A DNA stretch of 64,000 nt, taken from NCBI GenBank assembly GCA_051362555.1, contig CM120648.1, forward strand, positions 3,220,587-3,284,586, in the 5' to 3' direction. Position numbers and translations under genes: made by a program. Positions 1 through 64,000 of the stretch are shown one piece after another. This DNA comes from Lingula anatina (taxonomy: Eukaryota; Animalia; Brachiopoda). Positions within the stretch are counted from its first letter, which is position 1. Every line of letters starts with the position of its first letter. The notes below the pieces were generated by a model. The model had not been told where the DNA came from, made no database searches, and was given only the letters and a program-made list of their open reading frames with translations.

Positions 1-1734
1 AAAGGCCAGTCTTACTATGGAGCATACAAACAGTATGAGAAATGGGAGAAGTTCATCAATCACATCAAGACATTAGTTCTTCCCAAAGACTCTCCACTGA
101 AAAACATGTATCAGACGTCCGAATTCTGGACCAAGGTGAGCCCATTTTACTGATTTAAAAATATGTTCTATTTTTAAGGAAATTGTAAAGTTTCTTTCAT
201 GACATAATTAAGCCCAATCAAACCAGTTACATATTTCATTCAGTCTAATTATAATGTATTTTGACTAGAATGATTTGTCAAGTTTATCATTTCAACAAGA
301 AGGGCAAATGTTTTGCCTTGTAATAGAGATATAACTTTTGTGCACTCTCTCTTTTAATACAAATCCCCCTCTCTTTTAATGCAATTTCCAAAGAGAGCTC
401 TTAAGTGTTGAAAGTCACACGAACTTTTGGCTTTAGGTATTCATGGAGCGTGTTGCAGTTGGGAGCGCCATCTATGGTCTGGTTCTGTCCATGTTGATAT
501 GTATTGCTGCGGTGGCCGTTTTCACGGGACATGTTCTGTTGCTTCTCATCATTTGTCTTACGATATCTGGTAAGCTGGTAATTGTTTTTAAATTAGTGAT
601 TTTCTTTTTGTGAGAATTCAGATTAAATGAAAAAAAAATAATAAAGGCAGTTCATTTGTTATCCTGAAGAAAATTATATTGATTAGTGTGATTCATTAAA
701 CGAACCACTGTACTATGTCTTATAGACTCTTTTAGAGGGAATTGAGGCATCTAATTATATGCACCTCTTAGGAGGGGGTGAGGAAGTGAAAAAAACGGAA
801 GTTAAGATGAGAGCACATACCCTCTGTGCCTCCCCCTTCCCTCCTCTCCCCCTGCCCCAGACCTACCACTTAAGACTTCTGAAAATACATTTTTGTTTCT
901 GTTCCAGGTGTTATTCTCCTTGTGGTCTCTGTGTTTTACCTGTCTGGGTGGGAGCTGGGGGCAGTGGAGGCAGTCTCTCTGTCCATCCTGGTGGGCTCCT
1001 CAGTGGACTACTGTGTCCATTTGGTGGAAGGATATCTGCTGGCTGGTATCCACCCACCACACAATATAAGAGAGGTATGCATATATTTATGGTTGGATTT
1101 TTCCCATGTGTAAGTTATTTTGATGGGTTATGTGTGTATATGTTTAATAGAGAATGGACTTTGGTAGAAGGCTAGATTCGTCTATGTTACCAAGAGGAAT
1201 TCAAAACTTTTAAATCAGTAGAATTTTTTGTTCCATTCCCTAAACACTTCAGAGTGTCTTGATTGATTTTTACATGCCATTACATACTTGTTCAATTAGT
1301 GTTTCATTCTTGATGCTTCACTCTGAAATATGTTGTGACAGGGCATTATTGTCATATTACAGAATACCAAAAGTCTGCGACAGTGGCGAGCCAAGGTAGC
1401 AGTCAGCCATATTGGATCCTCCATCTTCAGCAGTGCCGTCACCACAATCGTGGCGGCCATCCCGCTCACCCAAACCACCATACAACCCTTTGCCAAATTT
1501 GGAGAAATTGTAGCCATTAACACCTCCGTGGCCATACTGTACACGTTTACTGCATGCACAGGGTTTTTGAGCTTATTCGGACCAGCCAAGTTCAAGAGGA
1601 ATGCGAAATCATCTCTCCTGTCCTTTGTTTGTACTGGCATTTCTATTGGCGCCATTGTCCTGGTGGCTTATTTGGTGGATAGGTTTGGTGGCGTCACCAT
1701 CCCTGGGCCAAGTGGAAAGTCCCTGTTTACTTAA
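1..1734 (+). CDS. DISP3: Dispatched-3 / patched domain-containing protein 2 (RND/SSD family), 3' coding exons; 5' part lies outside the window
   Basis: GT-AG exons <1-135, 437-569, 908-1074 and 1363-1734 (TAA) join in frame: ...SEFWTK|VFMERVAVGSAIYGLVLSMLICIAAVAVFTGH...|...GWELGAVEAVSLSILVGSSVDYCVHLVEGYLLAG...|NTKSLRQWRAKVAVSHIGSSIFSSAVTT...PFAKFGEIVAINTSVAILYT. The SLSILVGSSVDYCVHLVEGY and PFAKFG motifs match my recollection of the DISP3/PTCHD2 C-terminal TM region. Confidence 0.9.
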
Positions 1735-3690
1735 TTTATGTCCTTCGCAATTCCTCAGTTTTGCGATTACTGAATTAAGTTGGGAATGGCTTCATTGTGA
1801 CAGCCTGGATTTCCATGCAAAATTGATGCCATAATATTTTTAACTGCTCTTGAGAATGTTATTGGAAAAAAAAAGTTCCAGCATTTTTATGGAACCACAT
1901 ATGTAATGGTTCAGGTTGGTGAAATTTGTTAGCGTTTACGGAAGCCAAATTTCATGGTCAAAACATTTAGCATATGCCTTTGTTGATGCATGAGGACCAT
2001 ATGTTTTGCCAAAACTGTTGACCTTAAGTCAAAGGTCACTGTCTGTCATTAGTTATCTGCACAGCTTTGCAAGTGATATACTGGAAGTAGGTTTAGCTTC
2101 CATTGTTTGTGTGTGAGTGTTATGTTTTTGTGTCTTCAAAAACACATATTTATTACCAGAGGAGTGAGATAATGTCTGATTTGGTATTGAGTAGAATTAT
2201 CTTTTGGTGCAAGTGCAATGTTGAAATCTCTAAATGTTCAGAAGAATCATGATATAGGAAGGTAATATGGTAGCATATGTGGACAGGGGAGACCATATAT
2301 TTTACACGGGTTCTCCTGCTGATGACACACGTGTTTGATTTTGGTAATTATGTGGAAAATTGCAGGAAAAAGTAGGCACTTTTATATAAATTTTCGGAAT
2401 GAAACTTTATTTGCAGTTCTTAAAATAGTTGCAAGAAATACATTGGAGTTCTAACATTGGAATTCTGTTTATGTCAATTTTTATTTTATTTTATTTATTT
2501 ATTTTTAAATTTTGTATTCTACAGAATTGTTTATCAAAATGCTAACATATTTAGAGTAAGGTAAATGTTCGCTAATTATGAGTAATTACAATATTGACAT
2601 AATATATATGTATAGGTTTACTCAGCTTTTTATATGTGGAATTAAGCATTTATGGTTGCATTTGTGTATTCATTTAACATACCCTTTTAACACATTTTTC
2701 AGAGTTGGTTGTTTTTAGATTCCTTACCATGGATTTTTAACTCCAATTAAAACTATTCAAAGTTAGTGCTCCCATTGTTTAAATGCATAGGTGACTTATT
2801 CTTATTTTTAGCCCTCCCTCAAAAATTATTTTTCATTTGCCTCGTGTTGTCTATAAACCATGATTAAAATGAATGAATCTAAAAAGATATGGAAAATTTT
2901 AACAAAATAATGGAGTATTTTGAACCAATAGATTGATGCCACTGAATTAGGCAACAGCACAATTAAGACCGTTTAGGGGCATGCACTTCCATAATATTCC
3001 TTCCATGTATTTGGCATAAAATGGTTATATATTCTCATTATATTTCTCTTTTTCAAAGATATTTCATCTTTTTTGGCCTATTGGCTTGTTTTATTATGGT
3101 GATCTTTACTTTATGTCATTTGAGGAAGGCCTATAGTGAGAGGTTCTGAAGATTGCATTGTCGCCAACGATTCTTTAATCTCGAGTGGAAAATGTAGTAG
3201 CAGAGAGAAAAAGTGTAACCTACTTTTCTCTGTCCCTTTTAGAATTGAAGAGTATACATAATACTTTACAATATATTTGACTTTGGTCTGTACTTGTCCA
3301 CATTGAGAGATTCATACATGTAGATCTTCTCTTGTACATGTTATTTACGAGTTCCCTTCCTGCTGTTCAGTTGGTTGACCATGTGAACAGTGAGATCTTG
3401 GTTTAGGTGGCTCTCTAATGTTATAGAAAGGAAGTTAAAAAGGCAATCTCTTAAAGTGCACTGAAACAGAATGCGTTGAAAATAAAATGCAGCAGTGGAT
3501 GGGAGGACCTTACTATACTGAGACATTTTAGCATGCAATTTTATTGTACGCACATATTTTTTAGTGGAAATTAGTTGCCATCTTTTAATACATTCAAGCA
3601 TGGAAGTGATACACAGTTTATGAAGGAACTAAGGTCCATTGAAAGGAAGCGGAGGTCTTTACTTTAGAACTGAAAATATTAATTACCATA

Positions 3691-3812
3691 TAGGTTTTTA
3701 CTCGATCTTTCCATTGGGCAAAAATTATAAAACTTTCAGATACAGAAATCATTAAAATATAGAATCATTAAAATTCACAAATTCCCCTATTGAAAAGATC
3801 GAGTTATTACCC
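3691..3812. mobile_element. Small MITE-like inverted-repeat element downstream of the DISP3 stop (probable 3' UTR)
   Basis: Imperfect terminal inverted repeats: aggttttta-ctcgatctttcca at the left, tgaaaagatcgag-ttattaccct at the right. Confidence 0.45.
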
Positions 3813-3999
3813 TACTTCATCTTAGGTACATCCAGTAGTATTTCTGTGAAAAGAGTTTATTTATTTATTTATTTATTTATTTTTATTTTGTGTGTGAAAG
3901 ATGTCCATTATTCTCATTAGTTTAGCAAACCAGTACTGGTCACCATGGGCTGTCAGTTTTTCAGTGAAAAGAGTTGTGGCTTTTTTTTTCATTTTATTT

Positions 4000-4036
<37 letters not shown>

Positions 4037-4772
4037 TTTATTTATTTTTTTCTTTTATGAACCAGGAGCAAGAACGAAGCAGTCACTGTGAAATGGCATC
4101 AGAAGCATTGGGCATTTTGTACACCTGTTTATGGACAACGATATGTAATGCTGTTGGTATCTTTTATTATATTTGTTTGAAGCAGTTTGCTTTGTGGATA
4201 TGAGTACTGATAGTTTATTGAGCATTTTGGAACATTTATATGTATTTATATTAAAGGTGGACACTACATATAGCATGCAGTGATTTTGATAAGTTATGTA
4301 AGTGCATTTTGTGCTACCGTATTCATAATCTCACCTAGGATATTGGCTGTAACATGGCTCACAAGGCAAATTAAGCTTGGATTTTAACTTAAACTGAGGT
4401 AAAAAAAAGTGAGTGTATAGATTTCTTTCACTTAACATTGCTTGGTCTAAGTGATATACTGGAACTGAGTGCACTGATTAGCAGTGCAGGAAACAGGAAA
4501 ATAAATTTATGTATGAAGGATGAAAGTTTCTGGTTGTGTATTTACACTTCTGCCTTTATTTTTGTTTAAAAAACTGTTGCTAACTTTTCCAAAACTACAC
4601 GAAAGTTTTAGCTCCCACTATAGATATAGTCCATTTATGTCCAGCTGATAGAAAATATTTCAATTCGGTGTGGATTGAAAAAGCCTTCTCAGACCATGTT
4701 TTAACTAGGCATAATAATTTTCGTCTTATTTTATATAATTACAAACAAATAACAACTGACCAGATTGGGGAG

Positions 4773-4818
<46 letters not shown>

Positions 4819-5144
4819 GCAGTTTACTTCACTTTCAGTTAATCCTCAAATATTTCAACTTGACAGTATGAGTAATATATTGTCCGACATAAGCCAACTT
4901 TGGGAAAGGCACTGTCCGTGTTTTTGAACATCTTGTCTTAGGCCGCTTTCAGAACGGTTTCTGCAGGCCTCTCGCGTGTGGTAGGCCGGGAGACCATTAT
5001 GGGATTAAGCAGCATCGCTTCCAAGTGTGACCGGCCATTTTTGATCTACGGACCAGTTTGTCTGCGGATCATCTGTTGTGAATGCGACCTGCGACGGCTA
5101 GGTTCAATGTTCAAACTGCTTTTTTTAACACTTAAAAGTGTTTT

Positions 5145-7284
5145 CTACGGGTTGAATACCGATGTTGCCTGTCTCTTGACGGCCGCACGGTCAATCTTTC
5201 CTGTGCTCAATTTTGGGATTTCACCAACGACCAGGAAATACTTTGGGGCCAAAGAAAAGCCGTCTGGTCCCGGCGGGAATCTTTCTGAGCACCAAGAACG
5301 CAATGCACTTAGAAAATCCTCTTCGGATGCTGCCTTGGCGCTATCTTCACCGGCGCGGACAACACATGCACAAATCTCTTCAAACAGACGCTCATCGCGA
5401 ATTCCAACGACGCAGACTTGCTGAATAGCAGGATTACGAGAAAGGGTGAGTTCTATCTCTGCCGGGAAGACTTTAACTGTAGCGTGCTTAATGAACATCT
5501 TCTCTGAATCCCGACCCACAATTCGAACGCGGCCTCCAGCGCCCATAACACCCAGGTCCCCAGTTAAGTACCACCGGCTGGGAGTGATCGCCAGCACCGT
5601 TTTGCTTGGTTCATTCAGATACCCCAGGAACACCATAGGACCTCTAACACAGACTTCTCCAACTTCTCCTATCGGCACCAGACTCCCGTCCTCGGCTGAC
5701 ACCTTGACTTCTACATGAGGACAGCCGAACATACACCCGAACAGCCCGTCGTGCAAGTCCTGTGGTGAGCTAGCTTGGGAAAGGACTACCATACTCTCCG
5801 TGGACCCGTATAGCTGAACAAAGGTCACATGTGGGATCTTAGTGAACATTCTAGCGGGGAGAGATTCTGGAAGAGGCTCTCCGCCACTCAGTACGTACCG
5901 CAGAGCACGCAGATCTTGCCGTGTGACGTCACCGGTAGACGTCACTAAATCGTACAAAATGTACGGCGACAGGTACGCATGCGTACATTTCTCTTCCGCT
6001 ATCACATTTATCACTGCGTCGACTTCAGAGTCTTTCGCTGACGCCCTGGAGTCAATACTGATGTGGGTGACGCCACAAACTGCTGCAACATTGATGGCCA
6101 TTCCCATAGCGCCCACCCAAGAAAATGGGCGATTGTTGAATAATCTGTAATAAGAGACATGTCTCTTGTTATTCAAATAAAGAATCAAAAATCAAATCTC
6201 TTTCGCTTTGGGGATTGGTAGAGGATTACAAGGCTTTTAAGCGGGATTGGTTTGGAAACATAAAATCCACTTGTTATAAGACACGTGCTTATTAATACAT
6301 AGTTTTCACTTGCTATTCAGTATGGGGGTGTATTAATTTTAAAGATAACCAGATATCATCGTATAGCGCAAAACTCAGTAAATGGAAAATTGATTGCGTT
6401 AAAGATGATCGACTCAAAGGAGTTCTTCGCAATTTTTTTTTCTTTTTTTACCAAACTATGGTTTTAATTTTCTTTTCCCCATGGACACTTGCTTAAGATT
6501 TTAGTATTGTAAAATAAGCGTCTTTTTTACAATATAGACTTCAGTTTTGGCTACACTGACCTACTACTGTCTGTCAGTCTGTGAGCAGCATACGCTGTTA
6601 GAGTTGCCTGTACAAACTGGAAGTGATTGACCTGGACCGCTTTAGGATTCCCCGTGCTCCCTGACGTCATGAATGCCAGCAGAGCATCTTCCATCTGAAT
6701 CTTGGTCTGGAGCGCCAGTACCCTTGCCTTCTCCTCCTCACTCACCTCACAGCGCGCGAGGTCACAGTAGCGGTGCACTTCGTGGCTGCTGCTTGTGACG
6801 TCACCTAGGGTGATGAAGATCACGTGCTGCTCGTATGACGCAGGGTCTGTTGAATCCTGACGCAATTGATACGGGTCTTCTTGGCCAGCGCTTAGTTGAT
6901 AGATCAACGCGTTGCAGCGATATTTTTTCATGGTTTCATCAATCTCCTGCGAAGTGGTACCATACTTCAGTAGAATGACGTTAACGCCTAGTCGTGCCAG
7001 AGCCATCACGATGACAACATAGTCCAGAGAGTTAGGAGCAACCAGGAGGGCACGGCGCTCCTGTGACCGTGTTCCAAGCCGCAAGAATACCGCCGCCAGG
7101 TGTAGCGATTTCTCGCGCCACTGCCCAAATGACAACGATCGTCTGCAGGCGGCATTTTCCCAGAAAACTAAAGCTTCGCGGTCCGGGTGTTTCTGTGCCT
7201 GCCCGTCCAGTTGGTCAGGGAAAGAGACATGGCTGAAGGGGGTCTGTCCGGGCACATGGACATAGCTTTTGGATACTTGATTTT
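5145..7284 (-). CDS. Acyl-CoA synthetase / AMP-binding enzyme (ANL superfamily, ACSF2-like); start exon not located
   Basis: Exons 7284-6561 and 6144-5145 (TAG) join in frame at DSS-R|LFNNRPFSW with GT-AG. Motifs: P-loop FMTSGSTGNPKAV, SGGEPL, LYGSTE, TGDLG, GR..., PAEIE, PKLSTGKIDR. A phase-1 acceptor (tttcag) just above 7284 implies an upstream exon. Confidence 0.9.
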
Positions 7285-7392
7285 CTGAAATAATTGTGAT
7301 ATTTTTAACATTCATTACATTTCACCAGATGTTGATTATATTTTTCAATCTTTTATTTATCAATTTCCTGTTGTACACTTTACTTTACTTTA

Positions 7393-7458
7393 TATAATAT
7401 AATATAATATAATATAATATAATATAATATAATATAATATAATATAATATAATATATA
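7393..7458. repeat. (ATAAT)n pentanucleotide microsatellite
   Basis: About 13 perfect ATAAT units. Confidence 0.95.
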
Positions 7459-8621
7459 ACTAAGCATAGTATAATAGTTTTTTAAAGAGCATATTTTAAT
7501 AACAGAAATGGTAACATACGGTTCGCCAGTTTCTCCATACCATAACCTGTATACGGACTTACGGCAAATAAAGCGAATTACAACGTCAGCAATAATGGAT
7601 TAACAGGGGAGACACAGCGGGCTGCGTGACCCGCCATGTCCCCCCTAGTTTAGAAAGTACTCCTTTCACCCTTCATAGCGTTTTATAGGAAGCTAATAAG
7701 AGAAAATACCAAGCAATTCTTCCATCCATGTTCTTTACACAATAAAGTAAAAGCATTTTTATGTGCTGTTTTATATTTCTCATCCCTTCTCCCCCAACCA
7801 CCCAACTTAAGCAAAATCGTGAGTTTAATTTATGGGACTTTTCCAGCTGTTAGTTGGCCTTGATATACTTCATGGTCTCCTTACTGCAATGTCAACACTT
7901 AAATTCGTGAGAGCATTATATAGGAGCGGCGAACTGTCTAGGTATTTCAGTGCACCAGTTGATGATTGGAATTTTTGCCATCTACTAGTATTTTCCTTTT
8001 GCCCAACGTCATTTTTTAGCAATTAAAATGTTGGCCATTAGGTAGATGGGTCAGACAGGTAGATATTTTATTTATTCAGTATTGTGAGCAGAAACACAAT
8101 AAATAAAGAAAAAACGTGTTTTTCTTATTCGAAATATCAGCCTCTTAAAAAAATGATTGTAAAAACGATCGGGTATAATAGCGGATGCTGATCTGCGACC
8201 TTCGAAAGCAATTATTGTCTGACCTCTGATGGATACGTGAACACTGGTCGATCCACCACACCTAGGTCTTTTGTTTTCGACATCCAACCAGACGTCATCA
8301 AGATGTTCGCACTGGATATGTGACATCTACACCTGTGGCTTTATCAGTAACGGTCCCGCAATACACGTTTTTTTTTTTTTTTTTTTTTTGTGTCTGTGTT
8401 TACAGACTTAAAATGTCCATGGTATGGTTGGAGAACAGTGGCCGTTTCTCACCCCTCTCTAAAATTATCCAAAAGACGTTGTGACGTGTAAGGTCAGATG
8501 GAGTACGTTTTGGTTAAAGATCGACCTCCGCTTTATCACAAATGAAGAAATATTGTAAATACGCGAACAACCGCTCTGTGAAACTCTATCTTTTTATATG
8601 ATCTGCGGATAAGATATGGCA

Positions 8622-8740
8622 CACCATCTTGACAGCTTGTCGAATAATCCCCTAATAGATACACTGAATAGACTGCCCGCGGGGATTTAAATGCAAGCTT
8701 TGGTCGGACATATTGATCTGTGGATCTATTAGTCCGCGGA
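8622..8740 (-). mobile_element. Diverged partial copy of the 10165-10357 element
   Basis: Reverse complement gcggactaatagatccacagatcaatatgtccgacc...tcccc...tctattcagtgt aligns by eye with 10180-10300. Confidence 0.5.
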
Positions 8741-9985
8741 AAAACTCTGTCGTGAATGCTCTATGAGGGGTAGGGGTTAAGGGAGGGCGGAAAAACACCA
8801 GACATTGTAAAAAAATATTTTTCAGGTAAAGATGCTGAAATCGTTAATGAAATCGATCGCACATGATTATCCATGATATAGGCCTGCTAATATTTCACGC
8901 CCTATAGCCGTCGTGTTCAGCTGTGCTACCAGGCCTTGACAGCCGTCCACTATGTCACCCACAAAACCATGAAACTCCAGTACCACGGAACATTATCTAT
9001 TTCTAACAGACTTTATGTATCTTCCAATTAGTTTATTATTGTTTAAGATTTATTCCTTTGATTTAAAGTCAACGAGACAACATTAAACTGATTCAAGAAG
9101 TTACAAGACCAACGAATGAGCACTCAACGCATGTGAAAAAAATCATTTATTTTGAATGAAATCAAGGTATTGTCCCCCGCCTTTACTGTTATTTTATTCT
9201 TTAAGCACAAGTGAATTTTATTGCTTTAAAGCTTACAATTTAACAAAAGCTGGCATTGGGTTCAGCAATTTTGCAGAGAAAACTCCCACCTCGTAATTCT
9301 GTGAACGGTTCTTGAAATGCTACAATGTGAACATTGGTGATAACGGGGGCGTGTTAAAATATTTAAAAAATAAGATTAAGTTTTTTTTTTATTTCTAACG
9401 TTCAATGGGTACACTTAAACACATAAAATAAGTCCTAGAGCCCACGCCCAATGAAATTATCGTTCTGTGTAGATCGCTCCAACTCCATGGGGGACTCTCG
9501 CTGAATGCATACAATATACAGATTAATACGCCTCCTGGCGTAGAATAGAATACAGAAATGCTTGTGATTATACAAGTACATCTATAATCTTGAGAGCATT
9601 GGAAACAAGAGGAGGTCACGTGGTCTGATGGCAAGCACGGACTCTAGAATAATTGCAATAACCGCCGTTTTGGTAGTAAAATACAATTTATTTTATTACT
9701 ATGAGTTGTTTACAATGTGTTGATTATGAAATAGCGATCACATACGAATACGTTTTATCTCTTTAATCATTAATGGAACTCTATAGATTGGACGATACAA
9801 AGAATGGCATTTATTGAATTATGCTCAAAGTACACTGGAGGTCAAATATTGTTTTATTTATCAATGTATGGAGAAAGTGTGCATGTCAGAAGCATTGTCG
9901 TCACATTTAATCCCAATAGCTTCCAGGCTTTTTCGATATTTTCATTTCCTCAGCTGTTCTTGATATTAATCGATCTTTAGTTCCA

Positions 9986-9988
<3 letters not shown>

Positions 9989-10054
<66 letters not shown>
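9989..10054. repeat. (CT)n(CA)n compound microsatellite
   Basis: Direct reading. Confidence 0.95.
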
Positions 10055-10055
<1 letters not shown>

Positions 10056-10164
10056 AGGTTGGTGGTTGGCGGTGGTCGCAATAAATTCAGTCAAATGGTT
10101 AATCGATGATGAAGTACTTACAGGGTTGAGTACTGACCTGATTATCGGGACACTTGGCACATAC

Positions 10165-10357
10165 AGCGCATTCAGCACAGCGGACTAACAGATCCGCGGA
10201 TCAAATATGGCCGACCCACTTGAATGCTTGTTGCTTAATCCCCACGGATTACGGGGAATCTATTTAGTGTTTAATCTGGAATTAGGCGGCAAGCTTTTCA
10301 TTGGGTCTCCATATTTGACCCGCGGATCTGTTAGTCCGCTGTTCTGAATGCGGTCTA
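10165..10357. mobile_element. MITE-like element with about 45-bp terminal inverted repeats
   Basis: cgcattcagcacagcggactaacagatccgcggatcaaatatgg is the near-perfect reverse complement of ccatatttgacccgcggatctgttagtccgctgttctgaatgcg. Confidence 0.7.
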
Positions 10358-10373
10358 TATAGTTGTTCACATA

Positions 10374-10598
10374 GGGTGTATTCCCAGAGCTTTAGATCGA
10401 CCCAGAGATTAAGATTTGAATCGACCTAACTTCCTGGGGGTTCACGCTAAATTGCAGTCAGCCGAGCGCGCACCATAGTTAATTACCCCCTTACAGCTTT
10501 CAGTAGGCGGGACAGACGCTTAAGCCGGCTAAGCTGACAGTAATCTAGTGAGACTCCCCACAGGGATAGATCGATCTAAAATCTATGGAAATGGGGTC
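10374..10598. mobile_element. MITE family A, copy 1 (others at 14269-14422 and 52548-52790)
   Basis: TIR-like ends ttccc...tttagatcga / tcgatctaaa...ggaa and a shared internal block (gtgacagac.cttaagccgg...tagtgagactcccca.ggggatagatcgatc). Confidence 0.7.
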
Positions 10599-11028
10599 AT
10601 AGACCAGGCAAAACTCATTGATTAGATAACAAGCGCAAGCGAGCCTTATTTTTAGGTAATCTGGATGATTTTCGCATCTATTTTAAATGACTATCAAATG
10701 AATTATTTACATTGCAAAAGTCTATATTACAGGAATAAAGTTTGTCAATAGTCTCTGTTTTACCTGTTATTGTTTTTTATTACGCCAATAAGTCGGCGTG
10801 GCAAATATCAATAATCTCTTTATTTTTTGGTTCAAGTACATAATGATTTTTTCTATGGCTCAGTTTACCGTAGGGATATTGAACAAATGTTCGGTTTATT
10901 TTCAAATATCTGAAATGGCAGTATGTGGCAGGCTGCATGAAAGGGTATGTCTAAAGTTATCCTCGCTTTATATTTAGGACGTGCCATTCTTGTTGGGTAG
11001 TTTACATTTTAACATCGTGAACAGTATC

Positions 11029-11859
11029 ATGGATGGAATGATTGGAATATTGGTAAGTTAAAAGGAAATGGTTGTGGACACATTAAAGGTAAATATCTAA
11101 TATTAAAGCATTTATGAATCTTGTTGTTAAGGTAGGTTTTTATATTATAAGGGCGTTGTTGTCGATCCCTTGACGTTTTGAGGGACGATGGGCGTACCAA
11201 AAAGCCACTGCCCTGCATTGCAATTCTTGCTGTACTTAAATGAAAAATCTATCAAATCACTGTGTATTTTACTAAAACTATGTCTAAAAGAATTTTTATT
11301 CAATCTTTTTATGCAATCATCAACGAATATTAAAATTGTTTACCTCCAATATTTCCATGTCTGCCTAGAGCATCTTCATCAGAGAGAGGGGTTATCCAGC
11401 TACAAAAAGACATTCATTTATTTTTACATCTCAAAACATTTTGCATTTTGAAGTAAAGAAATAGAAAAGCTTTAAACATAGATGCACTTGATCGAGATTT
11501 CAGTGGTCTGATTTAACGCGTCACACAATTTTAAGAGAGAGTTTTCATGCATTTGAACATAGATCCATAATGAGACTGATTTTGACATAAAACATAGAAC
11601 AGTGTCAGAGTGACAGCCTCTGTTGAGAGGTAGATGTAGTCGTTTGGTAGACAGAGTGATCTGGTTCTGGGTCTTTTTATAAATTATATCAACAATGGGA
11701 TTGTGTCTTTTACGACATGTTTTAAAAAATGTCCAATTCTTAAAACCTTGCGTTTGATAACAATATCGATGATGATGATGATGGTGATGAGATCGTTGCC
11801 GTAAACAGCTGTTTTCTCTTTCCAGGTACTTTTCATCATACTGTTGACGCTTACCCCGG
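11029..11859 (+). CDS. Paralog A signal-peptide exons (11029-11052, 11826-11859)
   Basis: MDGMIGIL|VLFIILLTLTP, strong gtaagt donors; conserved in paralog B as MEGMIEIL|VLFIILMTLSS. Confidence 0.7.
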
Positions 11860-13634
11860 GTAAGTAGCCTTCTCGGACTGATCATGTATGTTTTTGAATA
11901 TTTTATTTTATGTGAATGGTATATTTAACCTAGGTCCCAGACCACAAGGACAGTAAGATAAAATAAGAAGTAAATTAAAAACTGGTGTTAAATATTACGT
12001 TTATGTGCAGAATTCTGAATGGGTGGATAATGAGCATTTGACAAAAATGAAAATAACAGTGAAACTTTAATTTGTTCGTCCACTGAATTATGAAATTGTA
12101 TCTCGTGGTGTTATGCCGTGAGGGTAAAGGAAGGGCAAATTGCATCGACTGTGATCGGCGACCACTGCATGAATACTTTACCCTAATTGCATGCTCCCAG
12201 GTGGCTGCTTTTGCCTTCGTTGGTTTGCTAGTCCACAGTCTAACTAAAAAAGTCATGGGCAGGTTTGAATGAAATTTTCCGGATATTAGTACGTCAGAAA
12301 ACAGCTAACTTAGACTCGCTTAGATTTTGGTAGTTATCCATTGGTTTATAGATTAGTTAATTCAATTTATTTCTGTACTGGTGTATAGATTATCATGACG
12401 TTGTAGAATAAAATGCAATAATAATACAATTGGTGCAATACCGTTAATGATGAGTATTGAGCTGCTTGGTGGAGGTCTGGGTTCCCTTAGTGCTTTTCTA
12501 GTCTTACATGAGCTCAGTGTAAAAGAAAAAAAAAACGAATGCGAGGACACGAACTTTGGGCTCATTTCCAACGAAGGAGGCCAACTTTGGGATCGTTCCC
12601 AATGAAACCATCGTTCTACATAGATCGATGCAACTCTGCAGGAACTCTCGCTGAATGCAATCAGGCTGATAAGCAGAATGGACAAAGTGGGTGACCACTT
12701 TGCGGTAGATAATTAAGAAGAGTACTCCCATATAAAGATTTAATATAATTGAGTACTTTTCCCCAAATGTCCAAAAGAATCTTATTTTCACTCACATAAA
12801 GAGAAAGGGTGTCCGATGTCTTTTTTCAGTTCATTCAAAAACCTCCCCACGCTCAACACTATAAGTCTGTGTTGGATATATACTCGTTTTTGTAACTTTC
12901 GCTTTTGCCATGGTGTACTTCTGCTATATGATGGTTATCAAAGACTAAAGTTTTCTTGATACGGTCATTTTCCTTCGTATACCTTTGTTACATGTATGTC
13001 AGTACAATTGACGCAATGAATTATTATCTTTTTACATTTTGTCTATGAGTAACGATGTTGGGAACAGATTTTAAAACACTTTATACTGTAATTAAAGGAA
13101 CACAATTCCAACAGGATAGATACTTTGTATTATTTCAGAGAAAAATATCTATACTGTATATTATTGTTTGTCCTATCAGTTTCTAAAGGCAACGAAAAAT
13201 AAATCGATGACTTAAGCCCTTTCCTTACATTGTCCTAGATTGAGCTGGTCGAGCATATTCAAAAGATTGTATTTATTTTTTTATTTATTTATTTATTTAT
13301 TTATTTATTGCCTTGTACAGCCACGGGTCTAAGCAGTATTCGGCTAAGTGACGTAACTGTTATAATCCCACAAATAATATTATATTTTTGCACTTTATTA
13401 ATTCTTTATTAATTAATTAATTAATTTATTTATTTATTTATTTCAGATCTGACCTCATCTAGCTGTGACAGCGGTTGGACACATAAGCCCGAGGTAGGAA
13501 AGTGCTTTAGGGCCTACGATAGCTTCCAGAGCTACCAAGGCGCCAAAACCAACTGTGAAAACGTCGGAAGCACATTGGCCATGCCAAAGACTCAAGAGTT
13601 ACACGAAGCCATGGCGTCCATACTGTATGTTTGA

Positions 13635-13677
<43 letters not shown>

Positions 13678-16600
13678 GTGTTAAAGTTGTAAGACTAGGT
13701 CAAAAGGAAATAGCAATTATGTTGCCCTCGAATCACAAATAAGGGGACGTATAATTTGCATGATATAAATTGTATCAATTGTATTGTACTACAGTGTTCT
13801 GGTAAGAATCATCAAGGTCATAAAAGGATATGTACCACTACACGCGTAAACTGATTGGATAATAAGAAGAATGTGAGATATAAAACTTTAGCATTAAATG
13901 TATAGCATTGCAACCAAGGCCTGAACTAATACATCTAACATACTGTAGCGATACTACATCTTATTTAGGAGCACATATAGAGAGTATTGGATTGGCCTGG
14001 AGAGACGGACCGGAAACACAGACACCTGGTTGGACGGTACACCGGTGTCGTGGAGTTATATCTGCCCATGTGATGGTAAAGAGTCGTCCTGCGCCGCGTA
14101 TCGAACTGTGGGGAGCGACAGCGGTGGAAATCACTACTGGGCAGACGCCTCGTGCTCCAGTTATTATCGCTATGTGTGCGAAAAATCAGGTAAGGGTTTT
14201 TGAGTGCCTTTGATGACTTGGACTCTTTTCGCATAGGGCGGTTCACTTAACTAGACAGGTCCATTTAAGGGACCATTCCCAAAGATATTTGGATCAATCT
14301 ATCTCCCTGGGGAGTCTCACTAAATTGCTATCAAACTAACCGGCTTAAATGTCTGTCACGCCTAGTAAAGCTGTAAGGGGGTAATTATCTTGATGGATCG
14401 ATCTATGTATGGGAACCCAGTCTAAGATCATTAAACGCTCGACACGGCCGAATAGCTGGTTGGAAGGTACAGTAGCGCCACAGAACAATATCTGCCCTTT
14501 GTGATAGTGAACAGTTACACTGCATAAGATATAAATCTTCATTTTCTGATATAGATGGGACTAGTGGTGCCGGGGCGGTGGCTAACCCATGTCCGTCAGG
14601 CTGGTCCCACAAGGCGTATGTCGACAGATGTTACTGGCACTCTGGCCACACACATGAGAATTACGAAGACTCTAAAACGGCCTGTGCGAACACAAACGGC
14701 GCCACCATAGCTATGCCTAAAACCGCAGAACAACAGGCCGCAATGGTGACCATGTTGTAAGTTTATTTCGCATTGAAATTCATCATATGGGCAAGGAAGT
14801 TTGCAAAATATACCTCAGGACAGCAACGGCATGGTTAATTTCACTTCAAACATTATTTTTAATGTAAACAAATTTAGAAAAAAGAACCCCCCTTTTGAAA
14901 TTGCTGGCTACGGGCCTGTGTCCATCCATGTTGACAATAAGTGCATTGTACTTTCCATAGCAAAATCGTCCACGTTTAGTACACTACCTAGATATTTCCC
15001 TCTGTTTGTATTTGCGAAGTCCACCAAGGCCAAATGTTTATCTTTGTGCTCCCTCCACCTATCCACTATCAGATTGATTTTTCACCAGATATTTACGAAT
15101 ATATCGCTGGCTCATTCAATGCAGTGGACAGTGCAGGTTTTTTTTTGTCATGAATTAACCCGAAACATATCTGTGAACATCTAGCAAAAATCAACCTGTG
15201 CTCTGGTAGAGGGTATCTTTCCCCCCCCCCCCCCCCACCCACCCACCCACCCACCCCCACACACAAACACACAAACATGCCTTCTTTGCCAAAGCCCTGT
15301 AGGCCTATCCTCTGGTGTATTTTTGGTCACGGTTATTTCTCACCATTTCTCGTCTCCAGGTCAAGTTCTGAGTACTGGATAGGACTTGAACACATGGGCT
15401 CCAACCCCGACCAGTGGGCTGACGGTACCTCACCAACCTATGATAACATATACCCGTATGACTCTCGGGGCAGCTCCAGTTGCAATGCCTATCGGGCACA
15501 CAACAGCTATAGTTTCCAATGGCTGGACCGGTCTTGCTCTAATAGTTATCGCTACGTATGCGAAATCATAGGTAAGCGGTTTGTCTTTAATTCATCACTG
15601 CGCATTTACATGTACTTAATCTTGCGGTGTTGCTTTCGGATCGTAGGCCCTACGTACTGACAGCCGTATTTGCATTTACTTGTATCAGGCCCGTAGCCAG
15701 CAATTTCAAAAGGGGGGTTCTTTTTCTGAAAAAAAGGACCTTTTCCCATAAAAACTTCATGTACCTAGATCAAATTTTACCCAGAGTGGACCTTTTCCCA
15801 GCAAAAGGGGCGGTTCTTTCGAACCCCCTGAACCCCTCCCTGGCTACGGGCCTGTATATATTACCCTAATTTGCATCACGAGCATTTTAATTAGTACCTC
15901 ACTTTCAGACCGAAGTCTGCTTCATATTTGTCACAGATAATAAGGCCTCAGCGCATCTATGAAAAAATCTTAAGCGTTTAGCAAATCCAAATGCCTGTCA
16001 GACTTTGTGTCCAACTATTTTCAATTAAATGCGATATAAGGCTGATCTTCCTATTGGCCTTATATTTCAGTTGGTACGGGTTGCAGCGCCCCCTCTTCTC
16101 CTGGTCATACCACAGAGGTCGTAGAGGGTACAGACGTAGGAGACAATATCACCTATACTTGTGAGTCCGGGACAACTCTTACCAGTGGAGACCTCGTGCG
16201 AGTGTGTCAGTCTGACCGGACGTGGAACGGCTCGGCACCCGTGTGTGAAGGTAAGGGTATCTAGCATGTTACGCCATGCTGCGCCCTTCATTAGGAAAGC
16301 CAAAATTTCCAGGTACTTTATATTTCTGCTTTTGGTGGCGTACCTATTGATGTCACCCTAAGGGCACAACGAGAGTTACAAAAATGTGCAATAGCCTTAG
16401 CTGTAGGGTTGAACATATGGTTTAGTATTACGCTAGGCTGCTCCTTCTGCTGCTATTGACTCGTGAAGCTTCACGGCACTCTACGCGCGTAGGAATCTCT
16501 CCCGCAGTTATGTACATGGATCTAAAGCTATATTTATCTCAGTTGTAATGTTGTTGTTTTTTCTAACAGTGGAAAAGCTGTGTCCCCTTTCCTCTCGGAT

Positions 16601-18089
16601 GATATGACTTTTGAATGCAGAATGTTGACCTGAAATTACAAGTTCAAAGGCCTTTTTCGTAGCCGTTGATACCTCTTTGGTAACATGTACGAACTGCTTT
16701 CGAAAGCGCTAATTTGAATTTACATTTACATCGAAGGTTGCAGTTTCCTCTACCGACACCCTGCATTCGTGCTGTTGGGAGCTCTCGTTTGAAGTAACTT
16801 TGACCTTGGATTTTAAGCACTGAAGCCAATCTTTTCTCTGGGGACTTATGAAAGTCATAATATTAACCTCATATTTCAGTAACAGTAAAAAGTGACCCCT
16901 TAACAGTTATCTCCTGCAGCCACCTCTACTGTCACGACGGCCCATGGGAATTACAATGCTTACCTTATTTTTCAGCTATAACCTGTAGTACCCCCTTAGC
17001 ACCAACTGATATTACTCGTGTCGTAGCGAGCACAGATGTAGGGGACATCATCACAAATCCTTTGTTCTTGGCGTTCGTAGTTCTCCTTTATTTAATAGTT
17101 TTACCATTTTTATCCTGTCAAGGATTAGTGACGTAGGATCATTTTGTTTTTCAAGGAATCCTTTCAATTCATATAGTCTAGCAGGGGTGGATCCAGGATT
17201 ATTTGAAGGGGGGTCCAGAACGCCAACCCTGGAATGTACAATGTAGAGCCGACCATCGCCCCCTTGGCGTGGGGTTCAGGGTTTGCTCAAAATATTTGGT
17301 GTTTTGGAGGGCAAACGGTGATCTTTGGTACGGTTTAGAACTATGATTCAGCTGTCAAAATTCTTATTTCCCACCTCTAAATCCGCCGCTGGTCTACCAT
17401 ACTTTTTGTCAGTGATTATTGCACATACTCTTCTCGCGAGCAACAAACTTCTGCTTTAATTGTGGTGTATTTCTACTACTTTATAGTTATCAAAGACGAA
17501 AGTTTTCTGGATACGATCATTTTACTTCGTATACATTTGTTACACGCAATGAAATATTATTTTTTTACATTTTGTCTACGAGAAACGATGTTTAAACAGA
17601 TTTAGCACTCTATACTCTACTAAATACAAAGCAATTCCAACAGAAAAATATCTGTACCGTATATTTTTGTCCTATCAATTTCTAAATGCACATTTTTGTT
17701 ACTCAGCAACGATACCCGGTATATCTACGATTACATTGGCTCTTTCCTTAAATTGTCCTAAAATGAACTGGTCGAGTAGATTCAAAAGATGAAAGTTTTT
17801 TTTTTTTTTCACTGCCCAGTCCCGGGTCTAAGCATTATTTGGCTAGGTAGTGTAACAATTTAAATCCCTTAAAGAATATTACATATTTTGAATTTTATTT
17901 TTTCATTTATTTCAGATCTGACCTGTGGCAGCGGTTGGACACACAAGCCCGAGGTAGGAAAGTGCTACAGGGCCTACGATAGCGTCCAGAGCTACCAAAA
18001 CGCGAAAACCAACTGTGAAAACGTTGGAGGCACACTGGCCATGCCAAAGACTCAGGAGTTACACGAAGCCATGGCGTCCATACTGTATG

Positions 18090-18143
<54 letters not shown>

Positions 18144-21100
18144 AAGTTGCAAGATTAGTTCAAAGGGAAATAGCAATTCTGATGTCCCCGAATCACAAAT
18201 AAGGGGATGTGTAATTTGCATTTATCATTTGTATTGTACTGGTAGGATCCTCATGGTCATTAAAGGAAATGTATCAGTACACGCGTAAACTGAACTGATA
18301 TGAAAAAGAACTTAAGATATAAAGCTTCATCATTCAATGTGTTGGATTGCAGTCGATATATATAAACCAAAGCATGAACTGATACATCTTATACTGCAGC
18401 GATACTATATCTTCTTCAGGAGCGACAGGGAGTATTGGATTGGCCTGGAGAGACTAACTGGAAGCACAGATACCTGGTTGGACGGTACAGCGGTGTCGTG
18501 GGACTATATCTGCCCATGTGATGGTAAAGAGTCGTCCTGCGCCGCGTATCGAACTTTGGGGAGCTACTACGGTGGAAATCATTACTGGGCAGACATCTCG
18601 TGCTACAATAATCATCGTTACGTGTGCGAAAAAGCAGGTAAGGGTTTCTGAGTGCCTTTGACTTCGGCTCTTTTCGCATAGGGCGGTGCACTTAACTAAA
18701 CCGGTTCATCTAAGATCATGAAACTCTCGACACGGTCGTTTAATTAAGTTGTCATAGGTAAAAAAATTTATAACTGCACATTTTTTTAAATTTCTGTTTG
18801 TACCAGTATACTTGACCCAGTTTACGTACCTTAGAGTTCAATAATGATACGAAAGGAAATAATGGAACGAAACAGTTTATATTATTCGAAACTATATAAT
18901 GGTATTTGATCTGGTTTAGTGAAAAAAATTTATTTGTCTACTGGCGTAATACGCATCTATACTGTATTAAGTTTTGTAATGTAGGCAGCTACAGTATCGA
19001 GGCTGCTTGCGAGGGTAGGACGGTAGCGCTACAGTGTTCCTTAAACCATGTCATCCATATTGTGGACGCTGTTTATGGCCGGACCAACACTTTAACGTGT
19101 GTCCACCATGCCATGTCCAACACGAACTGCAACGCCAGCACGTCCTACAGCGTCGTGGCCGCAGCATGCGAGGGTCAGCAGTCCTGCTCTGTGGTAGCAC
19201 ATAGGAGCACATTCGGTCAGGATCCTTGTGATGGAACCTACAAGTATCTAAAGATATACTATAATTGTCAAGGTAAACGAGTAGTTGGAATTATACTACC
19301 ACGGAGATCAGTGATGAAGTTCTATGTAGATTACTTCTACTTTTTCCTGGCAGTGACGACTGTAGTGGCGCTATATATTGCTCATGTTGCTTCATGCAGT
19401 ATTATAGTGTTTTTCTATCTTCAACAGGAGTGATTTTGTTTTTACTGTTGTTAGAATCCTGCAAAAACAACACTTACCACTTTTTATCAGTAGACCTAAT
19501 TAGAGTTGTGCTGCTTAAGGGTGGCATTTGCTATGCTTAATACAACTGCCTGGAATTGTACTTAGAGTGTATTGCAGATTATTAAATTGATGGGTATTAA
19601 TTTGACACTTTAGGGCATAAATGGTTTCATTTGAACCCCAAGATTGAAAACACAACACGAACCAGGGTTAAATCTGTTAAAATGAAACTTAGTTCCTGTG
19701 TAGAATTACATACAGCGCTGTAATCCTTAAAGTTCATAATAATATAAGTGCTCTTGACTAGATTCAGGCATTGCACAGCCGGTGGCATTCTGGCCGTTGG
19801 ACGCTAACAGCCTGGGCACCGATTTAAGTGGGAATGGACACAATGGAACGGTACATAATGCCACACCTTCGGCCGGACCTTACGGAGACGCCCATGCTTT
19901 GACCTTTGCTGAAGCCAGTGACTCCCATGTGGTCATACCAGCGCATGCGCAGCTTGCCGTCCAGAACTTCACTTTGATGTTCTTCATATATCTGGAGAAC
20001 TTGGACCCCAGTTGCATATTTGAGTACGCATCCAATCCAGTCGCGTCTCACATATGGCTTCACCCTAACGGGCAATCTCTAAAGATAAACCTCATTGACT
20101 CAAGCGACCATAATCTGCAGCACTTCAGTCAGGTGAACAACATATTTACAGAGAGAACGTGGCATAGGGTGGTCGTCAGCTACTCACAGACTACCGGGGA
20201 ACTGGCAGTGGAATCTGAAGTGTTTGACACCCAGGAGTCCAACAATAATACGAAGCAGTTAGGGACATTTACTCATCACACAAACGGTCTCAATCTGCAA
20301 ATAGGCAAGCGACAAGGGGTGGCCACAGAAATGTTCGACGGACGTTTATCGTGTGTTCATCTGTTTGATGACGTCATCGATGAGGACTCCAAGAATGCAG
20401 CGTGGGAACGATGCCAAGAGAGAGGGAATTTGGGTAAGTGGTCAGTGTATTGTCTTGACACTGACAGACCCAGTATTTGCTTTTTTTTGGGGGGGGGGGG
20501 TCACAAAGTTTTTTAAAAAGCGCTTCGCTTCACACGGCGTCCTTGCAAACGCATAATTCAACTTTCATATGAATTATATTTAATTCCGATTTCTCATTAC
20601 TGTCTCTGATAAGAAAGATACTATTGAAATGACTTCTTGTCATTGTACTTACATCCCCTTATTATCTTTTATCTATTTCACTTTAGCGTGCAATGCCCCG
20701 GATGACGGGATCAATGCTGCCTACTCTGGTAACTTGACAATGGGGTCTGTGGTATCGTACACCTGCAACTTAAATGCCACTTACATCAACGGGGACTCCA
20801 ACAGAACGTGCTTGGGAGATTTAACGTGGTCTGGTACACGGATGGAGTGTCATTGTAAGCATAAGTAGAACAGCAAGTAATTCAAATTATTTTAAAATGT
20901 TTCGAGAATAGTCTCCAAACTGAAGTTTCACTGGGGTTTGCAGATTATTAATTGGTATATCATGTCCTTTTATAACCCATGGTATTTTAGAATACATATT
21001 GTATGCCCTGCCTGCTTATGACTTTTCCTTACTTTTGGGTCTTCTAATCTATAGTGATAAGTCGCCTTCTCTCTGATTACTGATAACAAGACCATCATAT

Positions 21101-24100
21101 CCATGAGTCTGCATGGTCCTTTTGTGATAACAAGAACTTTCTTCCCATGGGTCTTCTGCATGTGCTCTAGCTCCCTATACCCACGAGCCTTCATGGCCTT
21201 AGTGATAACAAGAGCTTCCTATGCATGAGTCTTCAGGACCATAATGACAATAAGACCTTATTACGCATGAGTCTTCAGGGCCATTGTGATAATACGAACT
21301 CCCCACCCATGAGTTTTAAGCAACATCTCAAACCCACCTTGTACTATTTCGATGGGGATCTGACTGTCTACAGTACGATGTGATGAAGATCAAAGCATAG
21401 CCAGAGCATTCTGACAGATTTAATAAAACATATGCCAATTGAGTCAAATTGTTATGTTTCAGACGACCTACAAAAAGCTGCTTTCTGGCCGTTTGACGGC
21501 AACAGTCTCGGCAACGACTTCACCGGAAGAGGGCACCACGGAGTACTTCATAACGTGATAGCAGCGCCGGGTCCTTTTGGGGCTCTACATGCGTTGGAAT
21601 TGTCTCCCGCCTCTCTATCGCACGTGACGGTGCCAGCACATCCCGATCTGGCTGTCCAGAGTTTTACATTGATTTGGCTAATGAATCCTGTGAGTGTGGG
21701 TTCATCTGGAACGGGCTGTTTATTTGAATTCGGAACTGCAAGACCCCATATATGGCAGTGGCCTTCGGGAGCTCACTTATATGCCAACCTGATGGATACT
21801 GGAGGCCGATCCCACTCTTACACATATTCCAACGTATTCACTGCCAACACGTGGCAGAAAGCCATCGTGCAATTTGACCGAGGCACGGGGACAGTTTTGT
21901 TAGGAGTGGGGTCTCTCGATTCCCAATATTTCAATAATTCAACTGCGGTGATTGGGCAGTTTGATATCATGACAGCGGGTCAAGATTTCCATATAGGCAA
22001 ACGGTCCAGTCTCAATACACACGTGTTCAATGGCCGGTTATCGTGCATCCACCTTTTTAACACAGTGGTTGACTTGCAGACAATTAATGAAGCATGGGAG
22101 CTGTGCAGAGAAAGAGGAAACTTAAGTAAGTATTCTATTGGTGTGATGATATTGAATTTTTAAATCTAAACTCGATAGAAAGTAGATGGTGTGTTTGTTT
22201 GTGTGTGTGCGTGCGAGTGGAGAATAAAGAGGGATTACTAATAGTACTGCATATCGACTGATATTGAAATTGTGAGTTAATGATCAATGAGCTTTGATGG
22301 TTGGCAGAAAAGTTGTGCTAGATAAGACTAGCGACGCTAATTAGAGACAGCCTATGTTATAAGGTGTAACACCTTGTGTTAGGCATGACAATTGATTGTT
22401 TGGTTAGGCAATTAATTGTGCTTACTGTGACGTCTGAATGTGTTAGGTGTGACGGTTGTTGTCAGCTGTGACACCATTGTATTTGTGTGACAACGAATTG
22501 GGCTAGATACCTGTATACATTTTTAGTCATATCTGTTTATTCAAGAAATATATTTATGAATACATGCCACCTTTACATGTATTAATATATGTTTCTTGAA
22601 TAGGTATAATTAAAAAAGGAAAAGGAAACAGTTAGGGACTTTAGATAGATAAGATAATAATGACACCTTTGGCAACAAGTTCCCTTTAGGTAAAACTACA
22701 CTGATATTTTGCTGTGAACATCAAAATGATAAACATGTGTATATAACAGTCACAACATAATAGGACCTCTTCAGCAGCGGTGTTATTTGTATTTTTTTTA
22801 TTTTTTAAAAGCCATTTCAGTTTTAATTTAACGATTCATGTTGAAAGAGATCCTTTGTACAGCCAATTTTTATTTGTATTACACTCTGTTAAAAATATTT
22901 AACAGTTTTTCAATAAAATTCTCTTTTCTTCTTCATACATTCAAGTTACACATTTGTAACATTTTGTGACTGATTAGATTTTTATTTATTTATTCAGCAT
23001 GTTCCGCTCCTGAACCCGGGGTAAACGCGACTTATTCGGGCAACTTAACCATGGGCTTGGTGGTGACGTACAGCTGTAACGTGGGTCACGTGCACGCCAG
23101 CGGTAACGTCACTAGGACGTGCCTGGGGAATTTAACGTGGTCTGGGACGCAAATGGAATGCGAAGGTAAGTGTCAGGTTAAAAGGGGGCTTATCTTGGCC
23201 ACACACATCGCATGTTTTAAAAATGTCTCAGAACCAGTTTCACAGAATAAGCCGATGGTAAGCGAACATTAATTATTTGTGACTGTTAATCCCGCCAAGA
23301 AGAGAATAGTGAGTGAATGAGTGTTAAACTTACTTTTGTCTGTTAAAGAAGTGAAAAGGGATCCTCTCCTAAAAATACTTACGGCACAATGGAACAAAGA
23401 ACGCTCGCCGATAATTGTCCTCAACACCATAAACATCAAATTAAGTTCACTTTCGGTTTCCCTAAGGCTGGTCTCCACAAATGGACAGACGTTGGATCAG
23501 ACGTTTCATCCGTTGGTTAACCAGGAATGGTCGATCAGCAGTCACAGTCACTTCGTAGAAAAAAAAAACAAAAAACACGTAGTAGTATCGACCACTCGTC
23601 GAGATAGGTGCAACTTATAATTAGCTCGCTGGTCTCTTGACTGTTGCTTACTTGGACGGTGCTTCTTCTGGCAATGTTATCAGAAATGCTGCAGCTGTCA
23701 ATGCGGAAAAAATCAAGTTTGAAAAGCAATCCGGCAGAACAGGGCAAAGCTGATATTTTTAGCGCTTGTTCTCTGACTCAATCAAGAAAAAGTCACAATG
23801 AGAAACTAGATATAGGCCCCCTACGGAAGTCGAAAATGATGATTTGTTCACATGGACATAGTATAGTAAATTACTGCATTCTCTTCCCAGTTGTTATTTG
23901 CAGCGATCCCGGTTTTATCAGCAACAGCGCAAGGCTTCCGACCACGAGTCAAAACTTCTATGGTGGGAACAACGTGACTTACACGTGCGACAGCGGTTAT
24001 TTCTTAGCAAACGGTTCGTTGTCACGTGTGTGTCAGGACAATAGCACGTGGAGTGATGATCCGCCTTTTTGCGAAGGTGAGTCCGTGAAAATAGTCCTAA

Positions 24101-26564
24101 AATAAGATCCATGATGATGTATTATTGTACTTGTTGTAGATTTTGTGGAAATTGCATTTAAATTGCAAGCAACTGAAGATGTCGGTATCCGCTACTCGCT
24201 GGGCGGTCTAATATAAGGCTGTGCCTATGCGCTTAAGGACGCCTGTGAGATCCAAGACCTGCATAAATCCATACTTTTTAGTCATCCCTGAGTGGTCAAC
24301 GCCGTGCTATGGCGACTGGGGACATGGCTACTACAGTCACTGCTACATCATCAATGACACTCTCACAGATTGGGAGACAGCGAATGATGATTGCCATAGA
24401 CTCGGAGGCTACATCTGGGTCCCAGAGACAATTGCCGAGAGGAACCATGTGTCTGGTTTATCGACACTCACTCGCTGGTGGGTTGGTAAGTATACATTTA
24501 CTTTTAAGTTAAGTATATTTTTCAATGATTTTCAAAAAATAATAATAATATTCAGACGAACACAGGGCCGTAGCCTCCGGGGGGGGCAGGGGGGGCAGCT
24601 GCCCCCCCCCCCTGGGATTTGAGGTGCAAAAAAAATAATCGCAATTTCTGACTTCTGATTGAGCAATAAATAACAGTTAAAATGCACCAGAATGCAGTAT
24701 TATACATACAGTTTTTAAAATTTTTCCACACCGTGGGACACCCCCTCCCACAACCTACCCACTCAGGGGGCTTTGCCCCCTCGTGTCCGCTTACTGCCCC
24801 CCCTGGCATTTTGCCCAGGCTACGGCCCTGGAACAGTGAGTTATTTGACCTTCCACATATAATAAGGGTCTATAGCTGTATATATATTTTATGTTATTCA
24901 TGGTCATGTCTACTTGATATTGAATTATACCATGTTTGTGTTCACACAAATATATTTATTGCAGCAAAAACGAGGTATAGTTGTTAGAGGCAAGAGCAAG
25001 AGGCATAGTTATTAGTAAATGAGGATATTGGGTTTGTTTTACATTAAGGGAATTTTTTTAATGAATAGATGGATTTATTGACGTTTGACCATAATATGGC
25101 GTGTGTTTGATAGAAATAGGCCAAGAAATTAGGTCTTACAGGTTTTGTGAACTTGGGCGTTTTTTTTTGTGACACAAGCCAATAATTCTCAAAGACTCCT
25201 GAAAACAGACACTACATGTAGTTATTTAACACCTCTTTCCCCAGGTATTACCGACCCATGGTATACGGAAGCAACTATTCCGTTGTCTGGATCTCTGCTG
25301 AAAGATAACATTTTCAGTAGCAACGAACCGGATGATTTGGCCAAGATTTACGTTCGCTTAAACGGAGCTGGCGTAAGTGACACTGACTCGGGCACTACAG
25401 ACAGGAGGAACATCTGTGAGCAAAGCCCAGGTAGTATCTACAACATTGTGTCCCTATTGGTTTATATTTCAATACAGATTGGACATTGTTGGTGATTTCA
25501 TTGCCTCTGTCAATGCATGGTTATAGATATGTGTTGTAATGCTTCGGTTTGAAATGTATTATATATAACTGAGAGAGAGAGAAGGAGAGTGCAATTAATT
25601 TCTTTAACAAAGAGAATTTGGGGAGTTGAATTTAGTTGAGATTGTTACCACTTTTTTTTATACTGAATAAACTCTATCCTGAAAGTTTCCTCAATATATG
25701 CCAATATTTTTTAAGGATACCTTGTCCACCAACAAATAGACATATCGACGCTGATGCAAACAAAAACTTATATTTCAGCTTACCTTGGCTGTTATCGTAC
25801 GGAAAGTGGCCTGGCCGCAACCCTCAGCAGTCCCGTACACATGAACCTCCAGCAGTGTATTGAGTACTGCCGTGGACTGTCCTGTGCCTTCGCCGGTGTG
25901 TCCTCCTCGGAGTGTTACTGCACACAGACCGTCACGGAAGCTAACAAGGAGAACGACTTCACTCTCTGTGATACAAAATGTCCTGGAAACAAACACCAGT
26001 TCTGCGGGGGCAATGGATATGTGTCGATGTATCTTGTTAGTAAGTGCCAGTGTGTGTGCGCGCGCGCGTTTGTGTGTATACGTACCTACATTTGTCGCCG
26101 ATAGATGGACAGACATAAAAAGCTACATACATAGATAGTTGAACTATAATTATTATACACCTGTTTTTATTGCGTGATAAATCAAATAAAAATTGTTCTG
26201 GTAAGGTGAAATCCTCTGCAGCCACTGGAAATTTATGGAACCAGAAAAATATTGTGATATTTTGTAATTTTAACTTTAAAGTTGTCAATAACTCACTGCC
26301 TTTTGTAAACCACACTGAGATGTAGTGCGGTTTATAAGAACCAGATTTCAATTTTACTTTTTAGCTTGGATATCAGTAGTGGCCAGTTCCTGTGATGTCC
26401 TGTACAAAAACGGTATCAGGGAGTACGGTCAGTACTGGGTGGCAGCGGAATGGATAGCCCAAAACATCCGAGTGGAGTGCTTTACATCAAGTAAGTTGTT
26501 TGCCCAGTTATTTTGGATTGAGTGTTCCGTTAATATTCTTTTGTTTATTTCTTATTACTTGCAT

Positions 26565-26619
<55 letters not shown>

Positions 26620-27401
26620 TTTTTCCTTTGTGTGTGTGTGTGTGTGATTTCAAAAGATATGATCGTTTTGAAAGGTATCTTAGTCCCGGTCTTTAAAAAT
26701 GCACTTTTAATTTTGATTTTTTTAATTCAAAATGTAATATCAATAAAAAATTGATAAAAACGCGTCAGACCTTTGAAGTACCCCTGCGAAATTCGGTGCC
26801 TAGAAAAATTTCTTTATATTAAGTTTTTTTTTCTTGATTCTGGCTCCCATAGGGCCTTAAAGCAAATTTAACGTGGTTGCCACTTTGGTAGCCTTTGGGA
26901 ACTCAAAATATCAAAATGGCCGCCAATTCTCAATTTTCTTTATAAATGTTCTTAAAATACTGAATGATATTCAATTAATTATATTTATTTATTTATTTAT
27001 TTATTTATTTTTTTTTTTTGGTAATGTTTGGTTGATTTATCAGTACATGATTTTCATATATCGTTTCAGGTCCGTGTAACGAGTGGCTGATATATCAGAT
27101 CATGTTTTTCATATATTGTTTCAGGTCCGTGTAACGAGTGGCTGATATATCAGATCAGCGATTCTTCAATATCGGCATCATCCAGCAGAAGCAACCTCTC
27201 GCATACTGATATAAGGTGCGGTTCACATTTAATTCAGCAGATGAATCTTCACATTTATATTGAGTTGCCCTGCCGCCATGGCGGATATTTGTACTCTCTG
27301 AGTTTTTTTTTTTTTTTTTTAGTTAAAACAACTGTTGTTGTTAAGCAGCGAAAAATGGCAAATAATATCCAAGCATTATAGCAGTTTGCTGAAAATTTAA
27401 C

Positions 27402-27445
<44 letters not shown>

Positions 27446-29220
27446 ATTTTATTTGCACCACTCCAGACTATATAGTGAGAGTGGATGGGGTCCTGACGTC
27501 AGTTCTGACACAAACGGCTCTTGGGTTCAGCTTTCCTTGCCAAACCGGTATATAGTCACTGGCTTCAAGACACAAGGTATGTTTTATGACTGGTGGGGTC
27601 GGCCGTATTTTATTTTTATCGTATGTGAAAACTGTGTAATTAACGGGCTAGTCATTAAACGCTTAACTCCATTGTTAGATGTGCAATAACTTAGCAATAC
27701 GACTATTATATGGGATTTCCTCATTGACCATTTACCAAGCACTGAGCAGGTGCAAGAGAAAAAAAATTGAAAACGTCATGCGATTGACCAATATGATAAG
27801 TACGAGGGGGAATTCGGTAGTTTCAATTTGTTTTATTTCAAGGGGAAATTATTTATGAAATCACACGACCTATAGACTCCACGCTTAAGATATATATACA
27901 TAGGTATATTTATATATACCTTTCACAGGTCGTAATGATATTGATCAATTAGAGAGAGTGCAGAACTTTACAGTACAGTACAGAGATACAGGTATTGGCG
28001 CTAACTGGAGAACGTACATCAATGAGTCCCACGAAAATGTGGTAAGATTTATATCAACTTTTCACAAAATTTTATCTTTGCCAATAACTGGAAAATCGAA
28101 CATGGGTATTATTGTTTTTGTGTTGTTTGAAAGTAACTTTAATTGCACGTTATTCGTTTCTTTTTTTTTTTTTTTTTCAATTTTGTGCAATTTGTATAGT
28201 AAAGTTGGCTTGTTTATCTCTATATTCTATACACCATAAAATAACCAAACTTTTGGCGCCTTTTTACACATTAAAAAAGTATCTTCATTATGCGTGACGC
28301 GGCCGTGCGTTACAATTAATGCCGTAATTAATTTATAACATGTAGTAATTGCGTATAAAAGTAAACTTAATGGGTTTTATGTAAATATATTGGATGGCAG
28401 GCGTGTCTTGAAAAGTGTACAGGGCGAGGCATACTGCAGGTGGCTTATTTTTTTATATGCCACTTAACCAGAGATAAAATCCATGAAGCAAAGTGGCGCG
28501 GGACGTTCAATAATTCAAATAAGTGACAGATGGATGTTTGTTGCGATTCTTATTCTATTTGCTTATCCATTTTTAAATGTGTTAAAAAAAACACTTATTT
28601 TAGTTTCAAATAACCAGCATCTTATCTTTAAGTTTGACGCCAGAGGGCCAACGAGTAGCGATTTCAATACCCCTGTGTACAACGAAGTTGAGGACCCGTT
28701 TGTGGCCACAGATATCCGAGTTCTGCTGGAAACCGGCAGCTGTCTAGGGACCGGATGTGTCATGAGATTGGACGTCAGCGGGTGCCAGTTTGATACATTC
28801 TCAGGTAAAATAATTCTTGATCATGGATTGTGTCAGCCAGTTGCGGCACCGCCAGAGGCAAATATTTCACTGTGCGCTTTGACTAGTCGTTGGCGTGTGG
28901 TTAAGGTTAATCGCGCTAGCCACAACTGTTATACGGTTTTAACATTAAATATTCCATTAATGTACATTATTTGATTTTCTTTATCCCACCAAGAAACTGC
29001 TGTGGACATAGGATGCTTCCTGGATGACCAAAACCACCCAGAATTCCCGAATATCCTGTCTTCCGGTATCACGTCGACGTCAGAATGTCGTGAGCTTTGT
29101 GCACAGGGTGGTTACATGTACGCTGCTGTCACCAACGGTAAGACATCCAACGGTTGTTTAAAGGGAATACGCGGTTATCATTAAAGGGATAACAACTCTT
29201 GGTATGAAATCTATATTTCA

Positions 29221-29259
<39 letters not shown>

Positions 29260-30947
29260 GAAATATAATATAATATATTCTATTTTACCACAAAAACGGC
29301 AGTTATAGCAATTATCTTGAAATCTGTGCTTGTCATCGTACCATGTGATCTCCATAGAGAGTTTATAACCAAAAAAAAACTTTTTAGAAAAAAAGCCAGG
29401 GACTAACTTTGAACGTAGAAATGGATTCATTAACCATTTGTAAGTATGAGAAAATTGGCATTTACCCCAGGAAAAAAATTTGGCCAAAATGAACGGTTGT
29501 TATCCTTTTAATATTATTGCCAACATATGAGGAACACAAGTAGAAGTTAGAAATATATAGAATCAAACGTTTAAATGCCTGCACACACAAACACATTTAT
29601 GATAAACAACAAAAAGATGAAACACTACTCAAAGGTACAGAACGCGGGAACACTGAAAAGCAGAGAAACTAGACTATTGTAAAGCAACAAATAATAGTAA
29701 TTATGATCATTTTCTCAGGGACCGTGTGTGGGTGCGGAAACGAGATCGGAAAATACGGGAAGGTTCGCAAGAGAATGTGCAATATTGCGTGCACCGGCAA
29801 CCCACGTGACGCATGCGGCGGTGAATTATTCAATTCAGTCTTCAGAGTTTGGAGTAAGTACGACTCAAGTGCAGGTCTCAAACCAAAATGGCAGCACAAA
29901 TGCAGTCGGAATTAAGTGGTTGACAAAATATATTTGCGAAAAGAAAATATGTAAGAATGTGTTAATGCAGTGAATGTTGAATTAAATTCTCATACGACTG
30001 CGACGATCAGTTGCGTTTGTATTCAATATGTAAATAAGTCAGAGCTCATACTTATATAAACCAAAAACATAACACCACATAGAGAGCTAAAATTTAATTT
30101 TGACAGGTATAAAGTGCCCGGAGCTTCCACAAATATCCAATATGGACCTGAATACGACCGAACGTTCCCATGGTGACGTTGCAAAATACACGTGTCGCCA
30201 TGGATACCGGTTGCCTTCAGGAACCAATGAAACAGACGTCTTGAGATGTGTTCAGAAGCAATGGGTAGGGGATATCCCTGCCCAGGGATGCGAACGTACG
30301 TCACAACAAATCAATCAACCCAACTTGCGTTGCTTTTCATTAGTGTGGGTATGATATGTACATTGTCACAATCTGTGAGGAAATTCTAATCGTGTGTTCG
30401 TACATGTATATGGAACATATGCTGCTCTTCTGTTATTAGTTCTTTTCAGAACTCATACTTCTTTACAAGTTTTATAATAAAATATTTAAATGATACCTAG
30501 AAATACAATGTAGGTCAGGCCTTTTGTCGTCTAGAATTCCAGGCCCAATAATCTCGTTCTCAATTTTCATTAGACTGAATTAGACTGCAACTGGATGCGT
30601 TTGTCTTATTAACAGGCATAGTTTGTAGCGGAGCGCTACCCACTGTGGCCAACGCAACAAGAACAGATACCGGGAATTTCTTGGATAGCACTGCCACCTA
30701 CCGATGCTTCTATGGTTTCCTGTACCCAGATGAAAGCGATGTCCAGCAGATTCGTTGCCAGGATACGGGGGCGTGGTCATATTTATCTCAAACTGATTGC
30801 CAGGGTAATTTCTCCTCCAACCCAAACCTTGTTCATTTATTATTATATTTAACTGTATTTGCTCCTTGGAATTCCTAGGCCGATTCCAGTTTTCGATCCA
30901 ACTCGGAGTCGCCTGAGACTGACCGACATCAGCTTTATCCAATAGGC

Positions 30948-30999
<52 letters not shown>

Positions 31000-31318
31000 G
31001 TGACTGTGTAGTGGGTACAGGCTACAAACTCGATTGTTTAACAGTGTCTTATTTGGTTTAAGCTATGCTAGCTTGTGATCAGTCGAGATCTTTTCAACAA
31101 ACGTACTGAGTAGCAACAGCACATGTTAACCTGAAGCGTTATTTATCTAGAGAGATTGTGCAGTGCGCCCCCAGATGTCGCCAATGCCACCGCTGTCTTC
31201 AACAACCGCACCTGGACGTTTACCTGTGACGCTGGGTACGCGGTGTCGGCTGGACACACCACGCAGACCCTGTTCTGTAATTTACAGGGTCAGTGGGAAG
31301 GAAGTGTGGAAAACTGTG
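11029..31318 (+). CDS. Mosaic extracellular multi-lectin protein, paralog A: SP-CTL-CTL-CCP-CTL-SUEL-LamG-CCP-LamG-CCP-CCP-CTL-WSC-FBG-like mini-FA58C-WSC-CCP-CCP-CCP; about 1,888 aa; 3' end unresolved
   Basis: 28 GT-AG exons keep frame: 11029-11052, 11826-11859, 13447-13624, 13969-14189, 14555-14756, 15360-15571, 16071-16250, 17916-18084, 18420-18637, 18985-19272, 19768-20433, 20687-20854, 21463-22125, 22998-23165, 23891-24076, 24282-24485, 25245-25430, 25779-26039, 26365-26490, 27125-27215, 27467-27576, 27929-28041, 28633-28804, 28994-29137, 29719-29853, 30107-30295, 30616-30804, 31151-31318 (5,665 nt). Every exon has a homolog in paralog B. Confidence 0.88.
13447..14189 (+). CDS. Paralog A C-type lectin-like domain 1 (two exons)
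   Basis: CDSGW...KCFRAY...AKTNCENVGSTLAMPK...|YWIGLE...WLDG...ICPCD...C...WADASC...YVCE. Confidence 0.9.
14269..14422. mobile_element. MITE family A, copy 2 (reverse orientation; TAA flanks suggest PIF/Harbinger type)
   Basis: Absent from the duplicated intron at about 18700-18740; reads tttaa|gggaccattccc...gggaacccagtc|taa. Confidence 0.65.
14555..15571 (+). CDS. Paralog A C-type lectin-like domain 2 (two exons)
   Basis: CPSGW...RCYW...C...IAMPKT|YWIGLE...WADG...C...WLDRSC...YVCE. Confidence 0.9.
15688..15854. mobile_element. CAGG...CCTG MITE family B (also 34036-34224; right-end fragment at about 14885-14918)
   Basis: TIRs caggcccgtagccag / ctggctacgggcctg; internal sequence shared with the 34036 copy. 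Confidence 0.8.
16071..16250 (+). CDS. Paralog A Sushi/CCP exon
   Basis: CSAP...GDNITYTCESG..L.SG...RVCQSDRTWNGSAPVC; phase 1-1. Confidence 0.9.
16976..17136 (+). pseudogene. Truncated Sushi exon (5' half only) running into a hydrophobic tail and a stop
   Basis: Intact acceptor; ITCSTPLAPTDITRVVASTDVGDIIT matches paralog B exon 43725-43901, then diverges into NPLFLAFVVLLYLIVLPFLSCQGLVT*. Confidence 0.7.
17182..17392. mobile_element. CAG-terminated MITE
   Basis: caggggtggatcc...aatccgccgctg flanked by gtctag / gtctac. Confidence 0.65.
17460..18740 (+). repeat. Intragenic duplication of the CTL1 cassette (copy of about 12905-14450), including exons 17916-18084 and 18420-18637
   Basis: Intron and exon sequence align by eye, e.g. 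tggtgta.ttct.cta...gttatcaaagac.aaagtttt, the (TAT)n run after the donor, and both CTL half-exons. Confidence 0.9.
18985..19272 (+). CDS. Paralog A SUEL / rhamnose-binding (Gal_Lectin) domain exon
   Basis: ACEG...L.C...I.IVDAVYGR...C...C...CEGQQSC.V......FGQDPCDGTYKYL...Y.C, with all 8 Cys. Confidence 0.92.
19768..20433 (+). CDS. Paralog A LamG / ConA-like (pentraxin-related) domain 1 exon
   Basis: AFWPLD....DLSGNGHNG...FTL...WHRVVVSY...LQIG...FDGRLSCVHLFD, a Laminin_G_3-type pattern. Confidence 0.85.
21080..21320. repeat. Degenerate minisatellite with a unit of about 37-40 bp
   Basis: Recurring gtgataacaaga...ccatgagtcttca.ggcc units. Confidence 0.6.
21463..22125 (+). CDS. Paralog A LamG / ConA-like domain 2 exon
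   Basis: AFWPFDGN...DFTGRGHHG...SFTL...WQK...FHIG...FNGRLSCIHLFN. Confidence 0.85.
24282..25430 (+). CDS. Paralog A divergent C-type lectin-like domain 4 (exons 24282-24485, 25245-25430)
   Basis: C....W......HCY......WETANDDC...GG....WWVGITD...NEPD...ICE; has an EPD motif but lacks the inner Cys pair. Confidence 0.8.
24563..24830. mobile_element. CAGG...CCTG MITE with 5-bp target-site duplication GAACA
   Basis: gaaca|cagggccgtagcct...aggctacggccctg|gaaca; empty site in paralog B at about 53085-53100. Confidence 0.85.
25779..26039 (+). CDS. Paralog A WSC domain 1 exon
   Basis: YLGCY...M....CIEYC......AGV....CYC...C...CPGN...FCGG.....Y. Confidence 0.88.
26365..26490 (+). CDS. Paralog A short Cys-pair module resembling the N-subdomain of the fibrinogen C-terminal domain
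   Basis: SCDVLYKNGIREYGQYWV...VEC fits an SC..L...G....G.Y.....V.C pattern. Confidence 0.55.
27125..28804 (+). CDS. Paralog A F5/8 type C (discoidin) domain (four exons)
   Basis: C...I.DSSISASS...RL....GWGP......WVQL.L....VTGFKTQGR......V..FTVQY....W..Y...F....IRV.....C..MRLDVSGC. Confidence 0.88.
28994..29853 (+). CDS. Paralog A WSC domain 2 (two exons)
   Basis: DIGCFLD...CRELC...GY.YAAV.NG..CGCGN...C...CTGN....CGG...NSVF. Confidence 0.88.
29185..29507. mobile_element. TTAA-flanked non-autonomous DNA transposon (Kolobok/piggyBac-like ends)
   Basis: ttaa|agggataacaac...gttgttatcctt(t)|ttaa; absent from the homologous paralog B intron 57246-57521. Confidence 0.7.
30107..31318 (+). CDS. Paralog A three C-terminal Sushi/CCP exons
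   Basis: Exons 30107-30295, 30616-30804 and 31151-31318, each C-P...Y/F-x-C..GY/F...C....W.....C. Confidence 0.88.
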
Positions 31319-32105
31319 GTAAGAATTCGAAGTAATTTTGTCTGTTGCCATTTTGAAAATAATTCCCTTTTCCTCTTTCTGGTAACATAAAATAAACTGC
31401 ACCTAAACTTATTTAAGGAAATAATTCTCGTGCATTCATCCGTAAATAAATATAGATAAATATTTTAACAATTGACTTTTAAACAATCGTTAATTAACGA
31501 CTTTTAAACTCATTAAGAACTTGATTGAAAAGATCAGATCCAGTGGTAAGAATTAAGGTAGGTAGAGGAGTTATTGTTCAGACATTGAAATGTAACTTGG
31601 CCCCCTTCCTGATGAAAGGCGCCCTTAAATACGGTAGGTAATGTTTTCTATTTTATTTTATAACCGTTTGTTAGTTATGTGGACTTTTTTTTTTTTTTTT
31701 TTTTTTGTAAGACTCTATTATTTCATCATGCTCCATCTTTTCAAAATTTATTTTTGGTTTTGGTATTTTATCCGAAAGATCTGGTCGGTCAGATTCTGCA
31801 GTGCTGTTTGAATGCATGTATCGCTTTTGATTCAGTGGGCATGACATTTGCTGAATGAACAATAGAGGGCGCTAGTTATCTGTGGCAGTGTGCGTGGTGA
31901 ATCCGTTTGCCTCCGTATTCCTAAATCCATGTGTTCGTGGCTGGGTAGTGCTATTGCTCTTGTGGCATGTCATTTGTGATGGAATGTTGCGCATGATGGG
32001 GATACTGTAAGGTCCGCTGTCTGTATGGAGTTTACTTGGATGTTGATAAAAGCTTGTGGAGCATGTTACGTGTAATAAGCGGTCAAAGTGTCAAATGTGT
32101 TAAAA

Positions 32106-32163
<58 letters not shown>

Positions 32164-32997
32164 GGGGGGGATTGGGAATGTGATTCAGTTTGCACCAAAG
32201 CATGACTGTCAAAGATAGTGCCAACTTGGTGACAGCAGTAACCAAGCAACTTTAAAGACATTGAAAGATGTACCTACGTCAGACCAACTGAGACAACACG
32301 GCCACAGCCATCGGCAACACGGAGAGAGATGCCTGACTGTGCTTTGAAACTAGAATTATATATGTATTTATATTTTTTTCTATGATGTATTACTAATTTA
32401 ACAAAGCAGATTGCATTGTGATTAAGAACCAAACATTAATCCAGTCTGGAAACACTACAGTGGAAAAGACAAACTGGCGGCTTGCATCAGTCTTACTACA
32501 TTTGAGATTAATTTTAATGTAAACGTTTGGATAATAGAGAACACCTATTGTGCATCTATCCATTTAATTCATCGTGATATTAGTAACTGTGGCCTCCACT
32601 AAGATACTCTGAACATTTCATGAGGGAAAAACCAGAGACAGACAAGGAAGACAAACGAAAAAGGACTAACAAGGGACTATTAATATTGGGAAACATGACT
32701 TTATATGTATCATTAACGTTCCTAAATAACTTAATATTACGTGTAGAAGCATGGTTATTTAACGATGCTTGACATAAAACTGAATCTACAAATAAGTAAA
32801 AGTATCATTTCTGTTGGTGAAAAAGTAGATATTTTTCGTATAGACCAAATGTGTTTTTAATTATGATCCTTGGCATGCTGAACCTCCATCGACAGACCTT
32901 GCACGTATAGTCGTCTAAAAACGATCTAATTTTTCATCGTTATTACACAACAAACAGTGAAAAACCTTTGTTGTTATTGACTGGGCTATATCCAAGC

Positions 32998-33266
32998 CTA
33001 CCCAACTACCAGACTCGGCACATAAGGATCCTGAATTAACCGGTATATCGGACCACACTACCCGTTTTCAAGGTGTGTGTCAGATCGCATTTAGGAGTAT
33101 CATACCCCAGAACAACGACAGGATGAGCACGCGGTCGTCCTACAAAATTTGTTCTGGGGTATGATACTCCGAAATGCGATCTGACACACACCTTTAAAAC
33201 GGGTAGTGAAGTCCGATATACCGATTAATTCAGGATCCTTATGTGCCAAGTCTGGTAGTTGGGTAG
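32998..33266. mobile_element. Long near-perfect palindrome (foldback/MITE) with arms of about 118 bp
   Basis: ctacccaactaccagact...ccccagaacaa, a spacer of about 33 bp, then ttgttctgggg...agtctggtagttgggtag; absent at the paralogous site near 60920. Confidence 0.85.
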
Positions 33267-33598
33267 CTAGGCCTGATATTGGAGAGAGACAGAATGCCCA
33301 TGAAAGTCTTAAAGTAAAAATTAATTGTTTTTACCAAAGCAAATGTTATATTATATAGTTATGTTATGCAATAATTGCAGTTATCATATTGTTACCAATA
33401 TAATACATTTTTATGAATTTGCACCAGATTGTCGAACGCAAGAAATAACCAAAACAACCATTCATATTATTGTTATACGTATAGTCTTATCTTGTAAGTT
33501 GTAGCATGCTCTTTTTTTTTTCATAAAATTTTGGTCAAAAAGGCTACACCACCAATTCTATGTGCATTTATTTAACAATGGTCACCTCACAGGTGTAA

Positions 33599-33635
<37 letters not shown>

Positions 33636-33662
33636 CAAACACCATATATAACATGATATATA

Positions 33663-33989
33663 CATACTTGTCAACTCTCTCGGATAATCCGGGAATCTCC
33701 CGGATGTAGAACGAATCTCCCGGTCCCCAGTACGAGTAACCAAATCTCCCAGATAAAAGCGACTTTGAACAATGGCACAATGCACTGTCAGCTAACGTCC
33801 TGTCTCAAATATCAAAATCGGAACAATTTTGGTTTTAATTATTATTTATTTAATTTCATTTCATTTATTTTATTTTTTTTTTTGGGGGGGGGGGGTTGAG
33901 AGACTGTTCGATTCCCCCCCCCCCCCCCCATCCACTGATAAAAATTTTAGAATCTCCAGATTTTAGATTCCCAGAGGTTGACATCTCTG
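33663..33989. mobile_element. MITE with CA...TG ends (hAT-like)
   Basis: catacttgtcaac...gttgacatctctg between TA-repeat flanks; internal aatctccc repeats. Confidence 0.6.
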
Positions 33990-34035
33990 TATATATTGTA
34001 CAGAAAATACAAATTAAAATAGTGGTGAAGGCAGC

Positions 34036-34224
34036 CAGGCCCGTAGCCAGCAATTTCAGAGAGATGGTTCGTTTTCTGAAAAAGTGGACCTTTTACCATA
34101 AAATCCTCAAGTACATAGGTCAATTTTTACCCATAGTGGACCTTTTCCCAGCAAAAAGGATGGTTCGAACCCCCCCCCCCCCCCACCTCACCCCCCCCCC
34201 CCCCCACCCCCGGCTACGGGCCTG
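34036..34224. mobile_element. MITE family B copy
   Basis: caggcccgtagcc...ggctacgggcctg; flanks gcagc / gtagc. Confidence 0.8.
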
Positions 34225-36718
34225 GTAGCCATATTATATACCATGCATTTAAATTTATAACATGTACCCCCTCAAACGGAATGTTTCACTGTGATGTTCA
34301 AAGAGATAAAAATATCCATTAAATTGAAAAGACATTACCAAACGTCACCAAATTTACACGGAAACCTGGGAACGATTTTACCTTGGTGATAACGGGGAAC
34401 GTGTTATAGATCTAGAGAATTTTAGCGTTTGCTTTATTATTGTCGAACGTTCACTGTATAACTTTAAACGCATTACATAACTTCTAATGTCACATTAATA
34501 AGTAATACAAAATGTATATCCGCTGTCGATAATTATGTATCGATGTATACACTGCTGTGTCCTTGAAATGGATCAGCTCCAATTGATGGTTCACTGGACA
34601 CATCTTTAATCAATAATTAAACTAAATATTGGACGATGCAAATAATGACATTTATTGAATTATGTCCGACGTACATTAATGGTCAAATATTGTTTTGTGT
34701 ATCAATGGGTGGCGTAAATGTAACAGGCATTGTCGCCGTACTTAATTGCAGTAGTTCAAAGTCTTTTTCAATATTTTCATTTCATCAGCGGTTCTTGATT
34801 GTAATTAAATTTGGCCTGTAGTTATATTATTTCCTTTATTCTGTTTGAAAAAAACATTTATGATTTTTTTCTTCCATTCAAATATAATCACACGTGTAAG
34901 GATGTCTAGACTGGCAATTTTATACGGTGACAATGGTGACGTACATGTTACCAAACTACAATTTAATTATTTTAGGTATTTAGGGTAAAGAATGTTTGGT
35001 TTATTTGCTGAAATTATATATACTAATTCCATGTTATAATATATGCGAACGATGCGTATTGAAGTTCTAAATACACCAATGACTTATTTTATTATTGTAG
35101 GGCTTTTCTAATGATTAAACGAAGATTTGGAATCGAATTTTTGTCAAACGAAGAAGTATGCACATTCCGATAATCGATACTTGGGAGCTAATGTGTGTCA
35201 ATAAACGTCACTTTACCTGTTATTGTTTCCTATTACATCGATAAATCAACAACCCAAATGTCAATAACCTATTCGTGTTTGGTTCGATTACATAATGATC
35301 GATTCCTTGTAAATGGTTCAAATTACTCAAGGATCATTAAACGAGGGTTCGATTATTTTCAAATACCTCAAGTGGCAGTATAAGGCAAACTGCATGAACG
35401 AGTAGATCGGAACTTTTTCTCACTGTTTAAACGCTCGCTTTTGCCTTCACACTTATGACCATCAGCTCACGCACAATAAATACATTATTACCTCCGATAG
35501 GAGGTTGTGTTTTTGGTCCCATTTGTTTTCTTGTTTGTCTATTCGCAGCATTATGTGAAAAACCATGGTCGGACTATGATAAAATGTTTGACTAAGTCAC
35601 GAATAGGCCAATGAAGAAATTAGTAGATTTTTGGATTGATTATCTATGGATTACTATTGAGACGCGCTCACATACAGCAATAATAAAGAGGTCTACGGCT
35701 TGACCTATGACACATGTACATGTCGCAGACGTTATGCACTGTTTTAGTCCCTGAAAACAAGCATAAATCCGAAATACCGGTCACTTTTTACCAATCGTAG
35801 TTGATTTTCAAGTCACGCGTACAGTGTACGAGTACTGCATCAAAGCTACGCAAGTAGTAATAATTACTGTATACGTTTTGTCCAATTGAACAAGTCACAG
35901 ATGCACTGGGGAACTCTTGCCGCGTTGGATTGAATGCTGTTTTGAATTTTTATATAATAATATTTTTATCCAAAGTTTCTAAGCACTTGTTAATTGTCTA
36001 TAAATTCTAACAGGTACCGGTAAAGTCCTTGGCAGACGTTTGCATTCTCTGAGTGCTTTTCTAGATTCTTATGAGTCACTTCACATTGTAATACCGAGAA
36101 CAATATCTAGTAGGGAAAGATTGAATTTTCTTCACTTCAAATATGAGCACGCATATAAGGATGTCTAGAGTGCAAATTATTATACGGTGACCACGGTGAC
36201 GTACTCGTTGCCAAAGTGCAATTTCATAATCTGTAGGGTTTTTTTAGAGTGGAGAATGATGGGGTTTATTACTGAAATTTGTTCAACTAATTCGGTTTTA
36301 TAATCCATATGAACGATGAACATTTGTGTTCGAAATCCATAATTTTATTCGATAGCCGTAGGTGTTTTTAATGATTTTACGAAGATCTGGAATCGAATTT
36401 TAGCCAAAGGAAGAATTATGTAAATCAAAATAATCGATGTTTCAGGAATAAAGGAATATCGACCGAGGGTTCGATATATTTCAAATATTTGAAGAAGCAG
36501 TATATGGCAAGCTGGATCGATTTCTTCTCAATGGTTCAAATTACCATTAATTAGATTGATTTTCAAATACTTGAAGTACAGTAGCAAGCTGCTTGTACGT
36601 ATAAAGTTATTCTCGCTGTTTAGCGTTCGCTTGCTCTTCACCTATAGGACGTGTAAACCGCAAGCCTATAAAATACAGTCTTATGGGTTACTTTACATCA
36701 TAACACCAGAACAATATC

Positions 36719-39700
36719 ATGGAGGGAATGATTGAAATACTGGTAAGTTAAATGGGAATGGTGGTAGTACCTAACATTAAAACATTCATCAATTTTTGTG
36801 AATAGCGTTGTTAAGGTAGGTTTTTATATTTATGAGCGCCGTCGCGCGACTCGAGAACCGGTGGCTGCACCCCAAAATGGAGTGAATCACTGCCCTGCTG
36901 CAGTTGAATGAAATTTTATCATGATACTAGCGTATTAAAATAACTATGACCAAACATTTTATATACAGAAATAAAAAACCTTAAAGATAGATGCTCTTGA
37001 TTGAGATTTCTATGTTCTGCGCGATTTTTGGCAATATATTTTAAACATATGTACATAGATTCATTAAAATGGATTAGCTTATACATGTAACACGGAAAGG
37101 TATTCGAGTGACAGCCTCTCACGTAAGACATACAGATGTAGGTAGAAGTTGTTTGGTCGACCGAGTTTGATTTGGGGGTAGACTTTACTATTGGATGTAT
37201 CACCAATTGAAGTGTATCTTAAAACATCTTATTTTAAAAAAACATTCCGTTTGATAACAATATCGACGCCGACGATGATGACGATGGCGATGATGATAAT
37301 GATGATGATGATGCAGTACACACCTGTTTCTCTTTGCAGGTACTTTTTATCATATTGATGACGCTCTCTTCAGGTAAGTAGCTTCTTTGACTAATCAATG
37401 TTTAACAAATTGTTAAGTAGGCGAAACTGTGAATCAGAAAAGAAGGGATGTTAGTTTTTTTTTAATATTCTTCATTATTTGAATAGTACATTTAACTTGT
37501 ACCTAAATTCCAGACAACAAGGACAATAAGATTAAATGAAAAATAATTTCAAAATTGATGTTGAAAATCACGTGTATTTACAGAGTTTTGAAAGGATGGA
37601 AATTGAACATTTGACAGAAGTCAAAACAACGGCGTAAAAATTGTATCTCTTCGCCCATACTTAATTATAAAATTGCATAACGTTGTGAAGCCCTTTCTTT
37701 TAAATGCTTTGAGATTTCGAATAACGCAATTTGCCAGACTCGTTCTTTTGAGTGTTAGAATACGGTATTGCGTCCATGAGTGAACGCCAACAACGTCCAC
37801 TAATGATTCTAATGATTTAAATGAGAAATACTCGAACTGGGGAATAACAACGGAGAGTATACAGTTAGCTTTGTCCTGTCACTTGCATTGACATAAACGT
37901 GACTGCGACGTATTTCTCTACACAATGAAGATCAACTAAATTAATCGAGAAAAAACAAATAAATAACTGGGTAGAATGTCACTGATTGATTATTTAATAG
38001 AAATCAAGGTTGAATGCGGTTGGGCTCTCCCATAATCTATTAGTTTCAATACCTACTTGACCGTGTTCGGATACTTTCAATAGAAGTTCGGATCCTAGGA
38101 AACATCACAAATAGATATGTATTGCTACTGCTGATTGTGCAGTGCGACCCCAGATGTCGCCAATACCACCGCTGTCTTCAACAACCGCACCTGGACGTTC
38201 ACCTGTGACGCTGGGTACGCGGAGACACCACACAGACCCTGTTCTGTAATTAACAGGGTCAGTGGGAAGGAAGTGTGGAAAACTGTGGTAAGATGCTTAC
38301 AGACAACGTTCGTTTCTTTCCCTCTCATTTCAAAATGTCTCCCCTTTTCTCTTTTCGGTAAAATGTAATAAACTGCCTAAGGTATGGAAGGTTAGTGTCA
38401 TATGTTTAAAGCATTATAAAGTTACCTCCTCCAAAAAAACATACGAGATTCCCCAGCCCTATTCAATACTGCTTTTGCATGTATACAGTTACACAAGCTC
38501 TGTCTGTGTTTCCAAAGATACTGGATATACCGACCTAAATTATGCTCATAGCTAAAATTTCTCATCAGAAATGGACTTTTAGATCCATTTTGCCCACATA
38601 AATACCTGTTCTCCTAGAGTTAAAAAAATTTCATTTTACCCTACCCTAGTATATAATGGCTATCAATGGCAAAAATTTCTCATGTCGCACTGAAGAAAAG
38701 TACATATGATTCATCTGTGGTCCCGGTGGAGGGTAATGGAGTTACGAACGTGGGAGATTTAACACGTTATATACTAAACGCAACACCATTTCAGCAGGAT
38801 AGATGTGTTGCGAATTTCATTATTATTATTATATACAAAAGTGGACATTGCTGTAAGTCATATCAGGTCTGTCATACCAGTACAGCAACGAAATAAAAGG
38901 ACTAACTTTGGTCTTTCATTTTTGCATTGACTTCTTATGAAAATAAAGGGTCTATAAGAATCAAAAACGTTTCCATGTTATTTTTTAAGGTTGAGGAGGA
39001 AATAAGGCGGTGGCTAGACTGCATCATATAGCCACATGTCTAAGCAATCTTCGGCAAAGTGTGACCATTTTTCATCATTTGGTTATTTATTTGTTTATTT
39101 ATTTATCATTTATGTATTTATTTATGTATTTATTCATTTATTTATTTACTTCAGATCTGATCTCAGGTAGCTGTGACAGCGGTTGGACACACAAGCCCGA
39201 AGTAGGCAAGTGCTACAGGGCATACCATACCTTCCAGAGCTACCAAGGCGCCAAAACCAACTGTGAAAACGTCGGAGGCACACTTGCCATGCCCAAGACT
39301 CAGGAATTACACGAAGCCATGGCGTCCATACTGTATGTTTGTTATTATATAGTTGTAGGACTAGATTAAAGTGAAAAGGCAATCTGGTTGACCCTAATGG
39401 CAAATAGGGATGTGTATACTGTATATATGAATTTTATATTTGTTTCAATCGTGTAGAACAGTTTCATTAGCTATGTTATTATAATAGACTTGTGAAGATT
39501 CTTTTGTCTATAGCTATTTATATTAGTTTGATCTTACCATCCAATATTTCATCTGCTTGCAGTCAGATTTCATCAGGGAATGAGGTTGTGACAGGTATGA
39601 CAACCTGTCACCCCCTCTGGTGTGCTATTTGGTCAGATCCCCCCCCCTCCTTGCCTGCCCCTCCCTTAGGAGTGGTAGGTAGAGGTTGGGTAGCTCAGTC

Positions 39701-42700
39701 CCATCATTCCGATTCAACTTGGCCCCTGGCACTCACACTGGTATAAAACTCCACACTGTTCTCCTGTTCACACTCTCAGTGTGAGTGTCAGGTGTGTGGA
39801 GAGAAATACATCGGAGAGACAGGACGTTCCTTAACTGAAAGAATCGCTGAACATCAAAAATCGATCAAAAAACATGATAAAAAATCTGCCCTCAACCAAC
39901 ACCAGGAACAGACAGGGCATTGTATAACATCAACAACCACAGAAGACATAATAATCTTGGAAAGAGAGCCACGAGATCTACACCGGAAAGTTCTTGAAGC
40001 AATGATCATCCGCTTACATGGGGCCAAGTTGAATCGGAATGATGGGACTGAGCTACTCCTAAGGGAGGGGCAGGCAAGGGGGGAGGGGGGATCTGACCAA
40101 ATAGCACACCAGAGGGGGTGACAGGTTGTCATACCTGTCACAACCTTATTCCCTGATGAAATCTGACTGCAAGCAGATGAAATATTGGATGGTAAGATCA
40201 AACTAATATAAATAGCTATAGACAAAAGAATCTTCACAAGTCTGTTTCAATCGTATTGTGCAGTTACTGTGTACTAATACAAGGGCATAAAAGGATATGC
40301 TACACTTCGGTATAAACTGAAAAGATTTGAATATGAATGTTAGATAAAGCTTCAGCATTGAATGTATTGCATTGCAGTCGATTTATATGAACCTAAGATA
40401 CAAAAAAAAAGTATAGTATAAGCCAAGTCGCGAACTAAAACATAATATACCGCAGAGATAACATATCTTCTTTAGGACCAATAGAGAGTATTGGATTGGC
40501 TTGGAGCGACTAACTGGAAACACAGATACCTGGTTGGACGGCACACCGGTGACGTGGAGCTATATCTGCTCATGTGACACTAAACAGTCGTCCTGCGCCG
40601 CGTATCGAACTTTGGGGACCCACGGCGGTGGAAATCACTACTGGGCAGACACTGCGTGCGGCCTGTATTACGTTTATGTGTGTGAGAAATCAGGTGAGCG
40701 TTTTTTTTCCGGACCTTTGGTGACTTCGGTCCTCCCATCGCAGACCAGTGTAACGAAACTTAAGATCCGTGTAACAAAAAGTCCGCCCTCCATTTAGTTA
40801 TAAAGGTTAGGGTAAGCCTGACCTAAGTGGGTCAAAATTTAGGGCGTGGCTTACCTGTACAAATGAAGCAGACCCTCTATCATGGGGGACTCTCTGTCAC
40901 GTTATACCGGCCCATTTAAGAGCATGCAATGCTTGACACGGTTACACTAGATGAAATACTCAAGTATACCAAAAAGAGGGGATTTCTTTTTAAACTTGTG
41001 AAAGAGAGTAAAAAGATACTTTGCTTCTAAAACGCTCGACACGGCAGATTGCTTAAGTTAACGAAACAGCTGGTTGGATGTACAGTTGGATGAACAGTAG
41101 TGTTATATAATTATATATCTGCTCTTGCGATAAAAAACAGTAAGATATGGGCTAAAATACATTTTCTTTTCTAGATGGCACTAGTGGTGGAGGAGGGGTA
41201 CCTAACCCATGTCCGTCAGGCTGGTCCCACAAAGCGTCTGTCAACAGATGTTACTGGCAATCTGGCCACACGCATGCCAATTACGAGGACGCTAAAGCGG
41301 ACTGCGCGAACACAAACGGCGCCACCATAGCGATGCCGAAGACTGCAGAACAACAGGCTGCAATGGAGACCATATTGTAAGTTTGCCTCTAATCGAAATT
41401 CATCATATGGACAAGGAGGTTTGCAAAACGACCCTTAAGATACGGGCAGTGCGGTCAACTTCACTGTATTCATTCTTTCCAATATAAAACAATGAAAACC
41501 AAAGCGTTTTCCAGACCTCTGACAGACGATCGACTCCAATTTCGATTTTGCAGAACAGCTTATGAAGAATGGTTGCTTTAAACAAAGTCAAGAAGCATAA
41601 CGTGCATTGTTTTCTGGCAGACATATTCGACATATTCGAAATAAATAGTAGGCCTACCACTTGCGTCCCAACCCATCTCGTTCGACAGTGCTGATCACCC
41701 AGTATCGTGTAACAGGAATGCAAGTCCGCTAGGAACCGTAGACCGCTTCCCATTAGGCCTACTTCGTACAGGTGACATTCGTCCCATATACTAACCCCAA
41801 TACTCCAACTAACCCTAACCTGTAATAATCATTTGGGAGCCCGGACTTCCATTCCTAGGAATTGCATTCCTGTGCGGTCACGCCGCGAAGTCACCGTCAA
41901 CGCTCCTCCTCCTAGTAGGCCTACGATGGTAGTTAGGACTATTATTGTACTTTGGGAGGCTCTCTTATATTTCAAAATCACCATTTCTGCCACACAGAAA
42001 ACATAAAAAATTGTAGGACAAATATACTTACCATACGAGTAAAGTATATGAAAGAAAATTTCGGGCTAATCCAGTTCAGGCTAATCCAGTTCGCTTTCCA
42101 GAGGAAGCGTCCCAGAAAACGTCACGGAGTTTGTAAACAAGTCGTACGTGGGTACCTTGCGTCATAAGGTCTAATCGGGCGTTCTTCGCTAAACGCAACA
42201 TTTTCTTGACATATTCGTAACGCTGCGATCAAAATAACAACAAAACTTTCATTTAATGATAAACTACATATTTTACTGCATGATATATTTTGATAATTAG
42301 TCGCTGTCGTAAAAAAAGCAATCAAGCTAATATGCTTCTTAAATAGCATTCTTACATAGAAAATAATATATTGGCAATAGGCCTATTGTGTGAACTTGAA
42401 TTTGACTTTTGACCTAAATTTTTCAAAGTCCGTCATCGTCCATTGTATTATTGTTTATGGTCATTTCTGGTTTCCAGGTCAAGTGCTCAGTACTGGATAG
42501 GGCTTGAGCACGTGGGTTCCAACCCCGACCAGTGGGCCGACGGTACCACGCCAACCTACGACAACATTTGCTCTTGTGACGGCCGGGGCAGCTCCAGTTG
42601 TAATGCCTATCGGGTACACAACAGCTACAGCTTCCAGTGGATGGACCGTTCGTGCTCTTATAGTTATCGCTACGTTTGCGAAATAATAAGTAGGTGTTTT

Positions 42701-45700
42701 GTCTCAGATCACGGACTTTGGTTTTGTACTCACGGTGTACCCTAAATTCAAGTTTTGGACCGCATGAACAGCGGTTATCGATATGCACTCTGCCTCTTAG
42801 TTGTCGAAGATAAGGCCATATCACGGCCTATGTAAAAAAATATATGAAGCGTGAAGCCGTTAAATGCCTGATAAATTGTATTTCCTACGATTAACATTTC
42901 GATATTACGATTGTTTTTGATCTTGCGATTGAACTTATAATTCAGTTAGCACAAGTTGCAGCGCCCCCACCTCTCCTGCCAATACCACAGAGGTCGTAGC
43001 GGGCACAAACGTGGGGGACAATATCACCTATACTTGTGAGTCTGGGACAACTCTTACCAGCGGAGACCTCGTGCGAGTGTGTCAGTCCACCGGGGCATGG
43101 GATGGCTCGGCGCCTGTTTGTCAGAGTAAGGGAATGTAACGTCAAAACTGTCAATGCCTTCACGTTTCACATATTGTTTATCATGTACTTTGTATATCAG
43201 TTTTAGCCGTGTTCCTTAATTTCTAATGTAGGCTAAGTATAAGATCTCATCGGGACTTACACTAAATGTAATGTTCTACGTGTTTAATGTTTTAGTCTTG
43301 TTATAAGCTGACGTGCTCCTGCAGTTGGTGACGTCACTCATGACATGTGGATGTCAAGCTACGGTAGTTCTAGTGTTGCCTTCTTATCTGAATCTTACAA
43401 TACATAAGTTGTGAACCCTTCTCACCGGCCGATGTCATATAAATCTTAGGACTTTTGACAAAGTAACAATATTGACCTTTTGTTTACATCAAATTAAGGC
43501 GTCTTCTTCGTAGCCGCTGATACCCATATGAATCTGAGCGACACACAATGCTGATACTGATGACCTTATTGTAACATTACAGGCTATATAGTGATCTACT
43601 GTATCTTTACACCACCAAGGTGATGAGCTACTGTACAGCTTAATGTTTCTTGCAGACTCCACTAAAGTCACGTCAGCCTACGAGAGTTTCAGTGTTGATC
43701 TTTATTTTATTTTATTTTTTTCAGACATAACCTGTAGTACCCCTTCTGCGCCAGCTGATACAACTCAGGTCGTAGCGGGCACAAACTTCGGGGACAATAT
43801 CACCTATACTTGCGCGACCGGGACATCTCTCAGCAGCGGAGATCTCGTCCGAGTGTGTCAGTCTGACGAGACTTGGAGCGGCTCGGCGCCCGTCTGTGAA
43901 GGTAAGGGAATCCAGCGTGACACGTCAAAACCGCTGTTCTATTCACATAGACAAAGTTGGGTCTAGTGAAGAGCAGAACGCATACGGGCCTCTACCTAAG
44001 TTTCCGAGGTACATCTTCCCCCTAAAATAAATTGGAATTAAAACGCAGCAAAGGCAAGAAAGTTTACATCAATGTGCTCTTCATATTATTAAAAAACTTG
44101 GCCTCGTCTACTACTGCATAGCTTAAATGGGTGGCGTTTTGCACTGGATATCCACATTAGAAAAAAGTCAATTTTCTCGGACATCTTTGGTAGCTCCTGT
44201 CTTATTTCCAGTGCCTCCCATTTGTTCCTCTGGTTGGACGTACGTGCCCTCTGTCGGCAGGTGCTACAGAAATTCCGGAAGTGACAGGCAGACCTACGCA
44301 AACGCAAAGACTACGTGTCAGGGGTTAGGCGGGACCATCGCCATGCCGAAGACAGCCGAGCTACAGGCAGGGATGTCAACCGTTCTGTAAGGGAATGTCC
44401 GTTTATTGCATTTTGTGTAACGGCATTTGCGGCAATCCATTCCAACTGCCGTTCAGTAATATCATAATATAAGCAATTAACTGAAAATCATTCACAATGC
44501 AGACAAGATGGCAATTACCATGAGTAAATATATTGTATACATATTTTTATATGTTTTCAGGGAAAATCAGCAATACCACATAGGCTTAGAGCGCATGAAT
44601 GGTGGAGCCAATCAGTGGGTAGACGGTACAGCACTGAGCTACAGTAATATATGTTCTTGCGACAACTGGCAAAGTGGCACGTGCGCTTCTTACCGAACTT
44701 TGGGGACCAGTTATCTGTCCTACGGAGGACCACACATATGGGCAGACAACTCATGCAACAACAATTTACGTTACGTCTGCGAAATATCGGGTATGTCGCT
44801 GATGAGTGCGCTTTCTGATGCCTGTAGTGAACGCCGTTGTGTCAATGAGGTGTCGATCGCTCTCTTCAGATGCCATAAAATTTAGCTACATGTGTAATTT
44901 GTTCTAAATCTACATCTTATCTGCATTTTGATTTGAGGAAAGGCATTTTGACAAAAGAAAGCAATACATTTTCACAAATCCTAGATTTCAGGCATTATAA
45001 AATCAACTGTATTTTATCAATACGAATTGAACTATTAACCTTGATCCTCGACCATTTTTATATTCCAGTTGAACAATGTCCTCTCCCCTCAACGCCGGCC
45101 AACGCCTCTCAGGTTGTCAACGGGCTGCGCATAGGAGACAATATCACCTACACGTGCAACACCGGTTACTCGCTTGAAAGGGGCGACCTCGTACGGATAT
45201 GTCAGGATAACGGGGCATGGAGCGGCTTGGAACCTGTATGTAAATGTGCGTAACGTAGTTCTTGATCATTTTACCAATTCTTTTTATCACAAAGGTAAAT
45301 GTGTGTGAGACCAGTCATACATGTTCTAATTGATTTAATCATTTAATTTAGTTAATTATGTGCCTGCACTGCGTTGGAGACATTAGGTTAATGCGAGTAG
45401 AGGTTTAGCCTCCCCGACCTCTTTTATATCACGTCTATCGTAAAAATTATAAAGCGAAGCAAGGGGGCAAAGGAGAGAGGGCTCGCTTTTGTTACTTTCT
45501 TGATCCATTACCCCCGTCTTAAACCCATGTGTCTTGAAAGTTACATATGCAGCGAGTAAAGACACATCGTATACAAATCTCTACTCCATATCAGCTTCTT
45601 ATACGTTTCAAATCAAGACCGCTTGCCAAACGATTAACCAACTTATTCAATCGGCCAGTCAAAAAAAAAGCTTTAAACTACACATTCTACAAATATTTGG

Positions 45701-46309
45701 TCATAAAGTTGACCAGTTCCTACAGTTCGTAAAAATCCGCCAAATGATATAGTTATATATGGCGCATTACTGCTGTGCATTCAATAGCATAATTATTTCA
45801 ATGAGAGTTCGCGTAAACGACCAAGGGTCATTTATACTGGCATCACAAAAAGTTAGACCAATATATCTGTTCAAACACCATTTATCGGGGAATGTAAAAC
45901 GATATTTTTCGCACGTCTTTTAGTAATGCTATTTGAAACAATAACGTGAAATATGGTCAAGTTTAGTGGCAATGATTTGACATGTCAACTACATGACATA
46001 TAATTTTAATATTAAAGACACATTATGTAACAAGCGATAGTACAGCTGTTTGTATTTCCTTAAACAAATGCAAATTACTACAACCAGTTTCTTACACGAC
46101 CCGAACCAGATTAACATGCCAAAATGCAATTTATCGGTCAGGCGATAAAAAAACTTTAAAGATGCACATTTTTAAAACTTATGGTCGTTTACTTGATCCA
46201 CTCAGTTGGCCCTACAGTTCGTTATAATACGAAAGAAGATGATGAAACTAACCCTTTGGTATTGCTTAAGTTTTTTATTTATTTATTTATTTTTTATTTT
46301 TTATTGTTT

Positions 46310-46358
<49 letters not shown>

Positions 46359-49300
46359 CAGCACGGTGTTGTTTTGTAGGTTTAGTGGAAGTTATTTGAT
46401 TTGACTGATTTTTTTTCTACTGGCATAATACGAATCTTAACTGTCTCGTTTTCAAAATTGTAGACAGTTACAGTATCGAGGTTGCGTGCGAATCTGGGAC
46501 GGTATCCCTACAGTGCCCCCATCCTATCCATATTGTGGACGCTCTATATGGCCGGACCAACACTTTAACGTGTGTACACAGTGCCATGTCCAACACGAAC
46601 TGCAACGCCAGCACGTCCTACAGCGTCGTGGCCGCAGCATGCGAGGGTCAGCAGTCCTGCTCTGTGGTAGCAAATACGGCTACTTTCAGTCAGGATCCTT
46701 GTTCTGGAACCTACAAGTACCTGCAGATACACTATAGATGTCCAGGTAAACGAGTAATTGGAATTATAGTTCCACGGAGGCCCCTGATGTTCTATGTAGC
46801 TGACTTCTACTCTCTCCTGATGGTGACGACTGTGGTGACGCTATTGCTCCTACGTCGTAAGGCCACACTTTTTTAATTTTATGGATGACATCCTGCGCGC
46901 GCACGGATTTTCGCCCGTTCTCCAAAAAAAAAAAAAAAAAAAAGCCCCCCCCCCCCAGCCCCCAACGAAGTCGGTTGTCGCAAACGTTGTTATTGAATTT
47001 GCAAGGAAATGAGCTTTCTGCGCATGCGTATTTTCGCCACGTGGAAATGCGGCCACTTTGCTGTCAAATTCATCTCTAGGATTACTTTCAAATTACACAA
47101 CAATAAAAGTCATAAAGAGAACGGGCGCCATCGTTTTGGATTGGTATGCCATTGATATTGGGCATGGAGATATCACCTTTTTACAATTGTGCGAAAGGCT
47201 GGCGGCGGCCGAAACATTTCTGTGACATTCTGTATAAAGCAGCACATTAATACCAGGTTTTCTGTAGCGAAAAAAGGGTCGACAAGGGCGTCGAGGTATT
47301 TGGTGGGCTGAAGGTCGGACAGGCCACCTGACAGTTAAGCTGCTTCGTGTGAGCTGAAGTTGACAAAATGGCATCGTCTGAAATGACCTTTAATAGATTT
47401 GGTAGTATTGAGCATATCTTTGCATCATTTTTTAAACATTTCTGTGAAGTGTTCAAAATGTTTTAATATTCTGAGAATACAAATAAAGACACACTGTTTG
47501 ATTGATATTTGTTTTATTGATTGCTATACCAAATGAATGCATGAAATAACCTTAAATAGATTTGGTAATATGAAGTATATCAATTCATGACTTTTTTTAC
47601 ATTTCTACGAAGTATTCACAATGCTTTAATATTTTGAGAGCATGGATAAAGACATATTGTTAGTTTGATACGTGTTTCTGTGGTTAAATTTGTGTTTCCA
47701 GCTGTGTACTGACAGCATTCCTTTACTTAAGCAGTTTTTTTTTTTTGGACTTTTTTTTTTCGCCCTCTCGCACCGATTTTGGGGTACCCAGAGGATGTCA
47801 TCCATAAAAATAAAAAAGTGTGGCCTAATGTAGTAGTATAGTGTTCTTCAATCTGCAACAGGAGTGATATTGTTTTTACCGCTGTTAGAATGTTGCAAAA
47901 ATAACACTTTAGTAGGCCTATATACATGTAGAACGATTTGAAATTACTGTCTTTTTCTGCCATTGATACGCATCTGAGGTTGTGAATAGAGCTGTCGCTG
48001 TCATATTTGTCTTTGGTTGTTACTGAATGGCGATTGCTATTAAAGAAGTACTGCTTACTGGGTAGTATTTGCTATGTTTACTGAAACTGCCTGGGATTTT
48101 ACTAAGTGTGTATTGGTGGTTATTACACTGATTGAAATTAACTTGACAATTTATTATGAAATAAATGGTTTCATTTGAACCCCAAGATTGAAAACACAAC
48201 ACGAACAAAGGTTAAATCTGTTAAAATGAAACTTCGTTCCTATAAAGAATTACGTACAGTGCTGCATCCTATAAAGATTATAATGATAGCAATGCTCTTT
48301 TCTGTTTACAGGTGACGCCGAGCCGGTGGCATTTTGGCCGTTGGACGCTAACAGCCTAGGCACCGATTTAAGTGGGAATGGACACCATGGAACAGTGCAT
48401 AATGTCTCCTCGTCGCCCGGACCATACGGACACGCACATGCTTTGACCTTTGCTGAAGCCAGTGATTCCCATGTGGTCATACCCGCGCATGCGCAGCTTT
48501 CAGTCCAGAGTTTCACTTTGATGTTCTTCATATATCTGGAGAACTTGGACCCCAGTTGCATATTTGAGTACGCATCCAATCCAGTCGCGTCTCACATATG
48601 GCTTCACCCTAACGGACAATCCCTAAAGGTAAACCTCATTGACTCAAGCGACCACAATCTGCAGCACTTCAGTCAGGTGAACAATATATTTACAGTGAGA
48701 ACGTGGCACAGAGTGGTCGTCAGCTTCTCGCAGACTACCGGGGAACTGACCGTGGAATCTGAGGTGTTTGACACTCAGGAGTTTACCAATAATACAAAAC
48801 AATTGGGGAACTTTACTCATCACACTAATGGCCTCAATCTGCAAATAGGCAAGCGGCAAGGGTTGGCCACAGAAATGTTCGACGGACGATTATCGTGTGT
48901 TCATCTGTTTGATGATATCATCGATGAAGACTCCAAGAATGCAGCGTGGGAACGATGCCGAGAGAGAGGGAATTTGGGTAAGTGGTCAGTGTACTGCCTT
49001 GACACTGCTAGACCCAATATTTGGTGTTTGGGAATCCAGTTCTATTCTCACGGCATCCTTGCAAACACATAATTTAACTATGTGATGAAGAAAAATTTAA
49101 CTCTGATTTCTCATTACGCTCTTTGAAAACAATTAAATGATGAAATTTCTACCTGTCATCGTATTTATCTTTTATCTATTTGACATTAGCGTGCAATGCC
49201 CCGGATGCCGGCGTAAACGCGGTCTACTCTGGTAACTTGACAATGGGGTCTGTGGTATCGTACACCTGTAACTTTGGTACCTCGTACGCCAGCGGGGACT

Positions 49301-50672
49301 CCAACAGAACGTGCCTGGGAAACTTAACGTGGTCTGGTACACGGATGGAGTGCCAGTGTAAGCATGAGTAGGACAGCACATTGTGTTAGGTGTGACAGCC
49401 TAATGTTTTAGGTGTGAAAATCAACTAAAACTACTGCGTTGCACAGCAAATGCAACGAGAAACTAAACGTAATATTCCTCCATGCAAATATATCATGTAT
49501 TTTTTACAGATGTCGTTTTCTGAATATTTCATTAAGTAATTAGAGAATAATCTCTTAAATGGAATTTCGCTGCGATTTTGCTGATTGTTGGTGGGGATAA
49601 CGTGACCTTGTATTTTTAGAACAGATATTTTATGTTCTGCCTGCTTATGACTTTCCAAGACTTTACAATACTTCCTCTCTACCTTCGATTAAGTCTGTAA
49701 TGATAAATCACTTTTCTCTGTATCAATCTTCAGGGCTTTATAGTAATAACACGTCCTCCCTACCCAAGAATATTCATGACCATAGTAACATCGTTTCCTC
49801 CCTACCCATGAGGAACATACGCCTCATACCCAGTGCTATAAAATGATTCGACCAGCATTTAAAAATAACAGCATAACCAGGGCACTCTGCCAGATGTTGT
49901 AAAACGCACGCCAATTGAGTCAAATTGTTTTTTCAGACGATCTGCAACAAGTTGCTTTCTGGCCATTTGACGGCAACAGTCTCGGCAACGACTTCACCGG
50001 AAGAGGGCACCACGGAGTACTTCATAACGTGATAGCAGCGCCGGGCCCTTTTGGGGCTCTTCATGCGTTGGAATTCACTCCCGCCTCTCTATCGCACGTC
50101 ACAGTGCCAGCACATGCCGATCTAGATGTCAGAAGCTTTACCTTGATTTGGCTAATGAATCCTGTAAGTGTGGGTTCAGCTGGAGTAGGTTGTATATTTG
50201 AATTCGGATATGGAAAGCCCCACGTATGGCAGTGGAATGCAGGTCCTCACTTATATGCCAACCTGGTTGATACTGCCAACCGAAACCACATTTCCACATA
50301 TCAGAACGTATTTACTGCCAACACGTGGCAGAAAGTCATCGTGCAATATGACCGAGACACGGGGACAGTTTTGTTAGGAGTGGGGTCTCTCGATTCCCAA
50401 TATTTCAATAATTCAACTGCGTCGATTGGCCAGTTTGATCTGAATACAGCAGGTCACGATTTTCACATAGGCAGACGGCCTAACGTCAATGTATACCTGT
50501 TCAATGGCCGGCTATCGTGCATCCACCTTTTTGACAAAGTAGTCGACTTGCAGACAATTAACGAAGCATGGGAGCTGTGCAGAGAAAGAGGAAACTTAAG
50601 TGAGTATTCTAGTGGTGTTATAATATTGAATTATTCAAATCCTAAATCAATAAACAGATATGGATATAATAA

Positions 50673-50719
<47 letters not shown>

Positions 50720-51520
50720 AAAATAAAGACAGTTCTTTGGGTTTCTAAATGTACTGCGTATAGACTAGAATTGAAACTGAAAAGTAGGATTTGATGGTTT
50801 GCAAAAAAACTGCTAGATATGATAAAGGGTCCCTTATTAGTGGCAGTCTATTCTTTAAGTTGTGACGCCCTGAGTTAGACATTAAATTTGATTGTTTGGT
50901 TGGGCAATTAATTGTGCTTGTTGTGCCGCCTGAATGCGTTAACTGTGACAATAATTGTCAGGTACGAGACTCCATTATATAAGTGGATTCAGCGGATTCA
51001 GCCAGATCCATCTGCACGTTTTTAATCATATATTTTTTTCTTCAAGGAACATATATTTGAATACATGCCACCTTTAAATGTCTGTATCAATAAATATGAT
51101 TAAAATGTACTCGAAACAGTTAAGGTACTAAATACCAAAGGGATTAATGGGATATGACAGCTTTCGCGACATGTTCTCTGGCAGTTCCCAAAAACCGTGA
51201 TTGACATTTTGCTTTGAAAAACTAAATGATAATGATGTGTGCATAACAAATACAAACTTATATGGCCTCTTCTTCACTGGTATTATTTGTATTTTTTATT
51301 TTTAAAACGACATTGATTGAAAGGGTTATATTAACAGAGCTTTATCTTTGTCCAGAGACGTTCACTCACTGAAAAAAAATTTTCTGTTCTTTAATAAAAA
51401 TCTGTTTTCATGTTTTCGAATTTCTTCAAGTCCCTTGACCCTTTCTAATTACTGTGGATATCTTTTTTGATAAAGTCATTTAGGTAACAGGTTTGTTACA
51501 TATTGAAATCCCTGGCCTTT

Positions 51521-51551
<31 letters not shown>

Positions 51552-54500
51552 TTCAGCATGTTCTGCTCCTGAACCCGGGGTAAATGCGACTTATTCGGGC
51601 AACTTAACCATGGGCTCGGTGGTGACGTACAGCTGTAACGTGGGTCACGTGCACGCCAGCGGTGACGTCACTAGAACGTGCCTGGGGAATTTAACGTGGT
51701 CCGGGACGCAAATGGAATGTGAAAGTAAGTGTCACGCTAAAAACAGTGCTAATCTAAGCCACACACATCGTGTATTTTAAAAGTATCAAACTAGAGCGTT
51801 TAAGAAGAGATCCGACTGAACAGAGCAAATGTATTTTTAAGTGCTCGTTTCCGGATTCAATCTGAACAAAAGCACTATAAAAACCAGCTATAAGGATATC
51901 GAAATTGATAACTTGTTCACATGTAGAACATAGTACAGTTAATAAGTGCATTTTCTTTCCAGTTGTTACTTGCAGCGACCCTGGTTTCATTGACAACAGC
52001 GCCAGGCTTCCGACCACGAGCCAAACATTCTATGGCGGGAACAACGTGACTTACACGTGCAACAGCGGCTATTTTGTAGCAAATGGTTCGTTGACACGTG
52101 TCTGTCAGGACAATAGCACTTGGAGCGATGATCCGCCTTTTTGTGAAGGTGAGTCATTGAAGAATAGTCTTAAATAATATCTATGAGAAAACGTCTTGAT
52201 ACTAGACCACGGTTCCGTAAGGAAAAATTCCTATAGGGTCCCATAGGCAATCGGCTCAAAATCCGACGAATGGCACTAGAAGACATATATTCTGCCCCCG
52301 TGCCCTGCTAATTGTAATAAAATTGTTCTAGTCGATTTTATAAATTCGCAAGACAGTTTTTAGGCTTGTGCCCAACCCCTTCCCCGTTAGCGAAGTCTGG
52401 GATCTGCTAGTGCACGATAAACAGACAGTTTAAGGGGGTCTATTTTTCTTAAAATATGATGCAGATCCAACCTTTTCCGGATCAAGGGAGCGTCTTGGTT
52501 GGAATTCACACCCGGTACCACCCCCACCCTTCCAATGAACTTAGCCTGCCTTCCCATAGATTTAGATCGATCCATCTGGTTCGACCTCACTCCCTGGGGG
52601 CTCACGCTAAATTGCTGTCGACTCAAGAGGCTTAAATGTCTGTCACGTTTACCGAATCAGCTAGGGTAAATATAATTACCTCTTAACAGCTTTACTAGGC
52701 GTGACAGACATTTAAGCCGGTCAAGTTGACAGCAATTTAGTGAGACTACCCAAGGGGATAGATCGATCTAAATATCTGTGGGAATGGTCTCTTGTAGACC
52801 TGCATAAATTGTTACTTTTCAGTCATCCCTGAGTTTTCAACGCCGTGCTATGGCGACTGGGGACATGGCTACTACGGTCACTGCTACATCATCAACGACA
52901 CTCTCACAGATTGGGAGACAGCAAATGATAATTGCCATAGACTCGGAGGCTACATCTGGGTTCCAGAGACAATTGCCGAGAGGAACTATGTGTCTGGTTT
53001 ATCGACACTTAGTCGCTGGTGGGTTGGTAAGTATATATTTACTTTTAAGTAAGGTTTATTTATAAGGATTTACAAAAATATCCAGACTAACAGTGAATTA
53101 TTTGACCTTCCACATAAGGGTATATATATATATATATATATGTTATTCATGGTCATGTCTACTTGATATTGAATTTAGCCGCGTTTAGGTTCACACAAAT
53201 ATAATTATTGCTGCAAAAACATGAGAGGTATAGTTGTTAGCAAAAAAAGGATATCGGGTTTGTATTACATAAAATAAATATTGTGAAATGAATTGATGAA
53301 TTTATATATATTTGAGCACTGAATTAATTAATGACTGTTTAATATGGCTTGTGCTTTGAGCCATTGATTTTTATTTATCTTAAGTTGCATAGGGCAGGGC
53401 AATCTACATGTAGGACAGAAATGGGCCAAAAAATTAGGTCGTACAAGCTTTTGTGAACTTGGGCGTTTTTGTGACACAAGCCAATAATTCTCGAAGACTC
53501 GTAAATACAGACTCTGATTATGAAACACCTCTTTCTTCAGGTATTACCGACCCATGGTATACGGAAGCAACTATTCCGCTGTCTGGATCTCTGTTGAAAG
53601 ATGACATTTTCGCTAGCAATGAACCGGATAATTTGGACAGGGTTTACGTTCTCTTAAACGGAGCTGGCGTAAGTGACGCTAATTCGGGCACTACAGGCAG
53701 GAGGAACATCTGTGAGCAAAGCCCAGGTAGTATATACAACATTGTGTCCCTATTGGTTTATATTTCAGTACAGATTGGACATTGTTGGTTGTGATTAATT
53801 GCCTCTGTCAATGCATGATTATAGATATGTGTTGAATTGCTCCAGTTTGAAATGTATTATATATAACGGAGAGAGAGAAAGAAGGAGTGTGCAATTCATT
53901 TCTTTAACAAAAAAAGTTGGGAGATTCGAATTCAGTTGAGTTGAGATATCGTTATCATTTCTTTTCATATCAAATAAACTCTATCCTGAAAGTTTCATCA
54001 ATATATACGATTAATGCGAATAATTTTAAGGACACTTTGTTCACCAACAAATAGACAAACCTACGCTGATGCAAACAAAACCATCTCCGTGCGATAGGCG
54101 GATAGGCAATACAAATACATATTTCAGCTTACCTTGGTTGTTATCGTACGGATAGCAGTCTGACGGCAACCCTCAGCAGCCCCGTACACATGAACCTCCA
54201 GCAGTGTATTGAGTACTGCCGTGGCTTGTCCCGTGCCTACGCCAGTGTGTCTTCCTCGGAGTGTTACTGTACACAGACCGTCACTGTATCTAATAAGGAG
54301 AACGACTTCACTATCTGTGATACAAAATGTCCTGGAAACAAACACCAGTTCTGCGGGGGCAATGGATATGTGTCAGTGTATCTAGTTAGTAAGTGTCAGT
54401 GTCTCAGAGAGAGAGAGAGGGGGAGAGAGAGAGAGAGAGAGCGTGTATTTATACTTTTAAAATACACCTGTCTACTATAGATGAGCAGACAGCTGCACAA

Positions 54501-57474
54501 ATAGATAGTCGGACTAATTACTATACACTGAATATCTCTTTTCGTGATTAATGAAAAAAGGTCCAGTTTAGTAAGAACCGCTGCAACCAGTTGGACTTGG
54601 GACAATAAAAAATTGTGAACTACTGCAATTGTCTATTGTAAACCGCACTGAAACGTAATGCAGCTGACAGTATATAAGAACAAGACTTGACTTTTACTTT
54701 TTAGCTTGGATATCAGTAGTGGCTAGTTCTTGTGATGTCCTGTATAAAAACGGTGTCCGGGAGTATGGTCAGTACTGGGTGACAGCGGCTGGGATAGATC
54801 AAAACATCCGAGTGGAGTGTTTTCCATCAAGTGGGTATTTGTCCCGTGCTTAATCTCAGTTAATATCCATCCATTTTTTCTTATTCTTTGGATTTGTAAA
54901 ATGTAGCAAATTGCTTTTTCTTACTTTTTTCTTGTGGTTTCAAAAGAGACCATCAAGTTGAAAGTATCCAGTATTTCAAAATGCACTTTTTCTGAAAACA
55001 AAATTGGTGTCTCAGTTTATACAAGTGAAAAATGCGTTATGCCTTTATACAAAAAAAAGTTTGGAACGATTTTAAATGATTACTAAACGTTGCAGATTAT
55101 TCTACTAGTATTTATAAATATGACATCATTTAAAGCTAACTACATATACGTATCAATAATGTTCTGAAATAAATCTGTTATTTTCACGAGAGAATTTTGT
55201 TTCATATTTCGGCTTTGTTCTATGACATTGTTTTTCTCAAGTCGAGTTTTCATACGTCGTTTCAGAACCGTGTAACAAGTGGCTGATATATCAGATCAGC
55301 GACTCATCAATATCAGCATCATCCAGCAGAAGCAACCTCTCGCATACTGATATAAGGTATCTGTTTTGGCTCACATACAACTCAACAGATGGATTAATTA
55401 TAGGAAAACTTTCTTCATATATCCATATATCAGCTTTTCAACTTAACCCCTAGTGCAAATTTGGATTATTGTTTCAATAATAATAATAATAATAATAACA
55501 ATATAATTAATGATGAATATAATAATAAAGAATACAATAATAAATTATACCTGCACCACTTCAGACTATATGGTGAGAGTGGATGGGGTCCTGACGTCAG
55601 TGCTGACACTAACGGCTCTTGGGTTCAGCTTTCCTTGCCAAACCGGTATATAGTCACTGGCTTCAAGACACAAGGTATGCTTTATCACTGGTGGGGTCGG
55701 TCGTATTTTAAGTTTATTGCATGTGATATTTATTTATAAGTATTTAACTGACTAACCTTTGAGTAATGAAATCTGTTTACAGATGTACAGTAAGCCTAAC
55801 AATACTCCCCTGAGTGTCAGGGCCACTGTGAAGCTAGAACTGTTCGCGGACTTCAACAGTATTGTTGATAAGGGTTATATATATGAAATTAAGATCGAGC
55901 TGGCAATACGGAAATCTAGAACCTAGGGTAAACAATACGAGTTTTCGGTAGAATGTTTTCATTGACTATATTCCAAAACATTGAACAAGATGAAAACGGC
56001 TTGGGCGTGTCATATGATTGGCCAGTATTCTACATACGAAGCAGAGTAGTTGAACATCTTTCACAGGGGCGGATTCAGAGATATTTTCTGACAGTCGTCC
56101 AAATTATCTTTGTTGATCCATCCACCATTTTTGATCGTCTTCCGACAGAAAAAATTTAGATACCCACCAATGTAAACTTGAAAATCTGACCGTCTTCCGG
56201 AAGACCAAGAAGACGGCCTAAATCCGCCCCTGTTTCATATCAATGGAAAAATGTTTTGAAATAATTCGATCTGAAGACTCAACACTTTATATCTTTTTTT
56301 GACAGGGCGTTATGACATCAATCAATTAGAGAGAGTGCAGAACTTTACAGTACAGTACAGAGATTCAAGTACTGGCAGTGACTGGCAGAGATATAACAAT
56401 GATTCCCATGTATTTGTAGTAAGATTTAGACCAGCCATTTGGTAAACTGCACGTTTTGTCTTTGTTAAAGACTGGATAGTCGAATATGAATGGGTTTGTG
56501 TGTTTAACGCACGTTAAATAACGTCCAGTACTTTGAATACATTTAAGTGTTAGATGGATGTTTCTTACAATACCTAATTTATCTACTTATCCATTTCATT
56601 GCCATTTATATTGCTTTCGAATAACCAACATCTTGTCTTTAAGTTTGACGCCAGAGGGCCAACGAGTAGCGATTTCAATACCCCTGTGTACAGCGAAGTT
56701 GAGAACCCGTTCATAGCCACAGATATCCGAATTCTGCCTGAAACCAGCAGCTGTCTAGGAACCGGATGCGTCATGAGGCTGGATGTCAGCGGGTGCCAGT
56801 TTGATACATTCTCAGGTAAAATAATTCTTATCCATAGTTTGGATGAGCCAGTTTCGAAACCAAAGCTGGTCAATATTTCCTTTTCAAATTCCCGTACATG
56901 TAGAAGGTTACTCCCCGCCTTGAAACATCGCAGGTCTTTGATAGAGGTTAACTGCACAAAACGCAACTAATAGTCTGGTCTCTGATCTTTGAAACCGTTA
57001 ATTTGGGTGATTAAAAAAGTGGTATTTTTCAAACATCTATGCCGTTAAATATCAAGGTCTCTAAAGCATTATCTAGATTTATTTCAATTTATCCTACCTA
57101 GAAACTGCTGTGGACGTAGGGTGTTTCCTGGATGACCCAAATCACCCAGAATTCCCGAATATCCTGTCTTCCGGTATCACGTCAACGTCAGAATGTCGTG
57201 AGCTTTGTGTGCAGGGCGGTTACTTGTACGCTGCTGTCACCAACGGTAAGTGCAACTTGAGAATATAATTAAACGTTTCGGCACACCCACACAAAAGACT
57301 ACAAGTACATTTATGAAATACATTTAAAAGGTAAACAATACCCAAATGTAGAGAACTAAACTACATTCACTGCAGCAAAACGGGCACACTAAACAGCAGA
57401 AAAACAATGAAACTAATGCCGTAAAGAAAGAAACAAATAAACACATTTAATATTATTGTAATTATTATAAAAAC

Positions 57475-57516
<42 letters not shown>

Positions 57517-57817
57517 CTCAGGGACCGTGTGCGGGTGTGGAAACCAGATTGGAAAATACGGGAAGGCAAGCACGGGGATGTGCGATATTGCGTGCACCGG
57601 GAACCAACAGGACGCGTGCGGCGGTGAATTATTGAATTCAGTCTTCAGAGTTTGGAGTAAGTACGACATAAGTATCTAGATCTTCTTCAAAAATGGCGGG
57701 ATAAAAGAAGTTGGAAGCTGTTAACAGAATATATTTGCAAAAAGTAAAAATTTAAGAAGGCGTTAATGCAATGAATGTGGAATAAAATGTTCATACGACA
57801 GTGACCATGACCTGTGT

Positions 57818-57852
<35 letters not shown>

Positions 57853-58862
57853 TTCTTATATGGCGCCTTACATTCTATCTCAAGGCGCCTTACAATAATG
57901 GCTAATATACTAAAATCATTCTTATGTAATTTAATCGGAGCTCACATAGGCCTATATAAACCAGACATTAAAACATGCACATGATCAAGACCACAAATTT
58001 ACCTTAATCAGGTGTAAAGTGCCCGGAGCTTCCACGAAAATCCAATATGGCTCTGAATACCACAGAACTTTCCCATGGTGACGTTGCAAAATACACGTGT
58101 CTCCATGGATACCGGTTGCCTTCAGGAACCAATGAAACAGACATCTTGAGATGTGTTCAGAAGCAATGGATAGGGGGTATCCCTGCCCAGGGATGCGAAC
58201 GTACGTTAAAACTAATTAACCTAACTTGCGTTGCTTTTTAGTAGTCGGGACGTGATATGTACATGTAGGCCTATATAAATACATGTCTGCCACAATCAAT
58301 AACGAAACTCTCAACCGCGTGTTTTAAATAGTGAACGTGACATATATTGCTTTTATATTATATATTCTTTAACAAAACTTGTACTTCTGAGCAATTTCTA
58401 ATATAATAGATCTTTTAAAAATTAAGTTTTTAATTGATACCTCGAAGTAGGTCAGTCTTTTTGTCGTCCAGGCCCAACAATCTTGTTCTCAATTTCCATT
58501 AGACTGAATTATACTGTAAGCGGGTTCTGTTTCCTTATTAACAGGAATAGTGTGCAGCGGAGCTTTACCCACTGTGGCCAACGCGACAAGAACAGATACC
58601 GGGAATTTCTTGGATAGCACTGCCACCTACCGATGCCTCTATGGTTTCCTGTACCCAGATGGTAGCGATGTCCAGCAGATTCATTGCCAGGATACGGGGG
58701 CGTGGTCATCTTTATCACATTCTGAGTGCCAGGGTAATTTCTCCCCCAAAGCATACTTTGGCACGTTGTATATTTTATTCACTATTTTTTAACAAGAATC
58801 CAGTTATCGTCCCAACTCGGAATCGCCCGAGACATACCAAACTCAACAGTATAATAATAATG

Positions 58863-58897
<35 letters not shown>

Positions 58898-59092
58898 GGT
58901 ACATGTTATTCGTTATTTATTCAGAGAGATTGTGCAGTGCGCCGCCAGATGTCGCCAATGCCACCGCTGTCTTCAACAACCGAACCTGGACGTTCACCTG
59001 TGACGCTGGGTACGCGGTATCGGCCGGAGACACCACACAGACCCTGTTCTGTAATTTACAGGGGCAGTGGGAAGGAAATGTGGAAAACTGTG
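36719..59092 (+). CDS. Mosaic extracellular multi-lectin protein, paralog B: SP-CTL-CTL-CCP-CCP-CTL-CCP-SUEL-LamG-CCP-LamG-CCP-CCP-CTL-WSC-FBG-like mini-FA58C-WSC-CCP-CCP-CCP; about 2,009 aa; 3' end unresolved
   Basis: 30 GT-AG exons keep frame: 36719-36742, 37340-37373, 39155-39332, 40476-40693, 41175-41376, 42478-42689, 42946-43125, 43725-43901, 44212-44386, 44561-44790, 45069-45245, 46464-46745, 48312-48977, 49190-49357, 49937-50599, 51557-51724, 51963-52148, 52823-53026, 53541-53726, 54128-54388, 54705-54830, 55266-55356, 55565-55674, 56306-56418, 56644-56815, 57102-57245, 57522-57656, 58012-58200, 58545-58733, 58925-59092 (6,028 nt). Confidence 0.88.
38133..38380 (+). pseudogene. Displaced dead copy of the last Sushi exon plus downstream flank, inside intron 2 of paralog B
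   Basis: Aligns with 31153-31400 and 58927-59170; lacks the acceptor AG, has a 10-bp deletion and a TTA>TAA change. Confidence 0.85.
39155..42689 (+). CDS. Paralog B C-type lectin-like domains 1 and 2 (four exons)
   Basis: WIGL, W.DG, ICSCD, W.D..C and YVCE motifs; homologous to 13447-15571. Confidence 0.9.
39533..39585 (-). ncRNA. Minimal type I hammerhead ribozyme motif (minus-strand pLTR)
   Basis: Reverse complement reads ttcc-CUGAUGA-a-AUCUG-acugcaag-CAGAU-GAAA-uauu-gga. Confidence 0.65.
40145..40197 (+). ncRNA. Minimal type I hammerhead ribozyme motif (plus-strand pLTR)
   Basis: CUGAUGA at 40153-40159, stem II AUCUG/CAGAU, GAAA at 40179-40182, palindromic AAUAUU as minimal helix III, stem I ucc/gga. 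Confidence 0.68.
40746..40910. mobile_element. Small inverted-repeat insertion specific to paralog B
   Basis: ccagtgtaacg...cgttataccgg ends; not present in the matching paralog A introns. Confidence 0.45.
41700..41885. mobile_element. MITE-like element with internal ctaaccc motifs
   Basis: Inverted arms acaggaatgcaa / ttgcattcctgt. Confidence 0.5.
42946..45245 (+). CDS. Paralog B CCP-CCP-CTL3-CCP block (five exons; largely missing in paralog A)
   Basis: Sushi exons 42946-43125, 43725-43901, 45069-45245; CTL exons 44212-44386 and 44561-44790 (YHIGLE...WVDG...NICSCD...WADNSC...YVCE). Confidence 0.88.
46464..46745 (+). CDS. Paralog B SUEL / rhamnose-binding lectin exon
   Basis: ACE...ALYGR...CEGQQSC...FSQDPCSGTYKYL...Y.C. 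Confidence 0.92.
46861..47825. mobile_element. Non-autonomous DNA transposon with about 34-bp TIRs and TAA flanks (PIF/Harbinger-like)
   Basis: taa|ggccacacttttttaattttatggatgacatcct...aggatgtcatccataaaaataaaaaagtgtggcc|taa; absent from paralog A near 19390; internal diverged tandem repeat at about 47387-47680. Confidence 0.85.
48312..52148 (+). CDS. Paralog B LamG-CCP-LamG-CCP-CCP exons
   Basis: Same exon lengths (666/168/663/168/186) and motifs as 19768-24076. Confidence 0.88.
52548..52790. mobile_element. MITE family A, copy 3
   Basis: ttcccatagatttagatcgatc...gatcgatctaaatatctgtgggaa; internal arms gcttaaatgtctgtcacg / cgtgacagacatttaagc. Confidence 0.75.
52823..59092 (+). CDS. Paralog B CTL4-WSC-mini-FA58C-WSC-CCP x3 exons
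   Basis: Exon lengths and motifs identical in pattern to 24282-31318. Confidence 0.88.
56064..56232. mobile_element. CAGG...CCTG MITE with 5-bp target-site duplication TTTCA
   Basis: tttca|caggggcggatt...aatccgcccctg|tttca. Confidence 0.8.
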
Positions 59093-61194
59093 GTAAGATG
59101 CTTACAGAGACCGTTCATTTTTTCTTTCGTTTAAAAAAAATCAACTTTTCCCTTTCTGGAAAAATAAAATTAACTACATAATGCCACGAAAGCTAGTAAC
59201 ATTCGTTTAAAATAATATTGCATTTGCATAAAAATAGCGTTATGCTTGTTCATTTGGATTAGCTTTAGAGAAGAGAAAACGTTTTGAAATATGAAATTTC
59301 TTTTATCACATACTTAAGAGTTTAAAAGCTGTACATGTAGTGTCCGGTTACTTGTAATACCATAACGCTCCTTATGGCACCATCTGATTTTCAACACCAG
59401 AAAGTCACCAACAAACTGTTCTTTTAAATTATGGTGCCGTTCACGTTGGTTTTGCTTGTACGTTTTGTTCCAATATAGAAATACATTTTATCAATAATTT
59501 ACCAAATGCATATGTGTATTTGAATGATGCCAAAAATAAGCCAATTTGGAACTTGGTTGAAGAGATCAGATCGAGTGGTAAGTTCCGGTAGGTATAGTAG
59601 TAATTATTCAGTCAGTTTATTTAAATCCCCGTCATAATTGATGAAAGGCGCCAACAAGCACGGTAGGTATCTTTTTCTTTTCTGTATTGTTATACTTTGT
59701 TAGTTATGTGGACGCATTTTTTTTAATGAAAGACCTTAATTCTGGTGTAATCAGCTTGTTGTATTGACAACACCTGAACATTCATTTGATAGATTTTGTT
59801 TAGTGACAATAACAATTTTCTATGTACTTCAACATGTTTTTTTAGTTCAGGTGTTTGTTTCGAAAGATTTAGCGTGTTGACACCAATGCCATACGTATGC
59901 GTGTAATTGCTTTTGATTCAGTTGGTTGAGTGCTTCATAGAGGGCGCTCGTTATCTGTGACGGTGTGCGTGATGAATCTGTTTGGCTCTGTAGTCCAAAA
60001 TCAGTGCGTTCATTACTAGAGTTGCTCTTGTGGTTCGTTATTTATAATGCTGCGCGTGGTAGCAAAGTTTGTAAGGTGCGTTGTTTCCCTGGATGTTGAT
60101 TCAAGCTTGTGGAGCATCTAATAAGCATGCAGGGTGCTGATGTGCTCAAAGGAGAGAGGGGGAGAGAGAGAGAGAGAGAGAGAGTTGATTAAGGGTTTGG
60201 GGGCGGTGAGAGAATGTGTTTCAGTTTGCACCAAAGCAAACCGGCAGTGATAGTGCCAGCTTGGTGACACGAGTAACCCAGCAACTTTAAAGACATTGAA
60301 AGTCCCAGGAAATACACTGTACCTTCCTGACCAGAACAACAGAAACACCACGTGAATCGGCAACACGGAGAGAGATGCAAGACAATGTTTTGAACCTAGA
60401 TTTATTGTATTACTAAGTACCATCTGGAAACAAACAGTGGAAAAAACTTAAAGTAGCAGCTTGCGTAGGTCGTAATACATGAAAGATAAAATTTTATGTA
60501 AAACTATGAGGAAAAGGGAGAACACCAATTGTGCATCGATTTGAATGATTGTATTGTCAGTTATTGTGGCCTTCCGCTGTTATACTCCGAACATTAGACA
60601 AGGGAATGGCCATAGATAGACAAGGAAGACAGACAAAAAATATTAACGCGGAACCATTAATGTTTGGAAACATGGGTTTATACGTATCATTGATGTTCCA
60701 AGGTAGTTTAACATTACATATAGAAGCCTGGAAATCGTTGCCCGACATGAAACGAACTCAAAGAAATTACAAAGAAATTACCATCGTTGCTGTTGGTGGA
60801 AATGTAGATCGTTTTCACATAGACAAAATGCCTTTTTAAAGTATGAGCTATGGCATTTGGATCTTCCATCAAAGGTCCTTGCACGTTAAGTCTCCTAAGA
60901 AACTATCTATTTTTTCACGGTACAATATCGGATAGAGACAGAAATGCCCATGGTATTCTAAAAATAGAAAATAATTTTAAAAAAAAATTTAATAAAGCAA
61001 ATAATTTATTCAGCGATATTTTGAACTTATTACCGACAGATACCGTATTGTTCCAAATTTTACATATTTTAATGATTTAACAATACAACCCAAGAAATAA
61101 CCAAGAAATGACATCCGTTCAATTCATTGTTATACATACTAAAGTGTCATCTTGTCTCGTAGCATACGAAAATACTGTTTCTCATTATTTAATT

Positions 61195-61785
61195 CAAAAA
61201 TTAAATGAGATTTATTGAAATTTAATTGAAATTCTATGAAGTTTCTAATACAAATGAGAGGTCATACGAGATTTCCGTTTTTGCGAGAGCACTTGCGCAC
61301 GATAGTCACTATCTCGAGTGACCAGCACTGCATACCAGAAAATTTATGCCATTGTAATTCTACTATACAATAAAAAGGAATATAAAATCCTTCTCAGATA
61401 AAATATATCCTTCTCATCCAGTTAAACTAAATGAAGATAATATAAATAATTATCTTAGGTGCATTATAAATATCAATCCAAAATATGGTTATGATTTGAT
61501 ATGATAACATACATGTAGTTATCTTTGGTGCATTACAAATATCAACCCATAAATGTGGTTTTACATGTTTCTATGTAAACCAGGCACTGCCCCCCCCCTT
61601 TTTTGCTGTGGAATAGGGGAGGTGGGTGGGCGTATGACCTCTCATTTGTATTAGAAACTTCATAGAATTTCAATTAAATTTCAATAAATCTCATTTAATT
61701 TTTTAATTCTATTTCGTTTCCATACAAATGAGGTCATACGAGATTCCCGTTTTATGCGAGAGCATATGCGCACTTGCGCATATCT
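61195..61785. repeat. DIRS terminal structure (ITR / internal complementary region-like)
   Basis: About 61197-61268 is the reverse complement of about 61632-61703; 61247-61299 is repeated directly at 61723-61780. Confidence 0.75.
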
Positions 61786-61884
61786 TCACAGTTCGAAGCT
61801 TGCTGGTCACGAGAGCAACTTGGCTCTAAACAAAGTACCACATACCTTTCCTAAATATTTAAAACTGCGTCAGTAAACTCTTTT

Positions 61885-62800
61885 CCTTTAATAGGTTTAT
61901 TGTAGTACTTTACAAAAGTCTTGCTTGAAGACCATCCAGCTGTTATCAAAATATCATCTACAGAAACTCTTGCTCTTTCTGCTGCCTACACTGCTGCAGC
62001 TCGAGTTAATGAGCCTTAAATGATTCCTCTACACCTGCTTGGTGCATCAATATCCGAATCCATTTCCAGGATATTGTATCGTTGAAAACAGATGAGTTAA
62101 GTTTTCTATAACTAGTAAACAAAAAATTATCTTGTCCATTTCTCAATGGCTTTGTCCTTTTAAATATTCCTTAACATATGTCAATGTACACAATCTCCTA
62201 TCTGGAGGGTACAGTTTAAATTGTATAGATATTGTTCAGTACCAATTCCTGGTCTTGTTTGTTTCAAAGTTTCTTTGGTTTTTAAACATAATCTTTGTGA
62301 AGTTCTAACTCTTGGAACTTCAGTTAATGCAACAATTTGTGCTCTCTGTGCTGATGTAAAAAACATAAGCATGATCAGCTTCATTGTTAGATCTTTCAGT
62401 AATAACTGCCTTGCTGGCGACAGTTTCCTCATGTAGTTCAAAACAAATGTTACATCCCACACTTGTTGATATCTGGATGCAGTAGGTCGAGTGTTAAAAA
62501 CTCCTTTTAAAACCTATGATATAATTATGACTCCCCACTGTTGGAGCACCAAAAGTAATAAATGTTGATAATGCACATCTAGCAGTGTTTATAGCACTGT
62601 AACTTAAGCCATCTTCACAGAGATGTACTAAAAAAAAAATCTAGCACTTTTGCTACAGTTGGTCTATAAGTTGACCTTCCTTCATTTGAAAACATTCCCC
62701 ATTTTTTAATATAGACTGATAATGGTTCTGAGAAGATTTCCTCCATGATTTGAATATGATTTCGATAGCTCTCTCTGAAAATCTATCTGACTTGAGAGTT
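61885..62800 (-). pseudogene. Tyrosine recombinase (DIRS YR) with frameshifts and stops
   Basis: LSYSAINTARCALS, KGVFNTRP...RYQQVWDV..VL, LTMKL.ML...SAQRAQ, FKAH(S)TRAA, ITAGWSSSKTFVKYYNKPI. Confidence 0.85.
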
Positions 62801-63028
62801 TTCTGATACTTTGCATGCCAACAGTTTCAAACGATTTCCCATTGAGTGTGTCACCCGTTTCTAGTGAGGAAGTGATAAGTAATACTGTTGTTGTTGGCGA
62901 TAACGGAATAAAGGATGTCTACTAACATATCCATTAACGGAGTGAATCATACTTGTGTCAACCAAAAAAGGTATCACAACTAAAAACATCTGCCTGATCT
63001 TCCCGAATCTTCTTGATTATCCTGGGAA

Positions 63029-63978
63029 TCAGACTCTACCGGTGCCACTTCTTGCACCTCTAAAGCTCTTAGGAAAATTTCTTCCTCTTTCTCTGGGAGT
63101 CCCAGAATATGATAGACCAGTGTTTTTAAACACTTGGTAATTCATTTTGTTGACATCAGACATGTCACGGATTCTTTTTACTAGTTCATCCCCAAAAAGC
63201 CTATTTGTATATGGGATGGAACTTGCACACAAATGCGAATATTGCTTATCAATGTGAGGTCTTAAAGCCTCTTTCCTTCTTGTGCAAAGTTCAAAGTTTG
63301 TGCAACCAAATGCTCGAAATGCATTCGTAGCATCATGGATTATTTCTTCAAAATGTTCTTCCTCTAAATTTTTAGTATCTGAATCCCATTTACTAATGAG
63401 TTTGTTCATTGCAACTGCCAAAGAGGAAACGCCCTTTATCAAACAATTTTGCACTCTCTGAACTTTAAATCTTGTGTTTTAGCATCATGACTAATGCTAG
63501 GCCATATTTCCTCATTTATGATAATTGGTTGCAAACCTTCACAGTTGGAAGGAGTTAAAATTTCCTCAAAAAATGCTTTAGCCTCTTCTTCCATAGGTTT
63601 AGACCTCATGAAAGCTGTAATATTACCAGCTAAGGTTGTGTTAATTTCAGGCCCTTTGGGCTCAGGTTTTTTAGCTGTTTCAGTCATTTTCTTCAAGACT
63701 TTCATTTTCTTTTCTGGAAGAAGTTCTTCCTCTATGTGTCTTTTACTTGTACTGGGCTTTTCATTATGGGCAGTGTCTGCCATCTCGACTACTTGGTCTG
63801 AATCCCGAGCCTCACTAAGTACTGACGTGTCGTCATAAATTTGCTCTTCATAATACTCTTGAGGATATTCATACCTTATTTCGTTTTTAAAATCCTCCAT
63901 TTGCTTTTGAAGATTATCTTGCATATTCTTCATTGTGCCAGCTATCAAGTCTAGTGCTGCACTAATTTTATGATCCAC
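63029..63978 (-). pseudogene. DIRS gag-like ORF1, frameshifted near 63450
   Basis: ORFs 63439-63978 and 63029-63454 are consecutive pieces: P.NC..L....IN.EIW......K..DLK, then Q....KG......RRKEALRP.I...Y..LC........LFG. Confidence 0.7.
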
Positions 63979-64000
63979 AGTCGTGGCATTATCGGCACTA

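What the first reader, a model, noticed from the sequence alone, without database searches (positions are those of the whole stretch)
11029..59092. Tandem pair of giant mosaic proteins, each carrying five different glycan-binding folds
Seen: two frame-intact gene models (28 and 30 exons). Each encodes a signal peptide, 4 CTL-like domains, 1 SUEL, 2 LamG/ConA-like domains, 2 WSC, 1 discoidin and 7-9 CCP modules, with many N-x-S/T sequons. Established: CTL, SUEL, WSC, discoidin and ConA-like folds each bind glycans in other proteins, and CCP modules act as spacers or complement-type binders. I do not recognise this architecture as a named protein. Inference: a multi-specificity recognition protein (innate immunity, gamete recognition, mucus or matrix), with a variable N-terminal tip on a constant C-terminal stalk. 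This is the best candidate for an undescribed system in the window.
Basis: partly seen in the sequence, partly recalled or inferred. Interest (0 to 1): 0.8.

Follow-up and report, generated by a model that had tools for sequence, protein, structure and literature searches.

The report
Twin secreted multi-module binding proteins, Lingula
Two neighbouring genes of the lamp shell Lingula each encode a predicted secreted protein of about 1,900-2,000 amino acids strung together from six kinds of binding module, but only one module keeps a recognisable sugar-binding site, so they are likely many-handed extracellular tethers rather than five-way sugar sensors.

Summary
I rebuilt both models: 28 exons/1,888 aa and 30 exons/2,009 aa, all GT-AG, stop-free, 78.5% identical. 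Gene 1 is RefSeq LOC106174934 of Lingula anatina, uncharacterised, 26 aa different. Gene 2 was not found as a protein. Gene 1 gives weak, sense, exon-confined RNA. The pair is under purifying selection (dN/dS 0.24-0.34).

The 'five glycan specificities' reading is overstated. None of 8 C-type lectin-like domains has the EPN/QPD+WND site. The discoidin is neuropilin/factor V-type and the WSC is Kremen-like. Only the SUEL domain keeps its core rhamnose/galactose residues. The N-terminal tip varies by exon duplication and loss, not by diversifying selection.

There is no REJ, GPS, vWA or transmembrane segment, so it is not REJ/polycystin or SVEP1. The true C-terminus is unresolved. No full-length homologue was found elsewhere, but a predicted amphioxus protein holds all six domain families in another order. 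It is a lineage-specific exon-shuffled secreted mosaic of a familiar invertebrate kind. No earlier scan note on such a protein was found.

The parts
11029..31318 (+). Gene 1 (= RefSeq LOC106174934, L. anatina), 28 coding exons, 1,888 aa up to the last donor; RefSeq closes it by reading 5 more codons past that donor
11029..11859 (+). Gene 1 predicted signal peptide, exons 11029-11052 and 11826-11859; the alternative first exon of RefSeq isoform X2 starts at 11068
   Evidence: only strongly hydrophobic window
13447..15571 (+). Gene 1 CTL1 (13447-13624 + 13969-14189) and CTL2 (14555-14756 + 15360-15571); no EPN/QPD/WND
16071..16250 (+). Gene 1 CCP1
16976..17062 (+). Truncated CCP pseudo-exon, 78% identical to gene 2 exon 8 over 95 nt
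17916..18637 (+). Gene 1 CTL3, a recent internal duplicate of CTL1 (block 12911-14269 copied to 17463-18714; dS 0.18)
18985..19272 (+). Gene 1 SUEL/rhamnose-binding lectin domain; Glu, Tyr, Asp, Gly, Lys kept, Asn74 equivalent replaced
19768..24076 (+). Gene 1 LamG_3 (19768-20433), CCP (20687-20854), LamG_3 (21463-22125), CCP (22998-23165), CCP (23891-24076)
24282..25430 (+). Gene 1 CTL4, degenerate (EPD, no WND, 4 Cys)
25779..29853 (+). Gene 1 WSC1 (25779-26039), 41-aa two-Cys module (26365-26490), F5/8-C discoidin (4 exons, 27125-28804), WSC2 (28994-29853)
30107..31318 (+). Gene 1 three C-terminal CCP exons; the last ends on a GT donor; AATAAA at 31391
36719..59092 (+). Gene 2, 30 coding exons, 2,009 aa up to the last donor; not found in the protein collection
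36719..37373 (+). Gene 2 predicted signal peptide, exons 36719-36742 and 37340-37373
38133..38290 (+). Dead copy of the last CCP exon (about 96% identical, frameshifted, acceptor lost) with its downstream AATAAA (38367), inside gene 2 intron 2
39155..45245 (+). Gene 2 N-terminal block: CTL1 (39155-40693), CTL2 (41175-42689), CCP (42946-43125), CCP (43725-43901), distinct CTL3 (44212-44790), CCP (45069-45245)
46464..52148 (+). Gene 2 SUEL (46464-46745), LamG_3 (48312-48977), CCP, LamG_3 (49937-50599; predicted ConA-like sandwich, pLDDT 95), CCP, CCP
52823..59092 (+). Gene 2 CTL4 (52823-53726), WSC1 (54128-54388), two-Cys module (54705-54830), F5/8-C (55266-56815), WSC2 (57102-57656), three CCP (58012-59092)
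59875..61000 (+). Region shared by both copies (65-72% identity, frame not conserved), covered by a few sense-strand reads; likely a 3' terminal or untranslated exon; AATAAA at 60991

Best explanation
Two tandem Lingula paralogues, built from modules bounded by phase-1 introns, encode predicted secreted, N-glycosylated proteins that likely act as multivalent tethers in an extracellular coat, mucus or matrix. The single SUEL domain is predicted to grip terminal alpha-galactose or rhamnose weakly. The non-canonical CTL, LamG, WSC and factor-V-type discoidin domains would mostly bind proteins, glycosaminoglycans or membranes, and the CCP modules would hold them apart as spacers. Binding strength would come from avidity over many weak contacts rather than from five separate sugar specificities. 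Shown: gene structure, domain order, motif state, purifying selection, weak transcription of gene 1, and the order of duplication events. Inferred: secretion, every ligand, the tissue and the role.
For: A signal peptide is the only strongly hydrophobic segment, and no membrane-anchor exon conserved in both copies was found downstream. 22 of 28 and 24 of 30 exon ends are phase 1. SUEL keeps the four residues shared by CSL3 and latrophilin-1 plus Asp79 but not Asn74; the single latrophilin domain binds rhamnose at 1.8 mM, judged by its authors too weak to discriminate alone (PMC2430599, passages). 0 of 8 CTLDs carry EPN/QPD with WND. The best PDB matches are neuropilin b domains and factor V for the discoidin and Kremen-1 for WSC1. 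dN/dS is below 1 in every domain (0.14-0.63). Large secreted cohesive proteins combining discoidin with lectin-type modules are known: Sfp1, nectin (PMC7037938, passages).
Against: There are no ligand or tissue data. Expression is low in all 8 libraries laid (exon depth at most 4.5), whereas a bulk structural or mucus protein should be abundant in its own tissue, which may simply not be among them. It lacks the vWD/C8/TIL polymerisation modules of Sfp1-type glues. The closest solved fold to LamG2 is domain 4 of a bacterial arabinanase crystallised with an arabino-oligosaccharide (Z 21.0, rmsd 2.6, 191 aligned), so more than one real sugar site is possible. Invertebrate CTLs with atypical motifs can still bind sugars (recalled). 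The last exon ends on a conserved donor and the true C-terminus is not shown.
Confidence: 0.45

Rival explanations
1. Soluble pattern-recognition or opsonin protein. SUEL binds bacterial rhamnose, other modules bind further microbial surfaces, and CCP runs engage a C3-type complement protein.
For: The SUEL core site is intact, and rhamnose is rare in animals (PMC2430599). Low basal expression fits an inducible gene. Lineage-specific bivalve CTL proteins with WSC and sushi domains are proposed to be immune and some respond to stimuli (PMC10140915, passages). Complement components are reported in brachiopods (PMC9835746, passages). The LamG fold is pentraxin-like (PTX3 Z 17.4).
Against: No diversifying selection between the copies. 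Only one such protein in the collection, so no large variable family. CTL sugar/Ca2+ motifs are absent. CCPs come in runs of 1-3 between other domains, not the longer arrays of complement regulators (recalled).
Confidence: 0.27
2. Gamete or egg-coat recognition protein, working like the lectin tip of sea-urchin REJ or like egg SUEL lectins.
For: CTL, SUEL and WSC are the N-terminal modules of SpREJ/PKD1 proteins (PMC1934368, passages). Near-absence from 8 libraries fits a gonad- or stage-restricted gene.
Against: SpREJ lectin domains are under positive selection, whereas these paralogues show dN/dS 0.19-0.63 in the CTLs (this compares paralogues, not species). No REJ domain or membrane anchor.
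Confidence: 0.12
3. The models are the ectodomain of a membrane-anchored receptor (GPI, single-pass, or PKD1-like/adhesion-GPCR) whose last exons were missed.
For: Both genes end on a conserved phase-1 donor. Sense reads lie 0.8-1.8 kb downstream with none in between. Amphioxus PKD1-like proteins carry WSC, F5/8-C and the same LamG_3 subtype at their tips (P0155, P0029), and a hemichordate adhesion GPCR carries LamG_3 and sushi (P0113).
Against: Gene 1 is followed directly by gene 2, and 5.4 kb leave no room for REJ/GPS/7TM exons. Scans of 62 and 79 candidate acceptors gave no hydrophobic tail conserved in both copies. RefSeq ends the protein 5 residues after the last CCP. The search of proteins of 3,316-5,000 aa found only generic CSMD sushi hits, which is weak evidence.
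Confidence: 0.1
4. Shell matrix protein for phosphate biomineralisation.
For: LamG_3, F5/8-C, sushi and CTL domains are reported among Lingula or brachiopod shell proteins (PMC13425148, section 8 and passages).
Against: The accessions are absent, and no WSC or PF01822 entry occurs, in the 2026 shell-proteome supplement. No WSC or Gal_Lectin entry occurs in the 2015 supplement.
Confidence: 0.06

Closest known systems
RefSeq LOC106174934 (XP_013412166.1 / XP_013412167.1), Lingula anatina, uncharacterised
   Same: It is gene 1: 26 aa differences in 1,888, same exons.
   Different: No paper in the held library cites it. RefSeq closes it by reading through the last donor. Gene 2 was not found as a protein.
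Amphioxus predicted mosaics XP_078701671.1 (3,202 aa), XP_066275437.1, KAI8502505.1
   Same: XP_078701671.1 holds all six Pfam families (Lectin_C, SUEL, LamG_3, WSC, F5/8-C, Sushi), with an N-terminal hydrophobic segment and no internal one.
   Different: Different order and extra CUB, LDLa, pentraxin, ILEI and FAMeT domains; low identity. These are uncharacterised predictions, and lancelet models are error-prone (PMC4967905, abstract and opening text).
PKD1/REJ family (SpREJ1-3, PKD1L2, amphioxus KAI8489538.1 and XP_035672789.1)
   Same: N-terminal CTL, SUEL and WSC modules; WSC, F5/8-C and LamG_3 in the amphioxus members.
   Different: No REJ, GPS, PLAT, PKD repeat, channel or transmembrane segment in the Lingula proteins.
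SVEP1/polydom
   Same: Large secreted protein with CCP modules and a pentraxin-like sandwich (architecture recalled).
   Different: No vWA, EGF or HYR; only 7-9 CCPs; CTL, SUEL, WSC and discoidin are added.
Sea star Sfp1 and sea urchin nectin (cohesive/adhesive proteins)
   Same: Large, Cys-rich, secreted proteins with discoidin domains and, for Sfp1, lectin-type modules (PMC7037938).
   Different: No vWD, C8, TIL or EGF domains and no GDPH autocleavage motif here; one discoidin instead of four to six.
Rhamnose-binding lectins (CSL3, latrophilin-1 RBL domain)
   Same: SUEL keeps Glu7, Tyr27, Asp79, Gly83 and Lys86.
   Different: A single copy, with Asn74 replaced, embedded in a 1.9-2.0 k-residue mosaic.

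Membership tests
PKD1/REJ polycystins | [quoted passage not shown] | tested here: not met
   No REJ match in the Pfam scan of the full RefSeq protein; all residues are assigned to other modules; definition from PMC1934368.
PKD1/REJ polycystins | GPS, PLAT and transmembrane segments | tested here: not met
   None in the models. Gene 2 starts 5.4 kb after gene 1's last exon. For gene 2 only 4.9 kb downstream lie in the window.
SVEP1/polydom | vWA + EGF + HYR + pentraxin + long CCP array (recalled definition) | tested here: not met
   Pfam finds only Lectin_C, Sushi, WSC, SUEL, LamG_3 and F5/8-C. SVEP1-labelled hits cover 7-9% of the query.
Classical Ca2+-dependent C-type lectins | CTLD fold | tested here: met
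   Lectin_C E 8.9e-46, 3 stretches; CTL4 by profile and Atlas.
Classical Ca2+-dependent C-type lectins | EPN/QPD plus WND site-2 motifs (motifs recalled) | tested here: not met
   0 of 8 domains. CTL1-3 have W-x-D only; CTL4 has EPD but no WND and lacks the inner disulfide.
SUEL/rhamnose-binding lectins | Glu7, Tyr27, Gly83, Lys86 primary site | tested here: met
   All four are present in both genes.
SUEL/rhamnose-binding lectins | Asn74 and Asp79 of the higher-affinity CSL3 site | tested here: not met
   Asp is kept; Asn aligns to Thr in gene 2 (an Asn lies one residue earlier) and to Arg in gene 1.
SUEL/rhamnose-binding lectins | Measured rhamnose or galactose binding | not testable with these tools
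   Needs recombinant protein.
F-type (fucose) lectins | H-x26-R-x-D-x4-R/K motif (recalled) | tested here: not met
   No match; only R-x-D-x5-R without the His. Best PDB hits are neuropilin and factor V.
Pentraxins | Pentraxin domain with Ca2+ site | tested here: inconclusive
   ConA-like sandwich predicted (pLDDT 94.9); PTX3 Z 17.4, below bacterial sandwiches at Z 19-21; Pentaxin Pfam 16.1 bits, under the cut-off of 25. Ca2+ ligands not mapped.
Sfp1/mucin-like cohesive proteins | vWD-C8-TIL assemblies and GDPH autocleavage | tested here: not met
Lingula shell matrix proteins | Detected in the shell proteome | tested here: not met
   Accession and WSC searches are blank in the 2026 supplement; WSC and Gal_Lectin searches are blank in the 2015 supplement. 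Proteomes are not exhaustive.
Lineage-specific CTL-domain-containing mosaic proteins (CTLDcps) | CTLD plus other extracellular modules in a lineage-restricted order | tested here: met
   No homologue covering more than 9% of the query outside Lingula among 7,986 scored candidates; class as described in PMC10140915.

The most novel reading that the evidence does not exclude
A secreted 'lectin array' in which several structurally unrelated domains (SUEL, LamG_3, WSC, discoidin, atypical CTLs) each bind a different glycan, with the N-terminal CTL/CCP cassette being rewired by exon duplication and loss. It would be a single-chain combinatorial glycan reader assembled independently in a brachiopod and in amphioxus.
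Probability: 0.15. Interest if true: 0.7.

Novelty: new member of a known kind. Interest (0 to 1): 0.35.

Why it matters
It is a clean, datable example of exon shuffling at work in an extracellular protein. After the gene duplicated (dS about 0.2-0.4), gene 1 appears to have lost a CCP-CTL-CCP block and gained a copy of CTL1 (dS 0.18), leaving dead exons behind, while the pair stayed under purifying selection. It adds a second paralogue that was not found in public protein sets. If several modules do bind different glycans, it would be a natural single-chain glycan array and a handle on how filter-feeding invertebrates sort particles and microbes. On present evidence it is one more uncharacterised lineage-specific mosaic of common domains.

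Tried and rejected
No whole genome is held, so family size in the genome could not be counted. The run search listed no RNA holder, only 9 raw-read runs by species label; 8 of the 9 were laid. One search was dominated by intronic repeats and listed no splice joints. Haplotype duplication (gene 2 as an allele) was rejected: dS 0.20-0.39 and different exon content, against 26 aa differences between gene 1 and RefSeq and 1.6% reported heterozygosity (PMC4595640, passage). A hydrophobic 44-codon frame at 31876-32007 was rejected as a GPI or TM tail because its acceptors and frame are not kept in gene 2 and Pfam is blank. Two short conserved donor-ended stretches (ending 31545 and 31633; 59577 and 59662) could be micro-exons but have purine-rich acceptors, so this is unresolved. 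Paper searches by accession gave 0 hits. Searches by domain words listed no paper whose title or abstract start names this protein; only listings were seen for most. Gerdol et al. 2018 on Lingula immunity is not held; I saw only its citation, and it may list this gene. Scan-note look-ups by sequence and by words were blank. Foldseek on LamG2 returned clostridial neurotoxin binding-domain sandwiches at 9-17% identity, a shared fold that says nothing about function. LamG1 has only a weak PDB sequence match. No complex prediction was run, as no partner is claimed.
Full report
Observation. Six-frame and splice-site analysis gave two plus-strand models that I assembled: gene 1, 11029-31318, 28 exons, 1,888 aa; gene 2, 36719-59092, 30 exons, 2,009 aa. 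Neither has a stop, every intron is GT-AG, and the proteins are 78.5% identical over their whole length. Only the model frame is open in 21 of 25 and 25 of 27 exons of 100 nt or more. The duplicated unit includes flanks (about 9760-33500 against 34600-61165). Gene 1 order: signal peptide, CTL, CTL, CCP, CTL, SUEL, LamG, CCP, LamG, CCP, CCP, CTL, WSC, a 41-aa two-Cys module, F5/8-C, WSC, CCP x3. Gene 2 has CTL, CTL, CCP, CCP, CTL, CCP before the SUEL and is colinear after it. The small module has no Pfam match; its likeness to the lead-in of fibrinogen-related domains is recalled.

Identity. A search with gene 2's first LamG exon found one protein among 408 candidates of 388-2,000 aa: Lingula anatina LOC106174934. 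Pfam on that protein gives six families, all above cut-off. A whole-length search (7,986 scored candidates of 1,041-3,315 aa) returned itself and four generic sushi-rich proteins covering 6-9% of the query. Gene 2 did not appear, although a shorter fragment of it could have been missed. A search of longer proteins gave two CSMD hits only.

Expression. Of 9 raw RNA runs listed, 8 were laid, each read at 6-30% of its size. On gene 1 exon depth was at most about 0.6 in X1 and lower or nil in the other three, and intronic repeats dominated. On the 3' part of gene 2 at 88% likeness, X5 and X6 showed reads confined to exon bins, almost all on the mate orientation expected for a plus-strand transcript, with depth up to 4.5. 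Of the 15 exon-located variant sites among the 40 rows shown (71 rows were not shown), 14 carry gene 1's base. Two reads join 58201 to 58547 with gene 1's base between, which is the predicted CCP-CCP junction. So gene 1 is transcribed and spliced at low level, but only 1 of 27 junctions was seen. For gene 2, a few sense reads at 59875-60910 lie in a region where gene 1 is only about 66-72% alike, so they come from gene 2 or a close third copy. Its exon splicing is not shown. Tissues are unknown.

C-terminus. Both models stop on a conserved phase-1 donor. RefSeq reads through it to a stop 5 codons on, and an AATAAA follows in both genes and in the dead exon copy. Against that, sense reads occur downstream in gene 2 with none in 59098-59874, which would fit a further spliced terminal exon. 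The most conserved downstream acceptors give stops within a few to about 20 codons (read from the alignment). No hydrophobic tail is conserved in both copies. Secretion is therefore likely but not shown.

Do the folds bind glycans? SUEL keeps Glu7, Tyr27, Gly83, Lys86 and Asp79 of CSL3 but not Asn74 (residues from PMC3269628, passages). The latrophilin-1 domain, which shares the four core residues, binds rhamnose at 1.8 mM and galactose at 34 mM, and its authors argue for non-carbohydrate ligands in receptors (PMC2430599, passages). CTL1-3 of both genes have no EPN/QPD and no WND; CTL4 has EPD but no WND and only 4 Cys. The top PDB hits of the CTL2 C-terminal exon are snake-venom CTL-like chains and ovocleidin-17, with true lectins such as CEL-IV close behind. 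The discoidin matches neuropilin b domains and factor V and lacks the F-lectin His motif. WSC1 matches Kremen-1 best. LamG2 folds confidently (pLDDT 94.9, 36-sequence alignment) as a ConA-like sandwich; its nearest solved neighbours are domain 4 of a bacterial arabinanase (Z 21.0), other bacterial sandwiches and PTX3 (Z 17.4). This is the main result in favour of a second sugar site, but identity is 14-16%.

Evolution. 22 of 28 and 24 of 30 exon ends are phase 1, the usual signature of exon shuffling. Between the paralogues dN/dS is 0.24 (exons 3-7), 0.34 (SUEL to LamG2) and 0.29 (C-terminal half), with dS 0.39, 0.25 and 0.20 (Nei-Gojobori). The N-terminal part is more divergent at silent sites too, which fits partial homogenisation of the 3' part or rate variation, not diversifying selection. 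Gene 1's third CTL is a copy of its first (dS 0.18, younger than the CTL1 split between genes at 0.31). It sits just after a truncated CCP exon homologous to gene 2 exon 8, so gene 2 likely keeps the older arrangement. A dead copy of the last CCP exon lies in gene 2's intron 2.

Comparison. The phmmer scan of 1.84 billion representatives with LamG2 found 345 proteins at E <= 0.001 and listed 150. I scanned 51 proteins from these and related look-ups with Pfam and named 21. The closest LamG relatives are other Lingula, hemichordate and amphioxus proteins. Amphioxus XP_078701671.1 has all six families in another order with extra domains, XP_066275437.1 has four of the five lectin-type folds, and two amphioxus PKD1/REJ proteins carry F5/8-C and LamG_3 (one also WSC) at their tips. 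Lancelet gene models are often wrong (PMC4967905, abstract and opening text), so these are leads. CTL, SUEL and WSC occur together across the REJ/PKD1 family (PMC1934368, passages), but the Lingula proteins lack its defining REJ domain. Lineage-specific CTL mosaics with WSC and sushi are described in bivalves (PMC10140915, passages). The protein is not in the searched shell-proteome supplements. No paper in the held library cites its accessions. Gerdol et al. 2018 could not be read and may bear on this.

Verdict. These are real genes, most likely both functional, encoding secreted mosaic proteins with a domain order not found elsewhere in these searches, but of a familiar invertebrate kind. 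I favour a multivalent extracellular tether with one weak sugar site (0.45) over an inducible opsonin (0.27), a gamete protein (0.12), a receptor ectodomain (0.10) or a shell protein (0.06). Interest 0.35.

Noticed in passing
window 726-1731 (+): 3' exons of a multi-pass membrane protein with a weak MMPL/RND match (E 0.0013); looks Dispatched/Patched-like (label recalled).
   Followed up: partly
window 5148-7321 (-): AMP-binding (acyl-CoA synthetase-type) enzyme in two long ORFs, 6554-7321 and 5148-6191 (PF00501, PF13193), unusually exon-poor for this region.
   Followed up: partly
window 39483-40246: GIY-YIG endonuclease fragment (39747-40118, E 3.2e-05) overlapping a 245-nt inverted repeat pair (91%) in gene 2 intron 3; likely a Penelope-like retroelement relic (label recalled).
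   Followed up: partly
window 61191-61773 and 62184-63999 (-): Inverted-repeat (MITE-like) element, followed by minus-strand ORFs that look like a DIRS-type retroelement (recalled; Pfam gave no significant match).
   Followed up: partly
window 14280-14424, 15686-15854, 29377-29506, 55880-56233: Intronic repeats very abundant in poly(A) RNA of all runs laid over them (bin depth up to about 700 per strand).
   Followed up: no
window 31517-31633 and 59549-59662: Two short stretches conserved in both copies, each ending in a GT donor, 70-73 nt apart; possible 13-nt and 15-nt micro-exons with purine-rich acceptors.
   Followed up: partly
P0001/P0002 against window gene 1: 20 of the 26 allelic amino-acid differences fall after residue 1,260, and at 15 of 26 the RefSeq residue equals gene 2's; this may reflect gene conversion, ancestral states or a collapsed older assembly.
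   Followed up: partly
P0003, P0005, P0006/P0153: Lingula has further uncharacterised proteins made of 1-5 tandem copies of the same LamG_3 subtype (LOC106155885, LOC106169280, LOC106181945).
   Followed up: no
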